Shown here: one piece after another, positions 1 to 64,000 of the stretch
Layout of the letters: each line of letters opens with the position of its first letter
Position numbering within the stretch: the stretch's first letter is position 1
Assembly (NCBI GenBank): GCA_947307175.1
Contig: CAMZIK010000001.1
Location: 21,220-85,219 of the forward strand
Origin: an uncultured Clostridia bacterium
GTDB taxonomy: Bacteria > Bacillota > Clostridia > Oscillospirales > Ruminococcaceae
Length of the DNA stretch: 64,000 nucleotides
Direction: 5' to 3'
The notes under the pieces: model-generated
Databases searched by the model: none
What the model was told of the DNA's origin: nothing
Seen by the model: the letters and a program-made list of their open reading frames with translations, nothing else
Position numbers and translations under genes: made by a program

Positions 1-439
1 TGCTTATGTACAGGACGCCTATCTCGCTTTTGAGACTTCCGACGTCCTGTATTATTTTGTGTGTTTCGGTCTCTCTTATCGCAAAATCAAATTCGAGTGT
101 GTCGAACTGCTTTACCGTTTCGATGAATGCGTTGACAGCAAAGGTGTAATGCTGTGTCGAAACACCGAACTTTCGCTTCTTTTCCTTGTCTATGTATTTT
201 TCGCAGACAAGCTCATACTGCCTGAACAGCTGCCCTGCACTCTGTAAAAACTCCTCGCCCTCTGCTGTCGGAACAGCACCCTTGTGCGTGCGCAGGAAGA
301 TCTGTATGCCTATTTCCTTTTCAAGCTCATGAACAGCGTTCGTCAGCGTTGGCTGTGAGATGCCGAGACGTTCGGCTGCCTTGTTCATCGACCCGTATTC
401 CTTTATCATCAGTGCGTAGTTTATCTGTAAAAGTGTCAA
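1..439 (-). CDS. LysR-family regulator (MtaR/MetR-like), truncated by the window edge
   Basis: Not in the ORF track. Manual minus-strand translation from TTG 439 (RBS GGAG upstream) gives MTLLQINYALMIKEYGSMNKAAERLGISQPTLTNAVHELEKEIGIQIFLRTHKG..., a LysR HTH. The later segment STQHYTFAVNAF resembles SAQHYAFVVNAF in the LysR at 31017. Confidence 0.92.
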   Translation of the reverse strand, partial: MTLLQINYALMIKEYGSMNKAAERLGISQPTLTNAVHELEKEIGIQIFLRTHKGAVPTAEGEEFLQSAGQLFRQYELVCEKYIDKEKKRKFGVSTQHYTFAVNAFIETVKQFDTLEFDFAIRETETHKIIQDVGSLKSEIGVLYIS

Positions 440-533
440 GATGTCCACTCCTTTTTCCCGAATTTATCAAAAATGATAGCATGATTTTTCCCTCTTGTCA
501 AGGCTTGGGCAATATGCTTTTTTTATTGCATGA

Positions 534-550
534 TATAGCTTCGTTCTATA
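534..550. promoter_or_regulatory. LysR (MtaR/MetR-type) box TATAG-N7-CTATA
   Basis: TATAGCTTCGTTCTATA is a perfect T-N11-A-type dyad between the divergent lysR and metY-like genes. It resembles the streptococcal MetR/MtaR box. Confidence 0.7.
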
Positions 551-563
551 ACTGAGGCGTTTT

Positions 564-774
564 ATGATAACGATTTCTTATAATCTCACGCTTTGCGCAT
601 CTGAAATATTTCCTATGTTTGAACAAAACCATCGCAAACCTTTTATTATCCGATGTGAGAACGTTATCATCTTTTGCTGATAATACTCCTTGATATGCTG
701 TCTGCTGTGCGGAAACAGCCCTTAAAAGCGGTGGTTTGGCTGCCGTGTGCAAAGGTGCGTGATAACGATGTCAC
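564..774. promoter_or_regulatory. Three LacI-type operators (consensus GTGATAACGTTATCAC)
   Basis: 564-579 ATGATAACGATTTCTT (11/16), 655-670 GTGAGAACGTTATCAT (14/16), 759-774 GTGATAACGATGTCAC (14/16). Confidence 0.8.
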
Positions 775-783
775 GTTTTTTTG

Positions 784-812
784 TTGACCGCAGTGAACTT
801 TTCGGCTAAACT
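784..812 (+). promoter_or_regulatory. sigma70-type promoter of the first sulfur operon
   Basis: TTGACC-17 nt-TAAACT. Confidence 0.7.
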
Positions 813-861
813 GAACACATCGAAAGTCAAACCGAAATCAAAAACCGAAAGGAAGATAATC

Positions 862-2151
862 ATGGCAGAATTAAAATTTGACACCAAAAAGATAAAGGCA
901 GGCTACTCACCACTTGACAACAATCTTGCGATCTCGCCTCCGATCTATCAGACGACAGCCTACGATTTCAAGAACACCGAACACGCACAGAACCTGTTCA
1001 CCTACAAAGAGGCAGGCTACCTTTACACAAGAGTAGGAAACCCGACAGTCACCTATTTCGCAGAAAGAGTCAAGGCGCTCGATGGAGCAAAGAACGCAGT
1101 TGCAGTCGGCTCAGGTATGGCAGCTATCTCCTACACTCTGCTCAACCTCGCAGCCAAAGGCGGCACGATACTTGCTTCACCTTACCTCTACGGCGGAACG
1201 ATAGATGCCTTCGACAGACTGTTCCCTGAGCTTGGTGTGAAGATAAAGCTCACAGATGCAGTGCTTGATCCCGAAAAGCTCGATAAGGAGTTCACCGATG
1301 ACGTCAAGGCAGTATATGTTGAGTCGCTGAGCAATCCAAACGCTTATCTGCTTGATATTGATGCTATCTCAGAGGTCGCTCATAAGCATGGCGTTCCCGT
1401 AGTTGTTGACAACACCCTTGCAACACCTTATCTTTACAGACCTCTCGAGCATGGTGCCGACATCGTTGTATATTCCGCAACAAAGGCACTCACAGGTCAC
1501 GGCAACATCATAGCAGGTCTTATCCTCGACAACGGAGATATGAGCAAGTATACAAAAGAGAAGTATCCGCAGTTCTATGAGCCTATCGTAATGCTCGGCG
1601 GCAAAAGCACCGCAGATATTTTCCCTGACAACTTCTTCATCTTCCGTGCAACTCTTGTTTACCTCAATCTGCTCGGCGCAGCGCTTTCACCGCAGGACGC
1701 ATATCTGGGTATCATAGGTCTTGAAACTCTTTCGGAGCGTGTTGCAAAGCAGAGCGCAAATGCTGCAAAGATAGCAGCTTATCTGGAAAGCTCACCGGCT
1801 GTTGAGTGGGTGCGCCACCCAAGCCTTGCAAGCTACAAATTCAAGGAGCTTGCAGACAAGAACCTGCCAAACGGAGGCGGCGGAGTGCTTGCATTCGGAA
1901 TAAAGGGAACTCCTGAACAGGAAGCAGATTTCATCAATAACATCAAGCTGTTCCACTATCACGTAAATCTCGGCGATGCACGTTCACTGATAGTTGATTC
2001 GCCGAACACCACGCACAGCGAGCTGAGCGAGGATGAACTCAAGCTTGCGGATATTCCGCACAATCTCATCCGCATCTCAGCAGGACTTGAAGATGCAGAC
2101 GACCTTATCGCCGATCTTGAACAGGCTTTCAAGGTCGCAGGGCTGCTTTGA
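862..2151 (+). CDS. O-acetylhomoserine sulfhydrylase-like PLP enzyme (divergent MetY paralog)
   Basis: PPIYQTTAY, YTRVGNPT, VVDNT, YSATK (PLP Lys), NLGDARSL and IRISAGLE motifs. Start is ATG 862 after AGGAAG. Confidence 0.88.
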   Translation: MAELKFDTKKIKAGYSPLDNNLAISPPIYQTTAYDFKNTEHAQNLFTYKEAGYLYTRVGNPTVTYFAERVKALDGAKNAVAVGSGMAAISYTLLNLAAKGGTILASPYLYGGTIDAFDRLFPELGVKIKLTDAVLDPEKLDKEFTDDVKAVYVESLSNPNAYLLDIDAISEVAHKHGVPVVVDNTLATPYLYRPLEHGADIVVYSATKALTGHGNIIAGLILDNGDMSKYTKEKYPQFYEPIVMLGGKSTADIFPDNFFIFRATLVYLNLLGAALSPQDAYLGIIGLETLSERVAKQSANAAKIAAYLESSPAVEWVRHPSLASYKFKELADKNLPNGGGGVLAFGIKGTPEQEADFINNIKLFHYHVNLGDARSLIVDSPNTTHSELSEDELKLADIPHNLIRISAGLEDADDLIADLEQAFKVAGLL

Positions 2152-2185
2152 TGTATATACACTTATTAAAGGGGAGTAGATGAAC

Positions 2186-2725
2186 ATGGCAAAGAATAAG
2201 AATGAAAAAATACTGCTGCTTGTCCTCGCAGGACTTTTTGCAGCAATAATCACAGTATCAACAATGATGATACGCATACCTACCCCGACCAAGGGATATA
2301 TCAACCTCGGAGACTGCTTCGTGAACATCGCAGGCTGGTTGCTCGGACCGATATACGGCGGCACAGCAGCAGGCGTTGGTTCGGCGCTGTCCGACCTGTT
2401 CGCAGGATACACGGTATATGTTATCCCTACGCTTATCATCAAAGGCTTTATGGCAGTTGCAGCCTTTGCAGTCTATAAAGCGCTGAGCAAAAAGCTTCCC
2501 GGCCTCGTTGGCAGGATAGCATCGGCAGTTGTTGCTGAGATCATAATGATAGTCGGCTACGCAGTTTATGAATCGTTCCTTTACGGCTCAGTCACAACAG
2601 CACTCACAGGTGTCGCAGGAAATGTCGTTCAGGGCATCGGCGGCGTTGCATTCGGCGTACTGCTCTATGAAGGCGTTATCGCAAGGATACCTGCCGCAAA
2701 GAACCTTGCAGCAGTAAGAAAGTAA
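2186..2725 (+). CDS. ECF transporter S-component (HmpT/PdxU2/DUF1393-like)
   Basis: About 180 aa, highly hydrophobic, with IPTPTKGYINLGD and SALSDLFAGY motifs. The start was moved to 2186 for RBS spacing. Confidence 0.8.
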   Translation: MAKNKNEKILLLVLAGLFAAIITVSTMMIRIPTPTKGYINLGDCFVNIAGWLLGPIYGGTAAGVGSALSDLFAGYTVYVIPTLIIKGFMAVAAFAVYKALSKKLPGLVGRIASAVVAEIIMIVGYAVYESFLYGSVTTALTGVAGNVVQGIGGVAFGVLLYEGVIARIPAAKNLAAVRK

Positions 2726-2752
2726 AACCATAACGGAGAGGAAAGTATTAAA

Positions 2753-3811
2753 ATGAAAAAGAGGATCAGAGTTTTATCATTTGTTTTATCGGCAGTGCTT
2801 TTAGCCTCCTGCTCAGTCAGCGAGTCAAAGAGCGATTCTTCCAAGTCGGGCGACAGCTCATCGGCAAGCAGCTCAGGCAGCACCGACTATAAGTACGGCA
2901 AGATAGATATTCCCGGCAAGGACGGAGCGCTGTGCGGCGCACCGATCTATATCGCATACGAAAACGGATATTTTGCAGAGGAAGGTTTTGATGTAAACCT
3001 CATCTCTGCGGATTTTGAAACCAGGAAGATAGGTCTTAACAACGGCTCTATCCCGATAGTGAACGGAGACTTTCAGTTTTTCCCATCGATCGAAAACGGC
3101 ATCAACGTAAAGGTCGTTGACGGTCTGCACGAGGGCTGTATCAAATTCGCTGTAAAGCCCGATTCCGACATCAAAACTGTAGAAGACCTCAAAGGCAAGA
3201 AGATAGGCGTTGACGAGATAGGCGGCACACCTCATCAGGTGGCTTCACTGTGGCTCGAAAACGCCGGAATCTCTGCCGATGCATCAAAGGGCGAGGTAAC
3301 GTTCCTGCCTTATTCCGACGGCAACCTTGAATTTGAAGCACTTGAAAAGGGCGAGATAGACGTTGCGGCTCTGTGGGATCCGCTTGGCTCTATCCACGAA
3401 AAAGCAGGCGATGTGAAGATAATCTTCGATCTTGGCACAGACCCGTATTTCAAGGAGCATTTCTGCTGCTTCCTCTATGCGTCTACCAAAGTGCTTGAAG
3501 AAAACCCCGAAGAAGTCGCAGCGCTCCTCAGAGCTTATCGCAAGGCTCAGGAATGGATATACGAAAACCCAGAAAAGTCTGTTGATATAATCGTCAATAA
3601 AAAGTACGCATCTATTGAGGATAAGGATCTTGCAGTAAAGCTTGTAAAGAGCTACGGTTATCCTTCGGCAGACAAGCACAACGAGAACTGGGACAGCAGA
3701 GTAGAAAGCGATGTCAAGTATTTCGTTGACGGTCTTTCAAAGATCGGCTACTTAAAGAGCGACCCTGCTGATTTTGCAAAGAAGATCTATCAGAAAGTTG
3801 ATGTAAAATAA
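2753..3811 (+). CDS. ABC substrate-binding lipoprotein, SsuA/TauA/NitT family
   Basis: Lipobox LLASC, Ser-rich linker, APIYIAYENGYFAEEG and DLKGKKIGV motifs. Confidence 0.88.
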   Translation: MKKRIRVLSFVLSAVLLASCSVSESKSDSSKSGDSSSASSSGSTDYKYGKIDIPGKDGALCGAPIYIAYENGYFAEEGFDVNLISADFETRKIGLNNGSIPIVNGDFQFFPSIENGINVKVVDGLHEGCIKFAVKPDSDIKTVEDLKGKKIGVDEIGGTPHQVASLWLENAGISADASKGEVTFLPYSDGNLEFEALEKGEIDVAALWDPLGSIHEKAGDVKIIFDLGTDPYFKEHFCCFLYASTKVLEENPEEVAALLRAYRKAQEWIYENPEKSVDIIVNKKYASIEDKDLAVKLVKSYGYPSADKHNENWDSRVESDVKYFVDGLSKIGYLKSDPADFAKKIYQKVDVK

Positions 3812-3821
3812 GCCTTTTCGG

Positions 3822-3845
3822 AAGGGCGGCGCAAAAGCCGCCCTT
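3822..3845 (+). terminator. Intra-operon stem-loop (stabiliser or partial terminator) after the SBP gene
   Basis: AAGGGCGGC-GCAAAA-GCCGCCCTT, 9-bp stem. Confidence 0.55.
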
Positions 3846-3869
3846 TGAAATGAAGTTAGGAGAGATACT

Positions 3870-4952
3870 ATGAATGATGCTGCTGCACTTGAGCTGAAAG
3901 CTGTAAAGACAGCCGCTGAAAAAGAAAAGCCTGTCGTGGCATGGGGGTATAAGCATAACGGTTATTTTGCCCTCAAGCTTCTGCTGACCCTGTCGGGCTT
4001 TCTGATCGCAATTATCGTAAATATCACATTCCCTCAGAAAGCTGCTGTTGAGTTTAAGACCTATACGCTCAGCGTTTTCGGTCTCAATATCGACCTTACC
4101 ATAAACGATGCCTACATTTTTGTGCTGTTTGTCCTTATGCTCATCTATGGCGGCGCAGGCATAAGAGCGTTCTTTGTCAGGACAAGAAGAAAGCTGTACT
4201 GCAAGAACGCAGCCTTCCGCTTTGCGATCGGTATAGCTTTTGCCCTGTGGGACATCGGTGGAACGAAAATGCAGTGGTTTGCCCAGCCGTTTTTCCCAGG
4301 TCCTGCGCAGGTCATCGAAGCATACCTTGCCGACGGAGACTATGTTCTGCAAAACACGCTTTATTCTCTGAGACTCTATGCAGCAGGCTTCTCCTGCGGT
4401 GTTATCCTCGGAGTAGGTACGGGCATACTCATCGGCTGGTTCCCGAAAGTCTATTACTGGGTGTTCCCGGTGCTGAAGATAACAGGTGTCGTTCCGGCAG
4501 TTGCATGGATGCCGTTTGCACTTACGCTCCTGCCGAATTCATTCACCGCAGCGGTGTTCCTCATCGTTATCTGTGCGTGGTTCCAGATAGCTTTCCTCAC
4601 AGCGCAGGGTATCCAGTCAACACCAAAGCAGACCTATGAGGCAGCTCGTATACTCGGCAGCGGACAGCTCGGTCTGATAATCCATGTTGCTATACCGCAC
4701 GCTATGCCAAGCATCTTTACGGGCATCAGCTCGGCAAACGCAATGGCGTTCACAACGCTCGTAATGAGCGAGATGCTCGGTCAGCCCGGAGGACTCGGTT
4801 ACTATATCAACCAGTCAAAAGTCTGGAGCGCATACTACAAAGTGCTTGCAGCTATCGTAGTAATGGCAGTGCTTTTCTCGCTGATAAACCACTTTATCGG
4901 CATCATCAAAAAGCGCACTCTCAGGTGGCAGGAGGGAGTTCTGAAAAAATGA
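3870..4952 (+). CDS. ABC permease, SsuC/TauC family, with N-terminal membrane extension
   Basis: Multiple TM segments; EAA loop TYEAARILGSG...IHVAIPHAMPSIFTG. Confidence 0.88.
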   Translation: MNDAAALELKAVKTAAEKEKPVVAWGYKHNGYFALKLLLTLSGFLIAIIVNITFPQKAAVEFKTYTLSVFGLNIDLTINDAYIFVLFVLMLIYGGAGIRAFFVRTRRKLYCKNAAFRFAIGIAFALWDIGGTKMQWFAQPFFPGPAQVIEAYLADGDYVLQNTLYSLRLYAAGFSCGVILGVGTGILIGWFPKVYYWVFPVLKITGVVPAVAWMPFALTLLPNSFTAAVFLIVICAWFQIAFLTAQGIQSTPKQTYEAARILGSGQLGLIIHVAIPHAMPSIFTGISSANAMAFTTLVMSEMLGQPGGLGYYINQSKVWSAYYKVLAAIVVMAVLFSLINHFIGIIKKRTLRWQEGVLKK

Positions 4953-5728
4953 GCAGCAGTATAACCATTTCAGGTGTCAACCGTATATATACCGACACCG
5001 ACGGCAATAAGGTCGAGGCTCTGCACGATGTCGACCTTGAGATAAAGCCGGGGGAGTTCATATCGATAATCGGACCGTCAGGCTGCGGAAAGACAACGCT
5101 CCTGCGCCTTATCGCAGGGCTTGACAAGCCGCAGTCGGGAGAGCTTACGATAGATGACCGCAGGATAAAAGATGTCTCCACTGAGCGAGGCTATGTGTTC
5201 CAGCAGGGAGGTCTTTTCCCTTGGCTCACAGTCGAAAAGAATATCGCCTATGGCTTGAAGGCAAGAGGCGTTTTCAAGCGTGACAGGACAAAGGTAAAGG
5301 ACTATATCGAAATGGTCGGTCTTGAAGGCTTTGAGGGCGCATATCCACATCAGATCTCAGGTGGAATGGCGCAGAGAGTTGCTATCGCAAGGGCACTTAT
5401 CAACGACCCGAAGGCGCTTTTGCTCGATGAACCAATGGGAGCGCTGGATTCGTTCACCAGAGCCGACCTTCAGGATAAAATACTGGAACTGTGGAAGCGT
5501 GAAGGCACGACAATGATCCTTGTCACTCACGACATCGACGAGGCCATCTACCTCAGCGACCGCATAGTCATAATGACACCCAGACCAGGAAAGATCAGCA
5601 GCATCGTAAGTGTTGATCTTCCAAGACCACGCCATAGAGGCGGCACGGAATTTCTTGCACTGAGAAAGTCCATACTTGAATTTTTCGAGCTGGCACAGGC
5701 ACAGCCTCAGCCTGAATATATGATATGA
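4949..5728 (+). CDS. ABC ATPase, SsuB/TauB family
   Basis: Walker A GPSGCGKT, signature ISGGMAQR, Walker B LLLDEP, H-loop LVTHD. Ends PEYMI. ATG 4949 is the likely start. Confidence 0.92.
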   Translation: MSSSITISGVNRIYTDTDGNKVEALHDVDLEIKPGEFISIIGPSGCGKTTLLRLIAGLDKPQSGELTIDDRRIKDVSTERGYVFQQGGLFPWLTVEKNIAYGLKARGVFKRDRTKVKDYIEMVGLEGFEGAYPHQISGGMAQRVAIARALINDPKALLLDEPMGALDSFTRADLQDKILELWKREGTTMILVTHDIDEAIYLSDRIVIMTPRPGKISSIVSVDLPRPRHRGGTEFLALRKSILEFFELAQAQPQPEYMI

Positions 5729-5752
5729 TAGTTTTAAGGAGAGTAAAAGAAT

Positions 5753-6157
5753 ATGAAGAGATTGATTTTAGGTATCGCCGAGGCAATAGCAGCCCTTGTG
5801 CTTACAATAGGAGCGTTTACGTTCTTTAAGGCGTGCGGTGAACACGACGGTAAGTTTATGGCTTGCCACTGGGCACAGAACGCAGTTGTCCTTGTTGGCA
5901 TCGTGCTTACATTCCTTGCACTTGTGCGTATATTTATCCCCGAAGAGAAGATAAAAACAGGACTTGCGATAGGAGTTTTTGCGCTGTCCGTTTCTGTGAT
6001 CTTTATCCCAGGCACAGCGATAAACCTGTGCATGATGGACGATATGGCTTGCCATACGACATTCAAGCCTGCCGTGATAGTTGTTGCAGCTGTGACAGCA
6101 GTGATCGCTCTTGCTGATGTCATCGCAGGATATATAAAGGCAAAGGAATCAAAATGA
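5753..6157 (+). CDS. DUF4418-like small membrane protein with Cys/His motifs
   Basis: About four TM helices with ACGEHDGKFMACH and LCMMDDMACH motifs, upstream of a MacB-type permease/ATPase pair. Confidence 0.7.
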   Translation: MKRLILGIAEAIAALVLTIGAFTFFKACGEHDGKFMACHWAQNAVVLVGIVLTFLALVRIFIPEEKIKTGLAIGVFALSVSVIFIPGTAINLCMMDDMACHTTFKPAVIVVAAVTAVIALADVIAGYIKAKESK

Positions 6158-7356
6158 GCAGAAAAAAGCTGCTTTACCGCAGTATTGCAGGAAGACCGCT
6201 CAGGTCGTTATCCCTGATGTTCATATGTATCATAATGTCGGCGGTCGTATTCGGAGGAGCAGTTGTTTCCGCAAGTCTCAACAACGGGATAAACTGTCTT
6301 GAACAGCGTCTTGGTGCGGATATAATCGTTGTCCCCAAAAGCGCCTCCGAAAAGGTCGAACTTGAAAACATACTGCTTCAGGGTACGCCGGGGTATTTTT
6401 ATATGGACAAGTCTGTTGAGGATAAACTTTCTCAGACCGAGGGCGTAGATAAGCTGTCCGCACAGTATTTCCTTGTTTCCGCAAACGCAGAGTGCTGCAC
6501 CGTTCAGGTGCAGATAATCGGCTTTGATGATGATACTGATTTCTCAGTCAAGCCGTGGCTGAGCGAAGCATACAGCGGAAAGCTCGGACAGAATGAAATA
6601 GTTGTCGGCTCAGGACTCTCAACACGGGTAGGGCATACATTAAAGCTATACGGTGTTGAGTGCAAAACGGTCGGCAAGCTCGAATCAACAGGAACAGGAC
6701 TTGACACAGCGGTCTATACAACGAGCGATACTGTCAGAGGACTGATAAAAGCCGCAGGATCAAAGGGCATCTCCGTGCTTTCAAAGCAAAGCCCCGATGA
6801 TGTTATTTCCTCGGTCTATATAAAGGTCAAGGACGGATATGATATAGACGAGGTCGCTGCGAATATAAATCTCGGAATGGACGGCGTGCAGGCGGTGCGG
6901 ACAAAGTCGATGATAACAGGTACAGCCGATAAGCTGTCGGTCATCTCTTCAAGTGTAACGGTGCTTATCGCAGCAGTCTGGGTGCTGTCTGCAGTCATTA
7001 TGCTGATAGTCTTTGCAGCACTTGTGAATGAACGCAAAAGAGAATTTGCCGTTCTGCGTACAGTCGGCTTTTCAAGGCATCAGCTCGCAGGACAGATAAT
7101 GGCTGAAGCGGTCATCATCTGTTTTGCCGGAGCGATAACGGGAATAGCTGCCGCTGCGGCAGTCGTTTTCCCGTTCAGCAGGCTTATCGAAAGCAAGTCC
7201 GGTCTGCCGTTCCTCTCGCCTGATATACTGTCATCGCTTGGCTATGCTTTGATAGCATTTGTAGCAGTTATCGTGACAGGACCGCTCGCCTCGGTTTATT
7301 GCGCATACAGACTCAGCCGTGTCGATACGGGAAAGATACTCAGAGAAGGTGACTGA
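6154..7356 (+). CDS. FtsX/MacB-type ABC permease
   Basis: One N-terminal TM, extracytoplasmic domain (RLGADIIVVP, AECC), C-terminal ERKREFAVLRTVGF and three TMs. Confidence 0.85.
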   Translation: MSRKKLLYRSIAGRPLRSLSLMFICIIMSAVVFGGAVVSASLNNGINCLEQRLGADIIVVPKSASEKVELENILLQGTPGYFYMDKSVEDKLSQTEGVDKLSAQYFLVSANAECCTVQVQIIGFDDDTDFSVKPWLSEAYSGKLGQNEIVVGSGLSTRVGHTLKLYGVECKTVGKLESTGTGLDTAVYTTSDTVRGLIKAAGSKGISVLSKQSPDDVISSVYIKVKDGYDIDEVAANINLGMDGVQAVRTKSMITGTADKLSVISSSVTVLIAAVWVLSAVIMLIVFAALVNERKREFAVLRTVGFSRHQLAGQIMAEAVIICFAGAITGIAAAAAVVFPFSRLIESKSGLPFLSPDILSSLGYALIAFVAVIVTGPLASVYCAYRLSRVDTGKILREGD

Positions 7357-7360
7357 ATCC

Positions 7361-8041
7361 ATGCTTATTACAGCAAATAACATAACCAAAAGCTTTCGGC
7401 GCAAGGGCAGGGCAAAAAGTTCCGTTCAGATCCTGCAAAGCACAGATGTAAGCATACAAAGCGGTAATGTGTACGTTATCCTTGGACGATCAGGCAGCGG
7501 TAAAAGTACGCTGATAAATATCCTTTCAGGGCTGCTCTTGCCGTCAGGCGGAAGCGTTAAATATAATGATACCGATATTTACAGCCTCACCGACGGCGAG
7601 CTTTCACAGCTGCGCTGCAGGCGTGTAGGCTATATCCCGCAGGGACAGAGCGCAGTTGCAACACTGACCGTGAGGGAAAACGTCCTGCTGCCGTCTGCGG
7701 TCATAGGCGAGGGAAAAAGCTTTGCCAGAGCTGATGAGCTGCTAAAGCAGTTAGGTCTGAGCGAACTTGGTGATGCCAGCCCCACAGAGCTTTCGGGCGG
7801 AGAACTGCGCAGGCTTGCGATAGCAAGAGCGCTGATAAATTCACCCGAAGTTATATTTGCCGATGAGCCGACCAACGACCTTGACGAAGAAAACTCACGC
7901 CTCGTCTTTGAACAGCTGAAAAAAGCAGCCGAAAGCGGCGCAGCTGTTGTCATAGTTACACATGAGCTTTTTGCATACGAGTTTGCCGATACTGTCTACC
8001 GTATGCAAAGCGGAAGTCTGATAAGAGAGAAGGGTCAATAA
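7361..8041 (+). CDS. ABC ATPase (LolD/MacB type)
   Basis: GRSGSGKST, LSGGELRR, FADEPT, VTHE. ATG at 7361. Confidence 0.9.
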   Translation: MLITANNITKSFRRKGRAKSSVQILQSTDVSIQSGNVYVILGRSGSGKSTLINILSGLLLPSGGSVKYNDTDIYSLTDGELSQLRCRRVGYIPQGQSAVATLTVRENVLLPSAVIGEGKSFARADELLKQLGLSELGDASPTELSGGELRRLAIARALINSPEVIFADEPTNDLDEENSRLVFEQLKKAAESGAAVVIVTHELFAYEFADTVYRMQSGSLIREKGQ

Positions 8042-8042
8042 A

Positions 8043-8531
8043 ATGGTAATAAGAAGAGCGAAGATAAGCGATCTTGACGAGATAGCAAGCATAGAAAGCG
8101 TCTGTTTCCCACCCGATCAGGCGGCCGGCAGAAAGGCTTTTGAAGAGCGCCTTTCGACGTTCCCACGCCATTTTCTGCTGATGTGTGACGAGTACGGAAA
8201 GATTGTTTCTTTCATTGACGGCTTCACCACCGATCAGCCCGACCTAACTGATGAGATGTACGCTGTCTCAGAGCTTCACAATGAAAACGGAGCATGGCAG
8301 ATGGTGTTCGGTCTGTGTACGCTTCCTGATTACAGACAGAGAGGTTTTGCTCAAAGACTGCTCAAAGAGTTTATCAGAACGGCAAAGTCCGAGGGCAGAA
8401 AGGGAGTTGTCCTCACCTGCAAGCAGCCGCTTATCAAGTATTATGAAAAGTTCGGCTTTGTCAGCGAAGGCGTCACCGAAAACTCCGTCATCGGTGGAGT
8501 GCAGTGGTATCAGATGCGCAGAGTATTATAA
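8043..8531 (+). CDS. GNAT N-acetyltransferase
   Basis: Motif A LCTLPDYRQRGFAQRLL and YYEKFGF. Confidence 0.85.
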   Translation: MVIRRAKISDLDEIASIESVCFPPDQAAGRKAFEERLSTFPRHFLLMCDEYGKIVSFIDGFTTDQPDLTDEMYAVSELHNENGAWQMVFGLCTLPDYRQRGFAQRLLKEFIRTAKSEGRKGVVLTCKQPLIKYYEKFGFVSEGVTENSVIGGVQWYQMRRVL

Positions 8532-8548
8532 AAAAGAATGACTATTGT

Positions 8549-8589
8549 GACCTTGCCGCAGAGCTTCTTCTGCGTCAAGGTCTTTTTTC
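8549..8589 (+). terminator. Rho-independent terminator
   Basis: GACCTTG-CCGCAGA...TCTGCG-TCAAGGTC followed by TTTTTT. Confidence 0.75.
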
Positions 8590-8616
8590 TGCCCAAGAAA
8601 ATTAACAATTCCGACA

Positions 8617-8645
8617 TTGACAGCATTGAAACGATATGATAGAAT
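8617..8645 (+). promoter_or_regulatory. sigma70 promoter of the lacI-like gene
   Basis: TTGACA-17 nt-TAGAAT with extended TG. Confidence 0.8.
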
Positions 8646-8692
8646 ATCATAGTAATCTGATATGAAAACTATGTTTGGAAGGAGGCAGCATC

Positions 8693-9766
8693 ATGTCACT
8701 CAAGGAAATAGCGCAGATGACAGGGGTTTCCGTGTCAACGGTCGGAAGGATACTCAACGATCCCAAGCACAAATGCTCAAGTGATGATGTCCGCAGAAAA
8801 GTGCTTGAAGCGGCACGGCAGATAAACTATATACCCAATGCAAATGCACGCAATCTGAAATCAGGCGGCAGCAGAGGCGATGAGATATTCAGTATAAACA
8901 TTCTGCTCACAAGGTTTGCAAACGAGGCTGCCGACCCGTTCTACGATGAACTGCTCATGATGCTTGAAAAGGAGCTTCGTAACAGCGGCTGCATTATCGG
9001 TCATGTCTGGCACAGTGCAGAGTTTTCAGAGGAAAGACCCGGCAGAGCCGATAAGCTCGATGAGCTGATAGATGAGCTGTATAATGAAAAAGAGCATAGA
9101 TCTGACGGCCTTATAATCATAGGCAAGGTCACACGCAGAGCGCTGCGCAGGCTGAAGCTAAAAGAGAAAAACATCGTTTCTATTAACCGTAACTCTACAA
9201 ATTACGAGGTCGATGAGGTGCTTTGTGACGGAAGCAGGATCGCACACGATGCGGTCGCTTATCTTGCACGCCTGGGGCATACGAAGATAGGCTATGTCGG
9301 CGACTGCCACAATGAGTCACGCTTTACAGGCTATCAGGCAGCACTCGCAGACCTGCATTTAGTACCCGATCTCGATTATGTTTTCGATACAAAGCCCAAC
9401 GAGACAAACGGACTTATCGCAAGCGAGTATTTCAAAGGGCTTGCCGATCCGCCGACAGGCATATATTGTGCAAACGACATTCTTGCTATCGGCATGATAA
9501 AAGGATACAGCAAGCGCAGGCAAAAGGGGATCATGCCGTCTATAATTTCGAGTGATGATATCGACGCAGGACAGTATACAAAACCTATGCTGACAACGAT
9601 CTCACTTCCAAAGGCGGATATGGTCAGATTTGCGCTGATGCTGCTTCTGGACAGGATAAAGGGCGGTCACAAGATAGTATCACGGCTTGAGCTTGAAGGG
9701 ACGCTTATCATTCGTGAAAGCTGCCGCAATTACGGCGAAATGACCGAGCCTGAATACTACATCTGA
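8693..9766 (+). CDS. LacI/GalR-family transcriptional regulator
   Basis: HTH MSLKEIAQMTGVSVSTVGRILN, hinge YIPNANARNL, periplasmic-binding-fold core, IRESC. Ends PEYYI. ATG 8693 follows GGAGG. Confidence 0.93.
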   Translation: MSLKEIAQMTGVSVSTVGRILNDPKHKCSSDDVRRKVLEAARQINYIPNANARNLKSGGSRGDEIFSINILLTRFANEAADPFYDELLMMLEKELRNSGCIIGHVWHSAEFSEERPGRADKLDELIDELYNEKEHRSDGLIIIGKVTRRALRRLKLKEKNIVSINRNSTNYEVDEVLCDGSRIAHDAVAYLARLGHTKIGYVGDCHNESRFTGYQAALADLHLVPDLDYVFDTKPNETNGLIASEYFKGLADPPTGIYCANDILAIGMIKGYSKRRQKGIMPSIISSDDIDAGQYTKPMLTTISLPKADMVRFALMLLLDRIKGGHKIVSRLELEGTLIIRESCRNYGEMTEPEYYI

Positions 9767-9793
9767 CGAATTTTTATTGAATATGATATACTC

Positions 9794-10002
9794 GTGATAA
9801 CGATGTCATATCAAGGCATCAAGCACCTTATACGGCGCATTGCAGAATAGCTGGAACGGCCGTATATAAGACGTGACAACGTTATCACAAACCAAACGCT
9901 TTTAACTTATAATTTACATATGGGTTACTTTTTCTTCGTATGATCGCCCCTGATAACGCTGCAAACGGAAAGGTAATGCACATGCCGTGATAACGTTATC
10001 AC
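9794..10002. promoter_or_regulatory. Three LacI-type operators upstream of the mccB-mccA-nif-like operon
   Basis: 9794-9809 GTGATAACGATGTCAT, 9873-9888 GTGACAACGTTATCAC, 9987-10002 perfect palindrome GTGATAACGTTATCAC. A half-site TGATAACG lies at 9951. Confidence 0.85.
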
Positions 10003-10011
10003 ATATTGAGA

Positions 10012-10040
10012 TTGACTTGTACGAAGTTTTTGTTTATGAT
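10012..10040 (+). promoter_or_regulatory. sigma70 promoter of the mccB operon
   Basis: TTGACT-17 nt-TATGAT. Confidence 0.75.
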
Positions 10041-10086
10041 AATATCATAGCAAGCCGATAGGTAATATAGGAAAGGAAAGATAAAT

Positions 10087-11247
10087 ATGAGTTACAAAAG
10101 CATAGACACAGCCCTGATACACGGAGGAATATCAATAGATGAGCGCACAGGCGCAGTTAATGTCCCTATCTACCAGACCTCTACATTCAAGCAGGACGGT
10201 CTCGGAAAGATGAGAGGCTATGAATATTCCAGAACAGGCAACCCTACCCGTGAGGCGCTTGAGGCGCTTATCGCAGAGCTTGAAGGAGGCTATGCAGGAT
10301 TTGCCTTCGCAAGCGGTCTTGCAGCGGAAACAGCAGTCCTCAGCCTGCTTCATTCGGGCGACAGAGTGCTTATCTCGTCGAATGTCTACGGCGGAACGTT
10401 CAGATTGCTCAACAATGTCTTTGACCATTTTAATATAAACTATACTATCTCCGATACCGAGAACCCGGAAGCGTTTGAAAAGGACATCACACCTGATGTC
10501 AAGGCGGTGCTTCTTGAAAGCCCTGCAAACCCGCTGATGACTGTTACCGACATCAGAAAGATCGCCGAGATAGCCCACGCACACGACCTTCTCGTTATTG
10601 TGGACAACACATTCATGACACCTTATCTGCAAAGACCGATAGAACTTGGCGCAGACATCGTTGTCCACAGCGCAACTAAATATCTTGGCGGACACAGCGA
10701 TGTAGTTGCAGGTCTTGCAGTAACAAAGACCAGAGAGCTTGCCGAAAAGATAGCGTTCATTCAGAACTCCACAGGCGGCGTGCTCCCTCCGTTTGACAGC
10801 TTCCTGCTCATAAGAGGAATAAAGACGCTCGGCGTAAGACTTGACAGACACGTTTCAAACGCTCAGGCAGCCGCAAAGTTCCTCTCCGAACACAGCGCAG
10901 TCAAGAGCGTGCATTATCCAGGACTTCCGACAGACAAGGGATATGAAGTCAACAGACAGCAGGCAAAGAACGGCGGCGTGATGATCTCCTTTGAGCTTAA
11001 AGACGGCTATGATATAGAAAAGTTCTTTGAAAGTCTCCAGCTTGTAACGCTTGCCGAGAGCCTCGGCGGAGTAGAGTCGCTCGTGTGCCACCCTTCTACA
11101 ATGACCCACGCATCTATCCCCGAGGAGATACGCAAAAAAGTCGGCATAACCGACGGACTGATAAGACTTTCGATAGGCATCGAAGACATCGATGATATTC
11201 TTACCGACATCGAGCAGGCTATAAACAATAGTAAGACGGAGAGGTAA
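10087..11247 (+). CDS. mccB: Cystathionine gamma-lyase (MccB/YrhB-like)
   Basis: YEYSRTGNPTR, VVHSATKYLGGHSD and AESLGGVESL motifs; adjacent to an MccA-like gene. Confidence 0.8.
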   Translation: MSYKSIDTALIHGGISIDERTGAVNVPIYQTSTFKQDGLGKMRGYEYSRTGNPTREALEALIAELEGGYAGFAFASGLAAETAVLSLLHSGDRVLISSNVYGGTFRLLNNVFDHFNINYTISDTENPEAFEKDITPDVKAVLLESPANPLMTVTDIRKIAEIAHAHDLLVIVDNTFMTPYLQRPIELGADIVVHSATKYLGGHSDVVAGLAVTKTRELAEKIAFIQNSTGGVLPPFDSFLLIRGIKTLGVRLDRHVSNAQAAAKFLSEHSAVKSVHYPGLPTDKGYEVNRQQAKNGGVMISFELKDGYDIEKFFESLQLVTLAESLGGVESLVCHPSTMTHASIPEEIRKKVGITDGLIRLSIGIEDIDDILTDIEQAINNSKTER

Positions 11248-11252
11248 TTAAA

Positions 11253-12158
11253 ATGCTTTATGAGAATATGCATAAGCTCATCGGCAATACGCCGCTGGTC
11301 GAGCTGGTAAATATGGGGGTCTCCCCCAATGTACACATCTTTGCAAAACTTGAAATGTATAACCCTTCGGGCAGCGTCAAGGACCGCATAGGCGAGTATA
11401 TGATAGCAGCCGCAGAGAAAGAGGGAAGACTTAAAAAAGGCGGTACGATAATCGAAGCTACCGCAGGCAATACGGGACTTGGCATCGCATTTGCGGCGCT
11501 GGGAAAATACAGAGTCATTTTTACAGTCCCGACTAAATTCTCCGCAGAAAAGCAGTCTCTTATGCGTGCGCTGGGTGCAGAGGTAATAAACACTCCGAGA
11601 GCAGAAGGAATGCTCGGCGCAGTAAGAAAAGCAGAAGAGCTGAAAGCACAGATACCCGGTTCTATTTCGCTGGAGCAGTTCAAGAACCCAAACAACCCGC
11701 TTGCTCATTATGAAACAACAGGCAGGGAGATCTGGGAGGATATCGGCGGAAAGGTGACACACCTTGTAGCAGGCGCAGGCAGCGGCGGAACATATACTGG
11801 CATCGTAAAGTATCTCAAAGAGCAGGATCCCAATGTTCAGGGCGTGCTTGCAGACCCAGAAGGCTCAACTATCGGCGGCGGAGAGCATTTTGATTACAAC
11901 ATTGAAGGCATAGGAAATGATTTTATACCCGATACAATGGATATAGGTCTTGTCGATAAGGTCGTCAAGGTAAACGATGATGAGGCATTCTCAACAGTTC
12001 GTGACCTTGCAAGGAACGAAGGCATCATCGCAGGCTCGTCATCGGGCGCAGCGATGGCAGCAGCCCTGAAGCTTGCAAAGACTCTCGACAGCGGAAACAT
12101 AGTAGTTGTGTTCCCCGACAGAGGAGACAGATATTTTAGTACGGGACTTTTTGGATAA
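11253..12158 (+). CDS. mccA: O-acetylserine-dependent cystathionine beta-synthase (MccA/YrhA-like, CysK/CysM family)
   Basis: SGSVKDR, EATAGNTG (not TSGNT), GAGSGGT and IEGIGNDF (not IQGIGAG) are characteristic of the MccA branch. Confidence 0.78.
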   Translation: MLYENMHKLIGNTPLVELVNMGVSPNVHIFAKLEMYNPSGSVKDRIGEYMIAAAEKEGRLKKGGTIIEATAGNTGLGIAFAALGKYRVIFTVPTKFSAEKQSLMRALGAEVINTPRAEGMLGAVRKAEELKAQIPGSISLEQFKNPNNPLAHYETTGREIWEDIGGKVTHLVAGAGSGGTYTGIVKYLKEQDPNVQGVLADPEGSTIGGGEHFDYNIEGIGNDFIPDTMDIGLVDKVVKVNDDEAFSTVRDLARNEGIIAGSSSGAAMAAALKLAKTLDSGNIVVVFPDRGDRYFSTGLFG

Positions 12159-12167
12159 GGTGATATA

Positions 12168-12539
12168 GTGAAATATCTGATAGCATTTGCAAGCTCCGAC
12201 GGAGCAAACATCGACAGGCATTTCGGAGCTGCCGAAAGATTTTATATAGCGCAGCTCGATACCGAAAAAGAGGATTGCGACATAACGGGATACCGTGATG
12301 TTACGCCTGCCTGCAGCGGCGGCGGACACGAGCTTTCCGCATTTGATGCGATACTCAATACACTTGCCGGAGTGTCTGCGATAGTTGCACAGCGTGTCGG
12401 TTACGGTGCACAGGACTTCATTTCGCAAAAAGGTATCGCCGTGTACCAGATGCCGCTTCAGATAGAGCAGGCGATATGTCTGCTCATGGAAGAAAAACAA
12501 TGGGAGGTTGACAAATGGCTATCTCATACGAAGAGCTGA
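12168..12539 (+). CDS. NifX/NifB-C-terminal-like (FeMo-cofactor biosynthesis family) protein
   Basis: IAFASSDG..IDRHFGAAERF and AQRVGYGA motifs. Confidence 0.85.
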   Translation: MKYLIAFASSDGANIDRHFGAAERFYIAQLDTEKEDCDITGYRDVTPACSGGGHELSAFDAILNTLAGVSAIVAQRVGYGAQDFISQKGIAVYQMPLQIEQAICLLMEEKQWEVDKWLSHTKS

Positions 12540-13396
12540 CGACAAAGCACCCATGCTTTGCACGAGGCGAACAAAGCAACAACGGACGAATACATCTACC
12601 AATAAGTCCGAGCTGTAATATCGAGTGTAAATTCTGCGAGCGCAGTTTTAACAGCTATGAGGTAAGACCGGGCGTGAGCCGCACGGTCATCACACCGCAG
12701 GAAGCGATAGATGCGATACGCAGAGCGCTGGAATTCTGTCCCGACATCAAAGTCGCAGGAATAGCAGGACCGGGAGATACACTTGCAAGCCCTTTCGCAC
12801 TTGAAACGTTCAGGCTTATCAAAAAAGAGTTCCCGAACCTCGTTAAGTGCATGAGCACAAACGGGCTTCTGCTTGCCGAAAAGGCGCAGGAGGTAATAGA
12901 TGTAGGCATCGACTCGCTGACCGTTACCGTCAATGCGGTAGACCCTGAGATCGAAGCACAGCTCAATGATGGTATCTACTGGCATGGAGAGCATATCACA
13001 GGAGTCGAAGCTGCAAAGATACTTATAGAGCAGCAGCTCAAAGGCATAAAGCTCGTCAGCGATGCAGGCATAACACTGAAAGTAAATACCGTGCTTGTAC
13101 CCGACATCAATGCAGACCATATCGAAACGATAGCAAAAACAGTTGCCGAAGCAGGAGCGAGCATCTATAACATCATTCCGCTTATCCCTCAGCACAAGCT
13201 CAAAGACAGCAGAGAGCCTGACTGTATGGAGCGTGAAAGAGCAATACTAAAAGCTTCAAAATACATAGATGTTTTCAGGCATTGTCAGAGATGCCGTGCC
13301 GACGCAGTCGGGATACCAGGCGGAGAAGATTTCGGCGACAGGATATATCTTGACCTGCAAAGGCTTTCAAGAAAAGATACATTTTCACACGGTTAA
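12515..13396 (+). CDS. nifB: NifB-type radical SAM protein (MarB-like; no fused NifX domain)
   Basis: HPC, CNIECKFC (CxxxCxxC), EVRP, AGPGD, TNG and CQRCRADAVG are all NifB motifs. Confidence 0.9.
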   Translation: MAISYEELTTKHPCFARGEQSNNGRIHLPISPSCNIECKFCERSFNSYEVRPGVSRTVITPQEAIDAIRRALEFCPDIKVAGIAGPGDTLASPFALETFRLIKKEFPNLVKCMSTNGLLLAEKAQEVIDVGIDSLTVTVNAVDPEIEAQLNDGIYWHGEHITGVEAAKILIEQQLKGIKLVSDAGITLKVNTVLVPDINADHIETIAKTVAEAGASIYNIIPLIPQHKLKDSREPDCMERERAILKASKYIDVFRHCQRCRADAVGIPGGEDFGDRIYLDLQRLSRKDTFSHG

Positions 13397-13413
13397 TAAA
13401 TTTATGGAGGTAA

Positions 13414-14277
<864 letters not shown>

Positions 14278-14294
14278 TAGTAGGAGAGTGCTTT

Positions 14295-15761
14295 ATGAGT
14301 AAAGTCAATTTGGATATACCTGAGGTCGAGATACGTGAGATACGTCTTGGCTCGATAACTGGCTTTCAGGGCACAGCAAAGGAGCTTGTTTCCGCTTGCT
14401 CCGGCTGCGGAAAGCTGAAAGACAAGAACCGTTCGTTCAGCCAGTGCCTCGGCTGCGGAACGTCAAACGCAGCTTGTACCCTGACGCTTATTCAGGACGC
14501 AGCGATAATCTCGCACGGTCCTGTCGGATGTTCGACCTGCCTGCATGAGTTTGCATTCACATACCGTGTAAATGCTTATCTGCGTCAGCTCGACCACCCC
14601 ACCCAGAGAAAGATATTTTCTACCAACCTTGAAGAAAAGGATACCATCTACGGCGGCGCAAAGAAGCTTGAATCCGCTATCCGTGAAGTGTTCAAGCGTG
14701 CAAAGCCAAAGGCTATCTTTGTCATCACCACCTGTGCAGCAGGCATCATCGGTGACGACGTTGAAAGCGTTACCAACGCCGCACAGAAAGAGCTTGGCAT
14801 ACCCGTCGTTGCAGTTTTCTGTGAGGGCTTCCGTTCAAAGATGTGGACATCTGGATTTGATGCAGGCTACCACGGCATCGCAAGAAAGATAATCAAGCCC
14901 GCAAGACAGAAAAGAAACATCATCAATGTCATCAACTTCTGGGGCAGCGACATTTTCCGTGAATGGTTCGCAGAATTCGGCTATGAGCCTAACTATATCA
15001 CCCCGTTTTCTACTGTTGACAGCCTGAGCTATTCCAGCGAAGCTGCACTTACCGTACAGGCTTGTTCGACTCTGGGCAGCTACCTCGGCGCAGCGCTGGA
15101 GCAGAACTTCGGCGTTCCTGAGATAAGAAATTCACCGCCGTACGGTATCGCCCAGACAGACCGCTGGTTCAGAGAGCTTGGTCAGATACTGGGCAAGGAA
15201 AAAGAGGTCGAGGAATTCCTCGCACGCAAGAAAGAGGAGTACCTGCCTAAGATAGAAGCCCTTCGTGAAAAGCTCAAAGGCAAGACTGCATACGTTACCG
15301 CAGGTGCATCTCACGGTCACTCGCTGCTTGCACTTTTGAAAGAGCTTGGCATGGATCCGCAGGGCGCAGCTATCTTCCACCACGATCCTCAGTACGACAA
15401 CGAGGACGAAAGGGCTGATACACTCAAACATACCGTTGAGGATTACGGCGATGTTCCGAATTACAACGTCTGCAACAAGCAGGAGTTTGAGCTTGTAAAT
15501 GTGCTCAACCGCATCAAGCCAGATATTTTGCTCGCAAGACACGGCGGCATGACCCTCTGGGGCGCAAAGCTCGGTATCCCGTCTCTGCTTGTCGGCGATG
15601 AGCATTTCGGAATGGGCTATGAGGGACTTGTAAACTACGGCGAGCGCATACTTGAAACTATCGAGAACGATGAGTTCGTAAAGAACCTTGCAAAGCACTC
15701 GTCCAATCCGTATACAAAGTGGTGGCTTGAGCAGGAGCCGTACACATTCTTGGGAAAGTAA
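14295..15761 (+). CDS. Group-IV nitrogenase-like alpha subunit (MarD-like)
   Basis: P-cluster Cys motifs LGC, HGPVGC and TTCAAGIIGDD; cofactor Cys in VQACSTLG; His in GDEH. The NifD Q191/H195 positions read W/F (CEGFRSKMWTSGF), by manual alignment. Confidence 0.85.
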   Translation: MSKVNLDIPEVEIREIRLGSITGFQGTAKELVSACSGCGKLKDKNRSFSQCLGCGTSNAACTLTLIQDAAIISHGPVGCSTCLHEFAFTYRVNAYLRQLDHPTQRKIFSTNLEEKDTIYGGAKKLESAIREVFKRAKPKAIFVITTCAAGIIGDDVESVTNAAQKELGIPVVAVFCEGFRSKMWTSGFDAGYHGIARKIIKPARQKRNIINVINFWGSDIFREWFAEFGYEPNYITPFSTVDSLSYSSEAALTVQACSTLGSYLGAALEQNFGVPEIRNSPPYGIAQTDRWFRELGQILGKEKEVEEFLARKKEEYLPKIEALREKLKGKTAYVTAGASHGHSLLALLKELGMDPQGAAIFHHDPQYDNEDERADTLKHTVEDYGDVPNYNVCNKQEFELVNVLNRIKPDILLARHGGMTLWGAKLGIPSLLVGDEHFGMGYEGLVNYGERILETIENDEFVKNLAKHSSNPYTKWWLEQEPYTFLGK

Positions 15762-15773
15762 AGGTGAATATAC

Positions 15774-17114
15774 ATGGCAGGATTGATTGAACAGGAGCGC
15801 TACACCTGCGCTATCGGCGCATTACAGACGGTAGTAGCGATACCCCGAGCAGTGCCGATACTCCATTCGGGACCGGGCTGCGGAGTTATGATAAAGGGCT
15901 TTTTCGAACGTTCGGCAGGCTATGCCGGCGGCGAGACTGCTCCTTGTACCAATTTCAGCGAGAAAGAGGTCGTTTTCGGCGGCACAGACAGACTTCGCAA
16001 CATAATCAAAAATACATATAAAGTCCTTGATACCGACCTTCAGGTCGTTGTAACAGGCTGTACCGCAGGCATCGTCGGAGACGACGTTGCAAGCGTGACC
16101 GATGAATTTCTCTATGAGGAAGACAGACCTATCGTCCACGTTGAAACATCAGGCTTCAAGTCCAACAACTACGTTTCACATTCAGCTGTCGTCAATGCAA
16201 TAATCGACCAGTATGTCAGCAGATTTGAACAGGAAAACCCATCACGCAGCGAGAAGAATCTCGTCAACGTCATCGCATCTATACCTTATCAGGATCAGTT
16301 CTGGAAGGGCAATTTAAAAGAATACAAAAGACTTCTTGAAGGACTCGGCTTGAAGGTCAACATTCTTTTCGGTCCTCATTCGGGAGGCGTAAAGGAATGG
16401 CAGACGATACCCAAGGCGAATTTCAACGTGTTTGTTTCGCCATGGTACGGCGAGCCTATCGTTAAGAATCTCCAGCGCCGCTACGGTCAGCCGTATTACA
16501 AGTTCGGCTATCTGCCGATAGGTGCGAATGAGACTACAAAGTTCCTTAACGGTGTCGTTGATTTCGCACTCGAACAGGGCGCAGAGATAGACGAGAAAAA
16601 AGCAAGAGCATTCATCGCCGAGGAAGAAAAGGCGTACTATGAGGAGCTTGATAACCTTGCAACATTCCTCCTGGAGTTCCGCTACGGTCTTCCGAGCTAT
16701 GTTCATATCCTGCACGATGCAGGCTACGTCACAGGACTGACAAAGTTCCTGCTGCACGAGACAGGTCTTGTTCCCAAGGAGCAGTTCATTGTTGACAATA
16801 TTCCAGCCAAGTATCAGGCGCAGGTCGCAGCTGATATAAAGGAAACATCAGACAAGCGTGAGATACCCGTTTACTTTGATCCCGACGCAGGCGCAATGCA
16901 GGACATCATCAGAGGTCTCAAGCATAAAGGCAGAGGTCTTATCCTTGGCAGCGGCTGGGACAAGGAGCTTGCCGCAGAGATCAATGCAGACTTCCTTTCG
17001 ATAGCCTGCCCGACGCCTTACCGCATCGTTCTTACGACCAATTATGTCGGCTACACAGGCGGTCTTAGAGTTATCGAGGACATCTACAATACCGCACTTG
17101 CAACATATAAGTAA
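15774..17114 (+). CDS. Group-IV nitrogenase-like beta subunit (MarK-like)
   Basis: YTCAIGA, HSGPGC and TGCTAGIVGDD give three P-cluster Cys; C-terminal YVGYTGGL. Confidence 0.85.
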   Translation: MAGLIEQERYTCAIGALQTVVAIPRAVPILHSGPGCGVMIKGFFERSAGYAGGETAPCTNFSEKEVVFGGTDRLRNIIKNTYKVLDTDLQVVVTGCTAGIVGDDVASVTDEFLYEEDRPIVHVETSGFKSNNYVSHSAVVNAIIDQYVSRFEQENPSRSEKNLVNVIASIPYQDQFWKGNLKEYKRLLEGLGLKVNILFGPHSGGVKEWQTIPKANFNVFVSPWYGEPIVKNLQRRYGQPYYKFGYLPIGANETTKFLNGVVDFALEQGAEIDEKKARAFIAEEEKAYYEELDNLATFLLEFRYGLPSYVHILHDAGYVTGLTKFLLHETGLVPKEQFIVDNIPAKYQAQVAADIKETSDKREIPVYFDPDAGAMQDIIRGLKHKGRGLILGSGWDKELAAEINADFLSIACPTPYRIVLTTNYVGYTGGLRVIEDIYNTALATYK

Positions 17115-17170
17115 AACAAAAAAGCTGCCGTTTTTCTGCGGCAGCTTATGCTTTAAAAGGAGATGATATT

Positions 17171-17503
17171 ATGCCGAAAGTAGCAGTTGCTACAAGTGAC
17201 GGGTTTGAGGTCAACGAGCATTTCGGTCACGCAAAGTTTTTCCGTGTCTACGAGCTTGGAGAAAGTGATTATACTTTTCTTGACGTCCGTGATGCAGTCG
17301 CAGTCTGCCAGCATAGCTTGGGTCATAACACGACCAGATTTGACAAGATAATCGAGCTGCTTTCCGATTGCGATGCCCTGCTCGTTCAGAAGATAGGGGA
17401 GGGCGCAGCCGCATATCTGATACAGAAAAATGTCAGAGTCTTTGAGGTCAGCGGCAGCATAGATGCAGTCCTGAAAAAGTTCATTGCAGACAAAATACTA
17501 TGA
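17171..17503 (+). CDS. Second NifX-like protein
   Basis: VAVATSDG..VNEHFGHAKFF and KIGEGA motifs. Confidence 0.85.
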   Translation: MPKVAVATSDGFEVNEHFGHAKFFRVYELGESDYTFLDVRDAVAVCQHSLGHNTTRFDKIIELLSDCDALLVQKIGEGAAAYLIQKNVRVFEVSGSIDAVLKKFIADKIL

Positions 17504-17546
17504 AAAAATAAGAGCGTTGTTCGTTTTGACAGCGCTCTTTTTTTAT
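17504..17546. terminator. Bidirectional terminator between convergent operons
   Basis: A-run, AAGAGCGTTGT...ACAGCGCTCTT, T-run. Confidence 0.75.
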
Positions 17547-18449
17547 TCAGAATTCATAAGGGGTGATCTGATATACGAAGTAATTCAGCCAGTTTGTAAA
17601 CAGCACATTTGATGCGCTCAGCCAGCGGCTCACAGGCTCTTTGTCGGGATCGTCATCAGGGAAGTAGTTCTTTGGTATCTGTGGAGAAAGCCCTTTGTCA
17701 GTATCACGGATATACTCCTCCGCAAGCCTGTACAGATCATATTCTGGGTGACCGTTGACAAATACGTTGCCTGAATCATCGACTACGATATAAACGCCAG
17801 TTTCATCTGAATCCGCAACTATGGTCAGTTTGTCATTGTTTATAATGTCCTCTTTATTTATGCCAGTATATCTTGAATGAGGAGCAAAAAAGTTTTTATC
17901 CAAGCCTCGCACAAGTTCGCTGCCGCTGTCGATAACAGTATGCTCAAATATACCCGAAAGCTTTTTGTCAAGCTCAAACTTCTGCACACCGTAATGGTAG
18001 TAAAGACCTGCCTGCGCAGCCCAGCACAGATAAAGAGTCGAGGTGACGTGCAGCCTGCTCCATTCAAAAATGGAGGATAGCTCGCCCCAGTAGTCAACGT
18101 CCTCATATTCCAGCTTTTCAACAGGCGCACCTGTGATTATAAGTCCGTCAAAGTATTGGTGCTCGATCTGATAAAACGGCTGGTAGTTATTGAGCAGATA
18201 TGATGCAGGTGTATTTTTGTATTGATGAGTCACGAGCCTGATAAACGTGACCTCTATCTGCAAAGGTGAATTTGAAAGCAGTCTTAAAAGCTGAAGCTCA
18301 GTGTTCTGCTTGTCGGGCATCAGATTCAGCACAGCTATCTTCAGCTGTCTTATGTCCTGATGCTGCGCACGTTCTTCCGTCATCGCAAATATATTCTCTT
18401 TTTGCAGTTTTTCTATGACCGGTAAGGTCTCTTTAAGTCGTAATGGCAT
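17547..18449 (-). CDS. metA: Homoserine O-acetyltransferase, MetA family
   Basis: LNLMP, DGLIITGAPVE (Glu here indicates acetyl-CoA preference), CWAAQA, PHSRY and GHPEY. Confidence 0.92.
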   Translation of the reverse strand: MPLRLKETLPVIEKLQKENIFAMTEERAQHQDIRQLKIAVLNLMPDKQNTELQLLRLLSNSPLQIEVTFIRLVTHQYKNTPASYLLNNYQPFYQIEHQYFDGLIITGAPVEKLEYEDVDYWGELSSIFEWSRLHVTSTLYLCWAAQAGLYYHYGVQKFELDKKLSGIFEHTVIDSGSELVRGLDKNFFAPHSRYTGINKEDIINNDKLTIVADSDETGVYIVVDDSGNVFVNGHPEYDLYRLAEEYIRDTDKGLSPQIPKNYFPDDDPDKEPVSRWLSASNVLFTNWLNYFVYQITPYEF

Positions 18450-18465
18450 CTGTCTTTCCTCCCGC

Positions 18466-18915
18466 CTAAATGTAGTACATATAATCCTTCTGCTTGCCTG
18501 AGCTTTCCTTGTAGTCTTTTATAAGGTCTTCAAGCGTCATATTCTCTGTGAAGCGGCGCATATAGCTGTTGAAGTTTGACCAAAGACAGTTATTGACCGA
18601 TGTTCGTATGTCTACTGCCTGCTGGTCATCTGCTTCATAAGTGTTTGCGAGAATATTATTGTCAAGAGCGTTGAGAATATCACAAAGCAGTATCCTGTTT
18701 GCAGGACGTGAGAGCTGGTATCCGCCGTGAATGCCTTTTTGTCCCTTGACAAACTTGCCCTGACGAAGACCGAGCAGTATCTGTTCAAGATACTTGTGAG
18801 AGATATTCTGCCTGTCAGCTATTTCAGATGAACGCACTACCTGTCCGTTCTCGGAATACAGCGCAATATCCGTAAGCACTACGATGCCCAGTTCGACCTT
18901 TGTTGTGATCTTCAT
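18466..18915 (-). CDS. Rrf2-family regulator, CymR-like (no Cys triad; C-terminus DYMYYI)
   Basis: SEIADRQNISHKYLEQILLGLR...KGIHGGYQL wHTH. The tail resembles the B. subtilis CymR C-terminus. Confidence 0.85.
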   Translation of the reverse strand: MKITTKVELGIVVLTDIALYSENGQVVRSSEIADRQNISHKYLEQILLGLRQGKFVKGQKGIHGGYQLSRPANRILLCDILNALDNNILANTYEADDQQAVDIRTSVNNCLWSNFNSYMRRFTENMTLEDLIKDYKESSGKQKDYMYYI

Positions 18916-18935
18916 TTTAAACTTCTCCCTTCGTC

Positions 18936-19364
18936 TTACTTATTTTCATCAAGCAGCTTCTCCATCGTGTTCCAGCTCAGAAGCGCACATTTTACTCTTG
19001 CAGGCATTTTTGAAACGTGCTGCAAAGCGCCTGCTTCCTCCAGTTCTTCAAGCTCATCATCGGTTATCTCACCGCTTATCATCTTTCTGAAAAGCTCCGT
19101 GTAATGCCTTGCCTCATCGAGAGTCTTTCCTATGATAAGCTCCAGCATGATGTCCGAGCTTGCCTGCGAGATCGCACACCCAAGCCCTGTGAATGAGCCG
19201 TTTGTGATAACGCCGTCGTGTATGTCCAGATGCAGCTCTATATTGTCGCCGCAGGTCGGGTTCAGTCCCTTGCAGCAATGCGTTGCGCAGGGCAGCTCAT
19301 GCCTGTGCAAAGGGTGCAGATTGTGGTCGGCAAGCACCTCGCCGTAAAAGCTGTCAGTCGTCAT
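18936..19364 (-). CDS. sufU: SufU sulfur-transfer/scaffold protein
   Basis: NPTCGD, GCAISQAS and RVKCA. Confidence 0.93.
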   Translation of the reverse strand: MTTDSFYGEVLADHNLHPLHRHELPCATHCCKGLNPTCGDNIELHLDIHDGVITNGSFTGLGCAISQASSDIMLELIIGKTLDEARHYTELFRKMISGEITDDELEELEEAGALQHVSKMPARVKCALLSWNTMEKLLDENK

Positions 19365-20577
19365 AGCCCATTCTCCTTCTTATCGAACCGAGCGTTCCGA
19401 TGAAGCGCTCTATGTCCTTTTCGTCATTATAAAATGCAAGGCTCATTCTTGCTGTTGACTGCACCTCAAGGAACTGATGCAGCGGCTGTGCGCAGTGATG
19501 TCCTGCACGAATATCTACTCCGTCAGCATCGAATATCGCTGCGATGTCGTGCGGGTGAACGCCGTCAACCGTGAATGTCAGTATCCCGTGGTGATCGGTG
19601 GGGTCATCAGCACCTATGATGTTCACGTGCGGAACTTTTTTCATCTCGCTGAAAGCCAGAGCCGTCAGCTCGTCCTCACGCTTTTGTATCGCATCAAAAC
19701 CAAGCTCTGTGATGTAATCTATCGCAGCCGCAAGTCCGACAGCACCGCCAACGTTGACCGTTCCTGCCTCAAATTTGTGCGGAAGCTCTGCATATGTCGC
19801 ATCTTCACGTGTGACGTATTCTATCATCTCACCGCCCGAAAGGAACGGCGGCATTTTTTCGAGCAGAGCCTGCTTTGCATAAAGCACTCCTATGCCCATC
19901 GGCGCAAGCATCTTGTGACCCGAAAAAGCCAGAAAATCAACATCAAGCTCCTGTACATCAACAGGGATATGCGGAACGCTCTGCGCACCGTCACAAACTA
20001 TCAGCGTGCCGTTTTCGTGAGCGATCTGTGCAAATTCCTTTATCGGATTGAGCCTGCCGAATACGTTTGAGATCTGTGCGATCGCAAACAGCTTTGTTTT
20101 TGGTGTGAGTGCTTTTCTGAGCGCATCAGCGGTGTATTTTCCCGTCCTGTCACATTCAAGGAAATTAAGCTTTGCACCCTTTTGTTTACACAGTATCTGC
20201 CATGGCAGAAGGTCAGAGTGATGCTCTGAAACTGCGACAAGTATATCGTCGCCTTCGCTTATGTTTGCCTGTCCCCAGCTGAAAGCGATAAGGTTAAGGC
20301 TCTCAGTTGCGTTGCGTGTAAAAATAATCTCCTTTGTGCTTTTTGCACCGATAAATCTCCTTACGCTCTCCCTTGCATTTTCGTAAGCCTCTGTTGCCTT
20401 GACGCTCAGGTCGTAAAGCCCACGCAGGGGATTAGCATTTTCCTCGTTGTAGTATTTCACCGCAGCGTCTATCACCCGTTTTGGCTTTTGCTGCGTAGCG
20501 GAGTTGTCAAGATAAACAAGCTCCTTGTATTTATCAAACACGGGGAAATTCTCTTTCCCCAGCAGTTTTTCATTCAT
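19354..20577 (-). CDS. sufS: Cysteine desulfurase SufS
   Basis: YLDNSATQQKP, FSGHKM and RAGHHCAQP. Confidence 0.95.
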   Translation of the reverse strand: MNEKLLGKENFPVFDKYKELVYLDNSATQQKPKRVIDAAVKYYNEENANPLRGLYDLSVKATEAYENARESVRRFIGAKSTKEIIFTRNATESLNLIAFSWGQANISEGDDILVAVSEHHSDLLPWQILCKQKGAKLNFLECDRTGKYTADALRKALTPKTKLFAIAQISNVFGRLNPIKEFAQIAHENGTLIVCDGAQSVPHIPVDVQELDVDFLAFSGHKMLAPMGIGVLYAKQALLEKMPPFLSGGEMIEYVTREDATYAELPHKFEAGTVNVGGAVGLAAAIDYITELGFDAIQKREDELTALAFSEMKKVPHVNIIGADDPTDHHGILTFTVDGVHPHDIAAIFDADGVDIRAGHHCAQPLHQFLEVQSTARMSLAFYNDEKDIERFIGTLGSIRRRMGYDD

Positions 20578-21451
20578 CTTCGTTACCTCTTCCGAGCTTT
20601 GCGTTTATGTTTTTCTGCGTGTCCTCGTCGCCGATAGTATTTATTATCTGCGCGATCTTCGACTGTGCCATGAGATCAAGTACCTTTTCTTCCGGCAGAC
20701 CTCTTGACTGCATATAGAAAATATGCGCCTCGTCAACACGCCCGATAGATGCACCGTGACTGCCCTCAACGTCTTCCTCTGCACAGAGGATAAGCGGAAC
20801 AGTCTTGTTTATCACCTTGTCGCCGATCAGCAGAACGTCCTCGTTTTCTGAGCCGACTGCGCCCACCGAGCCGTTCACAAAGTCGATAGTACCTTTGAAA
20901 AGCTTGCTTGAACAGCCGTCCATAACGCCCTTTGCAGTGATGCTCGACTTTGTCTTCCTGCCGAGATGCCTTGCGATAAGGTTTATATCCAGCTTGTCAT
21001 CACCTGCGAGCAGATAGCCGATGTTCGCCGTGAACTCAGCCTTTCTTCCCGAAAGCTCTGTGTCTATCTCACTTACCGTATCGCCTGTTCCGAGATACAG
21101 CTGTACAAGCTCGAACTTTGCACTGTCCGAAAGCTTTGCATTCACGCTTGCGACAGTCTGCGCCTTGCCTTCAAAAACCTGCACCAGCTTTACCGCCGAG
21201 CTTTCCCCGACCTCAACGCCTGTCCTGATCTGAGCGCTTTTTTCAGAGTTTATGTACATCACAGCGAGCCTGTTCTCTCCGCCCTGTGCGCTTATCTCAA
21301 AAGCGGAACTGTCTGAAACATCAATTATGTTTCTGTCCCCGCCGAGAGAGACAGTCTCTTGCTCAAACGCATCAAGCTCTCTTTGTGTATCGTTTACTCC
21401 CAGCCACGAATAAGTCGGAACAGGGAGCGTGTTCAGTTTTACATTACTCAT
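20570..21451 (-). CDS. sufD: SufD Fe-S assembly protein
   Basis: Beta-helix SufBD domain, EEDVEGSHGASIG and FYMQSRG. Confidence 0.88.
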   Translation of the reverse strand: MSNVKLNTLPVPTYSWLGVNDTQRELDAFEQETVSLGGDRNIIDVSDSSAFEISAQGGENRLAVMYINSEKSAQIRTGVEVGESSAVKLVQVFEGKAQTVASVNAKLSDSAKFELVQLYLGTGDTVSEIDTELSGRKAEFTANIGYLLAGDDKLDINLIARHLGRKTKSSITAKGVMDGCSSKLFKGTIDFVNGSVGAVGSENEDVLLIGDKVINKTVPLILCAEEDVEGSHGASIGRVDEAHIFYMQSRGLPEEKVLDLMAQSKIAQIINTIGDEDTQKNINAKLGRGNEDE

Positions 21452-21456
21452 TTAAC

Positions 21457-22866
21457 TCACCCTATGCTTCCGTGCATTTCAAGTCCGATAAGATTGTTCA
21501 TCTCCATCGCATATTCAAGCGGAAGCTCCTTAGAAACATTATCAGCAAAGCCTCTTACTATCATCGCCCTTGCTTCCTGCTCGCTGATGCCTCTGCTCAT
21601 CAGATAGAACACCGATTCATCGCTTATCCTGCCTATCTTTGCCTCGTGTCCTATGTCTGCATACTTGGTCCTTATGTCCATAGCAGGTATCGTGTCAGAG
21701 CGTGATATGCGGTCAAGCATCAACGATTCGCAGTTGACCGAGCTTTTGCTTCCGACAGCGTTTTCCTTTACGACCACAGCGCTCCTGAAAGTGCTTATGC
21801 CGCCAGATTTGCTGATAGATTTTGTGTTCATATATGACGATGTGTTCGGCGCATTGTGAACTATCTTTGCACCTGTGTCAAGGTTCTGCCCTTCGCCCGC
21901 AAAGGTTATTCCCGTGAACTCTGCTCTTGCTCCCTCGCCGTTCAGAATGCTCATTGGATACAGATACGAAACGTGTGAGCCGAAGCTTCCCGATACCCAT
22001 TCAACTTTGCCGCCCTGCGCAACGAGCGCACGCTTTGTGTTGAGGTTGTACATATTCTTTGACCAGTTCTCGATAGTCGAATATCTCAGCGTTGCATTCT
22101 TTCCCACGAACAGCTCAACGCATCCTGCATGAAGTCCTGCCTCATAGTATTTCGGAGCAGAGCAGCCCTCTATAAAGTGCAGATAAGAGTCTTCTTCAAG
22201 TATTATCAGCGTATGCTCGAACTGTCCCGCACCCTTTGCGTTGAGCCTGAAATACGACTGCAAAGGTATCTCAAGTTTTACACCCTTTGGTACATAAACA
22301 AACGAACCGCCCGACCATACCGCACCGTGCAGCGCCGCAAACTTGTGGTCTGTCGGCGGAACGAGCTTCATAAAGTGCGACTTTATTATCTCCGAATACT
22401 TTTCATCGTGCATCGCACTTTCAAGGTCGGTGTAAACAACGCCCGACTGTGCGACCTCTTTTCTGACATTGTGATATACAAGCTCGCTGTCATACTGTGC
22501 GCCCACACCGGCAAGGGATTCTCTTTCTGCCTGCGGTATGCCCAGGTTCTCAAACGTCTTTTTTATGTCATCGGGAACGTCGTTCCAGTCTGTGTTCATA
22601 CGGCTTTTCTGCCTGATGTATGTAACTATCTTGTCCACATCAAGTTCGTCTATCGAAGGACCCCATTCCACCATTTTTGTCTTGTTGTAAATCTCAAGGG
22701 AGTGCTGCCTGAAAGCTCTCATCCAGTCCGGGTCGTTCTTTTCGGTGGACAGCTCATCAAGTATCTCTGCGGTAAGACCGCTTCCGAGGAAGTCCTTTTC
22801 GTCCTCCTCAAATCTGAAATCATAGCGTGAACGGTCAATATCCGCAACTGTTGTTTTTTCTTTCAT
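21457..22866 (-). CDS. sufB: SufB Fe-S assembly protein
   Basis: GAQYDSE, WSGGSF, GQFEHTLI, EGCSAP and HEAKIG. ATG at 22866. Confidence 0.95.
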   Translation of the reverse strand: MKEKTTVADIDRSRYDFRFEEDEKDFLGSGLTAEILDELSTEKNDPDWMRAFRQHSLEIYNKTKMVEWGPSIDELDVDKIVTYIRQKSRMNTDWNDVPDDIKKTFENLGIPQAERESLAGVGAQYDSELVYHNVRKEVAQSGVVYTDLESAMHDEKYSEIIKSHFMKLVPPTDHKFAALHGAVWSGGSFVYVPKGVKLEIPLQSYFRLNAKGAGQFEHTLIILEEDSYLHFIEGCSAPKYYEAGLHAGCVELFVGKNATLRYSTIENWSKNMYNLNTKRALVAQGGKVEWVSGSFGSHVSYLYPMSILNGEGARAEFTGITFAGEGQNLDTGAKIVHNAPNTSSYMNTKSISKSGGISTFRSAVVVKENAVGSKSSVNCESLMLDRISRSDTIPAMDIRTKYADIGHEAKIGRISDESVFYLMSRGISEQEARAMIVRGFADNVSKELPLEYAMEMNNLIGLEMHGSIG

Positions 22867-22870
22867 CTGC

Positions 22871-23614
22871 TCACTTCCCGATATATTTGTCAAATCCGTC
22901 TGCTATCACATCTGCGACAAGCTCTGCATCACCGTGTGCGACTATCTGTCCTGCTGAGAGGATATGCGTTTTATCAACTGTCAGTGCTTCGAGGATCCTT
23001 GTGTTGTGCGTTATCACAAAAATAGTTCCGCCCGTGCGTTTTTTGTATTCATTAATGCCCTTTGAAACTGTCTTTACTGCGTCAACATCAAGTCCTGAGT
23101 CTGTCTCGTCAAGTATTGCCAGCTTTGGTTCGAGCATCAGCAGCTGGAGTATCTCCGCTTTCTTTTTTTCGCCGCCAGAAAAACCGACATTCAGATCTCT
23201 GTCAGCGTAAGCGCTGTCCATATTCAGAAGCTCCATAGCAGCTTTGAGTTTCTTTTTGAAATCCCAAAGCTTCATATGCTTGCCCGTGATCTGTTCCAGC
23301 GAGTTGCGCAGAAACTCCGAAAGTGTTATACCTGGTATCTCGACAGGGTTCTGGAACGACAGAAAAATGCCTCTCTTTGCCCTTTCGTATGCCGATTCGT
23401 TTGTGATGTCCTCTCCGTCAAAAAATATCTTTCCGCCTGTGACAGCGTATTCCGGACTTCCCATGACCGTCAGACCGAGAGTTGATTTTCCCGCACCGTT
23501 TGGTCCCATCAGAACGTGTGTCCCACCGCTTTCCAGATCAAGCGATATACCGTGGAGCAGCTCTTTTTCCTCTGCACTCACCGAAAGATCTTTTATGCTG
23601 AGTAATACTGACAT
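22871..23614 (-). CDS. sufC: SufC ATPase
   Basis: MGPNGAGKST, FSGGEKKK and ILDETDSGLDVDA. Confidence 0.95.
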   Translation of the reverse strand: MSVLLSIKDLSVSAEEKELLHGISLDLESGGTHVLMGPNGAGKSTLGLTVMGSPEYAVTGGKIFFDGEDITNESAYERAKRGIFLSFQNPVEIPGITLSEFLRNSLEQITGKHMKLWDFKKKLKAAMELLNMDSAYADRDLNVGFSGGEKKKAEILQLLMLEPKLAILDETDSGLDVDAVKTVSKGINEYKKRTGGTIFVITHNTRILEALTVDKTHILSAGQIVAHGDAELVADVIADGFDKYIGK

Positions 23615-23625
23615 TTTTTATCCTC

Positions 23626-24375
23626 CTAAATATGCATAGCATCATATGTATTGATATATTGCAGCGTCGGAATGAACACCGCATCATGCCTCTGACCTTC
23701 AAATACCCTTTCTCCTGCCTTGAAGACCAGCAGCTGAGCTGTCGGAACATCTTCCCAATGGGTATCGTCAAGCGCCGTTGTCGCAAAAACATATCCCGAA
23801 CCGTACCTGCGGTATTTCATCGTCTGCTTCATGTTCTTGTGAACGTATAGAAGTTCACCGTCAAAGATCATAAGATTGAGCTTGTTTCTCGGCGATAGCT
23901 CCCTGACGAGCCTGTCGATAAGCTCGCATCGCTTTTGTTCGTCAAGACCGCCCTGCTCCTGCGCCTCGTCCAGCAGCTGCATCAGATACAGAAACAGCCT
24001 TTCTGAGTCCGTGCCGCCTGACTGCTGACTCATAAAAGGTATCAGCCTGCTTGCCGAGTAGATCGTGCCGTTATGTATCAGCGTCCAAGTCCGACCCGTG
24101 ATGTCTTGTGAACGGAAGGGGTGGCAGTTCTCGTCTTTGATCGTGCCTACCGTGGCAAATCGTATGTGCCCCAGAAAGTCCTTCTGCGGCTCCAGCTTTT
24201 CGATCAGTCCCGAAAGCCTGTCGCTGAGGTCTGCTCTCTCGCAGCTTTTGTATATCTTGTCGCCGTCCATAAGTCCCCAGCCGTGAGGGTTGTCTTTCCC
24301 GTGGGAAAAGAACTCACGCACAAGCGGTTTTATATCCGTCGGCTCTTTGCTTGAAAAGCCCAGCAGTTCACACAT
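23626..24375 (-). CDS. Class II glutamine amidotransferase (YafJ/EgtC/Dug3-like)
   Basis: N-terminal MCEL nucleophile, NPHGWG, HIRFAT, NCHPF, HNGT and TDSE. Ends YDAMHI. Confidence 0.88.
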   Translation of the reverse strand: MCELLGFSSKEPTDIKPLVREFFSHGKDNPHGWGLMDGDKIYKSCERADLSDRLSGLIEKLEPQKDFLGHIRFATVGTIKDENCHPFRSQDITGRTWTLIHNGTIYSASRLIPFMSQQSGGTDSERLFLYLMQLLDEAQEQGGLDEQKRCELIDRLVRELSPRNKLNLMIFDGELLYVHKNMKQTMKYRRYGSGYVFATTALDDTHWEDVPTAQLLVFKAGERVFEGQRHDAVFIPTLQYINTYDAMHI

Positions 24376-24573
24376 CTCATCACCTTCTTAACAGCGGATA
24401 CCGTTCTTATCGTTTCATGTTTTATCCTGAACGCTCCTTTGATCTTTCCATTCATAATATCATGACCCTTGCCGCTGAGAACGCTTTGTATCCTTGACTA
24501 TTAATATAGTGTACAGCGCCCGTGTATACTGACGGCAGGGATATTTCCTATAACTTTACTATGGAATAGATAA

Positions 24574-24727
24574 ATTGTATCACACAAATCCTACTATGTC
24601 AATATGAATAGCAGGATTTAATAGTTTGTTTATGCTTTTTATCAAATCCTACAATAGTGGTAGGACAATAGTGTTTTTTCTTTGTGGAATATTTCCTATT
24701 GACTTTATAGGAATTATGCTGTATAAT
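24574..24727. promoter_or_regulatory. Divergent sigma70 promoters (GATase-suf and metY-cysK) with Rrf2-type boxes TCCTAY-N7-RTAGGA
   Basis: Minus promoter TTGACA(24602-24597)-17-TACAAT; plus promoter TTGACT(24699)-17-TATAAT(24722). Boxes at 24589-24607 (one mismatch), 24647-24665 and 24694-24712 (both perfect). Confidence 0.82.
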
Positions 24728-24850
24728 CATATTAAACCGATAGGAAATAGGAGCTGCCGCAGAACAGTAAGCTTCAAATCAAAAAGCTGTATGAAACTTC
24801 GGCGGAATAAAAGAAAACACAATACCATATTATAAAAAGGAAGTGCTGAT

Positions 24851-24916
24851 ATGACAATACGTTTTACAGAGCTTGACCGCAGTAACTACCGATTCGGACG
24901 AATGTTTGTCTGTTGA
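24851..24916 (+). CDS. Putative 21-aa leader peptide MTIRFTELDRSNYRFGRMFVC
   Basis: RBS AAAGGAAG upstream; lies in the metY leader; ends Met-Phe-Val-Cys. Confidence 0.45.
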   Translation: MTIRFTELDRSNYRFGRMFVC

Positions 24917-24976
24917 AGCTTGATAATAAGAAACCACCACAACAATAAACATTTGATTTGAAAAGGAGTAAATACT

Positions 24977-26257
24977 ATGAGCAACTATAAATTTGAAACC
25001 TTACAGCTTCACGTAGGACAGGAGCAGGCAGACCCTGCAACAGATTCAAGAGCAGTACCTATCTACCAGACAACATCTTATGTCTTCCACAATTCCGAGC
25101 ATGCAGCAGCACGCTTTGGTCTTGCAGACGCAGGAAACATCTACGGCAGACTTACCAACTCCACACAGGACGTTCTCGAAAAGAGAGTAGCAGCCCTTGA
25201 AGGCGGCGTTGCAGCTCTTGCAGTAGCATCAGGCGCAGCAGCTATCAGCTATGCTATCGAGGCTCTCGCAGGCAAGGGCGAGCATATCGTTGCACAGAAA
25301 ACTATCTACGGCGGCAGCTTCAACCTGCTCGCACATACACTTCCTCTCTACGGCATCGAAACAACATTTGTTGATATACATAACCTTGACGAAGTAAAGG
25401 CAGCTGTCAAGCCGAACACAAAGGCAATCTTCATCGAAACACTCGGCAACCCAGGCAGCGACATTCCTGACATCGAGGCACTGGCTGAGATAGCACATTC
25501 AAATGGTATCCCGCTTGTTATCGACAACACATTCGGTACACCTTACCTTATCAAGCCTATCGAGCTTGGCGCTGACATCGTTGTTCATTCTGCGACCAAG
25601 TTCCTCGGCGGACACGGAACAACTCTCGGCGGCGTTATCATTGATTCTGGCAAGTTCAACTGGACACCTGAGAAGTTCCCGAACATCGCAGCACCAAACC
25701 CAAGCTATCACGGCGTTTCATTTACCGCCGCAGCAGGTGCAGCAGCTTATGTGACCTACATCAGAGCTATCCTTCTGCGAGACACAGGCGCAGCGATCTC
25801 TCCGTTCAATGCGTTCCTGCTGCTTCAGGGCATCGAGACACTGTCACTCAGACTTGAAAGACACGCAGAAAATACAAAGAAAGTTGTTGAATACCTCTCA
25901 AAACACCCATTGGTAGAAAAGGTGAACCACCCGTCGCTGCCTGACCACCCACAGCACGACCTCTATGAAAAATACTTCAAGAACGGCGGCGGCTCGATCT
26001 TCACCTTTGACATCAAGGGCGGCAAAGAAGAAGCATGGAAGTTCATCGATGCACTCAAGATCTTCTCGCTTCTCGCAAACGTAGCAGACGTTAAGTCGCT
26101 CGTTATCCACCCTGCATCAACAACACATTCACAGCTTTCCGATGAGGAGCTGACCGATACCGGCATCAACCAGAACACAATCAGACTTTCAATAGGCACA
26201 GAGCATATCGACGATATTATTGCAGACCTTGAAAACGGTTTTGCAGCTATCAAATAA
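24977..26257 (+). CDS. metY: O-acetylhomoserine sulfhydrylase
   Basis: [26 protein letters not shown] and [19 protein letters not shown]. Confidence 0.93.
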
Positions 26258-26273
26258 AAAAGGAGAGATAACT

Positions 26274-27206
26274 ATGGCTAACATCTATAAGGGAACACTC
26301 GGACTCATCGGAAATACTCCTCTCGTTGAGATCGTAAACGTTGAAAAGGAGCTTTCGCTGGAAGCAACAGTCCTGGCAAAGCTTGAATATTTCAATCCCG
26401 CAGGAAGCGTAAAGGACAGGATAGCAAAGGCTATGATAGAAAAGGCAGAGCAGAACGGTCTGCTCAAAGAAGGCTCTGTTATCATTGAGCCTACATCAGG
26501 CAACACAGGTATCGGTCTTGCTTCTATCGCAGCAGCAAAGGGCTACCGCATAATCATCACAATGCCTGAGACCATGAGCGTTGAGCGCAGAAATATCCTT
26601 CGTTCCTATGGCGCAGAGATCGTCCTCACCGACGGCTCAAAGGGAATGAAGGGAGCTATCGCAAAGGCTGAGGAGCTTTCCAAGGAGATAGAGAACAGCT
26701 TTATCCCAGGACAGTTTATAAATCCTGCAAACCCTGAGATACACAAGGCTACCACAGGTCCTGAGATCTGGAACGACACCGACGGAAATGTAGACATCTT
26801 CATCGCAGGTGTCGGCACAGGCGGAACAGTAAGCGGCGTGGGCGCATTCCTCAAGGAGAAGAATCCAAATGTCAAGGTCGTAGCCGTTGAGCCTGAAAGC
26901 TCACCAGTTCTTTCAAAGGGTACAGCTGGCTCGCATAAGATCCAGGGTATCGGCGCAGGCTTTGTTCCTGATGTACTTGATACCAATATCTACGATGAAG
27001 TGCTTCCTGTTGCAAATGATGATGCTTTTGCAAAAGCAAAGCTGCTTGCAAAGAAAGAGGGCATCTCAGTAGGTATCTCCTCAGGTGCAGCTCTGCACGC
27101 AGCTATCGTGCTTGCACAGCGTCCTGAGAACAAGGGCAAGACTATCGTAGCACTGCTGCCTGACAGCGGAGACAGATATTATTCAACAGCACTTTTCACA
27201 GAATAA
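26274..27206 (+). CDS. cysK: Cysteine synthase A
   Basis: [24 protein letters not shown] and [13 protein letters not shown] at 26274. Confidence 0.95.
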
Positions 27207-27215
27207 GCCATAGAA

Positions 27216-27253
27216 AAAAGCGGAATGTCGGTCAACACCGATGTTCCGCTTTT
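27216..27253 (+). terminator. Terminator after cysK
   Basis: AAAAGCGGAATGTCGGT...ACCGATGTTCCGCTTTT. It is followed by a TTGACA-17-TATACT promoter for the next gene. Confidence 0.75.
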
Positions 27254-27313
27254 AACTTGACAAAACAGATAGAAAAGGTTATACTTAGAAAAACAAGGGA
27301 AGGACTGATTTGC

Positions 27314-27736
27314 TTGAAGATATCTACCAAAGGGCGTTATGCCCTGCGCCTTATGCTCGATCTTGCACTGTGCGAAAAGGATAAATATATCGCACTTAAA
27401 GATATAGCTGAAAGACAGCAGATAAGCGTCAAATATCTTGAACAGATAATCTCCGTGCTCGGTCATGCAGGCTATGTCCGCAGCGTCAGGGGCACAGGCG
27501 GAGGTTATATGCTGGCAAAAGAGCCAAAGGACTATACCGTAGGTATGATACTGCGTCTAACCGAAGGAAGCCTTGCTCCCGTTTCCTGCCTTGAAAACGA
27601 AACCAATACCTGCCCCAGAGCCGATCAGTGTGTTACCCTTTCCGTCTGGGAAAAGCTCTATGATGCGATAAACGGTGTCGTTGACAGTATAACGCTTGAA
27701 GATCTGGTGAAGGAAACAAAAGCAAAGCAAAAATAA
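27314..27736 (+). CDS. Rrf2-family regulator, IscR-like (Cys triad retained)
   Basis: TTG start; KISTKGRYALR wHTH; SCLENETNTCPRADQC provides three Cys. No Ile tail. Confidence 0.88.
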   Translation: MKISTKGRYALRLMLDLALCEKDKYIALKDIAERQQISVKYLEQIISVLGHAGYVRSVRGTGGGYMLAKEPKDYTVGMILRLTEGSLAPVSCLENETNTCPRADQCVTLSVWEKLYDAINGVVDSITLEDLVKETKAKQK

Positions 27737-27793
27737 GCTGCAAATATCAAAACTAAAAGCTGCACTCTCCGTCTTGGAGAAATGCAGCTTTTT

Positions 27794-28654
27794 TCATTTT
27801 ATCAGGTTTTGCACAGCGTCGTGGATCCTGTGGGCTATGAAAGAATTGTTCATCGTGTAAAGATGTATCCCTGCCACGCCCTGTGCGATAAGGTCTGTGA
27901 TCTGATCGACAGCATAAGCGATGCCTGCGTCACGCAGAGCCTCCTCGTCATCACCGTATCTGTCAAGTATCTTCACGAACTTGTCAGGCAGCTGAACACC
28001 GCACAGCTTGACCATGCGCTCTATCTGCCTCTTGTTCGTCACAGGCATAATACCCGCTTCGATAGGAACATCTATCCCTGCAAGCTGAGTCTTTTCATAG
28101 AAATCATAGAAGAATCTGTTGTCAAGAAACAGCTGAGTTATCAGGTGGTCAACACCGCAGTCAACTTTGTGTCTGAGCCGCTTGATGTCGTCAACCACAT
28201 CTTTGCTCTCAGGGTGAGTTTCGGGGTAGCACGCAGCGATAACATTAAGGTCGTAGTTTCCCTTGATGAACGAAACAAGCTCGTCTGCGTGGCGGAAATC
28301 ACCGCACACGCAGCTTTCCTCGGGAATGTCTCCCCTGAGGGCGAGAACATTCTCAATGCCGCTGAGCTTTATGTTGTCGAGTATCTCTCCAGCCTGCTCC
28401 TTTGTCAGACCTATGCAGGGTAGGTGAGCTACGCTGTCAATGCCGTATTCGTTTTCTATCTTTGATGCTATCTTTATCGTCCTGCATCCGTTCTTTCCGC
28501 CGCCCGCACCGTAAGTTACGCTGATGAAATCGGGCTTAATGTCCGAGAGCTGTTCAAGAGTGTTGTATATAACGCTCTCGTCAGCATCAGGCTTTGGCGG
28601 AAACACCTCAAGCGAGAACACCGTCTTTTCCTTGAATTTATCAGCTGTTCTCAT
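27794..28654 (-). CDS. metF: 5,10-methylenetetrahydrofolate reductase
   Basis: SLEVFPPK, FISVTYGAG, ALRGD, ITQLF and HLYTMN. ATG at 28654. Confidence 0.93.
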   Translation of the reverse strand: MRTADKFKEKTVFSLEVFPPKPDADESVIYNTLEQLSDIKPDFISVTYGAGGGKNGCRTIKIASKIENEYGIDSVAHLPCIGLTKEQAGEILDNIKLSGIENVLALRGDIPEESCVCGDFRHADELVSFIKGNYDLNVIAACYPETHPESKDVVDDIKRLRHKVDCGVDHLITQLFLDNRFFYDFYEKTQLAGIDVPIEAGIMPVTNKRQIERMVKLCGVQLPDKFVKILDRYGDDEEALRDAGIAYAVDQITDLIAQGVAGIHLYTMNNSFIAHRIHDAVQNLIK

Positions 28655-30914
28655 CTCTTGCCTCTTTCGCTGCCGCCACAAGATTTCTCAGGCTCGGCAC
28701 AGTTTCCTCAACGCCTCTTGTTTTAAGTCCGCAGTCGGGGTTTACCCACAGCTTTGTCTTTTCTATCCTGCCAAGCATCTTGCCGATAGCTTCCTTTATC
28801 TCCTCTTTTGATGGGATACGAGGGGAGTGTATGTCGTAAACTCCCGGTCCTGCCTGTGTCCTGAAATTGTTTGCCTTCAGAACATCAAGGATAGTCAGGT
28901 CAGAGCGTGATGCCTCAAATGTGATAACGTCAGCGTCCATGTCGTCAATATCCTTGATAATGTCCGCAAACTCGCTGTAACACATATGCGTGTGTATCTG
29001 TGTTTCGGGCTTTACGCCGCTGTGAACGAACCTGAACGCAGGTATTGCCCATACAAGATAATCCTCTCTCCAATCGCTCTTTCTCAGCGGAAGCTTCTCA
29101 CGCAGAGCCGCCTCGTCCACCTGAATGATCTTTATGCCGTTTGCTTCAAGGTCAAGCACTTCCTCACGGATAGCGAAAGCTATCTGCAAAGCGCTTTCTT
29201 TGAGGGAAATGTCTTCTCTCGGGAACGACCAGTTGAGTATCGTCACAGGACCTGTCAGCATACCCTTCATCGGTTTATCTGTCAGGCGCTGAGCATACTT
29301 TGACCACCTTACAGTGATAGCCTTTGACCTTGAGATGTCGCCCCATACAACAGGCGGTTTTACGCAGCGTGTACCGTAAGACTGTACCCATGCTTTCTGC
29401 GTGAAAACAAATCCGTCAAGGCACTCACCGAAGTATTCTACCATGTCGTTTCTCTCGTATTCACCGTGAACCAGAACATCAAGTCCGATGTTCTCCTGCA
29501 AAGCCACACACTCTGCTATCTTGCGCTCAACGAACTTCTCATAGTCCTCTGCCGAAAGCTCGCCCTTTCTGAAAGAGCTTCTTGCCGCCTTAACATCTGC
29601 GGTCTGTGGGAACGAACCGATAGTCGTCGTCGGGAAAAGCGGCAGCTTAAAGCGCTCACGCTGTATTTTTTCACGCTCCTCAAATGCAGGCAGCCTTACA
29701 AAGTCCTTGTCTGTCAGCTTCGCCACCTTTTCCTGTACAGCGGCATTGTGTCCCGATCTCTGTTCGCTGTGAAGCGCCTTGTTTGCAGCAAATTCTGCCG
29801 TATTTTCAGGCTCACCCGATGCAAGTATCTTTTTAAGCTCTGCAAGCTCTCCCAGCTTTTCCTGTGCGTATGCAAAATGCTTCTTGATGTCTTCGCTCAG
29901 CTTTTCCTCGTTTGCAAGAGTACACGGAACGTGCAGCAGCGAGCAGCTCGTGCCGATAACTATCTCATCTGCAGACTTGCTGAGCTTGTTTATAATATCG
30001 ACTGTCTTTGCGTAGTCGTTTCTCCAGATGTTCTTTCCGTTGACAACGCCCGCAAACAGCACCTTGTCCGTCGGGAAACCGTTTTTCTCCACGAGTTCAA
30101 GGCTCTTTTTGCCTTCAACGAGATCAAGTCCGATGCCGTCAAAGTCCAGCTTGATAAGTTCATCATAGCAGTCACGCACATCGCCGAAATATGTCTGCAA
30201 AAGCACCTTTACATTTCCCTTGCCGCCAAGAATGTCCTTGTACAGCGAAACGAAAAGCGTGATGTCCTCAGCGGTCATATCCATTACCAGCGAAGGCTCG
30301 TCTATCTGCACCCACTGTGCGCCGAGCGTTCCGAGTTTTGCAAGCAGCTGCTTGTAAGCCTCGGCTGTGTCCTTTGCAAAGTCCTTTGCAGTCATTTTGC
30401 CCGTGTATCTTGCAAGCTTCAGGAACGTGTAAGCGCCGATAACAACAGGCTTTGTCACTACGCCCTCTGCCTTTGCCTCGTCGAACAGCTCAAAAGGCTT
30501 TTTGCCCACAAGCCTGATCTCAGTGTCATCGCTTATTTCAGGCACGATGTAGTGATAGTTCGTGTTGTACCATTTTTTCATTGCCAGTGCCTTGACGTCG
30601 CCGCTTTCGCTCTGATAGCCTCTTGCCGCAGCGAAGTAGGTGTCAAGCGTTGAAAGACCGAGCGCACGGTATCTTTCAGGCACAGCGTTCAGAAGGAAAG
30701 CCGTGTCCAGCACACCGTCATAGAACGAGAAATCGTTTGACGGGATATAGTCAAGTCCGCTTTCTTTCTGCAGACCGAGATTGTATTTCCTTATCTCCTT
30801 TGCTGTCTTTTCAAGCTCGTCAGCGGTGATCTCGCCTCTGAAATATTTCTCGCTTGCAAATTTCAGTTCTCTCAGCCCGCCTATTCTTGGGTAACCGATA
30901 ATTGATGTATTCAT
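28641..30914 (-). CDS. metE: Cobalamin-independent methionine synthase
   Basis: GYPRIG, KWYNTNYHY, TTIGSFPQT; Zn ligands HTHMCYSE and NPDCGLK. Confidence 0.96.
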   Translation of the reverse strand: MNTSIIGYPRIGGLRELKFASEKYFRGEITADELEKTAKEIRKYNLGLQKESGLDYIPSNDFSFYDGVLDTAFLLNAVPERYRALGLSTLDTYFAAARGYQSESGDVKALAMKKWYNTNYHYIVPEISDDTEIRLVGKKPFELFDEAKAEGVVTKPVVIGAYTFLKLARYTGKMTAKDFAKDTAEAYKQLLAKLGTLGAQWVQIDEPSLVMDMTAEDITLFVSLYKDILGGKGNVKVLLQTYFGDVRDCYDELIKLDFDGIGLDLVEGKKSLELVEKNGFPTDKVLFAGVVNGKNIWRNDYAKTVDIINKLSKSADEIVIGTSCSLLHVPCTLANEEKLSEDIKKHFAYAQEKLGELAELKKILASGEPENTAEFAANKALHSEQRSGHNAAVQEKVAKLTDKDFVRLPAFEEREKIQRERFKLPLFPTTTIGSFPQTADVKAARSSFRKGELSAEDYEKFVERKIAECVALQENIGLDVLVHGEYERNDMVEYFGECLDGFVFTQKAWVQSYGTRCVKPPVVWGDISRSKAITVRWSKYAQRLTDKPMKGMLTGPVTILNWSFPREDISLKESALQIAFAIREEVLDLEANGIKIIQVDEAALREKLPLRKSDWREDYLVWAIPAFRFVHSGVKPETQIHTHMCYSEFADIIKDIDDMDADVITFEASRSDLTILDVLKANNFRTQAGPGVYDIHSPRIPSKEEIKEAIGKMLGRIEKTKLWVNPDCGLKTRGVEETVPSLRNLVAAAKEARDENS

Positions 30915-30999
30915 TTCCTATTCCTCCGATATGATTAGTATGTTGATAATTATAACACATATCTCAGAAATGTGTTAATACTAATAATTCATATCATGC

Positions 31000-31016
31000 C
31001 ATAACTAAAAGCTATA
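31000..31016. promoter_or_regulatory. MtaR/MetR-type box upstream of metE
   Basis: Minus strand reads TATAGCTTTTAGTTATG. It shares TGATATAGCTT (11 bp) with the box at 531-541. Confidence 0.65.
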
Positions 31017-31928
31017 TCAGAGAGTACAATTATCTATATAGGCATTAAGGTGTTCAAGATACCTCTTAGTTATCGAGTTCATTGGTCTGTCTGTCGTCGT
31101 GATGTAGCCGATGTCCATTTTCTCATCGCTCTCAAGCGGTATCGCAACGATGTTTTCTCCGTTGAGGTCAGCGCTCAGTATTCCCGATGAGATAGTGTAT
31201 CCGTCAAGACCTATGAGCAGATTGAACAGGGTCGCCCTGTCTGATACGATAAGGTTTTTTGGGCTTTCTGCGGTAATGTGCAGTTCCTCCGCAAAATAGA
31301 ATGAGTTTTTCACGCCCTGATCGTAGGTCAGTCTCGGATACTCTTTCAGCTCATCCAGCGTAACGCATTTTTTGCTGACCAGCGGGTTCTGCTTGCTCAC
31401 AAAAACGTGTGGTCTTGCCGTGAACAGCTTGACGAACTGCAATTCCTCGCTCTGCAGGATATGCAGTATCACATCTCTGTTGAAATCGCACAGATAAAGT
31501 ATACCTATGTCGCTGCGGTGTGTGCGCACATCTTCTATTATCTCCGCAGTTTTAAGTTCCCTCAGCGTAAACTCATACTTGCTCTTGCCGTATTCCCTTA
31601 CCAGCTCCACGAATGCGTTGACCACAAAAGCATAATGCTGCGCCGAAACCGCAAACGCTCTGCTCGGAGGAGGCGAGAGCTTGTACTCGCTTTCAAGCAG
31701 GCTTGCCTGTTCCACTATCTGCCGTGCATATGACAAGAACTTTGTTCCTTCCTGCGAAAGATAAACGCCTCTGTTGCTGCGGTTGAAAATAGTTATCCCC
31801 ATTTCCTTTTCAAGCTCAGCAATAGATTTTGAAAGGCTTGGCTGACTGATGAAAAGCCTCTGCGCCGCCATAGTGATAGAACCTGTCTCTGCGACTTCAA
31901 TAAGATATTTAAGCTGTTGTAGAGTCAT
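31017..31928 (-). CDS. LysR-family regulator (MetR/MtaR-like)
   Basis: MTLQQLKYLIEVAETGSITMAAQRLFISQPSLS HTH; lies upstream of metE. Confidence 0.92.
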   Translation of the reverse strand: MTLQQLKYLIEVAETGSITMAAQRLFISQPSLSKSIAELEKEMGITIFNRSNRGVYLSQEGTKFLSYARQIVEQASLLESEYKLSPPPSRAFAVSAQHYAFVVNAFVELVREYGKSKYEFTLRELKTAEIIEDVRTHRSDIGILYLCDFNRDVILHILQSEELQFVKLFTARPHVFVSKQNPLVSKKCVTLDELKEYPRLTYDQGVKNSFYFAEELHITAESPKNLIVSDRATLFNLLIGLDGYTISSGILSADLNGENIVAIPLESDEKMDIGYITTTDRPMNSITKRYLEHLNAYIDNCTL

Positions 31929-32171
31929 TTTGTCCTCCTGTTATAATAATGTATAAAACCCAAAACACTATTTTGAGTATATATCCAAAGCCCACAAAAA
32001 GTCAAGTGCCTTGCTTAAAAGTGAAATAATTTTGACTAATTTACAAAATATTTTCTTTATACGATTGAGAAAAATCAATGCAACTATGTACTTTTTTTTA
32101 AATTTGTGTTATGATACTATTGGTGTAGAAAGAAGAACTGAGATATGATTCTATTATATGGAGGTTTTTTT

Positions 32172-32768
32172 ATGAACAAGGAAAACAAAAATATCAACCT
32201 TGCACTGCGTATCTGTCTGATAGTTACGTGGATAATGAGCAACATAAGTCTGTTCGTTCTGTTCTCAGGCCTTGCAAATATCGAGACAGAAGGCCTTGAC
32301 AAGGACAATATCGGCGAAAGACTGCTGAAAGTCATCAGCGATTTTTCAAGCAAGACAACTCTTTACTATGTGACTATGGCTATGCTTGCAGTCTGTCTGG
32401 TGCTCGCTGTTATCTCAAGATATAAGACAACAATAGTGTCGTATATCTTCAAGCTCCTTTCCCTGCTGTTGTCGCTTGTCATGATGATAGGCGGAGTTAC
32501 CTATGTCGGCGCACTGCGTGAGTGCAGCGGTCTTTCCGGACTGGTGGTTAACGGCACGAGCAAAGAGGCTGTTGAGGCAGCTCTCTCATCTGCTAATTTC
32601 AGCGGAGATGCTTCCAAGATCGCAGAAACGCTCACAAACAAGGATGAGGCAGCAGCTGCATTCGCAGGTTATCTTTTCCCAATATTCATATTGTTCGTAC
32701 TGATGATAACATCTATCCACTGTCTCGTTAAGAAGAAGGATCCGAACAATAAGGGCGGAAATGAATAA
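32172..32768 (+). CDS. Hypothetical membrane protein
   Basis: About four hydrophobic segments; RBS GGAGG before ATG 32172. Confidence 0.7.
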   Translation: MNKENKNINLALRICLIVTWIMSNISLFVLFSGLANIETEGLDKDNIGERLLKVISDFSSKTTLYYVTMAMLAVCLVLAVISRYKTTIVSYIFKLLSLLLSLVMMIGGVTYVGALRECSGLSGLVVNGTSKEAVEAALSSANFSGDASKIAETLTNKDEAAAAFAGYLFPIFILFVLMITSIHCLVKKKDPNNKGGNE

Positions 32769-32797
32769 TTACAACAAAGATCATGGAGGTAAATGCG

Positions 32798-33721
32798 ATG
32801 TCATATATCATGCAGACGCAGAACCTGACCAAGACCTACGGAAGAAAAGATGCCGCAAAGGATATAAACATCAATATCCGTGAAGGCGAGATATACGGTC
32901 TTATCGGGCGAAACGGCGCAGGAAAAACAACAATAATGCGAATGATAAGCGGTTTGTCCAATCCAACCAGCGGTACATATTCGCTCTTTGGCAAGACGGG
33001 CGCTGAAATGAAAAAAATGATGAACAAGGTCGGTGTGCTCATTGAGCACCCGGGTCTTTATCCCAAGCGCTCTGCAAGGGAGAACCTGAAGATCAAGTGC
33101 ATGGCTATGGGCGTTGACTATAAAAAAGACAACTACCTTGATGAGCTGCTCAGGATCGTCGGACTTGAAAACGTATCCGACAAAAAGGGTGCGGGCGAGT
33201 TTTCGCTGGGTATGCGCCAGAGGCTGGGCATAGCACTTGCGCTTGTCGGTGAGCCGTCGATGATAATCCTTGACGAGCCAATAAACGGTCTCGACCCGCA
33301 GGGTATCGTTGAGGTAAGACACACCCTTGCACAGCTTCGTGACGAAAAAGGCATCACGATAATGATCTCCAGCCATATCCTTGAAGAGCTTGCAAAGCTG
33401 GCGGACTCTTACGGGATAATCCATGAGGGAAAACTGATAGAGCAGTTCACCAATGACGAGCTTATGGCACGCTGCGGTCAGTTCGTAGCAATAAAAACGC
33501 CTGATAACGACGGCGCAATAAAAGCGCTCTCGGGCATCGGCATCACGCAGACACGCATAGATGAGGACGGTGTGCTGCGTGTAGGCGAAAGGCTCGAGGA
33601 CAGCGACAAGATGGCTGCGGCTATCGTAAAGGCTGACATTCCGCTCAAAGAGCTGTATATAAACAGCGTATCCCTTGAGGACTACTATCTCAGTCTTACG
33701 GGAGGTGAGCATAATGGGTAA
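32798..33721 (+). CDS. ABC ATPase (BcrA/bacitracin-lantibiotic exporter type)
   Basis: GRNGAGKT, FSLGMRQRLG, LDEPINGLDP and SSHILEEL. Confidence 0.9.
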   Translation: MSYIMQTQNLTKTYGRKDAAKDININIREGEIYGLIGRNGAGKTTIMRMISGLSNPTSGTYSLFGKTGAEMKKMMNKVGVLIEHPGLYPKRSARENLKIKCMAMGVDYKKDNYLDELLRIVGLENVSDKKGAGEFSLGMRQRLGIALALVGEPSMIILDEPINGLDPQGIVEVRHTLAQLRDEKGITIMISSHILEELAKLADSYGIIHEGKLIEQFTNDELMARCGQFVAIKTPDNDGAIKALSGIGITQTRIDEDGVLRVGERLEDSDKMAAAIVKADIPLKELYINSVSLEDYYLSLTGGEHNG

Positions 33722-34586
33722 TGTTATCAAAATGGATCTTTACAGGCTCGTTAAATCAATGTCGTTCAAGGTCTGCCTCATTATCGTGTTCCTGCTCAAT
33801 CTGATCGAAGGACCTCTCGGAAAGATCATGTTCAACCTCGGCAAAAAACTTGCAGAGCAGAACGAAGATCCCGAAAAGGCTCTTGCACAGCTGGGTGAAT
33901 GGGACAACACCTTCCACTTTGGCAATATCCTCGCAGATCAGCTGGGTACGATATGCACCGCAATATTCCTGCTTTGCATCGTGTGGTTCTGCTATGCGGA
34001 CATACAGCACGGATACATCAAAAATATCGCAGGACAGCTCCCGAGCAGAGGACATACCATTATTTCTAAATTCGTGGTTATCCAGTTCACAACTCTGCTG
34101 TTCTATGTAGTTACGGTTATTGGCAATACTGCCGGTCAGCTGCTGGTCGGCAGACATATAGTGTTCGATATGAGTGTTGCAGGAGATTTTGATGAGGAGA
34201 CTCTTACCAGAGCCGAGGAAAAGATATTCGGCATGGGGTCGGTGCTTGGCGAGTTTGCGATAAAATGGATTCTGCTCACCGGGCTTTGTGCATTGGTGCT
34301 GCTGCTGACAACGGGCGTAGGCTCAAATGTTGCGGGCACTATCGCTGCTATTCTTTGCGGCGCAGGCTTTACTGGACTTGCTTACTCGGGCATCTCCGCA
34401 GGTATCAACAAGCTGTTCAAGTTCGACAAGGACTTTGATCTTACCGAATATATGCCCGACAGCCTCTACCGCACAAACCTCAATGACGAAGGCTGCATGA
34501 TAAGGGCGCTGATAGTCGGCATCATCACGGTAGTCGTTCTGCTGTATTTCACGACAAGGCTGTACAACAAGAAGGACATTAAATAA
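33714..34586 (+). CDS. ABC-2 type permease
   Basis: Six TM segments, GYIKNIAGQ; follows the ATPase. Confidence 0.8.
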   Translation: MGNVIKMDLYRLVKSMSFKVCLIIVFLLNLIEGPLGKIMFNLGKKLAEQNEDPEKALAQLGEWDNTFHFGNILADQLGTICTAIFLLCIVWFCYADIQHGYIKNIAGQLPSRGHTIISKFVVIQFTTLLFYVVTVIGNTAGQLLVGRHIVFDMSVAGDFDEETLTRAEEKIFGMGSVLGEFAIKWILLTGLCALVLLLTTGVGSNVAGTIAAILCGAGFTGLAYSGISAGINKLFKFDKDFDLTEYMPDSLYRTNLNDEGCMIRALIVGIITVVVLLYFTTRLYNKKDIK

Positions 34587-34833
34587 CCAATAGCTTTGTA
34601 TAAGCTGTTACAGCCACCGCCTGCCGAAAAAGGTAAGCGGTGGTTTTTGTTTGTATTGCCTTTTCTTTTGCCTGAAATAACTGTCTTTGGGTGCTTTGTA
34701 AGCCGTGATTGATAAAATGCAGCGAAAGGCTTGATTTTTTTAATAAAATGTGGTATTTTATAAATATCATTTGCCCGGCACAATTATGTAATATGTTTAC
34801 AAAGCCGGGCATTTAATCATTCGGAGATGTAAA

Positions 34834-36174
34834 ATGAAAAAGGAAAAAAACAAGATAGCAAGCAATAACCATAACTCGTTCAGAGTGATAAGTATCGGCT
34901 TTTTTATCCTTGTGCTGACAGGAGCGCTTCTGCTTATGCTCCCCATCGCCTCGCAGAGCCGTACCGTAACGCCCTTCAAGGATACTCTTTTCACCGCCAT
35001 ATCATCTTCCTGTGTTACAGGTCTTGTGGTAAGGGATACAGCTACCCACTGGTCGCTCTTTGGTCAGGCAGTCATTCTTGTAATGATACAGATAGGCGGT
35101 ATGGGAGTCATCACCATCGGGCTTATGATAACAAGGCTTGCAGGCAAGAAAATAGGTCTGGGCTTCAGAGGCATGATGCAGGATTCTATCTCAGCACCGC
35201 AGGTAGGCGGAATACTTAAACTCACAAAGTTCATTCTGAAGGGAATGGCTCTGATCGAGCTTACAGGCGCAGCGCTGCTTTATCCCGTCTTCTGCCGTGA
35301 TTTCGGCGCGTTGAAAGGCATCTGGTATTCGATATTCCACTCGGTATCAGCCTTTTGTAATGCAGGCTTTGACCTTATGGGCGTGCGTGAAAAGTTTTCC
35401 TCGCTGACAAGCTACGGCAGCAATATATATGTCAATGTGATAATCATGCTGCTCATCATCATCGGAGGCATAGGATTTCTTACCTGGGACGACATCGTTC
35501 AGCACCGTCATCATTTTAAAAAATACCGCCTTCAGACAAAGATAGTTCTTGTAACAACAGCTATCCTGATAGTTGTTCCTACTGTCTATTTCTTCTTTGC
35601 GGAGTATTCGGGCGAACCGATGAAAGACCGTCTGCTTCATTCGTTCTTCCAGTCAGTCACAACACGAACAGCAGGCTTTAATACCGCTGACCTGTCTGTG
35701 ATGCGTGAATCAAGTGCGATGATCATGACAATGCTGATGCTGTTCGGCGGCTGTCCGGGTTCAACAGCAGGAGGAATGAAGACGTCAACAGTCGCTGTAT
35801 TGTTCCTTGCCGCCCTGAGCGTGTTCAGGCGCAAGAATGATGTCGGCTGCTTCAAGCGCCGTATCCCTATGGATATTGTCCGTACCGCAGGTGCGATACT
35901 GTTTATGTACCTGACGCTGTTCTTGTCAGCAGCTGCCGCTATCAGCATCATAGATTCCCAGCCGCTTATAAGCAGCATGTTTGAAGCAGGCTCAGCTCTG
36001 GGAACAGCAGGCCTGACTCTTGGCATAACAACATCGTTGTCGCTTTCATCACATATCATTCTTATGATACTTATGTTTGCAGGACGAGTCGGAGCGCTGA
36101 CGCTCATTTATGCAGCATTCTCATCGACCAAGGAAGTTTCGGTAATGCCGCAGGAAAAGATAACTGTCGGATAA
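34834..36174 (+). CDS. trkH: TrkH/KtrB K+ uptake membrane subunit
   Basis: SCVTGL, SAFCNAGF, TTRTAGF and GGCPGSTAGGMK pore motifs. Confidence 0.92.
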   Translation: MKKEKNKIASNNHNSFRVISIGFFILVLTGALLLMLPIASQSRTVTPFKDTLFTAISSSCVTGLVVRDTATHWSLFGQAVILVMIQIGGMGVITIGLMITRLAGKKIGLGFRGMMQDSISAPQVGGILKLTKFILKGMALIELTGAALLYPVFCRDFGALKGIWYSIFHSVSAFCNAGFDLMGVREKFSSLTSYGSNIYVNVIIMLLIIIGGIGFLTWDDIVQHRHHFKKYRLQTKIVLVTTAILIVVPTVYFFFAEYSGEPMKDRLLHSFFQSVTTRTAGFNTADLSVMRESSAMIMTMLMLFGGCPGSTAGGMKTSTVAVLFLAALSVFRRKNDVGCFKRRIPMDIVRTAGAILFMYLTLFLSAAAAISIIDSQPLISSMFEAGSALGTAGLTLGITTSLSLSSHIILMILMFAGRVGALTLIYAAFSSTKEVSVMPQEKITVG

Positions 36175-36201
36175 CAGAACATATATAAAGGAGATATAGC
36201 T

Positions 36202-36840
36202 ATGAAATCAGTATTGATAATCGGAGCAGGTCAGTTCGGTACACATATCGCAAAGAGGATGTCGAATCTTCGCTGTGAGATAATGGCTGTTGACAGTGAT
36301 GAAGGTCGAATCAATTCTATCCTGCCCTATGTCACCAATGCCCAGATAGGAAACAGCACCAACGCCGATTTTATGAGTTCACTGGGAATTCCCGATTTTG
36401 ATGTGTGCATCGTCACCATAAGCTCCAGCTTCCAGGATTCGCTCGAAACGACAGCGCTCCTGAAAGAGCTTGGCGCTCATAAGGTGATCGCCCGTGCGCA
36501 GAACGATGTCCAGGAGAAGTTCCTGCTTCGCAACGGCGCCGATGAAACAGTATATCCAGAAAAACAGACCGCTGTTCGTATAGCAACAAAGGAAGCCTTT
36601 GATGATATACTTGACGTGTTCCAGATCGACCATAATATCAATATCTATGAGATAAGCGTGCCTAAAAACTGGAGCAACAAGTCTATCGCAGAACTTGATA
36701 TCCGTAAAAAGCATAATCTGAATATCATCGCGGTGCGTGCCGACGACCAGCTCATCCTGCCGACACCGGATATGATACTCACTACCGATGATGCTATCCT
36801 GCTCCTTGGCAATATGAAAGACATTCAGAAGACATTCTGA
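36202..36840 (+). CDS. trkA: TrkA/KtrA RCK regulatory subunit
   Basis: IIGAGQFG Rossmann motif and C-terminal RCK_C domain. Confidence 0.92.
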   Translation: MKSVLIIGAGQFGTHIAKRMSNLRCEIMAVDSDEGRINSILPYVTNAQIGNSTNADFMSSLGIPDFDVCIVTISSSFQDSLETTALLKELGAHKVIARAQNDVQEKFLLRNGADETVYPEKQTAVRIATKEAFDDILDVFQIDHNINIYEISVPKNWSNKSIAELDIRKKHNLNIIAVRADDQLILPTPDMILTTDDAILLLGNMKDIQKTF

Positions 36841-36864
36841 TCGCTCAAAAAAGATAATAAACAT

Positions 36865-36900
36865 ATCGAAGCCACCCGTTGTTTTTAACGAGTGGCTTCG
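36865..36900. terminator. Bidirectional terminator
   Basis: TCGAAGCCAC-CCGTT...AACG-AGTGGCTTCGA. Confidence 0.65.
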
Positions 36901-36926
36901 ATCTTTCAGGGGAAAAGGTATAGTTA

Positions 36927-38510
36927 TCAGACAGCACTTGCGCCGTAGTTTGAAAGCACTCTTGCCGACGGATCGTTGACGTCGCAGCCTTTCCAGCTCT
37001 TGTTCGGCATCCAGAAATCCACGATCATCTTGCTCTGACCCGGATAATAGCGCTCAAAGATCTCACGGTAGAGCAGTGACTCCTTCGTGAACGGCTTTGC
37101 ATGCTCGTATTTTTCACTCAGACGGTAGAAATCCTCATCTGTGTAATACTTCTCAGCGTAATCTTTCAGATAGTTTACCAGCGAGTGACCAACTGCATCT
37201 GAGAAAGCAGCCTTCTCTCGGTAGAGTATGTCGTGAGGCAGATAGTCGCCCTGCTCAAATGCCTTTCTCAGCAGGTATTTGCCCTTGCCGTAGGTGTTGA
37301 GCTTCTTTGCAGGGTCGATAGCCATAACATACTTTACAAAATCAAGATCACCGAACGGAACTCTTGCTTCAAGCGAGTTTACGCTGATACATCTGTCTGC
37401 ACGCAGTACATCGTACATATGCAGCTCATGAACTCTTTTCTGTGCTTCCAGCTGGAACTCTCTTGCATTCGGTGCAAAGTCAGTGTACTTGTATCCGAAC
37501 AGCTCATCTGAGATCTCACCCGTAAGGATAACTCTGATGTCGGTCTTCTCGTGGATAGCCTTGCATACAAGATACATACCGATGCTTGCACGGATCGTAG
37601 TGATGTCAAAAGTTCCGAGCAGCTTGACAGTAGGTTCGAGAGCAGCGATAACATCGTCCTTTGTGATAATGACTTCTGTGTGGTCGCTGCCGATATAGTC
37701 AGCAACCTGCTTTGCATATTTCAGGTCGATAGCGTCCTCGCTCATTCCGATAGCGAACGTTTTGATAGGCTTGTCGGACTTCTTCTGTGCGATCGCGCAG
37801 ACAAGTGACGAATCAAGACCGCCTGAGAGCAGGAATCCGACCTTTGCATCTGCCACAAGACGCTTTTCAACGCCTGCAACAAGCTTGTCGTGAATGTTTT
37901 TGTATATCGTTTCGTGGTCGTCAGTGAGATATTTGTCCACCGCAGCAATGTCGCAGTATTTGGTGAACTCACCGTTCACGCAGTAGTACCCTGGGGGGAA
38001 CGGCTTGATGTCAAGTGCGATGCCGATAAGGTTCTGCGGCTCGCTTGCAAAAGCCATAACACCGTTCTCGTCATATCCGTAGTAAAGCGGTCTTATGCCG
38101 ATAGGGTCACGTGCAGCGATGAACTCATGAGTCTCGCCGTCGTAGATGATGCAGGCAAATTCCGCATCGAGCATCGAGAACATTCTCGTTCCGTATTCTC
38201 TGTACATCGGCAGGAGTATCTCGCAGTCCGAATCGCTTTCAAAAGTGAATCCCTTTTTGATAAGCTTTTCTTTTTCCTTTTCAAAACCGTACAGCTCGCC
38301 GTTGCATACAACATAGCTGTCATCAAGCTTGAACGGCTGCATTCCCGAATCGGTCAGACCCATGATAGAGAGCCTGTGGAATCCCAGAACGCCGTCAGGC
38401 AGCGTAACATAACGTGTATCATCAGGACCTCTTGATTTTGTCCTTCCGAAACACTCTTTTATCAGCTCCATATCCGCAATAGCGGAGCAGTAGCCCATTA
38501 TACAACACAT
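36927..38510 (-). CDS. asnB: Asparagine synthase (glutamine-hydrolysing)
   Basis: N-terminal Cys2, SRGPD, CNGELY, RDPIGIRPL, LLSGGLDSS and LEARVPF. Confidence 0.95.
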   Translation of the reverse strand: MCCIMGYCSAIADMELIKECFGRTKSRGPDDTRYVTLPDGVLGFHRLSIMGLTDSGMQPFKLDDSYVVCNGELYGFEKEKEKLIKKGFTFESDSDCEILLPMYREYGTRMFSMLDAEFACIIYDGETHEFIAARDPIGIRPLYYGYDENGVMAFASEPQNLIGIALDIKPFPPGYYCVNGEFTKYCDIAAVDKYLTDDHETIYKNIHDKLVAGVEKRLVADAKVGFLLSGGLDSSLVCAIAQKKSDKPIKTFAIGMSEDAIDLKYAKQVADYIGSDHTEVIITKDDVIAALEPTVKLLGTFDITTIRASIGMYLVCKAIHEKTDIRVILTGEISDELFGYKYTDFAPNAREFQLEAQKRVHELHMYDVLRADRCISVNSLEARVPFGDLDFVKYVMAIDPAKKLNTYGKGKYLLRKAFEQGDYLPHDILYREKAAFSDAVGHSLVNYLKDYAEKYYTDEDFYRLSEKYEHAKPFTKESLLYREIFERYYPGQSKMIVDFWMPNKSWKGCDVNDPSARVLSNYGASAV

Positions 38511-38586
38511 ATCTATCCATCCCTTCGAATTTAAACACAGCGCAGGAAGCAGCTCTGCGCCGCTCCCTGTCCGTATAGTTTTTCAA

Positions 38587-40317
38587 TTATTCATCAGTGT
38601 CCTGCAAAGCTTCAAAGCCTTCTTCGCCTGTTCTTACCTTAACAACGTTCTCAACATCGTAAACGAAGATCTTTCCGTCGCCGATATGACCCGTATAGAG
38701 TGCCTTCTTGGCAGTTTCTATAACGCTTCTTACAGGCACCTTTACAACTACGATATCCACCTGTACCTTTGGCATAAGGTTTGTTTCAACAGCAACACCA
38801 CGGTAGTATTCAGGTTTACCCTTTTGTATGCCGTAACCCATAACGTGTGATACCGTCATGCCTGTGATGCCTATCTGGCTCATAGCCTTCTTCAGACGGT
38901 CAAGCTTGGACTCCTTGCATACAATCTCGACCTTGGTGATCTTAGGAGAAGTGCCGTCATCAAAGCTCGGAACCTTCTTGACAGGTATAGCTTCAGCCTC
39001 AGGAGTATCGCCTGCAACAGCAACAACGTCCTGATCGTCATAAGTTGTATACTTGTGAACAGCTGGCATAAAGTCAGGATATGCGCTTGGAAGACCATGC
39101 TCTGTTACGTCAAGTCCGAGTATCTCTTCCTCTGCAGTAGTACGAAGTCCGTTTGTTTTCTTTATGATAGCAAATGTGATTATCATCATTATAGCTGCGT
39201 AAACCGCAACAGAACCGAATCCTGCGAGTTGCAGACCGAGCTGCTTGAACTTGCCTGTGTAGCAAAGACCGTCCAGACCTGCAGGAGCGTCCGGGTTAGC
39301 AAACAGACCAACTGCAATAGTACCCCAGATACCGTTTGCCATATGTACGCCAACAGCACCAACAGGGTCGTCGATGTGGAGCTTGAGGTCGAGGAGTTCA
39401 ACTACCCATACAACCAGGAATCCTGAAACCAGACCTACGGCAGCTGCACCGATAGCATCGAATGCGTCTGTTCCTGCTGTAACAGCTACCAGACCTGCAA
39501 GTGATGCGTTGAGACACATAGAAACGTCGGGCTTGCCGTTCTTTTTCCATGTATAGATCATTGTTGTAACAGTTGCAACTGAAGGAGCGATAGTAGTTGT
39601 GATGAAGATAGATGAAAGCTCCGAAACACTTGTTGCAGCCGCACCGTTAAAGCCGTACCAGCCGAGCCAGAGGATAAATACTCCGAGTGCGCCGAGTGTG
39701 ATCGAGTGACCTGGGATAGCGTTTACCTTGATTACCTTACCGTCCTTATCACGCTCATACTTTCCTATTCTTTCGCCAAGGAACATCGCACCGATCAGAG
39801 CGGCGATACCGCCGACCATGTGGATAGCACAAGAACCTGCGTAGTCATGGAATCCGATCTGTGAAAGCCAACCGCCGCCCCAGATCCAATGCGCTTCGAT
39901 GGGATAGATGAAAAGTGAGATAACAGCTGAGTAGATGCAGTAGCTTGAGAACTTTGTTCTTCCGGCCATTGCGCCCGAAACGATCGTAGCAGTTGTTGCG
40001 CAGAACACGAGGTTGAATACGAATGTAGATGCGCCTGTGAAGCTGCCGTCGCCGGGGCTTGTTATGAATTCCTTGAAGTGAGTGAACATATCAAGGTTTG
40101 GTATACCTATGAGACCAAAGAGAGTATCTTCGCCCATCATAAGTGTGTAACCTAAAAGTGAGAACACAACAGTACCGATGCAGAAATCCATCAGGTTTTT
40201 CATAATGATGTTTCCTGCGTTCTTTGCACGGGTAAAGCCTGTCTCTACCATTGCAAAGCCTGCCTGCATCCAAAAGACCAATGCAGCGCCTATCAAAAAC
40301 CAAAATTCGACTGTCAT
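38587..40317 (-). CDS. amtB: Ammonium transporter fused to a C-terminal PII (GlnB/K) domain
   Basis: FWMQAGFAMVE, HDYAGS, WYGFN and DDPVGAVGVH; PII part GYGIQKG...YRG and TGHIGDGKIFV. Confidence 0.95.
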   Translation of the reverse strand: MTVEFWFLIGAALVFWMQAGFAMVETGFTRAKNAGNIIMKNLMDFCIGTVVFSLLGYTLMMGEDTLFGLIGIPNLDMFTHFKEFITSPGDGSFTGASTFVFNLVFCATTATIVSGAMAGRTKFSSYCIYSAVISLFIYPIEAHWIWGGGWLSQIGFHDYAGSCAIHMVGGIAALIGAMFLGERIGKYERDKDGKVIKVNAIPGHSITLGALGVFILWLGWYGFNGAAATSVSELSSIFITTTIAPSVATVTTMIYTWKKNGKPDVSMCLNASLAGLVAVTAGTDAFDAIGAAAVGLVSGFLVVWVVELLDLKLHIDDPVGAVGVHMANGIWGTIAVGLFANPDAPAGLDGLCYTGKFKQLGLQLAGFGSVAVYAAIMMIITFAIIKKTNGLRTTAEEEILGLDVTEHGLPSAYPDFMPAVHKYTTYDDQDVVAVAGDTPEAEAIPVKKVPSFDDGTSPKITKVEIVCKESKLDRLKKAMSQIGITGMTVSHVMGYGIQKGKPEYYRGVAVETNLMPKVQVDIVVVKVPVRSVIETAKKALYTGHIGDGKIFVYDVENVVKVRTGEEGFEALQDTDE

Positions 40318-40455
40318 AGGATCATATCCTTTCTATATTTATCTTTCCTTACTTTACTATAATTAGATAAAAGCCGTCCGTTCCTGTACGAAGATGGAAG
40401 TTATTTGTTGTTCACGCTATTGAAACAAAGCAGGAGACAGACGGCTTTTTAATAC

Positions 40456-42552
40456 TTATCTTACACCGAACAGAAGCTCGTCATAAGTCGGGAATGGCCA
40501 GAACTTAGCAGCTGTGATAGTTTCAGCCTCATCGCAGGAAGCTCTGAGCTTATCCATTACGCCCAGCAGCTCATCTCTGATAAGATAGCCTTCCTCGATA
40601 ACGTCCTTTGCACCCTGAACTTTTTCAAGTGCCTTTGAAAGCTCATCGAGGCTATTGTAAGCATCGCTTGCAAGCTGAGAGAGCTTCTTGACCGTTTCTG
40701 CCTCATATGTGCAGGTAAGGTCGGTAGCGAGTGATTTTTTAGCGTTAGCCGTTTTAGCAACGAAAGCTGCATATTCTTCGATCGCAGGAAGAATCTCTCT
40801 GCGAGCGATAAGCTCCATAGTATTTGCCTCGATAACAACTGCTTTGCAGTAGTTTTCAAGAGTGATCTCTGTACGGCTGCGAAGCTCTGCCTCAGAGAAT
40901 ACCTTGTGAGATGTCAGCATCTTAACGTTCTTTTCGTCCATAAGATGCGGGATAGCATCAGGAGTCGTGCGGTAGTTGAGCAGACCTCTTACCTCAGTTG
41001 CCTCCTTGATCCAGGCATCGTCATAGCCGTTTCCGTTGAAGATGATGCGCTTGTGATCGGTGATAGTCTTCTTGATCATCTCGTGAAGCTTTTCTTCAAA
41101 GTTATCTGCCTTTTCAAGTCTGTCTGCGTAGATCTTCAGGCTTTCTGCAACAGCAGCGTTGAGCATGATATTTGCGCATGCGATAGAGTTTGAAGAACCG
41201 AGCATTCTGAACTCGAACTTGTTTCCTGTGAAAGCGAACGGTGAAGTTCTGTTTCTGTCCGTTGTATCTCTTGAGAAGCTTGGCAGAACACTTACGCCCA
41301 GCTTCATGACCTTCTTTTCAACACCCTCATACGGTGTGTCTGTCTCAATTGCCTTGAGGATACCTTCAAGCTCTTCACCGAGGAAGATAGAGATAACAGC
41401 CGGAGGAGCTTCGTTAGCACCGAGTCTGTGGTCGTTGCCTGCCGTTGCAACTGAAATTCTCAGCAGATCCTGATAATCGTCAACAGCCTTGATAACTGCA
41501 CACAGGAACAGCAGGAACTGTGCGTTCTCGTAAGGTGTCTCGCCCGGTGTCAGCAGGTTTACGCCTGTGTCCGTTGCGATAGACCAGTTGTTGTGCTTGC
41601 CCGAACCGTTGACATTAGCGAACGGCTTTTCGTGCAGCAGGCAAACAAGTCCGTGTTTCTTAGCGACCTTCTGCATGATCTCCATAGTCAGCTGGTTGTG
41701 GTCGGTCGCAATATTAGTTGTTGCGTAGATAGGAGCAAGCTCGTGCTGAGCAGGTGCGACCTCGTTGTGCTGAGTTTTAGCGAGGATTCCGAGCTTCCAG
41801 AGTTCCTCGTTCAGATCGGACATGTAAGCCTCGACTCTCGGCTTGATAACGCCGAAGTAGTGGTCGTCAAGCTCCTGCCCTTTGGGCGGCTTAGCTCCGA
41901 AAAGCGTTCTGCCGGTATAAATAAGGTCTTTTCTTTTATCGTAGAGTTCCTTTGGAATGAGGAAGTATTCCTGTTCCGGTCCTACCGATGTCGTAACGTG
42001 CTGTACAGTATCATTTCCGAACAGTCTCAGGATACGCAGTGCCTGCTTGTTGAGTGCCTGCATCGAACGAAGCAGAGGAGTCTTTTTGTCCAGTGCCTCT
42101 CCGCCGTATGAGCAGAAAGCTGTCGGAATGCAAAGTGTCTTTCCTTTAATAAATGCATAAGATGTCGGATCCCATGCTGTATATCCTCTTGCCTCAAATG
42201 TAGCTCTGAGTCCGCCGGAAGGAAAGCTCGATGCATCAGGCTCACCCTTGATAAGTTCCTTGCCGGAGAAGTCCATGATAACTCTGCCGTCAGGTGAAGG
42301 CGAGATGAAGCTGTCGTGCTTTTCAGCAGTGATGCCGGTCAGCGGCTGGAACCAGTGTGTGTAGTGTGTCGCACCGTTTTCAACTGCCCACTCCTTCATA
42401 GCCTCAGCTACTGCGTTTGCAACTGTGATGTCCAGCTTTGCACCGATGTCGATGGTCTCTTTCAATGACTTGTAGACCTTGGACGAAAGCCTGGATTTCA
42501 TCACTCTGTCATCAAATACCTTGCTTGCAAAAATTTCTGTTACATTGCTCAT
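40456..42552 (-). CDS. glnA: Glutamine synthetase type III (GlnN)
   Basis: 698 aa; [49 protein letters not shown] and [17 protein letters not shown]. Confidence 0.95.
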
Positions 42553-42583
42553 TTTTCATTTCCTCCCTCGAAAATTTGATCAT

Positions 42584-42779
42584 AATAAAAGCGCCCTTGC
42601 GCAGAAGATGCTCTGCGGTAAGGACGCCGTTGCCCGATATTATATATAAGGTGTACCGATGCTGCCAAAAAGCAGCTGTAACAAAAAAATAGAGACAAAT
42701 ACTTGAAGTTGACCAGTTTACTTCAAGACTCCTTTGCCTCTATGTCTTGCATTATACACCCTCATTTTTGATTTGTCAA
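42584..42779 (-). promoter_or_regulatory. GS-III promoter plus two tandem attenuator terminators, each overlapped by an ANTAR-type hexaloop hairpin
   Basis: TTGACA-17-TATAAT (42779-42751). Hairpin GGC-AAAGGA-GTC (42738-42727) sits in the 5' arm of terminator 42741-42683. Hairpin GGGC-AACGGC-GTCC (42635-42622) overlaps terminator 42628-42584. Confidence 0.75.
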
Positions 42780-42852
42780 CCCCTTTTTTGATGAATTTTT
42801 GCATTTTACAATTACAAAACTTGCAGTTTACAAATAATTTATATATGTAAAC

Positions 42853-42945
42853 TTGACAAAAATGAAATTCTGAGTTATAATACTTGCAAATGGGCAAAGG
42901 CGTTCATTCAGCTTGCGGGCTGAGTGACGCCTTTTTTATTTTTTT
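42853..42945 (+). promoter_or_regulatory. glt operon promoter plus attenuator terminator with ANTAR-type hairpin
   Basis: TTGACA-17-TATAAT. GGGC-AAAGGC-GTTC (42892-42905) overlaps the stem AAAGGCGTTCATTCAGC/GCTGAGTGACGCCTTT, followed by a T-run. Confidence 0.75.
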
Positions 42946-43065
42946 ACTTGTAAGAGATAAGAGGTAAGATGTAAGAAAAACACCATAGCCTAAGACTATA
43001 TTTTTCTTACCACTTACTTCTGAAAAGTGAAGCGATCTTGATTATTCTAAAAGGGAGAGATGATA

Positions 43066-44160
43066 ATGTTGAAAAGAGAAGGAGAGATCCGTATCCCGTC
43101 AGGCTGTGCGATAGCAGCCGTTATATCAAAAGAGGGAAAGGGTATCAGAGGCGATCTTATCTCAGAGGCAATGAAGCCGATGCATGACCGTTCAAACGGA
43201 CTTGGCGGCGGTTTTGCAGGCTATGGCATTTACCCGGAGATGAGAGATTTTTTTGCCTTCCACATTTTCTTTGACCACCGTTCAACCAGAAAAGAGTGCG
43301 AAGCATTATTAAAGGAAAGGTTTGAGATCGTAAAGGGCGAGCTTATCCCTACAAGGAAGATCCCCCAGATAACCGATGAGCCTATCATCTGGAGATATTT
43401 TGTCGCACCTCTGAAATCAATGCTTGCAGCCGAGCAGATAGATGAGAACGAGTTCGTTGCAAGAACCGTTGTAAAGATCAATACCCAGCTCAAAGGCGCA
43501 TATGTGTTTTCCAGCGGAAAGAATATGGGCTGCTTCAAGGCAGTAGGCTTCCCTGAAGATGTCGGAGAGTTTTACAGACTTGAAGAATATGAAGGATATT
43601 CCTGGACAGCTCACGGACGTTACCCGACCAACACTCCTGGCTGGTGGGGCGGCGCTCACCCGTTCTCGCTGCTTGATTATTCGGTAGTTCATAATGGCGA
43701 AATATCCTCATACGATGCCAACAGAAGATATATTGAAATGTTCGGATATAAATGTACCCTTCAGACAGATACCGAGGTCATCACTTATATAATAGACTAC
43801 CTGCTCAGAAGACAGAAGCTTACTCTTGAAGAGGTCGCTTCGGTCATCGCAGCACCGTTTTGGAGTACGATAAATGCAAAACCTGAAAAGGAAAAAGAAA
43901 AGCTTACCTATCTGCGTACAGTCTTTTCAAATCTGCTTATAACAGGACCGTTCTCAATAGTATTCGGCTGGGACGGCGGACTCATGGCTCTCAATGACCG
44001 CCTCAAGCTTCGTTCGATGATAACCGCCGAAAAAGACGATAAGGTATTCATCGCAAGCGAAGAAGCCGCAATAATCGCAATGGAACCGGAAGCAGAGAAT
44101 TTCTATGCGCCAAGCGGCGGAGAGCCTGTTATAGTTCGTGTCAAGGAGGGTAAATTCTGA
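43066..44160 (+). CDS. Glutamate synthase amidotransferase subunit (GltB domain 1)
   Basis: SGCAI, DRSNGLGGGF, AHGRYPTN, HNGEISS and TDTEV. Confidence 0.9.
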   Translation: MLKREGEIRIPSGCAIAAVISKEGKGIRGDLISEAMKPMHDRSNGLGGGFAGYGIYPEMRDFFAFHIFFDHRSTRKECEALLKERFEIVKGELIPTRKIPQITDEPIIWRYFVAPLKSMLAAEQIDENEFVARTVVKINTQLKGAYVFSSGKNMGCFKAVGFPEDVGEFYRLEEYEGYSWTAHGRYPTNTPGWWGGAHPFSLLDYSVVHNGEISSYDANRRYIEMFGYKCTLQTDTEVITYIIDYLLRRQKLTLEEVASVIAAPFWSTINAKPEKEKEKLTYLRTVFSNLLITGPFSIVFGWDGGLMALNDRLKLRSMITAEKDDKVFIASEEAAIIAMEPEAENFYAPSGGEPVIVRVKEGKF

Positions 44161-45665
44161 TGATAGATCAATATATATATCCTGAATTTGAAGTGGTAAG
44201 AAATCAGAACCGCTGTATTTCCTGCCGTGTGTGCGAAAGGCAGTGCGCAAACGAGGTACACCGTTATGATACAGACCTCGGAGTAATGCTTTCGGACGAG
44301 ACTAAATGTGTGAATTGTCAGAGATGTGTTTCGCTCTGTCCGACCCACGCTCTTAAAATAGTAAAGAGCGACTGCCGCTTGCGTGAGAACGCAAACTGGT
44401 CCGACCAGACCATCAAAGAGGTCTATAAGCAGGCAAACAGCGGCGGCGTGCTGCTGTCGTCAATGGGTAACCCTACACCGCTTCCTGTCTATTGGGACAA
44501 GATCCTTATCAATGCCTCACAGGTTACTAACCCGCCTATCGACCCGCTGAGAGAACCAATGGAAACTAAAGTCTTCCTCGGCAAAAAGCCCGAAAAGGTG
44601 CTGCGCCGTGCAAGCGGTGAGCTTATCACACAGATGCCTCCGCAGATCGAGCTTTCCATGCCTGTGATGTTCTCAGCGATGAGCTACGGCTCAATAAGCT
44701 ATAACGCCCACGCATCTCTTGCAAGAGCAGCAACAGAGCTTGGTATCTGCTATAACACAGGTGAAGGCGGTCTGCATGAAGACTTCTACTGCTATGGCGA
44801 GAACACCATAGTCCAGGTCGCATCAGGACGTTTCGGAGTTCATAAGAATTATCTTGAAGCCGCAGCCGCAGTCGAAATAAAAATGGGACAGGGCGCTAAG
44901 CCGGGTATCGGCGGACACCTGCCGGGCGCGAAAATCGTCGGAGACATTTCAAGGACCAGAATGATCCCCGAAGGCTCAGACGCTATCTCGCCTGCACCTC
45001 ATCATGACATCTATTCGATCGAAGACCTCAGACAGCTCGTTTATTCGCTCAAAGAAGCGACCGACTATAAAAAGCCTGTCATCATCAAGGTCGCAGCCGT
45101 TCATAATATCGCCGCTATCGCCAGCGGTATCGCAAGAAGCGGAGCAGATATAATCGCTATCGACGGCTTCAGAGGCGGTACAGGCGCAGCTCCGACAAGG
45201 ATAAGAGACAACGTCGGTATCCCGATAGAGCTTGCCCTTGCAGCCGTTGACCAGAGACTTCGTGACGAAGGAATAAGAAATAATGTTTCACTCGTTGTCG
45301 GAGGAAGCGTGCGCTCCGCAGCAGATGTTGTCAAGGCTGTCGCTCTCGGCGCAGATGCAGTCTATGTTGCCACCGCAGCGCTGCTCGCACTTGGCTGCCA
45401 CCTCTGCCGTACCTGCCACAGCGGCAAGTGCAACTGGGGTATCGCGACCCAGAGACCTGACCTTGTCAAGAGGCTCAACCCCGATATAGGAAGCCGCAGA
45501 CTTGTCAATCTGATGAATGCTTGGCGTCATGAGATAAAAGAACTCATGGGAGCTATGGGCATCAACTCCATCGAATGTCTGCGTGGAAACAGACTTATGC
45601 TCAGAGGCGTTGGTCTGACCGCAAAAGAGCTTGAGATACTCGGCATCTCGCACGCCGGAGAATAA
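44160..45665 (+). CDS. Glutamate synthase FMN-binding subunit with 2x[4Fe-4S] (GltB domain 2)
   Basis: CISCRVC, CVNCQRC, AMSYGSIS, NTGEGG, EIKMGQGAKPG and CHLCRTC. Confidence 0.92.
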   Translation: MIDQYIYPEFEVVRNQNRCISCRVCERQCANEVHRYDTDLGVMLSDETKCVNCQRCVSLCPTHALKIVKSDCRLRENANWSDQTIKEVYKQANSGGVLLSSMGNPTPLPVYWDKILINASQVTNPPIDPLREPMETKVFLGKKPEKVLRRASGELITQMPPQIELSMPVMFSAMSYGSISYNAHASLARAATELGICYNTGEGGLHEDFYCYGENTIVQVASGRFGVHKNYLEAAAAVEIKMGQGAKPGIGGHLPGAKIVGDISRTRMIPEGSDAISPAPHHDIYSIEDLRQLVYSLKEATDYKKPVIIKVAAVHNIAAIASGIARSGADIIAIDGFRGGTGAAPTRIRDNVGIPIELALAAVDQRLRDEGIRNNVSLVVGGSVRSAADVVKAVALGADAVYVATAALLALGCHLCRTCHSGKCNWGIATQRPDLVKRLNPDIGSRRLVNLMNAWRHEIKELMGAMGINSIECLRGNRLMLRGVGLTAKELEILGISHAGE

Positions 45666-45683
45666 CGAAAGGGGATAGCACAA

Positions 45684-46124
45684 ATGAAACGAGTATATGT
45701 AAATGAAAAATGGTGTCTGGGCTGTCACCTTTGCGAATACAACTGTGCTTTTGCCAATTCGGGAATGACCGATATGGTCAAGGCGCTGAAGGACAAGCCT
45801 ATCTATCCCCGTGTCCACATCGAGCAGTCAGATGACATCACCTATGCTGTCTCCTGCCGCCACTGCAAAGACCCGCTTTGCGTGAAAAGCTGTATCGCAG
45901 GAGCGATAAGCATCGTTGACGGCGTCGTAAAGATAGACAAAACAAAATGCGTCGGCTGCCTGACCTGCGTTCTGGTCTGCCCGTACGGCGCAGTAAGACC
46001 GGGACCGACAGGCGCTGCACAGAAGTGCGAGCTTTGCCTTGAAAACAGCTGCGGCGAGCCTGCCTGTGTAAAAGGCTGCCCGAACAATGCGATAGTTTAT
46101 GAGGAAAGGCAGGAAGAAAAATGA
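45684..46124 (+). CDS. 4Fe-4S dicluster ferredoxin-like protein
   Basis: CLGCHLC, CRHC..PLC, CVGCLTC and KCELC motifs. Confidence 0.92.
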   Translation: MKRVYVNEKWCLGCHLCEYNCAFANSGMTDMVKALKDKPIYPRVHIEQSDDITYAVSCRHCKDPLCVKSCIAGAISIVDGVVKIDKTKCVGCLTCVLVCPYGAVRPGPTGAAQKCELCLENSCGEPACVKGCPNNAIVYEERQEEK

Positions 46125-47359
46125 GCAAGTTTGTTATAATCGGAAACGGCGTTGCTGCCGCAGGCTGCATCGAAGGTATCCGCAGCATTGACAAGGAAAG
46201 CGAGATAACCGTTATCTCTGCCGAAAAGCACCCTGTATATTCGAGACCTCTTATCTCATACTATCTTGAAGGCAAGACCACTCTTGAAAAGATGAACTAC
46301 CGCAGCGAGGATTTTTATGAAAAAAATAAAGCCGAGCTGGTCTATGCATCAGCTGAAAAAATAGATCTCAAAAAAGGCGAAGTTGCATTCGGCAGCAAGA
46401 AAACAAAGTTCGATAAGCTCTGCATCGCCGCAGGCTCATCACCTTTCGTTCCGCCGATGGACGGTCTTGACAGCGTAAAAGAGAAGTTCACATTCATGAC
46501 CATGGACGATAGCCTTGCACTTGAAAAGGCACTGAAAAAAGACAGCAGAGTGCTGATCGTCGGCGCTGGTCTTATCGGTCTCAAATGTGCCGAGGGCATA
46601 CTTGAAAGAGTAGGCAGCGTAACAGTCGTTGACCTTGCCGACAGAGTTCTTTCAAGTATCCTCGATAATGAGTGCGCAGCTGTGATGCAAAAGCATCTCG
46701 AAAGCAAAGGTATGAAGTTCCTGCTTTCTGACAGCGTTGCAAAGCTTGAAACGGATAAAGCCGTAATGAAAAGCGGCAAGACTGTGGAGTTCGATGTGCT
46801 TGTGCTTGCCGTCGGCGTAAGAGCCAATACTCAGCTCGCCAAGGACGCAGGCGCAGAGGTCAACAGAGGAATCATCATCGACACCAAAATGCAGACTACA
46901 CTTGAAAATGTCTATGCCGCAGGCGACTGCACCGAGGGCTATGACAGCTCCATAGATGCAAACAGAGTGCTTGCTATCCTGCCAAATGCCTATATGCAGG
47001 GCTTCTGCGCAGGAGTGAATATGGCAGGCGGCGACAGCAGCATAACAAATGCAATACCAATGAACTCCATCGGCTTCTTCGGTCTGCATTGTACAAGTGC
47101 AGGCAGCTACTTTGCACAGGGCGAAGGCGAGGTATATGAGGAAAAAAGCTGCGGCGGCATAAAAAGACTGTATATCAAAGACAATAAACTTACCGGATAT
47201 ATCATCATCGGTGATGTGACAGGAGCCGGAATATATACGAGAATTATACGTGAAAAGACGGATTTGAGCGGAGTAAATATAGACAAATTGAAAAATAATG
47301 CAACACTGGCTATGTTTTTGCCCGAAACCCGTAGAAAAATGCTCGGAGGTGTGGTATAA
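46121..47359 (+). CDS. NAD(P)/FAD-dependent oxidoreductase (glutamate synthase-associated)
   Basis: IIGNGVAA, IVGAGLIG and YAAGDC. Confidence 0.9.
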   Translation: MSKFVIIGNGVAAAGCIEGIRSIDKESEITVISAEKHPVYSRPLISYYLEGKTTLEKMNYRSEDFYEKNKAELVYASAEKIDLKKGEVAFGSKKTKFDKLCIAAGSSPFVPPMDGLDSVKEKFTFMTMDDSLALEKALKKDSRVLIVGAGLIGLKCAEGILERVGSVTVVDLADRVLSSILDNECAAVMQKHLESKGMKFLLSDSVAKLETDKAVMKSGKTVEFDVLVLAVGVRANTQLAKDAGAEVNRGIIIDTKMQTTLENVYAAGDCTEGYDSSIDANRVLAILPNAYMQGFCAGVNMAGGDSSITNAIPMNSIGFFGLHCTSAGSYFAQGEGEVYEEKSCGGIKRLYIKDNKLTGYIIIGDVTGAGIYTRIIREKTDLSGVNIDKLKNNATLAMFLPETRRKMLGGVV

Positions 47360-48078
47360 TGAATATCAATGCAACAGGTCTTGACTTTGTTGACCTTAAT
47401 GAAGCACTGCGTCAGAGCCGCGGCAACTGCAATATCACCCATTGTCTCGGTCAGCGTTTCCTTGCCGCAGGCATCTCCGATAAGACCGTAACAGTGAGCG
47501 GTGTGCCGGGAAATGCGCTGGGAGCGTATCTCAACGGCGCAAAGATAGAAGTCATGGGAAATGCTCAGGATGCAGTCGGCGATACTATGAACGACGGAAC
47601 GATAGTGATCCACGGAAACGTCGGCGATGCAGTCGGCTATGCGATGCGCGGAGGACACATCTATGTCCAGGGCAACGCAGGCTACCGTGCAGGTATCCAT
47701 ATGAAAGCCTATAAGGAAAAACAGCCTGCACTCATCATCGGCGGAAAGGCTGGAAGCTTCCTTGGAGAGTATCAGGCAGGCGGAACTATCATCGTGCTTG
47801 GTCTTGCTGATAACGATAAGCCTATCGTCGGCAATTTCCCGTCAACGGGAATGCACGGCGGAAAAATGTATCTGCGCAGCGACTGCAAGGACATCAGGTT
47901 CCCAAGTCAGGTCCATACGCACCCGGCAAGCAAGGAAGAACTTGATGAGATAGACCACTATCTCAGGCATTACTGCAGTTACTTTGATAAGGACCTCAAA
48001 GAGCTGCTGGATTCACCTTTCACCGTCGTTATGCCTGACAGCCGCAACCCGTACCGTCAGATGTACGTAGCAAATTAG
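47359..48078 (+). CDS. Glutamate synthase GXGXG subunit (GltB domain 3)
   Basis: GQRFLAAG, GNALGAYLNG, GDTMNDG and GEYQAGG repeats. Confidence 0.9.
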   Translation: MNINATGLDFVDLNEALRQSRGNCNITHCLGQRFLAAGISDKTVTVSGVPGNALGAYLNGAKIEVMGNAQDAVGDTMNDGTIVIHGNVGDAVGYAMRGGHIYVQGNAGYRAGIHMKAYKEKQPALIIGGKAGSFLGEYQAGGTIIVLGLADNDKPIVGNFPSTGMHGGKMYLRSDCKDIRFPSQVHTHPASKEELDEIDHYLRHYCSYFDKDLKELLDSPFTVVMPDSRNPYRQMYVAN

Positions 48079-48164
48079 AGTCAAGATAAAAAAAGGAGCA
48101 AGAGGCAGGATGAAGATCTTACCTCTTACATCTGTTTCTTACATCTAATATACAGGAGGACACT

Positions 48165-49373
48165 ATGAAATATACACCTCAGGAGATAATACAATATGCC
48201 GCAGAAGAAGATGTCAAATTCATACGTCTTGCATTCTGCGATGTTTACGGAAAGCAGAAGAACATTTCTATAATGCCCGGCGAGCTTGAGAGAGCCTTTG
48301 AGCAGGGAATTGGCTTTGATGCGTCTGCTGTCAGAGGTTTTGGCAACGAGGCAAGAAGCGATCTGATGCTTTTCCCCGATCCTGATACGCTTTCGGTGCT
48401 TCCGTGGCGACCCGAGCATGGCAGGGTAGTGAGAATGTTCTGCTCGATAAAAAAGCCTAACGGACAGCCGTTTGAATGTGATACCAGAAGCCTTCTGGTC
48501 AAGGCTGCTGAGGAGGCAAAAAAGCAGGGGATAGATTTTTCGTTCGGTTCTGCGCTGGAGTTTTACCTGTTCAAGCTCGACGAAAATGACAACCCTACCA
48601 CAATACCCTATGATACTGCAAGCTATATGGATATTGCTCCCGAGGACAAGGGAGAAAATATCAGAAGACAGATCTGCCTGCACCTTGAACAGATGGGAAT
48701 AATCCCGCAAAGCTCCCACCATGAAGAAGGACCCGGTCAGAACAAGATAGATTTCCACTATTCCGGTCCGCTTACTGCCGCAGACGATGTTATGTCCTAT
48801 AAGACCGTCGTAAAGACAGTTGCACATTCAAACGGCCTGATCGCAGATTTTTCGCCCAAACCGCTGAAGGATAAACCGGGCAATGCTTTTCATATAAACA
48901 TCTCGATAAAAAGCGACAAGACCCACACCTTGCTGCCGTCCGTGATCGCAGGTATCATGCAGCATATCAAGGATATAACCCTTTTCCTTGATCCCTGCAA
49001 TGCTTCGTATGAGCGACTCGGAAAGTTCAAAGCGCCTAAGTATATCTCATGGTCAGGCGAAAACCGTTCGCAGCTCGTGCGCATACCTGCCGCAAAAGGA
49101 GAGTACAGACGAGCAGAGCTTCGCTGCGCAGACCCCACCGCAAACCCGTATCTTGCCTATACCCTGCTCATCTATGCAGGACTGTACGGCATAAAAAATG
49201 AACTGTATCTTCCGCCTGTCGCCGATTTTGACCTGTTCAGCGCAGACGAGTCAGTGACAAGATCTTTCGATACGCTTCCGTCAAATCTTTCACAGGCGAA
49301 AAAATATGCCTCGGAAAGCGAATTTGTCAAAGCATATCTGCCGCAGAGACTCATCGACATCTACTGCAAATAA
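48165..49373 (+). CDS. Glutamine synthetase type I homolog with degenerate active site
   Basis: FIRLAFCD, GFDAS, RSQLVRIP and ELRCADPTANPYL are present, but GSALEF, GQNKIDF and RLGKFKAP replace three catalytic Glu. Confidence 0.88.
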   Translation: MKYTPQEIIQYAAEEDVKFIRLAFCDVYGKQKNISIMPGELERAFEQGIGFDASAVRGFGNEARSDLMLFPDPDTLSVLPWRPEHGRVVRMFCSIKKPNGQPFECDTRSLLVKAAEEAKKQGIDFSFGSALEFYLFKLDENDNPTTIPYDTASYMDIAPEDKGENIRRQICLHLEQMGIIPQSSHHEEGPGQNKIDFHYSGPLTAADDVMSYKTVVKTVAHSNGLIADFSPKPLKDKPGNAFHINISIKSDKTHTLLPSVIAGIMQHIKDITLFLDPCNASYERLGKFKAPKYISWSGENRSQLVRIPAAKGEYRRAELRCADPTANPYLAYTLLIYAGLYGIKNELYLPPVADFDLFSADESVTRSFDTLPSNLSQAKKYASESEFVKAYLPQRLIDIYCK

Positions 49374-49393
49374 AGAAAAAGCAGGAACATGAT

Positions 49394-49855
49394 ATGGAGG
49401 ATATACAATATAAATGGACTGACGGAACAGACAGCGATTTTCAGGTGTTCTATCAGATAACCGAAAACTTTTACAGCAGCCTTGTCGGCGGAGAAAGCAA
49501 GAGAAGCGGATTTGTCCCGTATAACGCATCTGCCGAAATACCCGATGTTATCATCGCCAGTCAGGACGGCAAAGCAGTCGGCTGTGCAGGCTTGAAAAAA
49601 TATGATGACAAGAGTACAGAGATAAAGCGTGTCTGGGTCCAGCCCGGATACAGAGGTCACCATATCGCAAGCGAAATGATGACGCTTGCAGAAAATAAAG
49701 CCAGACAGCAGGGCTTTGAACGTGTCATTCTTCAGACAAGACCGCAGATGACAGAGGCTGTTAGTATGTATAAAAACAGGGGATATGACCTGATCGAAAA
49801 TTATCCGCCTTACGATAAACTCGTAGGTGCGGTGTGCTATGCAAAAAAGCTTTGA
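49394..49855 (+). CDS. GNAT N-acetyltransferase
   Basis: EIKRVWVQPGYRGHHIA and MYKNRGY. Confidence 0.85.
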   Translation: MEDIQYKWTDGTDSDFQVFYQITENFYSSLVGGESKRSGFVPYNASAEIPDVIIASQDGKAVGCAGLKKYDDKSTEIKRVWVQPGYRGHHIASEMMTLAENKARQQGFERVILQTRPQMTEAVSMYKNRGYDLIENYPPYDKLVGAVCYAKKL

Positions 49856-49889
49856 TGCTTTAACTATACTGTCAGAAGGAGGGATACAT

Positions 49890-50477
49890 TTGCAGCTGAA
49901 AGAACGCAGATACAGCGTACTGATAGCTTCGTCGCAGCCAAAATTCAATCAGGCACTCAAAGAGCTGATAGATTCAAGACGAAACTACGACAGCGAGCTT
50001 GAAATGAGCGTCAGCTCCGCAAAAAGACGGCTGCTTGAACGCAGCTTTGATATGTTGATCATCAATGTACCTCTTCCCGATGATGATGGGATCAGCCTTG
50101 CGATAGACCGCAGCGCAGGAATGGGAAGCGCCGTGCTTTTGCTCATCAAGAGTGAGTATTATTCCGACGTGTTCGACAGAGTGTGTCCTCACGGCGTATA
50201 TACTCTCCCCAAGCCTTCGCCGAGGCAGATGGTATCGCAGGCATTCGACTGGCTCGAAAGCACAAAGGAACGGCTTCGCAGACTTGAAAAGAAGTCTGTG
50301 TCGCTTGAAGATAAAATGCAGGAGATACGCCTTGTGAACAGGGCAAAATGGCTGCTTATCACCGAAAAGGGCATGACCGAAGAGGACGCCCACCGCTGTA
50401 TCGAAAAGCTTGCCATGAACAACTGCATAACCAAAAGTGCCGCAGCTCAGGCGATCATTGATGAAAAGGACAGCTGA
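49890..50477 (+). CDS. Pseudo-receiver plus ANTAR RNA-binding antiterminator
   Basis: TTG start after GGAGG. ANTAR motif RLVNRAKWLL...MTEEDAHRCIEKLAMN. The receiver lacks the acidic pocket and has N at the phospho-Asp position (LIINVPLP). Confidence 0.88.
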   Translation: MQLKERRYSVLIASSQPKFNQALKELIDSRRNYDSELEMSVSSAKRRLLERSFDMLIINVPLPDDDGISLAIDRSAGMGSAVLLLIKSEYYSDVFDRVCPHGVYTLPKPSPRQMVSQAFDWLESTKERLRRLEKKSVSLEDKMQEIRLVNRAKWLLITEKGMTEEDAHRCIEKLAMNNCITKSAAAQAIIDEKDS

Positions 50478-50489
50478 AAAGTGCTGTAA

Positions 50490-52121
<1,632 letters not shown>

Positions 52122-52180
52122 TAAAAAAGATCACATCGGTTTTCGGTGTGATCTTTTGCTTTTCATTTTTTTCGCCGCCG

Positions 52181-52582
52181 CTATCTCTCAAACGGCTTGT
52201 TGAACGAACCTATCTCTATCAGGTTTCCCTCAGGGTCGGCAATGTAGCAGGTGCGCTGACCCCATGGCTCAGTCGTCGGCTCAAGCACAGATACAGCTCC
52301 CTTTGAGATAACATCTGCATAAGCCTTGTCAACTTCCTCGAAGGTGTCCACATACAGCGCAAGCTCAAAATGACCGTTCAAGCCTTTTATGTATTCATAT
52401 TTCCTGTTTGTCATCGTCTCAAAGTCTTTCCTGCCGTATAAAAGAAACAGCGTGCCGTCCTTGATAAGATACACGTTTGAAGTGTCCTCATCTTCCTTTA
52501 TCTCAAAACCGAGGACATCTCTGTAAAAGCGTATCATCTTGCCCATGTCCTCAACAAGCAGACCAAATCCGTCAAGTCTCAT
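52181..52582 (-). CDS. VOC/glyoxalase family protein
   Basis: FYRDVLGF and EPWGQRTCYIADPEGNLIEI. Confidence 0.9.
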   Translation of the reverse strand: MRLDGFGLLVEDMGKMIRFYRDVLGFEIKEDEDTSNVYLIKDGTLFLLYGRKDFETMTNRKYEYIKGLNGHFELALYVDTFEEVDKAYADVISKGAVSVLEPTTEPWGQRTCYIADPEGNLIEIGSFNKPFER

Positions 52583-52595
52583 AATTATGCTCCTT

Positions 52596-53222
52596 TCATT
52601 TTATCGGGTGCCTGATAACCGTCTTCAGCTTATCAGGCGAGACCTTTCTTGCATCTGAAAGGTATATCTCGTGGTGCAGCCTCTTTTCCGAAATATCAAG
52701 AGAATATCCCTCCTGCTCCATGAAGCTGTGCATCCGTTCTACCGTCGCAGGCTCATCATCGTAGCTTCCGATGTGCATGCACTGTACGCATAAGCCCTCA
52801 TCATAGCTCAGAAATTCAGCTTTAGAAAAATCAGCCTTTTTCTTTTTTGAAGCCTGTTCAACAGCCCAGTCAAAATCGGCTTTTGTCACGAAATCGGGCA
52901 GACGTATCAGCGAGATCCACTTGAATCTTTCCTTGTGAGCATAGTCTATTATTTGCGTGCCGTCCTGCCGCCATAAGCCTTCCAGCGGCGGCACAACATG
53001 ATCAAAGTAACCGTCTATCTGCCTGTCTCCCTTTTTGCTCATCTTTATCGTGAAAGCTATCCCGTAAAGCAAGCCGATAGCCTGTTTGTATTCGCCGTCC
53101 TCAGCGTTGGGGTCGCCCTGTCCTCTCACAGCAATGTAGTTTATCGGAGGAACGGTAACGATCGTCGGCTTTTTCGGCGGCATATAGAATTCCTTGTATT
53201 CTTTCTTGTAATCAAAAGCCAT
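52596..53222 (-). CDS. GyrI-like small-molecule-binding protein
   Basis: FDYKKEYKEFY, VPPLEGLW, MHIGSYD and HHEIYLSD. Confidence 0.85.
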   Translation of the reverse strand: MAFDYKKEYKEFYMPPKKPTIVTVPPINYIAVRGQGDPNAEDGEYKQAIGLLYGIAFTIKMSKKGDRQIDGYFDHVVPPLEGLWRQDGTQIIDYAHKERFKWISLIRLPDFVTKADFDWAVEQASKKKKADFSKAEFLSYDEGLCVQCMHIGSYDDEPATVERMHSFMEQEGYSLDISEKRLHHEIYLSDARKVSPDKLKTVIRHPIK

Positions 53223-53656
53223 CACTGCTTCTCCTTTTTGTAGCTGCCGCTTTGCATATCCCAGCTTTCGATGTACGGTACACCGTCCTCATATATCCAC
53301 GACTGGATAAGGCTCGGCGTTATCTCCAGCACACATTCCTGCGGCAGATCCGACCAGCGCTTTAATGCGTCAGGGTAAGCTCTGCCCAGCGCCTCAATGA
53401 AAAATTCATTGTCATGCGGTCTGCCCATGTTTTTGCAAACGCCCTCAATGGTAAATCTTCCGAAGCACAGCGCAACATTCGGGTTCTGATCTATCTGCCT
53501 GCATTTGAGATAATCTCTGTTCGTCTGACAGTAGAATTTCCCGTCAATAACGACCACGCTCATGCTGCGTGAGGTAACTCTGTTTTCTGCGCAGGTCGAA
53601 AGCACCATAACACCGCTTGTTCCTATGTCGTTCCACAGCTTTTCAAATCCATTCAT
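53222..53656 (-). CDS. Pyridoxamine 5'-phosphate oxidase-like FMN-binding protein
   Basis: MVLSTCAENRVTSRSMS and KCRQIDQNPNVALC. Confidence 0.75.
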   Translation of the reverse strand: MNGFEKLWNDIGTSGVMVLSTCAENRVTSRSMSVVVIDGKFYCQTNRDYLKCRQIDQNPNVALCFGRFTIEGVCKNMGRPHDNEFFIEALGRAYPDALKRWSDLPQECVLEITPSLIQSWIYEDGVPYIESWDMQSGSYKKEKQ

Positions 53657-53666
53657 ATCCCTGCCC

Positions 53667-54113
53667 TCATTTTATCCCGATGTAAATGTGTATCTCGCAG
53701 TTTTCGGGGTCTGCATTCTGATATTCCTCAAAATCAAAAACGTAAGTGCGCTCAAGCGGCATCTGCCACAGCTTCTGCCAGAATTCGCCCACAGCTGTCA
53801 TCATGTTTCCCTTTACAACGAACTTTGCATATTTCCCCGAAGGCAGAGTCTTTGTTTCCAGTCCTTCGGGTACCTCTCCGTTCACCGCACACCCTGCCAT
53901 GAAAGTGTACTCGCCACGCTCGTCATTTTCATAGTCTGTGTATATGCCCATAGTCTTGCCTGTCGTCTTGCATTGGATAGCATTGTACCCCTGCGCAAAG
54001 AACTTCTGCCATACACCGCCTATCACAGCGCCCATATCGGGTGAAGCGTTGTTTGTCCTTGCGGTGAAGCCTGCCACCTTCGTTTCTTTTAATTCAACTG
54101 TTTCGTACTGCAT
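53667..54113 (-). CDS. GyrI-like effector-binding protein (Cass2-like)
   Basis: IGGVWQKFF, GIYTDYE, GKYAKF and DFEEY. ATG at 54113. Confidence 0.82.
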   Translation of the reverse strand: MQYETVELKETKVAGFTARTNNASPDMGAVIGGVWQKFFAQGYNAIQCKTTGKTMGIYTDYENDERGEYTFMAGCAVNGEVPEGLETKTLPSGKYAKFVVKGNMMTAVGEFWQKLWQMPLERTYVFDFEEYQNADPENCEIHIYIGIK

Positions 54114-54184
54114 TTTGCATACCTCTCTTTCTTGATTTGGTATGCTAAGTATAACACAGCTAATATGACAACAGTTTGTCATAT

Positions 54185-55087
54185 TCAATATCTGTCTCTG
54201 ATTTTTTTCAAAAGCTCGGCAAATTCACGGCGGTATTCGTCCGGTGAGACTATCTCTGCGTTGTCGCCGAACGACAGAACGTAGCGGTAAAATGACGGCG
54301 CATCTTCCCATGTCAGCGTCAGCAGTATATCTCCGTTCTCATCGTACCTTATCATACTCGGTCCGAACTCATCGATTATACGCCATTTCAGCTCCTTGTC
54401 AAATCTCACCTGCGCACTTATCTTTCCTCTCGTGTGTCTCAGCTTGTCGCAGGTGTAAACGGGAACGTCTCTGTCTGCAAAAGCGTCCTCTGTCAGCATA
54501 AGCTCAGTCATTCTTGTCAGCTTGAACATTCTGTAATCCTTACGCTGCGTGCAGAATCCCCATACATACCACGATGCCCACTGAAAAATTATGTGATACG
54601 GCTCTATCCTGCGCACGCTCTCGCCGCTTGGAGAAAAGTAGCGAAAGCTTATCAGACGGCGTTTCTCGATAGCCTGCTTTATTATCCCTATCTTGTCTGC
54701 GACCACCGATTTGTCCCAGCTCGAAAGATCAATGATGATGTGATTGTCCGCATTGACCGAGGGCGAATCTTCGGCGGAAAGCTTGTCCATAAGCTGCCTG
54801 TATCGGTTCGTTCCGCTTACACTGTCAAGGCTCTGCAAGCCTGAAAGTATCGCCTGCATATCGTCTGAAGAAAGCAGCGTGCGATCGACTTTGTACCCGT
54901 CCATAACTGAAAAACCGCCGCCCTGTCCCTGCTCGGAAACAATAGGTATGCCGGATAGATTCAGCGTCTCAATATCACGCAGTATCGTCCGCCGTGATAC
55001 TTCAAATTTATCCGCAAGCTCTGAAGATGTCACCTTGTCTTTTTGCAGCAGGATAGAAAGTATGCCGATAAGTCTGTCTATTTTCAA
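54185..55087 (-). CDS. YafY-family HTH-WYL-WCX regulator
   Basis: MKIDRLIGIL...FEVSRRTILRDI HTH; WYVWGFC...RMFKLTRM WYL domain. Confidence 0.92.
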   Translation of the reverse strand: MKIDRLIGILSILLQKDKVTSSELADKFEVSRRTILRDIETLNLSGIPIVSEQGQGGGFSVMDGYKVDRTLLSSDDMQAILSGLQSLDSVSGTNRYRQLMDKLSAEDSPSVNADNHIIIDLSSWDKSVVADKIGIIKQAIEKRRLISFRYFSPSGESVRRIEPYHIIFQWASWYVWGFCTQRKDYRMFKLTRMTELMLTEDAFADRDVPVYTCDKLRHTRGKISAQVRFDKELKWRIIDEFGPSMIRYDENGDILLTLTWEDAPSFYRYVLSFGDNAEIVSPDEYRREFAELLKKIRDRY

Positions 55088-55120
55088 AGCCTCGCACCCT
55101 CTTTGCGTTTTGTCTTTTTA

Positions 55121-55810
55121 TCACATCAGTGTCTGCTCGTTGATTATCAGATGAAAATCCAGATGCAGAAAAGCAGCAGCCTTTCTGCACAGCAGCATAC
55201 GTTCCATGAATATCTCGAAGTAGTCGCCTATCTCGCCGTACCTCGTGTCAAGTTCCAGCTTGAGCTTTATCGCCGTGCGGTCCTGATTTATTTTCAACAG
55301 CGAAGTCTTCACCGAGTAATTCACCCTGTCGTGAATGTCGAAATCCTTTATCTCGTCCTGAACACGGCTGCGGCGCACATCGGATTTATCAGCGATTATA
55401 AGTGCCGCCGCAATGTTGCTTACAGGCACTCCGCTGCCTTCATCGTGATTTCCTATCGCACGAACTATCGGCGCAATATCCTCAGCAGGAATGCCCATCT
55501 TGTCAAGCAGATAGAAAGTCATCAATGCACCCGACTGGCTGTGATCCACACGGTTCACAACGTTTCCCAGATCGTGCATCCATGCCGCCGTGAGAGCAAG
55601 GTCGATAGTGTGGTCGTCAACACCCAGCGTTTCAAGGATATATCCGACACGGTCAGCCACTACGCCTATATGCGCAAAGCTGTGTTCAGTAAAGCCCATA
55701 GCGTGCATCGACTTGTTCTGTTCCTCTATGTATACATGAATATCATGATCGTTGCGTACCCTTTGATATAACGGAAAGCGCACCGCATTTTCCTGCATAT
55801 TCTCACTCAT
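55121..55810 (-). CDS. HD-domain phosphohydrolase
   Basis: HSFAH, MHDLGN, NHDE and ADKSD. The start is uncertain. Confidence 0.82.
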   Translation of the reverse strand: MSENMQENAVRFPLYQRVRNDHDIHVYIEEQNKSMHAMGFTEHSFAHIGVVADRVGYILETLGVDDHTIDLALTAAWMHDLGNVVNRVDHSQSGALMTFYLLDKMGIPAEDIAPIVRAIGNHDEGSGVPVSNIAAALIIADKSDVRRSRVQDEIKDFDIHDRVNYSVKTSLLKINQDRTAIKLKLELDTRYGEIGDYFEIFMERMLLCRKAAAFLHLDFHLIINEQTLM

Positions 55811-55842
55811 ATAATAACACCTCACTTTTCAGTATCAAATAT

Positions 55843-56292
55843 TTATATCAGTTCTTTCAGCAGACCTTCGCAGCCATGCATGATGTCATCAAAAGCAATG
55901 TCAAATCTGCGTGAATACCACGGGTCTGAAACATCTCTCTGAGAGCCTGCAAATTCCATAAGCTTGTGCAGCTTGCCTTCGCAGCCATCGCCAAGGATTT
56001 CTCCTGCCCACCGCAGATTGCTCTGATCCATAACGATGAAATAGTCATACTTGTCAGCGTCCGAGCGTTTCAGCTGAACGGCATAGTGTTTCCCGAAAGG
56101 TATCCCTCTGCGTTCAAGCTCTTTTTTTGCAGGCGGATAAATGCCGTTTCCTATCTCCTCCGTGCTGACCGCACAGGAAGCGATCTCGAATTCCCCGTCA
56201 GCGCCCTCACGCCGCACAAGCTCTTTCATTATATATTCCGCCATCGGCGAACGGCATATATTGCCGTGACATATGAACATTATCCTTGTCAT
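55843..56292 (-). CDS. Low-molecular-weight protein-tyrosine phosphatase
   Basis: FICHGNICRS P-loop and DPWY. Confidence 0.93.
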   Translation of the reverse strand: MTRIMFICHGNICRSPMAEYIMKELVRREGADGEFEIASCAVSTEEIGNGIYPPAKKELERRGIPFGKHYAVQLKRSDADKYDYFIVMDQSNLRWAGEILGDGCEGKLHKLMEFAGSQRDVSDPWYSRRFDIAFDDIMHGCEGLLKELI

Positions 56293-56617
56293 TGTTGTCA
56301 GACTCCGTTTCCTTTCGTTTCCGTTCCGCTTTTAGTCTCTTGCTCTGCTGCAAAACATTCCATTTACCTTGTTCGTATATTATACCATAAACCCACGTAG
56401 TTTTCAATCCCTTTTGCATACCCCTGTCTTATCAAACCTCTGCCGAAAGGGTATATATAAAACATTTGACAAGTATAATTGTGCTGTGATATAATGTTGC
56501 CAGCCAATAACAATATGGCGGTAAACAATAATGGAGATCCGCTATATGGTTTCATGGCATAAAACCAGCCTCACATTACGGCAATGAAATTCTGAGACCC
56601 CAAAAGGATTGATAAAC

Positions 56618-57943
56618 TTGAAAAACGACCTCAGACAAAGCTTTCACCTTGAGCCTCTAAAAGGCTGGCTCAACGACCCTAACGGACTTTGTTTCTTTAA
56701 GGGCGACTACCATGTTTATTTTCAGTATGTTCCGAACCGTCCCGATGGCAGCGGCCTCAAGTGCTGGGGACATTTCAAAAGCAGGGATATGCTCAGCTGG
56801 CAGTTCACAGGGACCGTGCTTTTCCCCGATATTCCCGACGATAAGGACGGCGTCTTTTCGGGCTGCGGTATCGTCAAGGACGATACTCTGTATCTTTTCT
56901 ATACAGGCAATGTTGAACAGGACGGCTTCGACCTCGTTACCGAGGGAAGACAGGGCAATACCATTCTTGTCATGACAAAAGACGGTGTGACGATGAGTGA
57001 AAAGAAAGTTCTCCTGCGCAACAGCGATTATCCTGATTACTGTTCCTGCCATGTCCGTGACCCGAAGGTGTGGGAGGAAAACGGACGTTATCGTATGGTG
57101 CTGGGTGCCAGAACTCTTGATGATAAAGGCTGCGTGCTTTTCTATACTTCCGACGACCTTGAAAACTGGGAGTTTGAAGAAGAAATGCGCACTCTGAACA
57201 GCGGATATATGTGGGAGTGTCCAGACTTTTTCCGCTTCGGAGAGAACGAGTACCTCAGCTTTTCTCCGCAGGGCGTTCCACACGAAGAGTACCGCTTCCA
57301 GAACGTATACAGCTCAGGATATTTGAAAAATGGTGTTTTCACCGAATGGGACTGCGGCTTTGATTTCTATGCGCCGCAGACCTTTGAAGCACCTGACGGC
57401 AGAAGGATACTTATCGGCTGGATGGGTATAGGCGACATTCCATACACAAACCCGACAGCAGAGCGTGGCTGGCAGCATTGTCTTACCGTGCCGTGTGAAC
57501 TGATGCCGGTTGAGGACGGAAGCCTCAGGCGAATGCCCGTCAGGGAGCTTGAAAAGCTGAGATGCGAAACTACCGTCCTGAACGGAACGGAAAGTACCGT
57601 CAGCCTGCCGTTTGATCTCTGCGCTTGTGCGCATCAGGACAGCTTTTCGCTCAGTTTGTCAGGCAGCACAGAGATGACCTTTTCTGACGGCGTGTTCTCA
57701 TTGAGATTTCTTGATGAAAAAGTCGGCTGCGGCAGAGACGTAAGAAAGACAATACTCGGAAGCTGTAAACATCTCAGGATACTTGCCGATAAAACATCAC
57801 TTGAGATATTCCTTGACGGCGGCAGAAAAGTGATGTCAACAAGATTCTATCCCGAAGATACACAGCTGACCGTAAAAACAAAAGGCCTGACCTGCGAGGT
57901 GTCTCAGCTCAGACCGATGGAAGTTATCCGCCTTGGAGAATGA
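56618..57943 (+). CDS. scrB: GH32 beta-fructofuranosidase / sucrose-6-phosphate hydrolase
   Basis: WLNDPNG, RDPK, WECPD and FYAPQT. Start at TTG 56609 or 56618. Confidence 0.85.
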   Translation: MKNDLRQSFHLEPLKGWLNDPNGLCFFKGDYHVYFQYVPNRPDGSGLKCWGHFKSRDMLSWQFTGTVLFPDIPDDKDGVFSGCGIVKDDTLYLFYTGNVEQDGFDLVTEGRQGNTILVMTKDGVTMSEKKVLLRNSDYPDYCSCHVRDPKVWEENGRYRMVLGARTLDDKGCVLFYTSDDLENWEFEEEMRTLNSGYMWECPDFFRFGENEYLSFSPQGVPHEEYRFQNVYSSGYLKNGVFTEWDCGFDFYAPQTFEAPDGRRILIGWMGIGDIPYTNPTAERGWQHCLTVPCELMPVEDGSLRRMPVRELEKLRCETTVLNGTESTVSLPFDLCACAHQDSFSLSLSGSTEMTFSDGVFSLRFLDEKVGCGRDVRKTILGSCKHLRILADKTSLEIFLDGGRKVMSTRFYPEDTQLTVKTKGLTCEVSQLRPMEVIRLGE

Positions 57944-58052
57944 TAAGCTCCTGTTCAGCATAATGCAAGTTTTGCCATAGAGTTAATGATTTTTTAATAT
58001 CCTGTATGTTATACTATAAAAAATGATTTTTACACTGAGGGGGGAGCAGGGA

Positions 58053-60083
58053 ATGGCAAAATGCAGGACAGACCATAACAAAGAAAGAGTCAAGCTGTAT
58101 AAGAAAGTCAGAAATACAAGCTCGTGGCGCTCAATATTGCTGTATCTGCTTATGATGCTGCTGTTTATTGCAGCTATGGTATTTCTTTCGGGATTTGTTC
58201 TTGAATACATTTTTGAGACCAAATTTGCAGAAGGCTATGCAGAGACGCAGCATATCGCCAAGCTGTATGAGGTCGGCAGTGAAGATCATGGCATCACAGG
58301 ATTTATCGAATCGGAGGAGACCGAGTTCATCGTAAAGGATCAGGGCGGAAAGATAGTATATCAGAAGGGCGAAAACACATGCACCTTTAACGGCGGTATC
58401 ATCAAACTGGCCAACGGCTCCGAAACATGTACAGTATATGAGGATTCCGAGCTTGGATTTATATATCATGACGGAGATGACGGGCTTAACTTTAAGCTGA
58501 TGAAATTTCTCCGTTGGTATGATAAAGATGCAGAGACTGTAAGATTGCCGATATGGGTATCTATCGATCTCAGCGGCGGCAGAAAATTTATTGGTAAAGC
58601 ATATCTGACCTTGACTTCAAGAGATGCAATACTTATCCTTGAACTGCTGTCGGGACTGGTGCTTATAGTTGTCATCGTCGGCGTGATAACAGTCGTTAAG
58701 ATAATCAAGAGCGCAGTCAATTACAGGAGAGTCGTAAGACTTTTCTATTCCGACCCCATCACCTACGGACATAACTGGATATGGTATGTCAGATACGGCG
58801 ATGACAGGCTCCAGAGCAGCTTTTGCAAGAAAGACAGCTTTGCAGTCGTCAATATGGTATTCAGAAATTACAGGAACTACTGCCTGTGCCATTCCATATC
58901 CGAGGGCGAGGAGCTTCTTGCAAGGATACATAGGCTTATCGCAGGTGAAATGAAAAAGCATGAGATGTGCGCCCATGCAACGACCTCAAACTTTGCGATG
59001 CTCCTGAAATATACCGACGAACAGCAGCTCAGGCAAAGGCTTGATGATATAATAAGCAAGCTAAAGGATATGGACAGCGACCATAACTTTGATTTCCAGA
59101 TAGGCGTTGACCTTGTTCCGCCTAATAAAGCAGAAAACGGCAGGATAATAAAGCGTAAGGGCTTCAGTATCGAAAATGCCTATAATAATGCCTGTTCCGC
59201 AAGAGCAGAGCTGGGAGATACCGAGGAGTCTGGCGTGCGCATATTCGACAGCCGCCTGCTTGAAGAAAAGCGCTGGCGTGATACCGTCTATGAGCATCAG
59301 TCAGCAGCTCTTAAAAACGAGGAGTTCGTGGTCTATTATCAGCCTAAGTACGATCCCCGTACAAATAAGCTGAGAGGCGCAGAAGCACTCGTAAGATGGG
59401 ATTCACCCGAATACGGCTTCGTAACACCTGGCAGGATAATCCCCATTTTCGAGAAAAACGGCTTTATCACCGAGATAGACCACTATATGATAAGCCATGT
59501 CGCAAAGGATCAGAAAGCATGGCTCGATGCAGGCTATAAATGTGTCCCCGTTTCCGTGAACGTGTCAAGAGCGCATTTTATCGAGACAGATCTCGCCGAG
59601 CAGATAAGGGATATCGTCGATGAAGCGCAGTGTCCGCACGATCTGATAGAGATAGAGCTTACCGAAAGTGCCTTCTTTGACGATAAGAAAGCGATGATAG
59701 AAACTATCAAAAAACTCAAGGACTACGGCTTTACAGTCTCTATGGACGATTTCGGAGCAGGCTATTCATCCCTCAATTCCCTGAAGGATATGCCGCTTGA
59801 CGTTTTAAAGCTCGATGCGGATTTCTTCCGTGGAGAAAGTGCAGGAGAAAGAGGTGAGATAGTAGTCTCCGAAGCCATAAAGCTCGCCAAGAGCCTTGAA
59901 ATGCGTACCGTCGCAGAAGGCGTCGAAGAAAAAGATCAGGTAGATTTCCTTGCACGACAGGGCTGCGATATGATACAGGGCTTCTATTTTGCAAAGCCTA
60001 TGCCAAAGGCAGAATACGAAACTAAGATGACCGCACCCGAACAGCCCGAAAGCGAAGAAACACAGCCGCAGCCTGACGAATAA
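58053..60083 (+). CDS. Membrane-anchored EAL phosphodiesterase with degenerate GGDEF domain
   Basis: Two TM regions; YYQPK, EAL, DDFGAGYSS, KLD, EGVE and QG. The GGDEF position reads ATTSNF. Confidence 0.88.
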   Translation: MAKCRTDHNKERVKLYKKVRNTSSWRSILLYLLMMLLFIAAMVFLSGFVLEYIFETKFAEGYAETQHIAKLYEVGSEDHGITGFIESEETEFIVKDQGGKIVYQKGENTCTFNGGIIKLANGSETCTVYEDSELGFIYHDGDDGLNFKLMKFLRWYDKDAETVRLPIWVSIDLSGGRKFIGKAYLTLTSRDAILILELLSGLVLIVVIVGVITVVKIIKSAVNYRRVVRLFYSDPITYGHNWIWYVRYGDDRLQSSFCKKDSFAVVNMVFRNYRNYCLCHSISEGEELLARIHRLIAGEMKKHEMCAHATTSNFAMLLKYTDEQQLRQRLDDIISKLKDMDSDHNFDFQIGVDLVPPNKAENGRIIKRKGFSIENAYNNACSARAELGDTEESGVRIFDSRLLEEKRWRDTVYEHQSAALKNEEFVVYYQPKYDPRTNKLRGAEALVRWDSPEYGFVTPGRIIPIFEKNGFITEIDHYMISHVAKDQKAWLDAGYKCVPVSVNVSRAHFIETDLAEQIRDIVDEAQCPHDLIEIELTESAFFDDKKAMIETIKKLKDYGFTVSMDDFGAGYSSLNSLKDMPLDVLKLDADFFRGESAGERGEIVVSEAIKLAKSLEMRTVAEGVEEKDQVDFLARQGCDMIQGFYFAKPMPKAEYETKMTAPEQPESEETQPQPDE

Positions 60084-60102
60084 TCCAGAATAATATGATA
60101 AA

Positions 60103-60135
60103 ACGCCCGTAAGTGTATCGCTTGCGGGCGTTTGT
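60103..60135 (+). terminator. Terminator after the EAL gene
   Basis: AAACGCCCGTAAG...CTTGCGGGCGTTT. Confidence 0.7.
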
Positions 60136-60137
60136 GC

Positions 60138-60188
60138 TTGACAAATAGAGTTAGATGTGCTATACTGATTTGCGACGAATTCGCAAAT
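60138..60188 (+). promoter_or_regulatory. Promoter with Zur/Fur-type palindrome
   Basis: TTGACA-17-TATACT, followed by ATTTGCGA-N5-TCGCAAAT (60168-60188). Confidence 0.78.
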
Positions 60189-60204
60189 TGAGGGAGATGA
60201 GACC

Positions 60205-60597
60205 TTGTCCGTATATACCACAAAGCAGCGCACCGTGCTGCTTGATTTTTTGCAGAATAATCCCGATGAGGTCTTTTCAGCCGACCGCATCGCCGAAAGC
60301 CTGAGGTCAGAAGATATAAGCCTCAGCGCTATCTACCGCAACCTTGCAGCGCTTGAAAGTGAAGGCAAGGTCCAGCGTGTCACCAAAGGCGGCAGCAGGA
60401 AGGTGTATTATAGATTCAAGGCAGCCGATGAGTGCAAAGAGCATATACATCTGTCCTGCTCAAAGTGCGGAAAGACATATCATATGCCTCTGCCTGCAAC
60501 AAATACCCTGATAGATGACGTCAAGAAGAATACCGATTTTGAGATAGACCGCACCGAGACCGTGCTTTACGGCGTGTGCAAAGCGTGTAAGAAATAA
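60205..60597 (+). CDS. zur: Fur-family regulator, probably Zur
   Basis: TKQR, SAIYRNL, HIHLSCSKC and YGVCKAC; heads a Zn ABC operon. Confidence 0.8.
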   Translation: MSVYTTKQRTVLLDFLQNNPDEVFSADRIAESLRSEDISLSAIYRNLAALESEGKVQRVTKGGSRKVYYRFKAADECKEHIHLSCSKCGKTYHMPLPATNTLIDDVKKNTDFEIDRTETVLYGVCKACKK

Positions 60598-60608
60598 AAG
60601 AGAGGGAA

Positions 60609-60911
60609 GTGAGCGTAATGAAAAAGACAAAGCGTGCAGCAGTCATACTTGCCTGTGTGCTGTTTTTTGCTATGCTCTTTTCCGTGCTTTTCATCGCCCA
60701 TGAGTCCCAGCACGACTGTTCGGGAAATAACTGCTCTGTCTGCATGAAGATAGAAGCGTGCGAAAACGCCCTGAGAAATATTTCTGGTGCCGTCAGCGCC
60801 GCAGCTGTCCTCGCAGCCGTTAGCTTTGTATTTGTAAAAGCAGTATTGTCCGTGTCTGCCGTCTGCGTGCAGCCCACACCCGTTTCTCTCAAAGTAAAAC
60901 TGTCCGATTAA
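60609..60911 (+). CDS. Small membrane protein with His/Cys metal-binding loop
   Basis: TM-HESQHDCSGNNCSVCMKIEAC-TM. The start could be 60618. Confidence 0.7.
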   Translation: MSVMKKTKRAAVILACVLFFAMLFSVLFIAHESQHDCSGNNCSVCMKIEACENALRNISGAVSAAAVLAAVSFVFVKAVLSVSAVCVQPTPVSLKVKLSD

Positions 60912-60919
60912 GCTGAAAA

Positions 60920-60964
60920 CAAGGGATAAGTCTGCCCTGAAGACAGACTACCCTTGTCTTTTTA
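60920..60964 (+). terminator. Terminator-like hairpin inside the Zn operon
   Basis: ACAAGGG..AGTCTG...CAGACT.CCCTTGT followed by a T-run. Confidence 0.6.
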
Positions 60965-60997
60965 TGCCATTTTTAAATATTCCGGAGGTTTTATATA

Positions 60998-62020
60998 ATG
61001 AAAAGAATTATAACATTACTTACCTGCGTTCTCGTTTTTGCAGGGATATTCACAGGCTGCGGCTCAAGCTCTGCAAGCAGCAAGGACAGCAAGAAGATAA
61101 GCATAGTCACCACCATTTTCCCCGAGTATGACTGGGTCAGAAAAATAGTCGGAGATAAGGAAAAGGATATCGACCTTACTATGCTCATAGACAACGGCGT
61201 TGACCTTCACAGCTACCAGCCATCGACCGATGATATCGTCAGGATCTCAAAGTGCGACATCTTCATCTATGTCGGCGGCGAGTCTGACAAGTGGGTAGAC
61301 GATGCACTCAAGCAGGCATCAAATAAGGATATGACCGTCATCGACCTGCTCGATGTCCTCGGAGATAAGGTCAAGGAGGAAGAGCATAAAGAGGGTATGC
61401 AGCACGAGCATGAAGAAGATGAAGACCACGACCACGACGAAAGCCACGAAGACCACGATCACGACCATGAGGAAGAAGAGAAAGAGACCGACGAGCATGT
61501 ATGGCTTTCTCTGAAAAATGCCGTAACTCTTTGTGAAGCAATAAGCGATAAGATATGCGAAAAGGACGAAGCCAACAAGGATACCTATAAAGCCAATACC
61601 AAGTCCTATGTCGCAGAACTTGAAAAGCTCGATAAGCAGTATAAGGAAACCGTTGACGGCGCAAAGACAAAAACCCTCGTGTTTGCCGACAGATTCCCGT
61701 TCAGGTATCTCGTTGACGACTACGGACTCGACTATTTCGCCGCATTTGCAGGCTGCTCCGCCGAGAGCGAGGCAAGCTTTGAGACCGTAGTGTTCCTTGC
61801 AAAGAAAGTTGACGAGCTTGGCTTGAAGTATATCTTCCAGATCGAAGGCTCAAAAGGCAATATCTCAAAGACCGTCAAGGAAAACACCAAGAGCAAGGAT
61901 CAGGAGATAGTAACTCTCGATTCGCTCCAGTCCGTCACCAAAAAGGACGTTGACGGCGGCACAACATATCTTGGCGAAATGGAAAAGAATCTTGAAGTGC
62001 TTAAAAGTGCATTAAAGTAA
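60998..62020 (+). CDS. znuA: Zn ABC substrate-binding lipoprotein with His/acid-rich loop
   Basis: Lipobox FTGC, DLHSYQPS, His-rich loop, DEHVWLS and RFPFRY. Confidence 0.9.
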   Translation: MKRIITLLTCVLVFAGIFTGCGSSSASSKDSKKISIVTTIFPEYDWVRKIVGDKEKDIDLTMLIDNGVDLHSYQPSTDDIVRISKCDIFIYVGGESDKWVDDALKQASNKDMTVIDLLDVLGDKVKEEEHKEGMQHEHEEDEDHDHDESHEDHDHDHEEEEKETDEHVWLSLKNAVTLCEAISDKICEKDEANKDTYKANTKSYVAELEKLDKQYKETVDGAKTKTLVFADRFPFRYLVDDYGLDYFAAFAGCSAESEASFETVVFLAKKVDELGLKYIFQIEGSKGNISKTVKENTKSKDQEIVTLDSLQSVTKKDVDGGTTYLGEMEKNLEVLKSALK

Positions 62021-62031
62021 GAAAGGCTGGT

Positions 62032-62751
62032 TTGAAAATGGCTCTGTTGACCTGCAAGGATCTTTGTATAGGATATGAAGGCAGAGAGATACTCCACGGG
62101 CTGAACTTTTCAGTTGAGCAGGGTGACTATATGTGCATACTCGGCGAAAACGGTTCGGGCAAAAGCACACTGATGAAAACCTTGCTCGGTCTTGTCCCGT
62201 CAATGTCGGGCGAGATAATATTCGGCGACGGACTGCAAAAAGGACAGATAGGCTACCTTCCGCAGCAGACCGATGTACAGAGGGATTTTCCCGCATCGGT
62301 AAAGGAGATAGTGCTTTCGGGCTGTGCAAACAGACTCGGTCTACGTCCGTTCTATTCAAAAGAGCAAAAGCAGCTCGCACAGGAGAATATCGAAAAAATG
62401 GGTCTGACAGAGCTTAAAAACCGCTGCTATCGGGAGCTTTCGGGAGGACAGCAGCAAAGAGTGCTGCTTGCAAGAGCGCTTTGCGCCACGCAGAAAGCGC
62501 TGCTTCTCGATGAGCCTGTTTCAGGTCTTGACCCGAATGCCACCGCCCATATGTACGAGCTTGTCCACAAGCTCAATAAGGAAAGCGGGATAACCATAAT
62601 AATGATCTCCCACGATATACAGGCAGCAATGACCTATGCAGACAGAATACTGCATATCGGCAAGAAAGTCTTTTTCGGCAGCCGTGATGAGTACCTCGCA
62701 AGGCTCGATAAAACAGGCTTTGCACAGCAGGGAGGTGAGGCAGATGCTTGA
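62032..62751 (+). CDS. znuC: Zn ABC ATPase
   Basis: GENGSGKS, LSGGQQQR, LLDEP and ISHD. Confidence 0.9.
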   Translation: MKMALLTCKDLCIGYEGREILHGLNFSVEQGDYMCILGENGSGKSTLMKTLLGLVPSMSGEIIFGDGLQKGQIGYLPQQTDVQRDFPASVKEIVLSGCANRLGLRPFYSKEQKQLAQENIEKMGLTELKNRCYRELSGGQQQRVLLARALCATQKALLLDEPVSGLDPNATAHMYELVHKLNKESGITIIMISHDIQAAMTYADRILHIGKKVFFGSRDEYLARLDKTGFAQQGGEADA

Positions 62752-63601
62752 TGCGTTCGATAAGCTCTATACCTATATAACCGAATTTGCCTTTGTCCGC
62801 TATGCGCTCATCGTCGGCGTGCTGATAGCACTTTGCTCCTCTCTTTTGGGCGTAACTCTGGTGCTCAAGCGCTTTTCGTTCATCGGCGACGGACTTTCAC
62901 ACGTTGCCTTCGGAGCAATGACCATAGCCGCCGTTTTAAAGCTCACCAACGATATGCCGCTGATACTTTGCATAACGATAATCAGCGCCATACTTCTTCT
63001 GCGAACGGGAAAGAACGCAAAGATAAAAGGCGACGCAGCCGTTGCAATGATCTCTGTCAGCGCCCTTGCGATAGGCTACCTGCTCATGAACATCTTTTCA
63101 AGCTCGTCAAACCTTTCGGGCGATGTCTGCACCACGCTCTTCGGCTCGACCTCGATACTCACACTCACCACCACCGAGGTGTGGCTGTGCATAGGTCTTT
63201 CCGCCGTAGTGCTTGCCGTGTTCGTCCTGTTCTATAATAAAGTGTTCTCCGTCACCTTCGATGAGGACTTTGCAAGAGCAACAGGCGTAAAAGCCTCGCT
63301 GTACAATCTTATCCTTGCAGTAGTCATCGCCGTGATAATCGTGCTTGCGATGAACCTTGTCGGCTCGCTGCTCATCTCAGCGCTGGTGATATTCCCTGCG
63401 CTTTCAGCAATGCGTGTTTTCAAAAGCTTCAGGTCAGTAACAGTCTGTTCGGGAGTCCTCTCGGTAGTCTGCACACTGCTTGGAATATGTATCTCAATAG
63501 TCTACGGAACGCCTGTCGGCTCAACGATAGTCGCAGTTGATATGGTCGCTTTCGGAGTGTTTATGGTAATAGGAAAATTCTGCGGGAGGGTAAAGGCATG
63601 A
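62744..63601 (+). CDS. znuB: Zn ABC permease
   Basis: RFSFIGDGLSHVAFG, LFGS and GSLLISALVIFP. ATG at 62744. Confidence 0.9.
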   Translation: MLDAFDKLYTYITEFAFVRYALIVGVLIALCSSLLGVTLVLKRFSFIGDGLSHVAFGAMTIAAVLKLTNDMPLILCITIISAILLLRTGKNAKIKGDAAVAMISVSALAIGYLLMNIFSSSSNLSGDVCTTLFGSTSILTLTTTEVWLCIGLSAVVLAVFVLFYNKVFSVTFDEDFARATGVKASLYNLILAVVIAVIIVLAMNLVGSLLISALVIFPALSAMRVFKSFRSVTVCSGVLSVVCTLLGICISIVYGTPVGSTIVAVDMVAFGVFMVIGKFCGRVKA

Positions 63602-64000
63602 AAAAAGTAATATGTGTTTTGTGCGCAGGTCTGATCTTGGCGCTCACGGGCTGCGGCTCGGACAACAGCACAGGAAACAAGAACGCAAAGAATGTCAAAG
63701 ATGTATTGTCAAGCTCATCAAACTCATCAAATGATACATCGGGCGAAAGCTCATCGTCAGCCGAACCGTCATCTTCTGACGAAACAAAAGCTGAAAGCTC
63801 GTCTTCAAAAGACAGCAAAAGCAAATACGAAAAGATAGATACCGACCTGTCTGCGATGAGTGAAACAATGGCTTATGCACAAGCTGTTAATATGAGTGAA
63901 ACGCCCGAAAAGTTCAAGGATAAGATCGTTAAGGTCAAGGGCTACTTTGCAGTCAGCAACGACAACGGCAATACATATTTTGCCTGTATGCTGACCGATG
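63598..64000 (+). CDS. Lipoprotein of unknown function (truncated at window end)
   Basis: Not in the ORF track. ATGA overlap with znuB; MKKVICVLCAGLILALTGC lipobox, Ser-rich linker, DTDLSAMSETMAYAQAVNM...YFAC. Confidence 0.8.
   Translation, partial: MKKVICVLCAGLILALTGCGSDNSTGNKNAKNVKDVLSSSSNSSNDTSGESSSSAEPSSSDETKAESSSSKDSKSKYEKIDTDLSAMSETMAYAQAVNMSETPEKFKDKIVKVKGYFAVSNDNGNTYFACMLTD

Follow-up and report, generated by a model that had tools for sequence, protein, structure and literature searches.

Putative LacI-Family Control of Sulfur-Scavenging Genes in Rumen and Gut Firmicutes by a Regulator Whose C-Terminal Tail Is Predicted to Dock into CysK

Introduction

LacI-family proteins are the textbook sensors of sugars. 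The window analyzed here, a stretch of 64,000 nucleotides from an uncultured Clostridia bacterium, raises the question of what a member of this family is doing among sulfur genes: as the initial annotation had pointed out, its gene lies between two sulfur operons and its product ends in PEYYI (Table 1). Regulons for sulfur, methionine or cysteine are missing from a large comparative survey of LacI-family regulation (PMC4052901), and our literature search found no paper describing a LacI-type sulfur regulator with a CysK-docking tail. Judging from sequence comparisons, a member of the sugar-sensing LacI family is re-purposed here for the control of sulfur scavenging in rumen and gut Firmicutes, and the regulator probably reads sulfur status by inserting its tail into CysK. 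The best overall reading, a sulfur activator that works in the style of CcpA at ackA and is switched by CysK and O-acetylserine, has in our estimate about an even chance of being correct.

The Regulator and Its Target Operons

The matches of the protein to PF00356 (residues 2-49, E 8.5e-12) and to PF13377 and PF00532 (residues 80-344) place it in the LacI/GalR family, with an N-terminal LacI-type helix-turn-helix (HTH) and a periplasmic-binding-protein-like effector domain. Its nearest solved structures are PurR, RbsR and CcpA. None of the NCBIfam equivalogs reached its cut-off (RbsR, the best, scored 141 bits vs 382 required; CcpA, TIGR01481, 74.7 vs 442), and the regulator falls in no named LacI orthologue group (RbsR, CytR, PurR, GalR, CcpA or others). 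The gene has a predicted promoter of its own (TTGACA-17-TAGAAT, 8617-8645) at which, in this window, no operator scores above 11 bits; in relatives a site is present at the regulator promoter at other offsets of 5, 19 and 22 nt.

The first target operon encodes an O-acetylhomoserine sulfhydrylase, an ECF S-component, an SsuA-like binding protein, a permease and an ATPase that ends in PEYMI, followed by a DUF4418 protein, an FtsX-type permease, a further ATPase and a GNAT protein. The second begins with a cystathionine lyase/synthase (MccB-like) and a CysK/CBS-like PLP enzyme (MccA-like) and ends with five genes for NifX-like, NifB-like radical SAM, NifH-like (ending in ADYRI), NifD-like and NifK-like proteins, which together resemble a methylthio-alkane reductase. 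An Rfam scan of positions 1-20000 returned no riboswitch or T-box, and therefore such elements do not explain the metY and mccB leaders.

Table 1. Positions in the window of the putative regulator, its operators and target operons, and CysK
Feature	Position	Strand	Description
Distal element of metY promoter, O3 position	564..583	.	left half-site, then invariant non-palindromic right half
O2, middle operator, metY-ssu promoter	655..670	.	2 mismatches; 21.5 bits
O1, proximal operator, metY-ssu promoter	759..774	.	2 mismatches; 24.3 bits; centre ~ -52.5
Predicted sigma-A promoter, metY-ssu operon	784..812	+	TTGACC (784-789), 17-nt spacer, TAAACT (807-812); start site inferred
Target operon 1	862..8531	+	Pfam, NCBIfam
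LacI-family regulator, 357 aa	8693..9766	+	PF00356 + PF13377
O3, distal operator, mccB promoter	9794..9809	.	3 mismatches; 21.9 bits
O2, middle operator, mccB promoter	9873..9888	.	1 mismatch; 26.6 bits
O1, proximal operator, mccB promoter	9987..10002	.	exact palindrome, 0 mismatches; 27.0 bits; centre ~ -52.5
Predicted sigma-A promoter, mccB operon	10012..10040	+	TTGACT (10012-10017), 17-nt spacer, TATGAT (10035-10040)
Target operon 2	10087..17114	+	Pfam, NCBIfam
CysK (cysteine synthase A), proposed tail partner	26274..27206	+	translation; homologues named cysteine synthase A

Operators and Their Probable Cognate Protein

The 16-bp palindrome GTGATAACGTTATCAC, which has a central CG as LacI/GalR operators (14-20 bp) do, is found with zero to three mismatches five times in front of the two sulfur operons, where 0.28 matches are expected and where none of 100 shuffles reached five. 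The initial annotation had counted six copies; five stand at this threshold, but the copy at 564 is a half-site with five mismatches, whose fit is limited to the left half TGATAACG. A 19-nt block at this element, TGATAACGATTTCTTATAA, is invariant in seven related sequences with diverged flanks; 91 bp separate it from the middle site O2 downstream, which puts it where a third operator would sit. The middle operator of the metY-ssu promoter is kept in a second copy of the locus (contig C46) and in the related loci L002-L017 although the flanks diverge, and the distal operator of the mccB promoter is a more perfect palindrome in relatives. Phylogenetic footprints follow the same pattern, with operators and promoter hexamers kept and spacers diverged; in the metY-ssu promoter, too, relatives keep the hexamers and differ in the spacer.

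Scanning the genome and its relatives, which had been proposed as a check, returned the motif at sulfur promoters of the genome and its recurrence at 57 loci adjoining sulfur genes. All genomic sites of at least 20.5 bits are in sulfur promoters: 12 of the 12 top-scoring ones fall in five promoters, those of metY-ssu (two copies), mccB-mccA-nif-like (two copies) and metNIQ. The next best sites, at 17.7 bits or less, lie nearly all within ORFs and never in front of sulfur genes. No sugar genes are among the targets found in the genome. A site with two mismatches on contig C84 was set aside as a chance match because of its location within a 967-aa ORF and its score of 16.4 bits.

The 57 loci that combine the regulator with sulfur genes range from Ruminococcus to Lachnospiraceae and Olsenella, and the subfamily forms at least 20 clusters at 50% identity (Ruminococcus, other Oscillospiraceae, Lachnospiraceae). 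In other clades, the targets are a sulfatase together with its maturase as well as ABC importers of the sulfate and NMT1 types. The operator of a second clade differs (TGyAAACGTTTrCA), and changes at operator positions 3-4 go together with changes at HTH residues 14-15 across 50 loci, which points to the neighboring LacI protein as the binder. The earlier idea of a LacI-family protein with a sulfur regulon is supported by this co-variation of recognition residues and by sites that in this genome are found only at metY-ssu, mccB-mccA-nif-like and metNIQ promoters; the pairing of operator with regulator and the sulfur regulon are, on these comparative grounds, highly probable. It is scarcely credible that another LacI-family protein such as CcpA binds the palindromes and that the adjacent regulator is incidental. 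The operator of the second clade fits the cre consensus, but the clade-1 site deviates from cre, the operator changes along with residues 14-15 of the neighboring regulator, and the sites are confined to sulfur genes adjoining it.

The C-Terminal Tail and CysK

The PEYYI tail is encoded by 9749-9763. In 43 aligned orthologues, E-Y-Y-I is invariant and follows a variable linker of 8-10 residues; it is retained down to 44% identity, occurs in about 20 subfamily clusters at 50% identity and is absent from sister LacI groups. An extreme C-terminal Ile that follows aromatic or hydrophobic residues behind a flexible linker is the hallmark of CysK docking. According to a preprint, Staphylococcus aureus CymR inserts its YMFYI tail into the active site of CysK (KD, 25 nM), where the tail contacts T73, N76, T77 and Q145 and competes with O-acetylserine, the C-termini of CymR and CysE being ...GYMFYI and ...DDYII, respectively (bioRxiv 10.1101/2024.09.19.614015). 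The tail of our regulator is predicted to enter the same site. The modeled regulator-CysK complex has an ipSAE of 0.34 (runs 0.46, 0.23, 0.34) vs 0.00 in three controls and is rated as weak support, a mark that 58 of 80 solved complexes attained, as did 2 of 110 mismatched pairs, and that, absent a strong prior, is wrong more often than right. In this complex, the contacts with CysK are limited to regulator residues 353-357, and the CysK side consists of residues 74-78 (TSGNT loop), Q147 and 181-182 (GTGGT). The MccA-like paralogue, which is 48% identical to CysK, was rejected as the tail partner with 0.00 in three runs.

Sensing through CysK, as originally suggested, is therefore consistent with a conserved and subfamily-specific tail, its predicted entry into the CysK active site and the CymR precedent, and docking of the tail appears rather likely to us. 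The further suggestion that CysK takes the place of a sugar fits the protein less well, because the effector cleft looks intact and is strongly conserved, with many invariant polar residues. Since an invariant D-C-H-N-E-S loop and a PF[FY] motif in it align with the residues by which PurR holds its corepressor, a small-molecule signal may exist beside or in place of CysK. The cleft might sense O-acetylserine, N-acetylserine, homocysteine or another sulfur compound, while the EYYI tail would serve CysK inhibition or titration, stability or self-association. We find this improbable, given that residue-exact conservation of a tail that follows a variable linker is characteristic of docking motifs, that the tail is predicted into the CysK active site and not into that of the paralogue, that similar tails are present on several other sulfur proteins of the genome, and that it matches known CysK-binding tails (bioRxiv 10.1101/2024.09.19.614015). 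Small-molecule input and CysK input to the regulator are not mutually exclusive.

The regulator shares with the CymR-CysK system of Bacillus subtilis and S. aureus a sulfur regulon and an aromatic-aromatic-Ile tail (YMFYI in S. aureus CymR, PEYYI here). The mechanism would be similar but the ancestry is different: CymR has an Rrf2 fold and the regulator a LacI fold, and therefore the tail appears to be convergent. The tails on other sulfur proteins of this genome include YMYYI and DYII on Rrf2 proteins, which implies that both systems coexist.

Promoter Geometry and the Sign of Regulation

The activator-like spacing that had been noticed at two promoters turned out to be conserved. In the window, a gap of 9 nt separates the proximal operator from the -35 hexamer in both cases (TTGACC at 784 and TTGACT at 10012), and the middle operator is 104 bp (655 to 759) or 114 bp (9873 to 9987) upstream of it, as described. 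The 9-nt gap recurs at about 50 target promoters in about 35 genomes; within clade 1, it is present at 47 of 49 target promoters. These counts are not independent because many of the compared genomes are closely related to one another. The gap puts the operator center 17.5 bp upstream of the first -35 base, at about -52.5 relative to the predicted start, and the second clade keeps an equivalent gap, with the same center-to--35 distance, in spite of its different operator. The second operator is located 103-105 or 113-114 bp upstream of the proximal one, i.e., 10 or 11 helical turns (113-114 is conserved for mccB), and a third is frequent 75-90 bp beyond it. In the L007 variant, the site is shifted by an 11-bp duplication, which is exactly one helical turn. 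Most target promoters have a good -35 box (TTGACx) and a fair -10 box, and the geometry is retained at weak -35 boxes as well (TGGAAA, TAGAAA, TGGACT).

With its constant helical phase upstream of the -35, the putative operator is placed as for CcpA-like activation. The ackA cre of B. subtilis was reportedly placed at -56.5 by Turinsky et al. in 1998. For CcpA, a cre upstream of the -35 leads to activation in a helix-face-dependent manner (PMC3463425). The likeness to CcpA with HPr-Ser46-P at ackA, pta and ilvB of B. subtilis extends to the LacI fold, the palindromic operator with a central CG and its placement shortly before the -35, as well as to a protein as the main co-effector, for which we propose CysK. 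The differences are that the regulator is not a CcpA orthologue and has a sulfur rather than a carbon regulon, that CysK would be held by a C-terminal tail whereas CcpA uses HPr on its N-subdomain, and that the target sites known here are all upstream of the -35, with two or three phased operators per promoter. GalR offers another parallel: at Escherichia coli gal, a dimer bound upstream of the -35 (OE) contacts RNA polymerase and activates or inhibits depending on phase, and OE and OI, spaced about 113 bp apart, form a loop. However, the gal loop, whose formation requires HU, has the promoters inside it, and GalR responds to galactose and has no tail or protein partner.

The sign of regulation is, in our view, somewhat more probably activation. 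The same regulator, operators and docking would also be compatible with the opposite sign, which is possible but distinctly less probable. CysK would then be a co-repressor in sulfur-replete cells, its dimers bridging regulators on O1, O2 and O3 into a loop that blocks upstream RNA polymerase contacts, and O-acetylserine would dissolve the complex and de-repress the genes, i.e., CymR-CysK logic on a LacI scaffold. The CymR-CysK complex is itself a DNA-binding repressor (bioRxiv 10.1101/2024.09.19.614015), and repression is usual for LacI-family proteins (PMC4052901). The near-consensus -35 boxes of the target promoters are equally fit for repressed promoters, the operators are 104 or 114 bp apart, which corresponds to integral numbers of helical turns and is also the case in looping systems, and a two-site CysK dimer would let otherwise dimeric regulators loop DNA. 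Yet such a loop would leave the promoter outside, and not one of about 60 proximal sites overlaps the predicted -35, -10 or start site, where repressors work best; nor does a repressor evidently need a gap that stays the same to the base pair in clades with differing operators and that is maintained at weak -35 boxes. Unlike for CymR-CysK, the geometry here suggests activation.

Very improbable is a third scenario, in which the regulator is an anti-activator whose sole action is to block another activator, for instance the divergently encoded LysR protein at metY, in the way that LevR is blocked by CcpA at the lev operon (PMC3463425). The metY operators do have a minus-strand LysR gene (2-448) upstream of them, along with a TATAG-N7-CTATA palindrome (534-550), but the same geometry is found at mccB, metNIQ, ssuA and clade-2 promoters that have no adjacent LysR gene, and the fixed distance runs to the -35 and not to another site.

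Proposed Mechanism and Its Implications

In the activator reading, a regulator dimer would bind GTGATAACGTTATCAC, as co-localization and covariation suggest, and from the proximal site would touch RNA polymerase and activate transcription, as the geometry and the CcpA analogy suggest; the in-phase upstream operators would raise occupancy through cooperative binding or looping. When sulfur is replete and O-acetylserine is low, the E-Y-Y-I tail would plug the CysK active site, to judge by the tail itself, the predicted complex and CymR. Upon sulfur shortage, O-acetylserine would accumulate, displace the tail and free the regulator, which would then induce the salvage of methionine and cysteine, the import of organosulfur compounds and the nitrogenase-like reductase. 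In a more extended and rather doubtful view, CysK is a hub from which the sulfur status is relayed simultaneously to many proteins with short C-terminal [aromatic]-x-Ile tails: the LacI-type activator, two Rrf2 regulators, the SsuB-like importer ATPase, the NifH-like component and CysE. Regulator dimers on the phased operators could be cross-linked by two-site CysK dimers into a looped nucleoprotein complex, which O-acetylserine could dissolve or re-model, and one metabolite could govern a push-pull switch composed of a CymR-like repressor that acts at the leader and the LacI-type activator that acts upstream.

The subfamily appears to control methionine/cysteine salvage in abundant fiber degraders of the rumen and gut, as well as sulfate, sulfonate and sulfatase systems and nitrogenase-like genes of the methylthio-alkane reductase kind. 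The sole regulator described so far for methylthio-alkane reductase is a LysR protein in a proteobacterium, SalR, which controls these genes in Rhodospirillum rubrum (PMC13474568), and in the papers on this enzyme we found no mention of a LacI-type regulator. Like CysB and SalR, which respond to sulfur limitation, the regulator is associated with sulfur-scavenging genes that include a nitrogenase-like reductase, but it belongs to another protein family and would use another mode of sensing. If the CysK-tail mechanism is true, CymR-type sensing has been invented a second time, independently and on a DNA-binding scaffold unrelated to that of CymR, and the regulator is the second LacI protein under the control of a protein partner, after CcpA. 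The base-pair-exact promoter geometry offers a clean system for contacts of the LacI fold with RNA polymerase.

Short contigs from four bovine rumen metatranscriptomes, with 93-100% identity, show that the genes are transcribed and do not include 5' ends. The second copy of the locus, on contigs C46 and C142, is 80-87% identical and could represent a true paralogue or come from a co-binned strain; a contig from another assembly matches C46 with 99.7% identity.

Operators and regulon

The 357-residue regulator encoded in the window represents a real, conserved branch of the LacI family that regulates sulfur genes. A search of the 64-kb window for GTGATAACGTTATCAC at up to 3 mismatches found five sites, starting at 655, 759, 9794, 9873 and 9987, the last being an exact copy of the palindrome; 0.28 matches were expected, and 0 of 100 shuffles reached five. 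The initial annotation had counted six copies, and five of them stand, but the sixth, at 564, has five mismatches and fits in its left half only. The block TGATAACGATTTCTTATAA of this element, 91 bp upstream of the middle operator (O2), does not vary among seven related sequences, and the element is likely a functional distal site (O3), possibly composite in its make-up. The 9-nt gap previously read between the proximal operator (O1) and the -35 hexamer of both promoters, and the 104 or 114 bp from O1 to the next operator upstream, were confirmed. A short motif, CAAAC-n-CTTTTA..TAT, lies beside the middle operator of both promoters (631-654 and 9889-9915) and in several relatives.

A weight matrix derived from these sites was applied to the entire 3.59-Mb assembly, and all 12 top matches (at least 20.5 bits) fell in five promoters (Table). 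The next-best scores, at or below 17.7 bits across the assembly, were nearly all inside ORFs, and none lay ahead of sulfur genes. All five are promoters of sulfur genes. Comparison with the second copy of the locus gives a footprint, in which the operators and the -35 and -10 hexamers are kept and the intervening DNA has diverged. The whole sulfur locus (window 1-20400) occurs twice in the assembly, and the copy on contigs C46 and C142 shares 80-87% of its nucleotides with that of the window. In turn, a contig of another assembly, which has a further divergent copy of its own, matches C46 at 99.7% identity. The second copy may be a true paralogue, a transfer or the product of co-binned strains.

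Features of the sulfur locus and its regulon (window positions unless a contig is named)
Feature	Position	Description
LysR gene	2-448	minus strand; divergent from operon 1
metY-ssu promoter	-35 at 784	TTGACC, spacer 17 nt, plausible -10 TAAACT; O1 ends 9 nt before -35; among the five top-scoring promoters
Operon 1	862-8531	O-acetylhomoserine sulfhydrylase, ECF S-component, SsuA-like ABC importer, DUF4418/FtsX-type ABC system, GNAT
SsuB-like ATPase, C-terminal tail	5714-5728	PEYMI
LacI-family regulator gene	8693-9766	plus strand; promoter of its own
mccB-nif-like promoter	-35 at 10012	TTGACT, spacer 17 nt, plausible -10 TATGAT; O1 ends 9 nt before -35; among the five top-scoring promoters
Operon 2	10087-17114	MccB- and MccA-like enzymes, NifX/B/H/D/K-like set
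NifH-like protein, C-terminal tail	14263-14277	ADYRI
CysK (cysteine synthase A)	26274-27206	this genome's copy, used in the predicted complex
Second copies of metY-ssu and mccB-nif-like promoters	C46, C142	locus 80-87% identical
metNIQ operon promoter	C4	three sites; proximal one ends 9 nt before TTGACG
Two Rrf2 regulators		tails YMYYI, DYII
Hexapeptide-repeat transferase	just upstream of window	tail FYII; probably CysE

No Rfam elements were found in window 1-20000. A palindrome, TATAG-N7-CTATA, occupies 534-550, with the LysR gene on one side and the metY operators on the other, and relatives keep it in part; it resembles the streptococcal MetR/MtaR "MET box", and for this reason metY may be under dual control by LysR and LacI-type regulators. 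Genomes at 70-90% identity retain the mccB leader that follows the -10 (about 10046-10075; in relatives ...CATACCAAACAGATAGGAAATAT...). It contains ATAGGAA, which is reminiscent of CymR/Rrf2 boxes, and may be a second, repressing input on the same promoter. Bovine rumen metatranscriptome contigs of 93-100% identity span metY, the SsuA-like gene, mccB and the nif-like genes (window 1-17500), and therefore these sulfur genes, or close relatives of them, are transcribed in the rumen.

Relatives of the regulator

The regulator reaches none of the NCBIfam equivalog cut-offs, and the solved structures nearest to it are PurR, RbsR and CcpA. Species-representative genomes were scanned for orthologues, which were found at 57 loci (42-87% identity) in Ruminococcus (albus, bromii, callidus), other Oscillospiraceae, Lachnospiraceae, Roseburia, Blautia and Olsenella. 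Among the carriers are the cultured Ruminococcus albus KH2T6 and AR67 (loci L010 and L012) and Ruminococcus sp. YE71 (L006). The orthologues' genes neighbour metY, mccBA, nif-like genes, metA or SsuA-type transporters and, in more distant clades, sulfate-type or NMT1-type ABC importers, or a sulfatase and its radical-SAM maturase. The scan of relatives for the motif, suggested in the initial annotation, was positive in clade 1, where the same palindrome recurs at orthologue loci in groups of two or three; the operator of clade 2 is TGyAAACGTTTrCA, grouped likewise with spacings of 85 and 104 bp.

Recognition-helix residues 14-15 co-vary with operator positions 3-4: VS is found with AT or AC, VA with AA, YS with CA, and TA or MA with TA or CA. 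Such covariation links the sites with the neighbouring regulator and not with CcpA.

A survey of LacI-family regulons contains no mention of one for sulfur, methionine or cysteine (PMC4052901), and the sole regulator named in the methylthio-alkane reductase papers is the LysR-type SalR (PMC13474568). No relevant paper emerged from our search for literature that links the LacI family to sulfur or CysK, and the branch is apparently undescribed so far.

Promoter geometry and the sign of regulation

The promoter architecture of the branch appears rigid and activator-like, the sign of regulation being a prediction from sequence. Of the 49 clade-1 target promoters (44 from fetched loci and five in this genome), 47 have exactly 9 nt between the end of O1 and a TTGACx -35, and 17 nt between the -35 and the -10; one of the two exceptions has a 10-nt gap. 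In the other, from one Ruminococcus assembly (locus L007, 11079-11130), the stretch from O1 to the -35 is lengthened by a tandem duplication of 11 bp, ATTTAGGTATT, which shifts the operator by precisely one turn of the helix and makes this promoter a natural phasing variant. O1 and O2 are 103-105 bp apart at metY and ssuA promoters and 113-114 bp apart at mccB; O2 and O3 are separated by 75-90 bp. The importer promoter of the R. bromii group keeps the 9-nt gap ahead of a weak TGGACT or TAGACT box, and in clade 2 the distance from operator centre to -35 is unchanged (14-mer plus 10 nt), before TTGAAA, TTGAGA, TGGAAA or TAGAAA. In no case does the proximal operator overlap a core promoter element. 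Operators at the regulators' own promoters have different offsets of 5, 19 and 22 nt.

In standard numbering of the predicted promoters, O1 is centred near -52.5; the start sites are predicted to lie close to 819 for metY and 10047 for mccB. CcpA activates from cre boxes upstream of the -35, dependent on helix face, the lev operon being an anti-activation exception to this rule (PMC3463425). Because O1 likewise lies upstream of the -35, we favour, by analogy with CcpA, activation of the target promoters by the regulator.

The C-terminal tail and CysK

All full-length orthologues end in [E/D/T]-Y-[Y/F/V]-I after a linker that varies; within this tail Y355 and I357 never change, and E354 and Y356 are conserved at more than 90%. 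Among 50%-identity representatives, some 20 clusters in the top-scoring subfamily have such a tail; lower-scoring LacI groups end soon after a conserved ...RESC, without it. The tails of the Rrf2-family sulfur regulator CymR of S. aureus (...GYMFYI) and of CysE (...DDYII) enter the CysK active site, a CymR decapeptide binds CysK at 25 nM, and CysK residues T73, N76, T77 and Q145 hold the terminal carboxylate (bioRxiv 10.1101/2024.09.19.614015). The regulator's tail, PEYYI, likewise ends in Ile.

Predicted complexes of CysK with the full regulator gave interface scores (ipSAE) of 0.46, 0.23 and 0.34, and three controls 0.00; this is rated "weak support", a mark that 58 of 80 solved complexes attained, as did 2 of 110 mismatched pairs. 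The sole confident contacts join regulator residues 353-357 to CysK residues 74-78 (TSGNT), 98, 100-101, 124-125, Q147, 181-182, 210 and 218-229, which form the active site. Every run with the MccA-like paralogue, which shares 48% identity with CysK, gave 0.00, so that the model tells the two enzymes apart, a result that is no evidence against binding of the paralogue. The tail probably docks in CysK.

Other sulfur-related proteins of this genome have similar aromatic-x-Ile tails (Table); those of the Rrf2 regulators and the hexapeptide-repeat transferase map to window 18466-18480 and, elsewhere in the genome, to C1:19393-20346 and C18:952-1377. CysA-like ATPases of regulated transporters in other genomes (loci L040 and L055) end in ...[LIM]FYI.

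The effector cleft

The regulator had been proposed to sense OAS through CysK instead of a sugar. The "instead" is not upheld, the cleft being conserved and aligned with that of PurR: an invariant loop, D-C-H-N-E-S (203-209), stands opposite the PurR loop by which the corepressor is held, and P82-F83-[F/Y]84 opposite the PurR aromatic pair. Given this conservation, a small ligand may act on the regulator as well. Two motifs of the cleft region, N-R-N-S-T-N-Y-E-x-D-E-V-x-C-D-G (165-180) and G-D-C-H-N-E-S (203-209), encoded at about 9185-9320, hardly vary within the subfamily and are uncommon among LacI proteins; the invariant Cys and His close to the presumed cleft are possible binding residues for a metal or a sulfur compound.

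Follow-up and report, generated by a model that had tools for sequence, protein, structure and literature searches.

The locus raises the question of why proteins from several families, encoded in one block of sulfur genes, end in the same residue, and which partner such endings might serve. We analyzed a stretch of 64,000 nucleotides, referred to as the window; the host of this sulfur-scavenging gene cluster is a rumen bacterium. An earlier note had assigned a C-terminal isoleucine to five proteins, and reading against the stop codons showed all five endings to be correct: an ABC ATPase, a LacI-family regulator, a NifH-like protein, an Rrf2-family regulator, and a GATase_4 protein carry Ile directly before the stop. 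Four of them end in Y-x-I, GATase_4 being the exception. The claimed absence of this motif outside the sulfur block was likewise borne out, with no Y-x-I-ending CDS from 32145 to 63601. Judged by their sequences, the tails on these four unrelated sulfur proteins suggest that sulfur uptake, gene control, and a nitrogenase-like enzyme are under the control of the cysteine synthase CysK, and we consider it probable that they are CysK-docking tails enabling sulfur-status switching.

An ORF call over the whole genome returned 193 Ile-terminated CDSs out of 3104 (6.2%) and Tyr at position -2 in 4.6% of CDSs. Y-x-I ends were observed in 18 of the 3104 CDSs versus approximately 9 expected, one further copy being absent from the gene-caller output. 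Sulfur-linked carriers comprise a CysE-like protein, three Rrf2 and two NifH-like proteins, two LacI-family regulators, and two ABC ATPases; the remaining ~9 ends equal the number predicted by chance, and the whole genome-wide surplus comes from sulfur-linked proteins. Within the sulfur block, whose boundaries were picked post hoc, 5 of 32 CDSs carry the motif compared with 13 of 3072 elsewhere (Fisher p = 7e-7). The pattern is real and beyond chance. The chance expectation, the post hoc choice of the block, and the close relationship of many homologues might still speak for coincidence, or for shared ancestry without function. Conservation in orthologues is a stronger test than a chance count, and by sequence comparison the tails pass it: in the ABC ATPase, LacI, NifH-like, and Rrf2 proteins they form conserved C-terminal motifs limited to sulfur-linked family members. 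In this genome they occur on 2 of 54 listed ABC ATPase CDSs, 2 of 4 LacI, and 2 of 4 NifH-like proteins. The originally claimed set thus stands for four proteins but was counted too low, since it also includes a CysE-like protein (...WFYII) encoded immediately upstream of the window, another tailed Rrf2, and a MetN-like ATPase (G-x-G-I).

The ABC importer consists of a substrate-binding protein of the SsuA/NMT1 family (2753-3811, plus strand; Pfam NMT1, NCBIfam SsuA_fam), a permease (3870-4952, plus strand; Pfam BPD_transp_1), and an SsuB/TauB-like ATPase of the NitT/TauT family ending ...QPEYMI (4925-5728, plus strand; Pfam ABC_tran). Its PEYMI, encoded at 5711-5725, sits on an extension of approximately 13 residues past the ATPase fold, and the alignment to its top NCBIfam match, SaoA, stops at residue 254 of 267. 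PEYxI, with x free, ends 118 of 120 orthologues sharing 64-100% identity. The two tailed ATPases among the 54 listed CDSs are this SsuB-like protein and the MetN-type one, which ends GGGGI and is devoid of a C2 domain. The C46 copy of the SsuB-like ATPase has the same ending as its counterpart and falls outside the list because the gene caller missed it. ATPases ending in Ile (EYxI, DYxI, G-x-G-I) account for 32 of 47 beside Mar clusters versus 14 of 150 family representatives (p = 7e-15), and a tree built without the tails requires at least 15 tail-state changes. In an unrelated genome, a gene for a canonical CysK (59% identity) comes right after that of an ATPase ending ...DDYMI.

The LacI-family regulator (8675-9766, plus strand) ends ...EPEYYI, with PEYYI encoded at 9749-9763 on an extension of about 13 residues after its Peripla_BP_3 domain, which stops at residue 350 of 363. 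Among 120 orthologues, with identities as low as 52%, 118 terminate in (P)EY[YF]I, whereas the entropies at positions -6 to -12 are 1.5-3.3 bits. Distant orthologues adjoin sulfatase, arylsulfotransferase, or Mar genes.

A third tail, ...EADYRI, belongs to the NifH-type Fe protein (13420-14277, plus strand; Pfam Fer4_NifH). This protein would serve the MarD-like (14274-15761, plus strand) and MarK-like (15774-17114, plus strand) catalytic subunits of a putative Mar-like system, for which MarBHDK (Group IV-C nitrogenase-like) is the comparison class. Among solved structures, the D subunit finds its best relatives in MarD chains of Rhodospirillum rubrum methylthio-alkane reductase (9fmg_A and 9d9u_A, E = 4.5e-133, versus ~1e-37 to 1e-39 for NifD). 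For the Fe protein, clostridial NifH (1cp2, E = 1e-138) is a much nearer match than the MarH of R. rubrum (9fmg_D, E = 1.9e-82). The cluster also contains a radical-SAM gene. ADYRI is encoded at 14260-14274 on an extension of roughly 10 residues past the NifH fold: Fer4_NifH stops at residue 276 of 285 and the alignment to the structure of Clostridium pasteurianum NifH (1cp2) at residue 274 of the window protein. Among the Fe-protein orthologues in 80 loci, spanning Clostridia, Negativicutes, Treponema, and Bacteroidales (four phyla), 74 of 77 end in Ile and 70 of 77 in Y-x-I, mostly as DDYxI, with synonymous codon turnover in the tails; a protein search found the tail in 116 of 120 orthologues. 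Two NifH-like paralogues from another cluster of the same genome carry no tail. Fe proteins without it (L041, L043, and L063) and tail-less or Leu-ending ATPases (EYYL; SYYL in P0366) also occur in sulfur clusters holding CysK-family genes, so the tail is not obligatory.

The Rrf2-family regulator at 18466-18915 (minus strand; Pfam Rrf2), which is devoid of the three-Cys Fe-S motif, ends ...DYMYYI beyond an Rrf2 domain stopping at residue 134 of 149. Its YMYYI (18469-18483) is a CymR-like tail, identical to Staphylococcus aureus YMFYI at four of five residues. The protein aligns to the end of the CymR model NF047409 (1-139 of 139); because it scores 84 bits against an equivalog cut-off of 195, this model does not class it as a CymR orthologue. 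A second Rrf2 (27257-27736, plus strand), scoring 128 bits on the same model, provides an internal contrast as it possesses the three-Cys motif and ends ...ETKAKQK without an Ile tail; presence and absence of the Fe-S cysteines were compared by alignment. For the fifth protein, the class II amidotransferase-like GATase_4 (23626-24375, minus strand; Pfam GATase_4), which ends ...YDAMHI, the proposed role as a docking member, and with it a place in the tailed set, is doubtful. It has Met instead of an aromatic residue at -2, and the ending is kept in three close relatives only (DAMHI at 71% identity, DAMNI at 51%) and lost at 40% and 38%.

Taken over the families, the sequences define the motif as an acidic residue, Tyr at -2, any residue at -1, and Ile with a free carboxylate at the very C-terminus. 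Of 120 orthologues each for the ABC ATPase, LacI, and NifH-like proteins, 118-119 keep Ile and 116-118 keep Tyr. LacI and the ABC ATPase have almost no entropy at positions 0, -2, and -3, and the same holds for the Fe protein at 0 and -2; at -1, the ABC ATPase and Fe protein show 1.6-2.9 bits. As domain models stop 9-15 residues short of the C-terminus and the linker positions are highly variable, each motif appears to lie on a flexible extension outside the folded domain. Codons within the tails are mixed (Ile ATT 37, ATC 21, ATA 12; Tyr TAT 38, TAC 32; all three stops used). Linker and -1 residues are free to change, and the codons for Tyr, Ile, and stop are exchanged synonymously; selection acts on the peptide. 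Purifying selection at the protein level is strong, and unrelated families as well as separate ABC ATPase lineages have gained the motif repeatedly. The homologue lists comprise mostly related rumen and gut organisms, so that the samples are not independent. The C-terminal pentapeptides of NifD, NifK, CysK, MccB, and NifX in the 80 Fe-protein loci drift at 2.4-3.8 bits, and no conservation of this kind was found in the control proteins of these loci except for the radical-SAM protein, which has a motif of its own. Orthologue conservation to 52% identity amid varying neighbors and synonymous codons, the drift of the controls, and the many tail-state changes among ABC ATPases speak against coincidence or functionless common descent, which we regard as very improbable.

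The proposed receptor is encoded at 26274-27206 (plus strand), where the earlier note had placed a canonical CysK. With 447.9 bits on NCBIfam TIGR01139 (equivalog cut-off 350.95), this assignment is confirmed, and peptide-bound CysK entries are among its nearest solved structures. In S. aureus, CysK binds the CysE tail ...DDYII with a KD of 9 uM and the CymR tail ...YMFYI with a KD of 25 nM, and the crystal contacts involve T73, N76, T77, Q145, M124, I128, F146, and loop 4. All of these have conserved equivalents in the window CysK (T74, N77, T78, Q147, M125, I129, F148, and the QGIGAGF loop). The window tails resemble S. aureus CysE and CymR tails having a crystallographically known place in the CysK active site.

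Modeling of the complex, which the earlier note had suggested, gave a divided outcome. An 18-residue Fe-protein tail scored 0.40 with CysK versus 0.02 for the best control, a signal graded weak that may reflect memory of solved CysK-peptide complexes; the predicted contacts place tail residues 281-285 on CysK 74-78, 124-125, 128, 147, 181-182, and 220-229. Full-length Fe protein and CysK gave no signal (0.01), a score rated uninformative by the tool. This silence, and the fact that support for CysK binding comes from prediction and sequence, would suit tails serving another purpose, i.e., as C-terminal degrons, as ligands of another cytosolic receptor, or as look-alike intramolecular contacts; bacteria do use C-terminal hydrophobic motifs as protease or adaptor signals. 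Against this, the same motif recurs on six or more unrelated folds, among them CysE-like and CymR-like proteins from families whose tails are known to bind CysK, which argues for one shared receptor. Its position on variable linkers beyond the folded domains argues against intramolecular roles, and across loci no further gene family accompanies the tailed proteins in the way that CysK-family genes do. We therefore consider another purpose improbable.

That CysK-family genes are genomically linked to the tailed proteins, and lie inside the same operon in many relatives, agrees with the earlier proposal: such a gene is found within 10 kb in 43 of 80 loci, although shared metabolism alone also predicts this linkage. 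Which member of the family would bind is a separate matter, on which even a pass in complex prediction is silent. The docking tails might be genuine and their receptor a CysK-family paralogue instead of biosynthetic CysK, candidates being the MccA-like protein (11253-12158, plus strand), a third paralogue on contig C102, and a divergent paralogue encoded between Fe protein and MarD in other taxa. The MccA-like protein scores 345.1 bits on the cysKM subfamily model (cut-off 344.15) and 337.8 on TIGR01139, below its cut-off. The earlier note had proposed it as the expected non-binder; it keeps the carboxylate-binding loop and pocket residues (TAGNT/M/V/Q/F), and may therefore be an unsafe control and even an alternative receptor. 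Because the third paralogue also keeps the binding loop, the receptor is not pinned to CysK; the CysK-family paralogues of genome G000 number three or more. A divergent paralogue, under all NCBIfam cut-offs, is encoded immediately after the tailed Fe protein in 22 of 80 loci, but these proteins have altered aromatic-channel residues (F/I-V/Q/C-T-V-L), the window itself has no paralogue at this position, and a CysK of canonical signature heads the operon in 18 loci. The tails moreover resemble peptides measured on true CysK enzymes. A paralogue receptor, which would parallel CYSL-1 of Caenorhabditis elegans, a CysK homologue turned sensor, thus seems rather unlikely to us.

If CysK is the receptor, the terminal carboxylate would rest on the TSGNT loop and Gln147, with Tyr in the M125/I129/F148 channel, and, as is the case for the cysteine synthase and CymR-CysK complexes, sulfur status would set the occupancy. 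Under sulfur-replete conditions, with O-acetylserine (OAS) low and sulfide present, a CysK dimer would keep the paired tails of dimeric partners bound; under sulfur shortage, accumulating OAS would compete them out. Most probably, bound CysK would restrain the nucleotide-binding domains of the importer, serve the LacI and Rrf2 regulators as a protein co-repressor, and sequester or block the Fe protein. As all three would be restrained by bound CysK, sulfur limitation would turn on uptake, transcription, and C-S bond reduction at the same time. This direction of control is pure inference, the known partners CysE and CdiA-CT being activated, not inhibited. No published description of these CysK partner classes was found in the literature; if true, CysK moonlighting would extend to an importer ATPase, a LacI regulator, and a Mar-type Fe protein.

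Among known systems, the cysteine synthase complex offers the same type of tail, namely the CysE Ile with its free carboxylate on a flexible end, preceded by an aromatic or acidic residue, and the consensus Fe-protein tail DDYxI matches S. aureus CysE DDYII at four of five positions. Unlike CysE, the present carriers are not serine acetyltransferases, and an effect of CysK on them is only proposed. CymR-CysK of Bacillus subtilis and S. aureus shares an Rrf2 regulator without Fe-S cysteines and with a near-identical tail among sulfur genes; the window protein differs in its sub-equivalog score, and the tailed LacI-family regulator has no described counterpart. CdiA-CT(UPEC536)-CysK and EGL-9-CYSL-1 likewise involve unrelated proteins with an acquired CysE-like Ile tail binding a CysK homologue, but one of these is a toxin and the other an animal prolyl hydroxylase, as opposed to several housekeeping sulfur-acquisition carriers in one genome.

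For ABC importers, control exerted at the C-terminus of the ATPase or at a cytosolic domain is exemplified by the MetN C2 domain and by EIIA-Glc on MalK, and the STAS domain of plant SULTR1;2 interacts with cysteine synthase; the importer here would be controlled at a comparable site, with a five-residue motif in place of a regulatory domain. CcpA-HPr(Ser-P) provides a LacI-family regulator with a protein co-effector, as proposed here, although HPr contacts the CcpA core and not a C-terminal tail. Nutrient-dependent gating of a nitrogenase-type enzyme, as we propose, is known from nitrogenase switch-off (NifI1/I2, DraT/DraG) and from MarS. MarS acts post-translationally on MarDK and NifI (NifI1/I2) on NifDK, and a 2026 review of nitrogenase-like systems names MarS alone. 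In overall logic, the arrangement would resemble the PII (GlnB/GlnK) hub, with nutrient status read by one small sensor that gates a transporter, transcription factors, and a nitrogenase-type enzyme. It would differ from PII, NifI, DraT/DraG, and MarS in that the sensor is a PLP enzyme, the signals are OAS and sulfide, and the target is the tail of the Fe protein instead of the catalytic component.

Calling ORFs in the six reading frames of the window reproduced all five C-termini ending in isoleucine that had been listed in the earlier note, and domain and profile searches agreed with the family assignments made there. The tails, with Ile at position 0 and typically Tyr at -2, are carried by an SsuB-like ABC ATPase (4925-5728, plus strand, ...QPEYMI), a LacI-family regulator (8675-9766, plus strand, ...EPEYYI), a NifH-type Fe protein (13420-14277, plus strand, ...EADYRI), an Rrf2 regulator (18466-18915, minus strand, ...DYMYYI) and a GATase_4 protein (23626-24375, minus strand, ...YDAMHI), and are placed 9-15 residues past the last modelled domain position. 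The canonical CysK reported at 26274 was confirmed at equivalog level (26274-27206, plus strand; TIGR01139, 447.9 bits versus a cut-off of 350.95), and none of the CDSs from 32145 to 63601, outside the sulfur block, ends in Y-x-I, as had been stated. The catalytic subunit encoded in the window is MarD-like (9fmg_A, E = 4.5e-133). Its paired Fe protein resembles NifH of Clostridium pasteurianum (1cp2, E = 1e-138) and matches MarH of R. rubrum much more weakly (9fmg_D, E = 1.9e-82), so that the segment 13420-17114 combines a clostridial-NifH-like Fe protein with a MarD-like partner. The neighboring MarB-like radical-SAM protein (12515-13396) shows a different ending, ...TFSHG, with FSHG being present in 62/62 orthologues of related loci (L011-L090 of the compared genome loci).

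Extension of the count to the whole genome (3.59 Mb, 319 contigs with the window on contig C1, 99.8% completeness, 3.37% contamination; own gene call) showed 193 of 3104 CDSs (6.2%) to end in Ile, with Tyr at -2 in 4.6%. Y-x-I ends were observed in 18 CDSs versus ~9 expected among the 3104, and one further copy had been overlooked by the gene caller. Ten of these proteins are sulfur-linked, namely one CysE-like serine acetyltransferase (...WFYII) encoded immediately upstream of the window, three Rrf2 regulators, two Fe proteins, two LacI regulators and two ABC ATPase copies. The other ~9 are unrelated (e.g., RlmN and a phosphate transporter), a number that fits the chance expectation. With the sulfur block being set post hoc, Y-x-I ends are found in 5/32 of its CDSs versus 13/3072 elsewhere (p = 7e-7). 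The duplicate tailed genes derive from contigs C46 and C142, on which C46:10000-20450 (L098) and C142:1-7385 (L097) form a collinear second copy of window positions 2609-20208 at 80-88% nucleotide identity and with the same tails; considering the contamination level, this copy probably represents a co-binned related strain rather than a duplication.

Within families, the tail is specific to the sulfur-associated members. Among 54 listed ABC ATPase CDSs it occurs on two, the SsuB-like and a MetN-type ATPase, and the C46 copy of the former, outside this list, has the same ending. Likewise, two of the four LacI regulators and two of the four NifH-like proteins of the genome carry it, in each case only the sulfur copies. 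A separate nitrogenase-like cluster (C26:7818-14139) encodes two NifH-like paralogues (48-50% identity), both without Ile tails, and an Rrf2 regulator on contig C18 (952-1377; L005) combines a three-Cys Fe-S motif with a CysE-like tail, ...EYDYII. The MetN-type ATPase (C4:48153-48941; L094:5154-5942) comprises 262 aa and ends in TGGGGI; its gene belongs to a metNIQ operon with a PatB C-S lyase as neighbor. Of the MetN model (343 positions) no more than positions 2-241 are matched, so that the C2/NIL trans-inhibition domain is missing. The G-x-G-I ending on MetN-type ATPases recurs in nine further loci (L025, L026, L029, L030, L037, L054, L086, L090 and L110).

The comparison of orthologues, proposed in the earlier note as a check, revealed a strong conservation of the tails. 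(P)EY[YF]I terminates 118 of the best 120 LacI homologues, with identities down to 52%, and PEYxI terminates 118 of the best 120 ABC ATPase homologues (64-100% identity). For the Fe protein, a protein search yielded Y-x-I in 116 of the best 120 (86-98% identity), mostly as [DN]-Y-x-I, and in species genomes 74 of 77 Fe proteins (78-99% identity) end in Ile and 70 in Y-x-I. The latter originate from 80 loci covering Ruminococcus, Oscillospiraceae, Lachnospiraceae, Selenomonas, Megamonas, Ruminiclostridium, Treponema and Bacteroidales. Fe proteins without the tail do occur in sulfur clusters (L041, L043 and L063). In LacI and ABC ATPase, positions 0, -2 and -3 have a sequence entropy of ~0, as do 0 and -2 in the Fe protein; it rises to 1.6-2.9 bits at -1 in the ATPase and Fe protein and to 1.5-3.3 bits across the linker of LacI. 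As a control, the five terminal residues of NifD, NifK, CysK, MccB and NifX from the same loci show 2.4-3.8 bits each.

On DNA level, the codons of the conserved residues vary freely in the Fe-protein genes, with Ile being encoded by ATT (37), ATC (21) and ATA (12), Tyr by TAT (38) and TAC (32), and all three stop codons being used. This codon turnover indicates selection on the peptide and not on the DNA. A chance origin of the tails, as it applies to the unrelated Y-x-I proteins in number, is ruled out for the conserved carriers by the conservation together with the codon evidence. The second possibility, a constraint by an RNA element or an overlapping start on the last Fe-protein codons, is ruled out by this synonymous variation and by the downstream gene, which differs between loci (NifD, CysK, SufS, ABC or NifX) with the tail remaining the same. 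The GATase, also counted to the set in the earlier note, had to be set apart: its DAMHI ending has no aromatic residue, is kept at 51-71% identity and is lost at 38-40%. Relatives are rare (one in 201 genomes of the order, one in a metagenome scan, and two more in the Fe-protein loci), and due to this scarcity and the loss we do not count its tail as established.

The tails are convergently acquired on sulfur-linked proteins and are of the CysK-binding type. ABC ATPases adjoining Mar-like clusters belong to several lineages with 30-90% identity to the window ATPase, and 32/47 of them end in Ile, in the form of PEYxI, [DE]-Y-x-I, EVVI or G-[DEAG]-G-I. Ile endings are less common in the family at large (14/150 representatives at 50% clustering, p = 7e-15), where aromatic-x-I accounts for 6/150. 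On the ATPase tree at least 15 changes of tail state were counted, compared with a mean of 32.5 and a minimum of 26 for shuffled labels; the count is a rough one, as the tree (FastTree, last 15 residues left out) carries no support values. Distant LacI orthologues (52-58% identity) adjoin sulfatases, arylsulfotransferases or Mar genes, and the ATPases in their neighborhood end in EAEYTI, EIEYLI or TGGEGI. Further tailed neighbors of Mar clusters are cysteine-desulfidase-like SDH_alpha proteins (NEYII/YEYII), an AraC-type response regulator (DYTYQI) and an AMP-binding enzyme (PDYTI), encoded at L083:10676-11962, L088:11545-12813, L013:17198-18238 and L068:3615-4958. The expectation that [DE]-Y-x-I would be confined to copies from sulfur or Mar clusters held in one direction, the tail being found only together with sulfur genes in the cases checked. 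The converse fails, with some ATPases in sulfur clusters being tail-less or Leu-ending; the ATPase P0366, for instance, resides in a sulfur context yet ends in SYYL. In six loci of some Lachnospiraceae and others (L062, L067, L070, L073, L076 and L105), the ATPases end in EYYL, EFYL or SYYL and the Fe protein of the same locus in Ile.

Regarding the receptor, a template is provided by crystal structures and SPR in which S. aureus CysK was combined with decapeptides of CysE and CymR (preprint 10.1101/2024.09.19.614015). The peptides ...QDDYII of CysE and ...GYMFYI of CymR bind with KD values of 9 uM and 25 nM, respectively, and compete with O-acetylserine; the Ile carboxylate is bonded by T73, N76, T77 and Q145, and the -2 aromatic residue occupies a channel of M124, I128, F146, A227 and F229 (10.1101/2024.09.19.614015). 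The window CysK, the likely receptor of the tails, retains all these peptide contacts (T74, N77, T78, Q147, M125, I129, F148, QGIGAGF). The MccA-like protein (11253-12158), a CysK-family paralogue suggested earlier as the expected non-binder, keeps the binding loop and pocket as well; it is unsafe as a negative control and, by its sequence, may itself be a receptor. In 43/80 loci the tailed Fe protein has a CysK-family gene at a distance of no more than 10 kb, and CysK with canonical signature is the first gene of 18 operons. In 22 loci (L042, L046, L049, L050, L053, L056, L058, L059, L061, L062 and 12 more) a divergent CysK-superfamily paralogue, scoring below all NCBIfam cut-offs and with the channel residues F/I-V/Q/C-T-V-L instead of M/I/Q/F, is inserted directly between marD and the tailed Fe protein, as a candidate for either a dedicated receptor or a thiol-fixing enzyme. 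Furthermore, an unrelated genome has a canonical CysK (59% identity) directly after an ATPase with the ending DDYMI. Complex prediction for CysK and an Fe-protein tail of 18 residues scored 0.40 versus 0.02 for the best control, a result graded weak, and placed tail residues 281-285 on CysK 74-78, 97-98, 124-125, 128, 147, 181-182 and 220-229, i.e., the crystallographic site. This score may, however, stem from solved CysK complexes already learned by the predictor. For full-length CysK and Fe protein the prediction gave 0.01, a value uninformative for small interfaces.

In the mechanism we propose, the tail would insert into CysK's active site or that of a paralogue, and its occupancy would track O-acetylserine and sulfide, as happens in the cysteine synthase complex and the CymR-CysK complex. 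Under sulfur sufficiency, CysK binding would hold back the importer, reinforce LacI and Rrf2 repression and keep the Fe protein away from MarDK; under limitation, O-acetylserine would free importer, regulators and Fe protein together. The opposite sign of control is possible, since CysK activates CysE and CdiA-CT. The genome has both an intact CysK and the tailed CysE-like protein. Extended to gut and rumen anaerobes in general, CysK or dedicated Mar-operon paralogues would serve as a PII-like sulfur hub that reads O-acetylserine and sulfide and, via repeatedly evolved five-residue tails, acts as a direct gate on at least two ABC importers (SsuB-like and MetN-like), on LacI and Rrf2 regulators and on the Fe protein serving a nitrogenase-like C-S reductase, and that may also gate cysteine-desulfidase-like and other enzymes; we regard the chances of this reading as evenly balanced. 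If the tails bind CysK, a biosynthetic enzyme would act as a post-translational switch of general reach that responds to sulfur status, corresponding to PII on the nitrogen side, and as a candidate fast switch-off for sulfur-scavenging nitrogenase-like systems. A 2026 review of these systems names only MarS for post-translational Mar control and states the route from sulfur status to Mar regulation as unknown. A conserved C-terminal [DE]-Y-x-I or G-x-G-I could then also serve as a simple rule for recognizing sulfur-regulated proteins across thousands of genomes.

In agreement with the earlier note, the limited literature collection searched yielded no account in which ABC importer ATPases, a LacI-family regulator or a nitrogenase-type Fe protein carry such a tail. 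The few CysK partners described to bind via a C-terminal Ile tail are CysE, CymR, the CDI toxin CdiA-CT and nematode EGL-9 (with CYSL-1). The likeness to these is close on tail level: the S. aureus CysE tail agrees in four of five positions with the Fe-protein consensus DDYxI, the CymR pentapeptide in four of five with the window Rrf2 tail YMYYI, and enterobacterial CysE has the same tail type as the G-[DEAG]-G-I of the Mar-adjoining ATPases. The window Rrf2 protein resembles CymR by its tail, but scores 84 bits versus the CymR equivalog cut-off of 195. The C-terminal Ile tail in CysK is already known as a mechanism, and the ABC ATPases, the LacI regulator and the Fe protein would, going by the literature searched, be new carriers of it.

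Follow-up and report, generated by a model that had tools for sequence, protein, structure and literature searches.

A glutamine synthetase-like protein and an operon-mate NitR-type ANTAR protein as a candidate nitrogen-status switch in a Ruminococcaceae genome

Regulation of nitrogen assimilation by antitermination has been described for the clostridial glnA-nitR genes, where it induces the genes for glutamine synthetase (GS) as well as glutamate synthase (GOGAT) on nitrogen limitation (Stutz et al. 2007, as cited in PMC6316151). In C. saccharobutylicum and C. acetobutylicum (glnA-nitR(-gltAB)), a response-regulator-like ANTAR gene lies behind the gene for a type I GS, with linkage to GOGAT, and in C. 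thermocellum the cluster Clo1313_2030-2036 combines an ANTAR regulator and a type I glnA with parts of GOGAT (PMC4676874). In the literature consulted, the way in which NitR-type ANTAR proteins control nitrogen assimilation in clostridia is regarded as incompletely understood, and no sensor is named (PMC6316151). For two other systems, AmiC-AmiR of P. aeruginosa (PDB 1qo0) and NasS-NasT of Paracoccus denitrificans, a ligand-binding partner is known to control the ANTAR protein and the ligand causes release of the antiterminator (NasS-NasT: PMC3795266). Characterized ANTAR targets consist of two hexaloop hairpins, and positions A1 and G4 of the loop determine binding (PMC3369931). GS proteins can themselves report nitrogen status, as does the GS I-alpha of B. 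subtilis (Bs), a trigger enzyme which contacts TnrA and GlnR. A GS I-alpha activated by 2-oxoglutarate (2-OG) is known from M. mazei (Mm GlnA1; PDB 8tfb), and the residues of its 2-OG pocket have been defined (PMC11957540).

Here, we describe a locus of this kind in the window, the 64,000-nt stretch of an uncultured Ruminococcaceae bacterium, a Ruminococcus of the rumen, that was analyzed. Its general circuit, in which GOGAT genes go together with genes for a type I GS and an ANTAR protein, is known from clostridial glnA-nitR and is no new system. The GS-like and ANTAR proteins probably form a nitrogen-status switch which opens terminators before ammonium-assimilation genes, with the GS-like protein as the metabolite-sensing partner.

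The GS-like protein, the ANTAR protein and their operon

The features of the locus are compiled in Table 1. Residues of the GS-like protein were mapped by HMMER alignment (window:48165-49370) to the solved GS I-alpha structures of B. subtilis (4lnf/4s0r). GPEPEF is changed to GSALEF, which places A130 at Bs E132 and keeps Bs E134 as E132; GQHEIDF is changed to GQNKIDF, with K194 at Bs E196 and Bs E189 kept as E187; and PGYEAP is changed to G-KFKAP, a one-residue flap deletion with K289 at the catalytic flap glutamate (Bs E304, St E327). Of the six metal ligands considered (Bs E132, E134, E189, E196, H245 and E333), two are gone in addition to the flap glutamate and four are left (positions A130, E132, E187, K194, H243 and E318). 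H243 (Bs H245), E318 (Bs E333), R284, R301, R306, R320 and D52 are retained. Internally, 12 aa of the protein are deleted, and about 25 residues are missing at its C-terminus. Both GS domains are recognized (Gln-synt_N PF03951, 85.7 bits; Gln-synt_C PF00120, 268.6 bits), with the model score of 322.4 bits lying below the curated equivalog cut-off of 429.15 (NCBIfam GlnA, TIGR00653). Judged from these residues and scores, it is very unlikely that the protein works as a GS. The type III enzyme encoded on the opposite strand is the likely working glutamine synthetase, and a likely target of the switch; a second GS III gene is present on another contig, and the two can provide GS activity. The genome, which is 99.8% complete, harbors the GS-I-like gene and the ANTAR gene of the window as its only copies.

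Table 1. Positions of genes and regulatory elements in the window
Feature	Coordinates	Strand	Details
AsnB, glutamine-dependent asparagine synthetase	36927-38510	-	downstream of GS III; region 36927..40317
AmtB-PII fusion	38587-40317	-	downstream of GS III
GS type III	40456..42552	-	698 aa, full length; E, E, H motifs kept
GS III leader switch 2, tandem	42584..42635	-	hairpin gggc-AACGGC-gtcc and terminator, directly before RBS
GS III leader switch 1	42683..42741	-	hairpin gaggc-AAAGGA-gtctt and terminator
GS III promoter	TTGACA 42779-42774, TATAAT 42756-42751	-	
glt operon promoter, sigma-70-type	42853..42881	+	TTGACA 42853-42858, 17-nt spacer, TATAAT 42876-42881; read from sequence
glt operon leader switch	42892..42945	+	hexaloop hairpin gggc-AAAGGC-gttc (42892-42905)
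Split GOGAT genes, same operon	43060..48078	+	five ORFs
GATase_2	43060-44160	+	split GOGAT
Fer4 + FMN domain	44160-45665	+	split GOGAT
Fer4	45684-46124	+	split GOGAT
Pyr_redox_2	46121-47359	+	split GOGAT
GXGXG	47359-48078	+	split GOGAT
GS-I-like protein, predicted pseudoenzyme	48165..49373	+	402 aa; A130/K194/K289 for Bs E132/E196/E304
GNAT acetyltransferase gene	49394..49855	+	between GS-like and ANTAR genes
ANTAR antiterminator, NitR-like, predicted pseudo-receiver	49890..50477	+	SS at acidic pair, N at phospho-site
CTP synthase PyrG	50511..52121	+	33 nt past ANTAR stop

The ANTAR gene probably starts at TTG 49890 behind the RBS AGGAGG (49877-49882); the longest open frame begins with GTG 49827. 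Its product contains an ANTAR domain (PF03861, 51 bits; cut-off 27.3) and can be aligned to Rv1626, to an ANTAR-type response regulator with the structure PDB 6wsh, to NasR and to AmiR, the match to AmiR being weak (E 5e-4). In comparison with Rv1626 (1s8n), the acidic pair ED is replaced by SS, the phospho-Asp by N (IINVPLP) and T by K, and the Lys is retained. Of 97 linked ANTAR proteins, 87 have Asn at this site. By this alignment, the protein is a pseudo-receiver and is predicted to be non-phosphorylatable. No HisKA or HATPase family was detected among the 15 ORFs between 36.9 and 53.2 kb scanned against Pfam. The initial annotation, in which the comparison with B. subtilis GS had been made by eye, is borne out with regard to the three replaced essential glutamates, the retained Arg/His ligand-binding residues (H243, R284, R301, R306, R320), the intact GS III, the missing phospho-Asp and acidic pocket, and the lack of a nearby kinase.

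The pyrG gene is probably the last of the operon, and a PyrG gene also follows the ANTAR gene in the relative L001. Gene spacing in relatives implies that the insert at the GNAT position is specific to the clade of the window.

Conservation of the gene pair and the putative ligand

Among 87 GS-I-like genes from the same family as the window, sampled with one genome per genus, 81 have an ANTAR gene of this type directly behind them. Loss of catalytic residues is seen in 48 of these 81 linked genes, affecting a metal ligand or Arg in 25 and the flap glutamate alone in 23, and at least 13 changes of catalytic state are required on the tree. The remaining approximately 40% keep all catalytic residues and may be true enzymes according to sequence; sensing and catalysis can coexist in one GS protein. 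For the non-canonical GS-I-like genes, the ANTAR gene is next downstream in 92/94 cases in strictly conserved order, with a median gap of 14 nt between the open frames and many overlaps, in contrast to the canonical GS genes, five of six of which adjoin no ANTAR gene. The conserved neighbor across genera is the ANTAR gene rather than GOGAT or GS III. In many genera the pair is an operon of its own, since the GS-like gene has a hairpin leader immediately upstream. A role of the GS-like protein as a GOGAT subunit was considered and dropped because the pair stands apart from the GOGAT genes in other genera.

The GS-like gene was compared with eight orthologues with the same A/K/K pattern, resulting in dN/dS values of 0.02-0.07, and the 402-aa frame is intact across over 100 representatives of clusters, with identities as low as 69%. 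These values indicate that the gene is kept under strong purifying selection, without decay. E132A and E196K are limited to the window's own clade (at least 86% identity), and the exchange of the flap glutamate for Lys is the only one of the three changes common to the whole short-form clade. The check for co-occurrence of glutamate loss with ANTAR neighbors, asked for in the initial annotation, is positive, catalytic loss being almost confined to ANTAR-linked copies, and the low dN/dS shows that the substitutions are no strain-specific decay.

With respect to the ligand, F19, R21, R82, R167, R168 and S184 of the GS-like protein correspond to F24, R26, R87, R172, R173 and S189 of the Mm GlnA1 pocket; six of seven positions are identical, and N33 replaces S38. 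This mapping follows a constant offset of +5, with which D57, R66, the RR pair and SHHE agree. F19, R82, R167 and R168 are invariant in 94/94 family members and S184 is present in 91/94, whereas the catalytic positions vary. Canonical GS I-alpha proteins also keep the pocket largely (F and R167 in 6/6, R82 in 4/6), and the invariance may be partly structural. The arginine that binds glutamine and leads to the feedback-inhibited state is R62 in Bs and R66 in Mm, where the exchange R66A gives an insensitive enzyme (PMC11957540). The window protein has N61 in its place, and all 94 members are non-Arg there. It is thus unlikely by sequence that glutamine is sensed as in B. subtilis, and 2-OG at the conserved intersubunit pocket appears the more likely ligand.

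The initial annotation had proposed, after GS-TnrA/GlnR, that the dead GS senses glutamine like the feedback-inhibited B. subtilis enzyme and sequesters or activates the ANTAR protein. This proposal is now doubtful and we regard it as unlikely, although residues holding the Glu/Gln backbone are retained (R284 in 94/94, E132 in 90/94, R320 in 91/94, as well as G239 and H243), B. subtilis GS provides a precedent of a glutamine-dependent regulator (summarized in PMC6316151), and the regulon consists mostly of makers and consumers of glutamine, namely GS III, GOGAT, PyrG, NadE and AsnB. Apart from the feedback arginine, the short forms have Lys for the flap glutamate, a residue that contacts the product as well, and many lineages have lost metal ligands by which the site is shaped. 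A wider proposal, that the GS fold was repeatedly turned into a dedicated 2-OG receptor gating a pseudo-receiver ANTAR protein by direct binding and, together with a single-hexaloop switch, acts as a master nitrogen regulator of many gut and rumen Clostridia, is tentative and less probable than not.

Leader switches and regulon

Three leaders in the window each contain one C-AANGRN-G hexaloop hairpin overlapping a terminator, one before the split-GOGAT operon with the GS-like/ANTAR pair and two in tandem before GS III. In the glt leader, the 3′ arm of the hairpin is the beginning of the terminator 5′ arm, the stem of which extends to 42931 and is followed by a U tract to 42945. At least five further leaders are found elsewhere in the genome, before NadE, GDH (AraC-GDH-AlaDH cluster) and other genes, and together with those of the window they define the regulon. 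A whole-genome scan for hairpin plus terminator is by itself unspecific (35 matches versus 13-20 in shuffled sequence); sites were counted only if a promoter was present and if they were positioned before a gene. Such leaders precede the GS-like/ANTAR pair in many genera, and in the window and its genome they sit behind promoters. Where checked, in the window and in L001, the neighboring opposite-strand gene, GS III, has a leader as well.

In an alignment of 50 leaders, loop positions A1, A2 and G4 and the closing C-G pair are invariant. Double-change cells number 72, compared to 22.5 in shuffles, and covariation reaches a score of 0.764, compared to 0.05-0.17 with slid partners; since the hairpin instances were picked for pairing, the percentage of paired positions would be circular. 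A second hexaloop hairpin (P1/P2) was not found, there being one per switch with the predicted transcript start about 10 nt before it. When dual A..G.. hexaloops were sought generically, the matches were scattered and chance-like, with none at nitrogen leaders, and Rfam at gathering thresholds gave no match in the window; the single-hairpin pattern was recovered solely by leader comparison. A P1-type hairpin in the glt leader (UUGC-AAAUGG-GCAA) was rejected because of its overlap with the conserved hairpin, its position at or ahead of the predicted start of transcription and its missing G4.

Proposed switch, competing explanations and known systems

In the proposed mechanism, the GS-like protein would be a GS I-alpha paralogue which no longer synthesizes glutamine and is kept as a sensor for its operon-mate, the NitR-type ANTAR protein. 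The latter would bind the single C-AANGRN-G hairpin located 8-15 nt into each target transcript and, because the following intrinsic terminator needs the 3′ arm of this hairpin, would block termination. Targets would be the split-GOGAT/GS-like/ANTAR/pyrG operon, GS III with its two serial switches (and AmtB-PII and AsnB downstream), NadE, AraC-GDH-AlaDH and a few others. As the receiver is non-phosphorylatable, the activity of the ANTAR protein should be set by a partner, and the GS-like protein, whose gene is invariably adjacent, is the obvious candidate. Depending on nitrogen status, it would retain or free the antiterminator in the fashion of AmiC-AmiR and NasS-NasT. We infer the binding of RNA by the ANTAR protein, its contact with the GS-like protein, the sign of regulation and the ligand.

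Alternatively, both proteins might merely be co-expressed, the ANTAR protein being controlled by PII, by a small molecule bound to the pseudo-receiver or by its own concentration, and the GS-like protein being otherwise employed. The latter could, for instance, modulate GS III or GOGAT or act as a ligase whose chemistry has changed. The GS-like gene does lie inside the GOGAT operon in the window genome, a PII domain fused to AmtB is encoded nearby, and about 40% of the family members have all catalytic residues. The complex prediction is also weak or negative: it gave weak support for a contact within the window pair, which scored 0.49 versus 0.00 for the best control, in a range (passes up to 0.60) made up mostly of mismatches in a calibration where 55/80 solved complexes and 3/110 mismatches reached the mark, and no support for the L001 pair, which scored 0.28, under the mark. 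The predicted interface involves the N-terminal helix, the 73-78 loop and the 176-178 surface. Mere co-expression is nevertheless rather improbable, given that the neighbor kept across genera is ANTAR and the pair is often its own operon, that the tight or overlapping junctions suggest coupled translation, and that the many different patterns of catalytic loss fit no single new chemistry.

The notion of a decaying, functionless duplicate, which the three replaced catalytic residues, the shortened protein and the foreign GNAT gene inserted behind it might invite, has practically no probability, being contradicted by the dN/dS values and the intact frames, by the absence of a second GS-I copy and by bovine gut metatranscriptome contigs which span the gene together with the junctions to GNAT and ANTAR and which, with DNA carry-over possible, are evidence of presence and uninformative on attenuation.

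If the GS-like protein is the sensor of NitR, this would account for the reading of nitrogen status in many rumen and gut Firmicutes, and would provide a clean case of an enzyme turned receptor, in which catalytic residues were lost independently many times and an allosteric pocket stayed invariant. It would further extend RNA recognition by ANTAR proteins to single-hairpin targets. Should the 2-OG-receptor reading be true, a circuit of pseudoenzyme sensor, pseudo-receiver and RNA would result that is without a characterized equivalent. These questions have a bearing on nitrogen-use efficiency in the rumen and on the engineering of amino-acid secretion in cellulolytic clostridia.

Literature searches found no published sensor composed of a GS pseudoenzyme and an ANTAR protein, and the window resembles several known systems in part. 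Like AmiC-AmiR and NasS-NasT, it encodes a non-phosphorylatable ANTAR protein beside a candidate partner; the partners AmiC and NasS have periplasmic-binding-protein-like folds, whereas the candidate here has a GS fold. EutV of Enterococcus faecalis (PMC3369931) shares the hexaloop A1 and G4 and a hairpin overlapping the terminator 5′ arm, but it is phosphorylated by EutW and uses two hairpins, compared to one per terminator here, and the invariant closing C-G and A2 differ from the EutV dual-hexaloop motif. Mm GlnA1 is about 45% identical to the window protein; however, it is active and is glutamine-inhibited through R66, in contrast to a protein with N at this position and lost catalytic residues. 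We propose a likeness to B. subtilis GS, which stays catalytic, senses glutamine via R62 and acts on MerR-type DNA-binding proteins, unlike the window with its RNA-binding ANTAR protein.

The closest relatives remain the clostridial glnA-nitR systems, and the Clo1313_2030-2036 cluster has the same split-GOGAT parts as the window. According to its title, a 2017 study by Rydzak (cited in PMC9888227) reportedly deleted the type I glnA of C. thermocellum to 'deregulate nitrogen metabolism'. In contrast to glnA-nitR, the pair of the window is split by a GNAT gene, and the GlnA of those systems is treated as a working enzyme, whereas the window protein is devoid of two metal ligands and the flap glutamate. 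The literature found names no sensor for NitR, and the repeated catalytic loss in the family of the window points to the GS-like protein.

Replaced residues in the GS-like protein and the ANTAR protein

Alignment of the 402-aa protein related to type I glutamine synthetase (GS) with the solved B. subtilis enzyme places A130, K194 and K289 at the positions of E132, E196 and E304. E134, E189, H245, E333 and four catalytic arginines are retained, and the three lost glutamates and preserved Arg/His residues described in the initial annotation were thereby confirmed. In addition, the flap is shorter by one residue, 12 internal and about 25 C-terminal residues are missing, and the score against the NCBI GlnA model (322 bits) lies below the cut-off of 429 bits. 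The gene is not decaying: strain-specific decay is contradicted by an intact 402-aa frame in more than 100 cluster representatives and by dN/dS values of 0.02-0.07 against eight orthologues that also have the A/K/K pattern. Four bovine gut metatranscriptomes contain contigs that are 95-99% identical to the gene and extend, at low depth, across its junctions to the GNAT and ANTAR genes; DNA carry-over is possible. The genome, which is 99.8% complete, harbors two GS III genes and a single ANTAR gene, that of the window, and no second GS-I gene was found in it. The GS III at 40456 is intact as claimed, with its E, E and H motifs.

In alignment with Rv1626, the acidic pair of the receiver reads SS in the ANTAR protein, with N in place of the phospho-Asp and K in place of the Thr, in agreement with the reported loss of phospho-Asp and acidic pocket. 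At L098, a locus of another genus of the family, lies the sole canonical GS gene (R62, flap VPGYEAP) followed by an ANTAR gene, whose product has other residues at each of the five receiver positions (F, E, G, S, T); this arrangement may be intermediate or unrelated.

Distribution of the gene pair

The survey covered 150 genera of the family, with one genome per genus, and every GS-I-like gene was fetched from the 83 genomes in which one was found. Canonical GS was defined by the joint presence of R62, H195 (B. subtilis numbering) and the flap VPGYEAP. The proposed co-occurrence with ANTAR neighbors was borne out: an ANTAR gene comes next after 92 of the 94 non-canonical genes (median spacing 14 nt between open frames, with frequent overlaps), whereas five of six canonical genes lack one. 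The linked family has three hallmarks, namely loss of R62, H195N and the one-residue flap deletion. In the one-genome-per-genus sample, all catalytic residues are intact in 33 linked genes, only the flap Glu is lost in 23, and a metal ligand or catalytic Arg is lost in 25. The loss patterns are numerous and require at least 13 state changes on a quick maximum-likelihood tree; as related genomes do not count as independent samples, the figures are descriptive of a pattern rather than a statistical test. Short forms (about 402-410 aa) constitute a single clade (SH-aLRT 98) that shares the flap Glu-to-Lys change. Of the three replacements, only this one extends beyond the window's own subclade (support 99), within which E132A and E196K arose later.

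Short forms with flap Lys and an ANTAR neighbor also occur in a Treponema MAG (L016) and a Lachnospiraceae MAG (L018). Since both lie outside the family and yet are nested within the Ruminococcus-type clade, the tree suggests that the pair has spread horizontally.

Operon structure and hairpin-terminator switches

The GS-like gene belongs to an operon for split glutamate synthase (glt), divergent from GS III. The intervening GNAT gene has only weak best NCBIfam matches (RimI, amino-acid N-acetyltransferase, ArsN). The GS-like/ANTAR gap is similar or larger at six orthologous loci of the window's clade (L009-L013, L017), and the two genes are directly adjacent at L014, a second copy in one MAG, and in all other genera. 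Between GS III and the AmtB-PII gene (40318-40455, minus strand), there is a long hairpin (AAAAGCCGTC...GACGGCTTTT) that lacks an ANTAR-type hexaloop; it may act as a partial terminator or as an intra-operon processing site.

Genes and hairpin-terminator switches of the nitrogen locus
Feature	Position	Strand	Remark
Switch before glt operon	42892-42945	+	leader comparison
First tandem switch before GS III	42741-42683	-	leader comparison
Second tandem switch before GS III	42635-42584	-	leader comparison
Switches elsewhere in the genome	L007 (contig C12) 949-4715; L110 (C128) ~248		same type
Split glutamate synthase, five genes (GATase_2, Fer4 + FMN domain, Fer4, Pyr_redox_2, GXGXG)	43060-48078	+	same operon as GS-like gene
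GS-I-like gene, 402 aa	48165-49373	+	same operon
GNAT acetyltransferase gene, 153 aa	49394-49855	+	between GS-like and ANTAR genes
ANTAR gene	likely start TTG 49890	+	AGGAGG box ahead of start
pyrG	50511-52121	+	same operon, after ANTAR gene
GS III	40456-42552	-	divergent from glt operon
AmtB-PII fusion and glutamine-dependent asparagine synthetase		-	same divergent group as GS III

Leader comparison defined the element as one hexaloop hairpin, NNNC-AANGRN-GNNN, which begins 8-15 nt past the -10 box and whose 3′ arm is the start of the 5′ arm of an intrinsic terminator. Elsewhere in the genome, such switches precede NadE, a FUSC/HAD gene, a circularly permuted ATP-grasp and Alpha-E pair, an ABC ATPase gene (two in tandem) and an AraC-type regulator followed by glutamate and alanine dehydrogenases. 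In many other genera the element directly precedes the GS-like/ANTAR pair and also the neighboring gene on the opposite strand, which is GS III where checked (the window and L001, a locus of another genus); at L001 a further copy precedes AmtB. Among all 134 A..G.. hexaloops with both promoter and terminator, AAAGGC alone accounts for 27. In 50 aligned leaders, loop positions A1, A2 and G4 and the closing C-G pair are invariant, and it is A1 and G4 that determine binding by ANTAR proteins (PMC3369931). The remaining stem pairs covary (72 double-change cells versus 22.5 in shuffles; score 0.764 versus 0.05-0.17 with partners slid); the covariation alone is evidence, and the percentage paired is not, because the instances were selected for pairing. 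In contrast to the targets of EutV, NasR and AmiR, which contain a second hairpin, only one was found in these leaders.

Past the glt leader terminator, TAAGA recurs every 7 nt, four times in all (42951-42976; two matches versus 0.01 expected). Lying 20 nt further on, an inverted copy (43001-43021) can pair with these repeats to give a hairpin of 21 bp ahead of the first RBS, and a complementary copy (48116-48133) lies just ahead of the GS-like RBS, 5.1 kb away on the same transcript. Orthologous loci L012 and L017 have TAAGA repeats at the equivalent leader position.

Candidate signal, possible protein contact and known systems

Glutamine feedback of GS I-alpha requires R62 (R66 in M. mazei GlnA1, where R66A is insensitive; PMC11957540). 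This Arg is missing in 94/94 family members, which speaks against the proposed glutamine sensing; the amino-acid-site residues R284, E132 and R320 (numbering of the window's protein, in which E132 corresponds to B. subtilis E134) are nearly invariant, so the protein may still bind Glu or Gln. The 2-oxoglutarate (2-OG) pocket of M. mazei GlnA1 consists of F24, R26, S38, R87, R172, R173 and S189 (PMC11957540). Mapped by a constant +5 offset, which also holds at D57, R66, the RR pair and the SHHE motif, the equivalents are F19, R21, N33, R82, R167, R168 and S184. F19, R82, R167 and R168 are invariant in 94/94 members, including 34 proteins with lost catalytic residues, and S184 is retained in 91/94, most pocket residues being present in canonical GS too. 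These alignments give an indication that 2-OG may be the signal.

Complex prediction with two GS-like chains and ANTAR residues 27-216 scored 0.49 (best control 0.00), rated by the tool as weak support; in its calibration, the mark was reached by 55 of the 80 solved complexes and by 3 of the 110 mismatches, and passes up to 0.60 were mostly mismatches. The L001 pair scored 0.28, i.e. no support. In both models the linker helix of the ANTAR protein lies against one and the same surface of the GS-like protein (N-terminal helix, residues 73-78 and 176-178), which adjoins the R82 loop and helix alpha-3, elements whose M. mazei equivalents shift upon 2-OG binding (PMC11957540). The modeled position is no more than suggestive.

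Overall, the initial observation was confirmed, and its interpretation as a dead GS that senses nitrogen and sequesters or activates the ANTAR protein is supported in part. In a C. thermocellum glnA deletion, nitrogen-assimilation genes reportedly went up and glutamine was raised; such an up-shift would fit a sequestering sensor. The title of a study cited in PMC9888227 states that deletion of type I glnA deregulates nitrogen metabolism in this organism, in which Clo1313_2030-2036 is the same cluster as that of the window (PMC4676874). The circuit is of the clostridial glnA-nitR kind; new in comparison is that the GS-like protein is in a pseudoenzyme state, that catalysis has been lost repeatedly, that the target has a single hairpin and that there is an indication for 2-OG being the signal.
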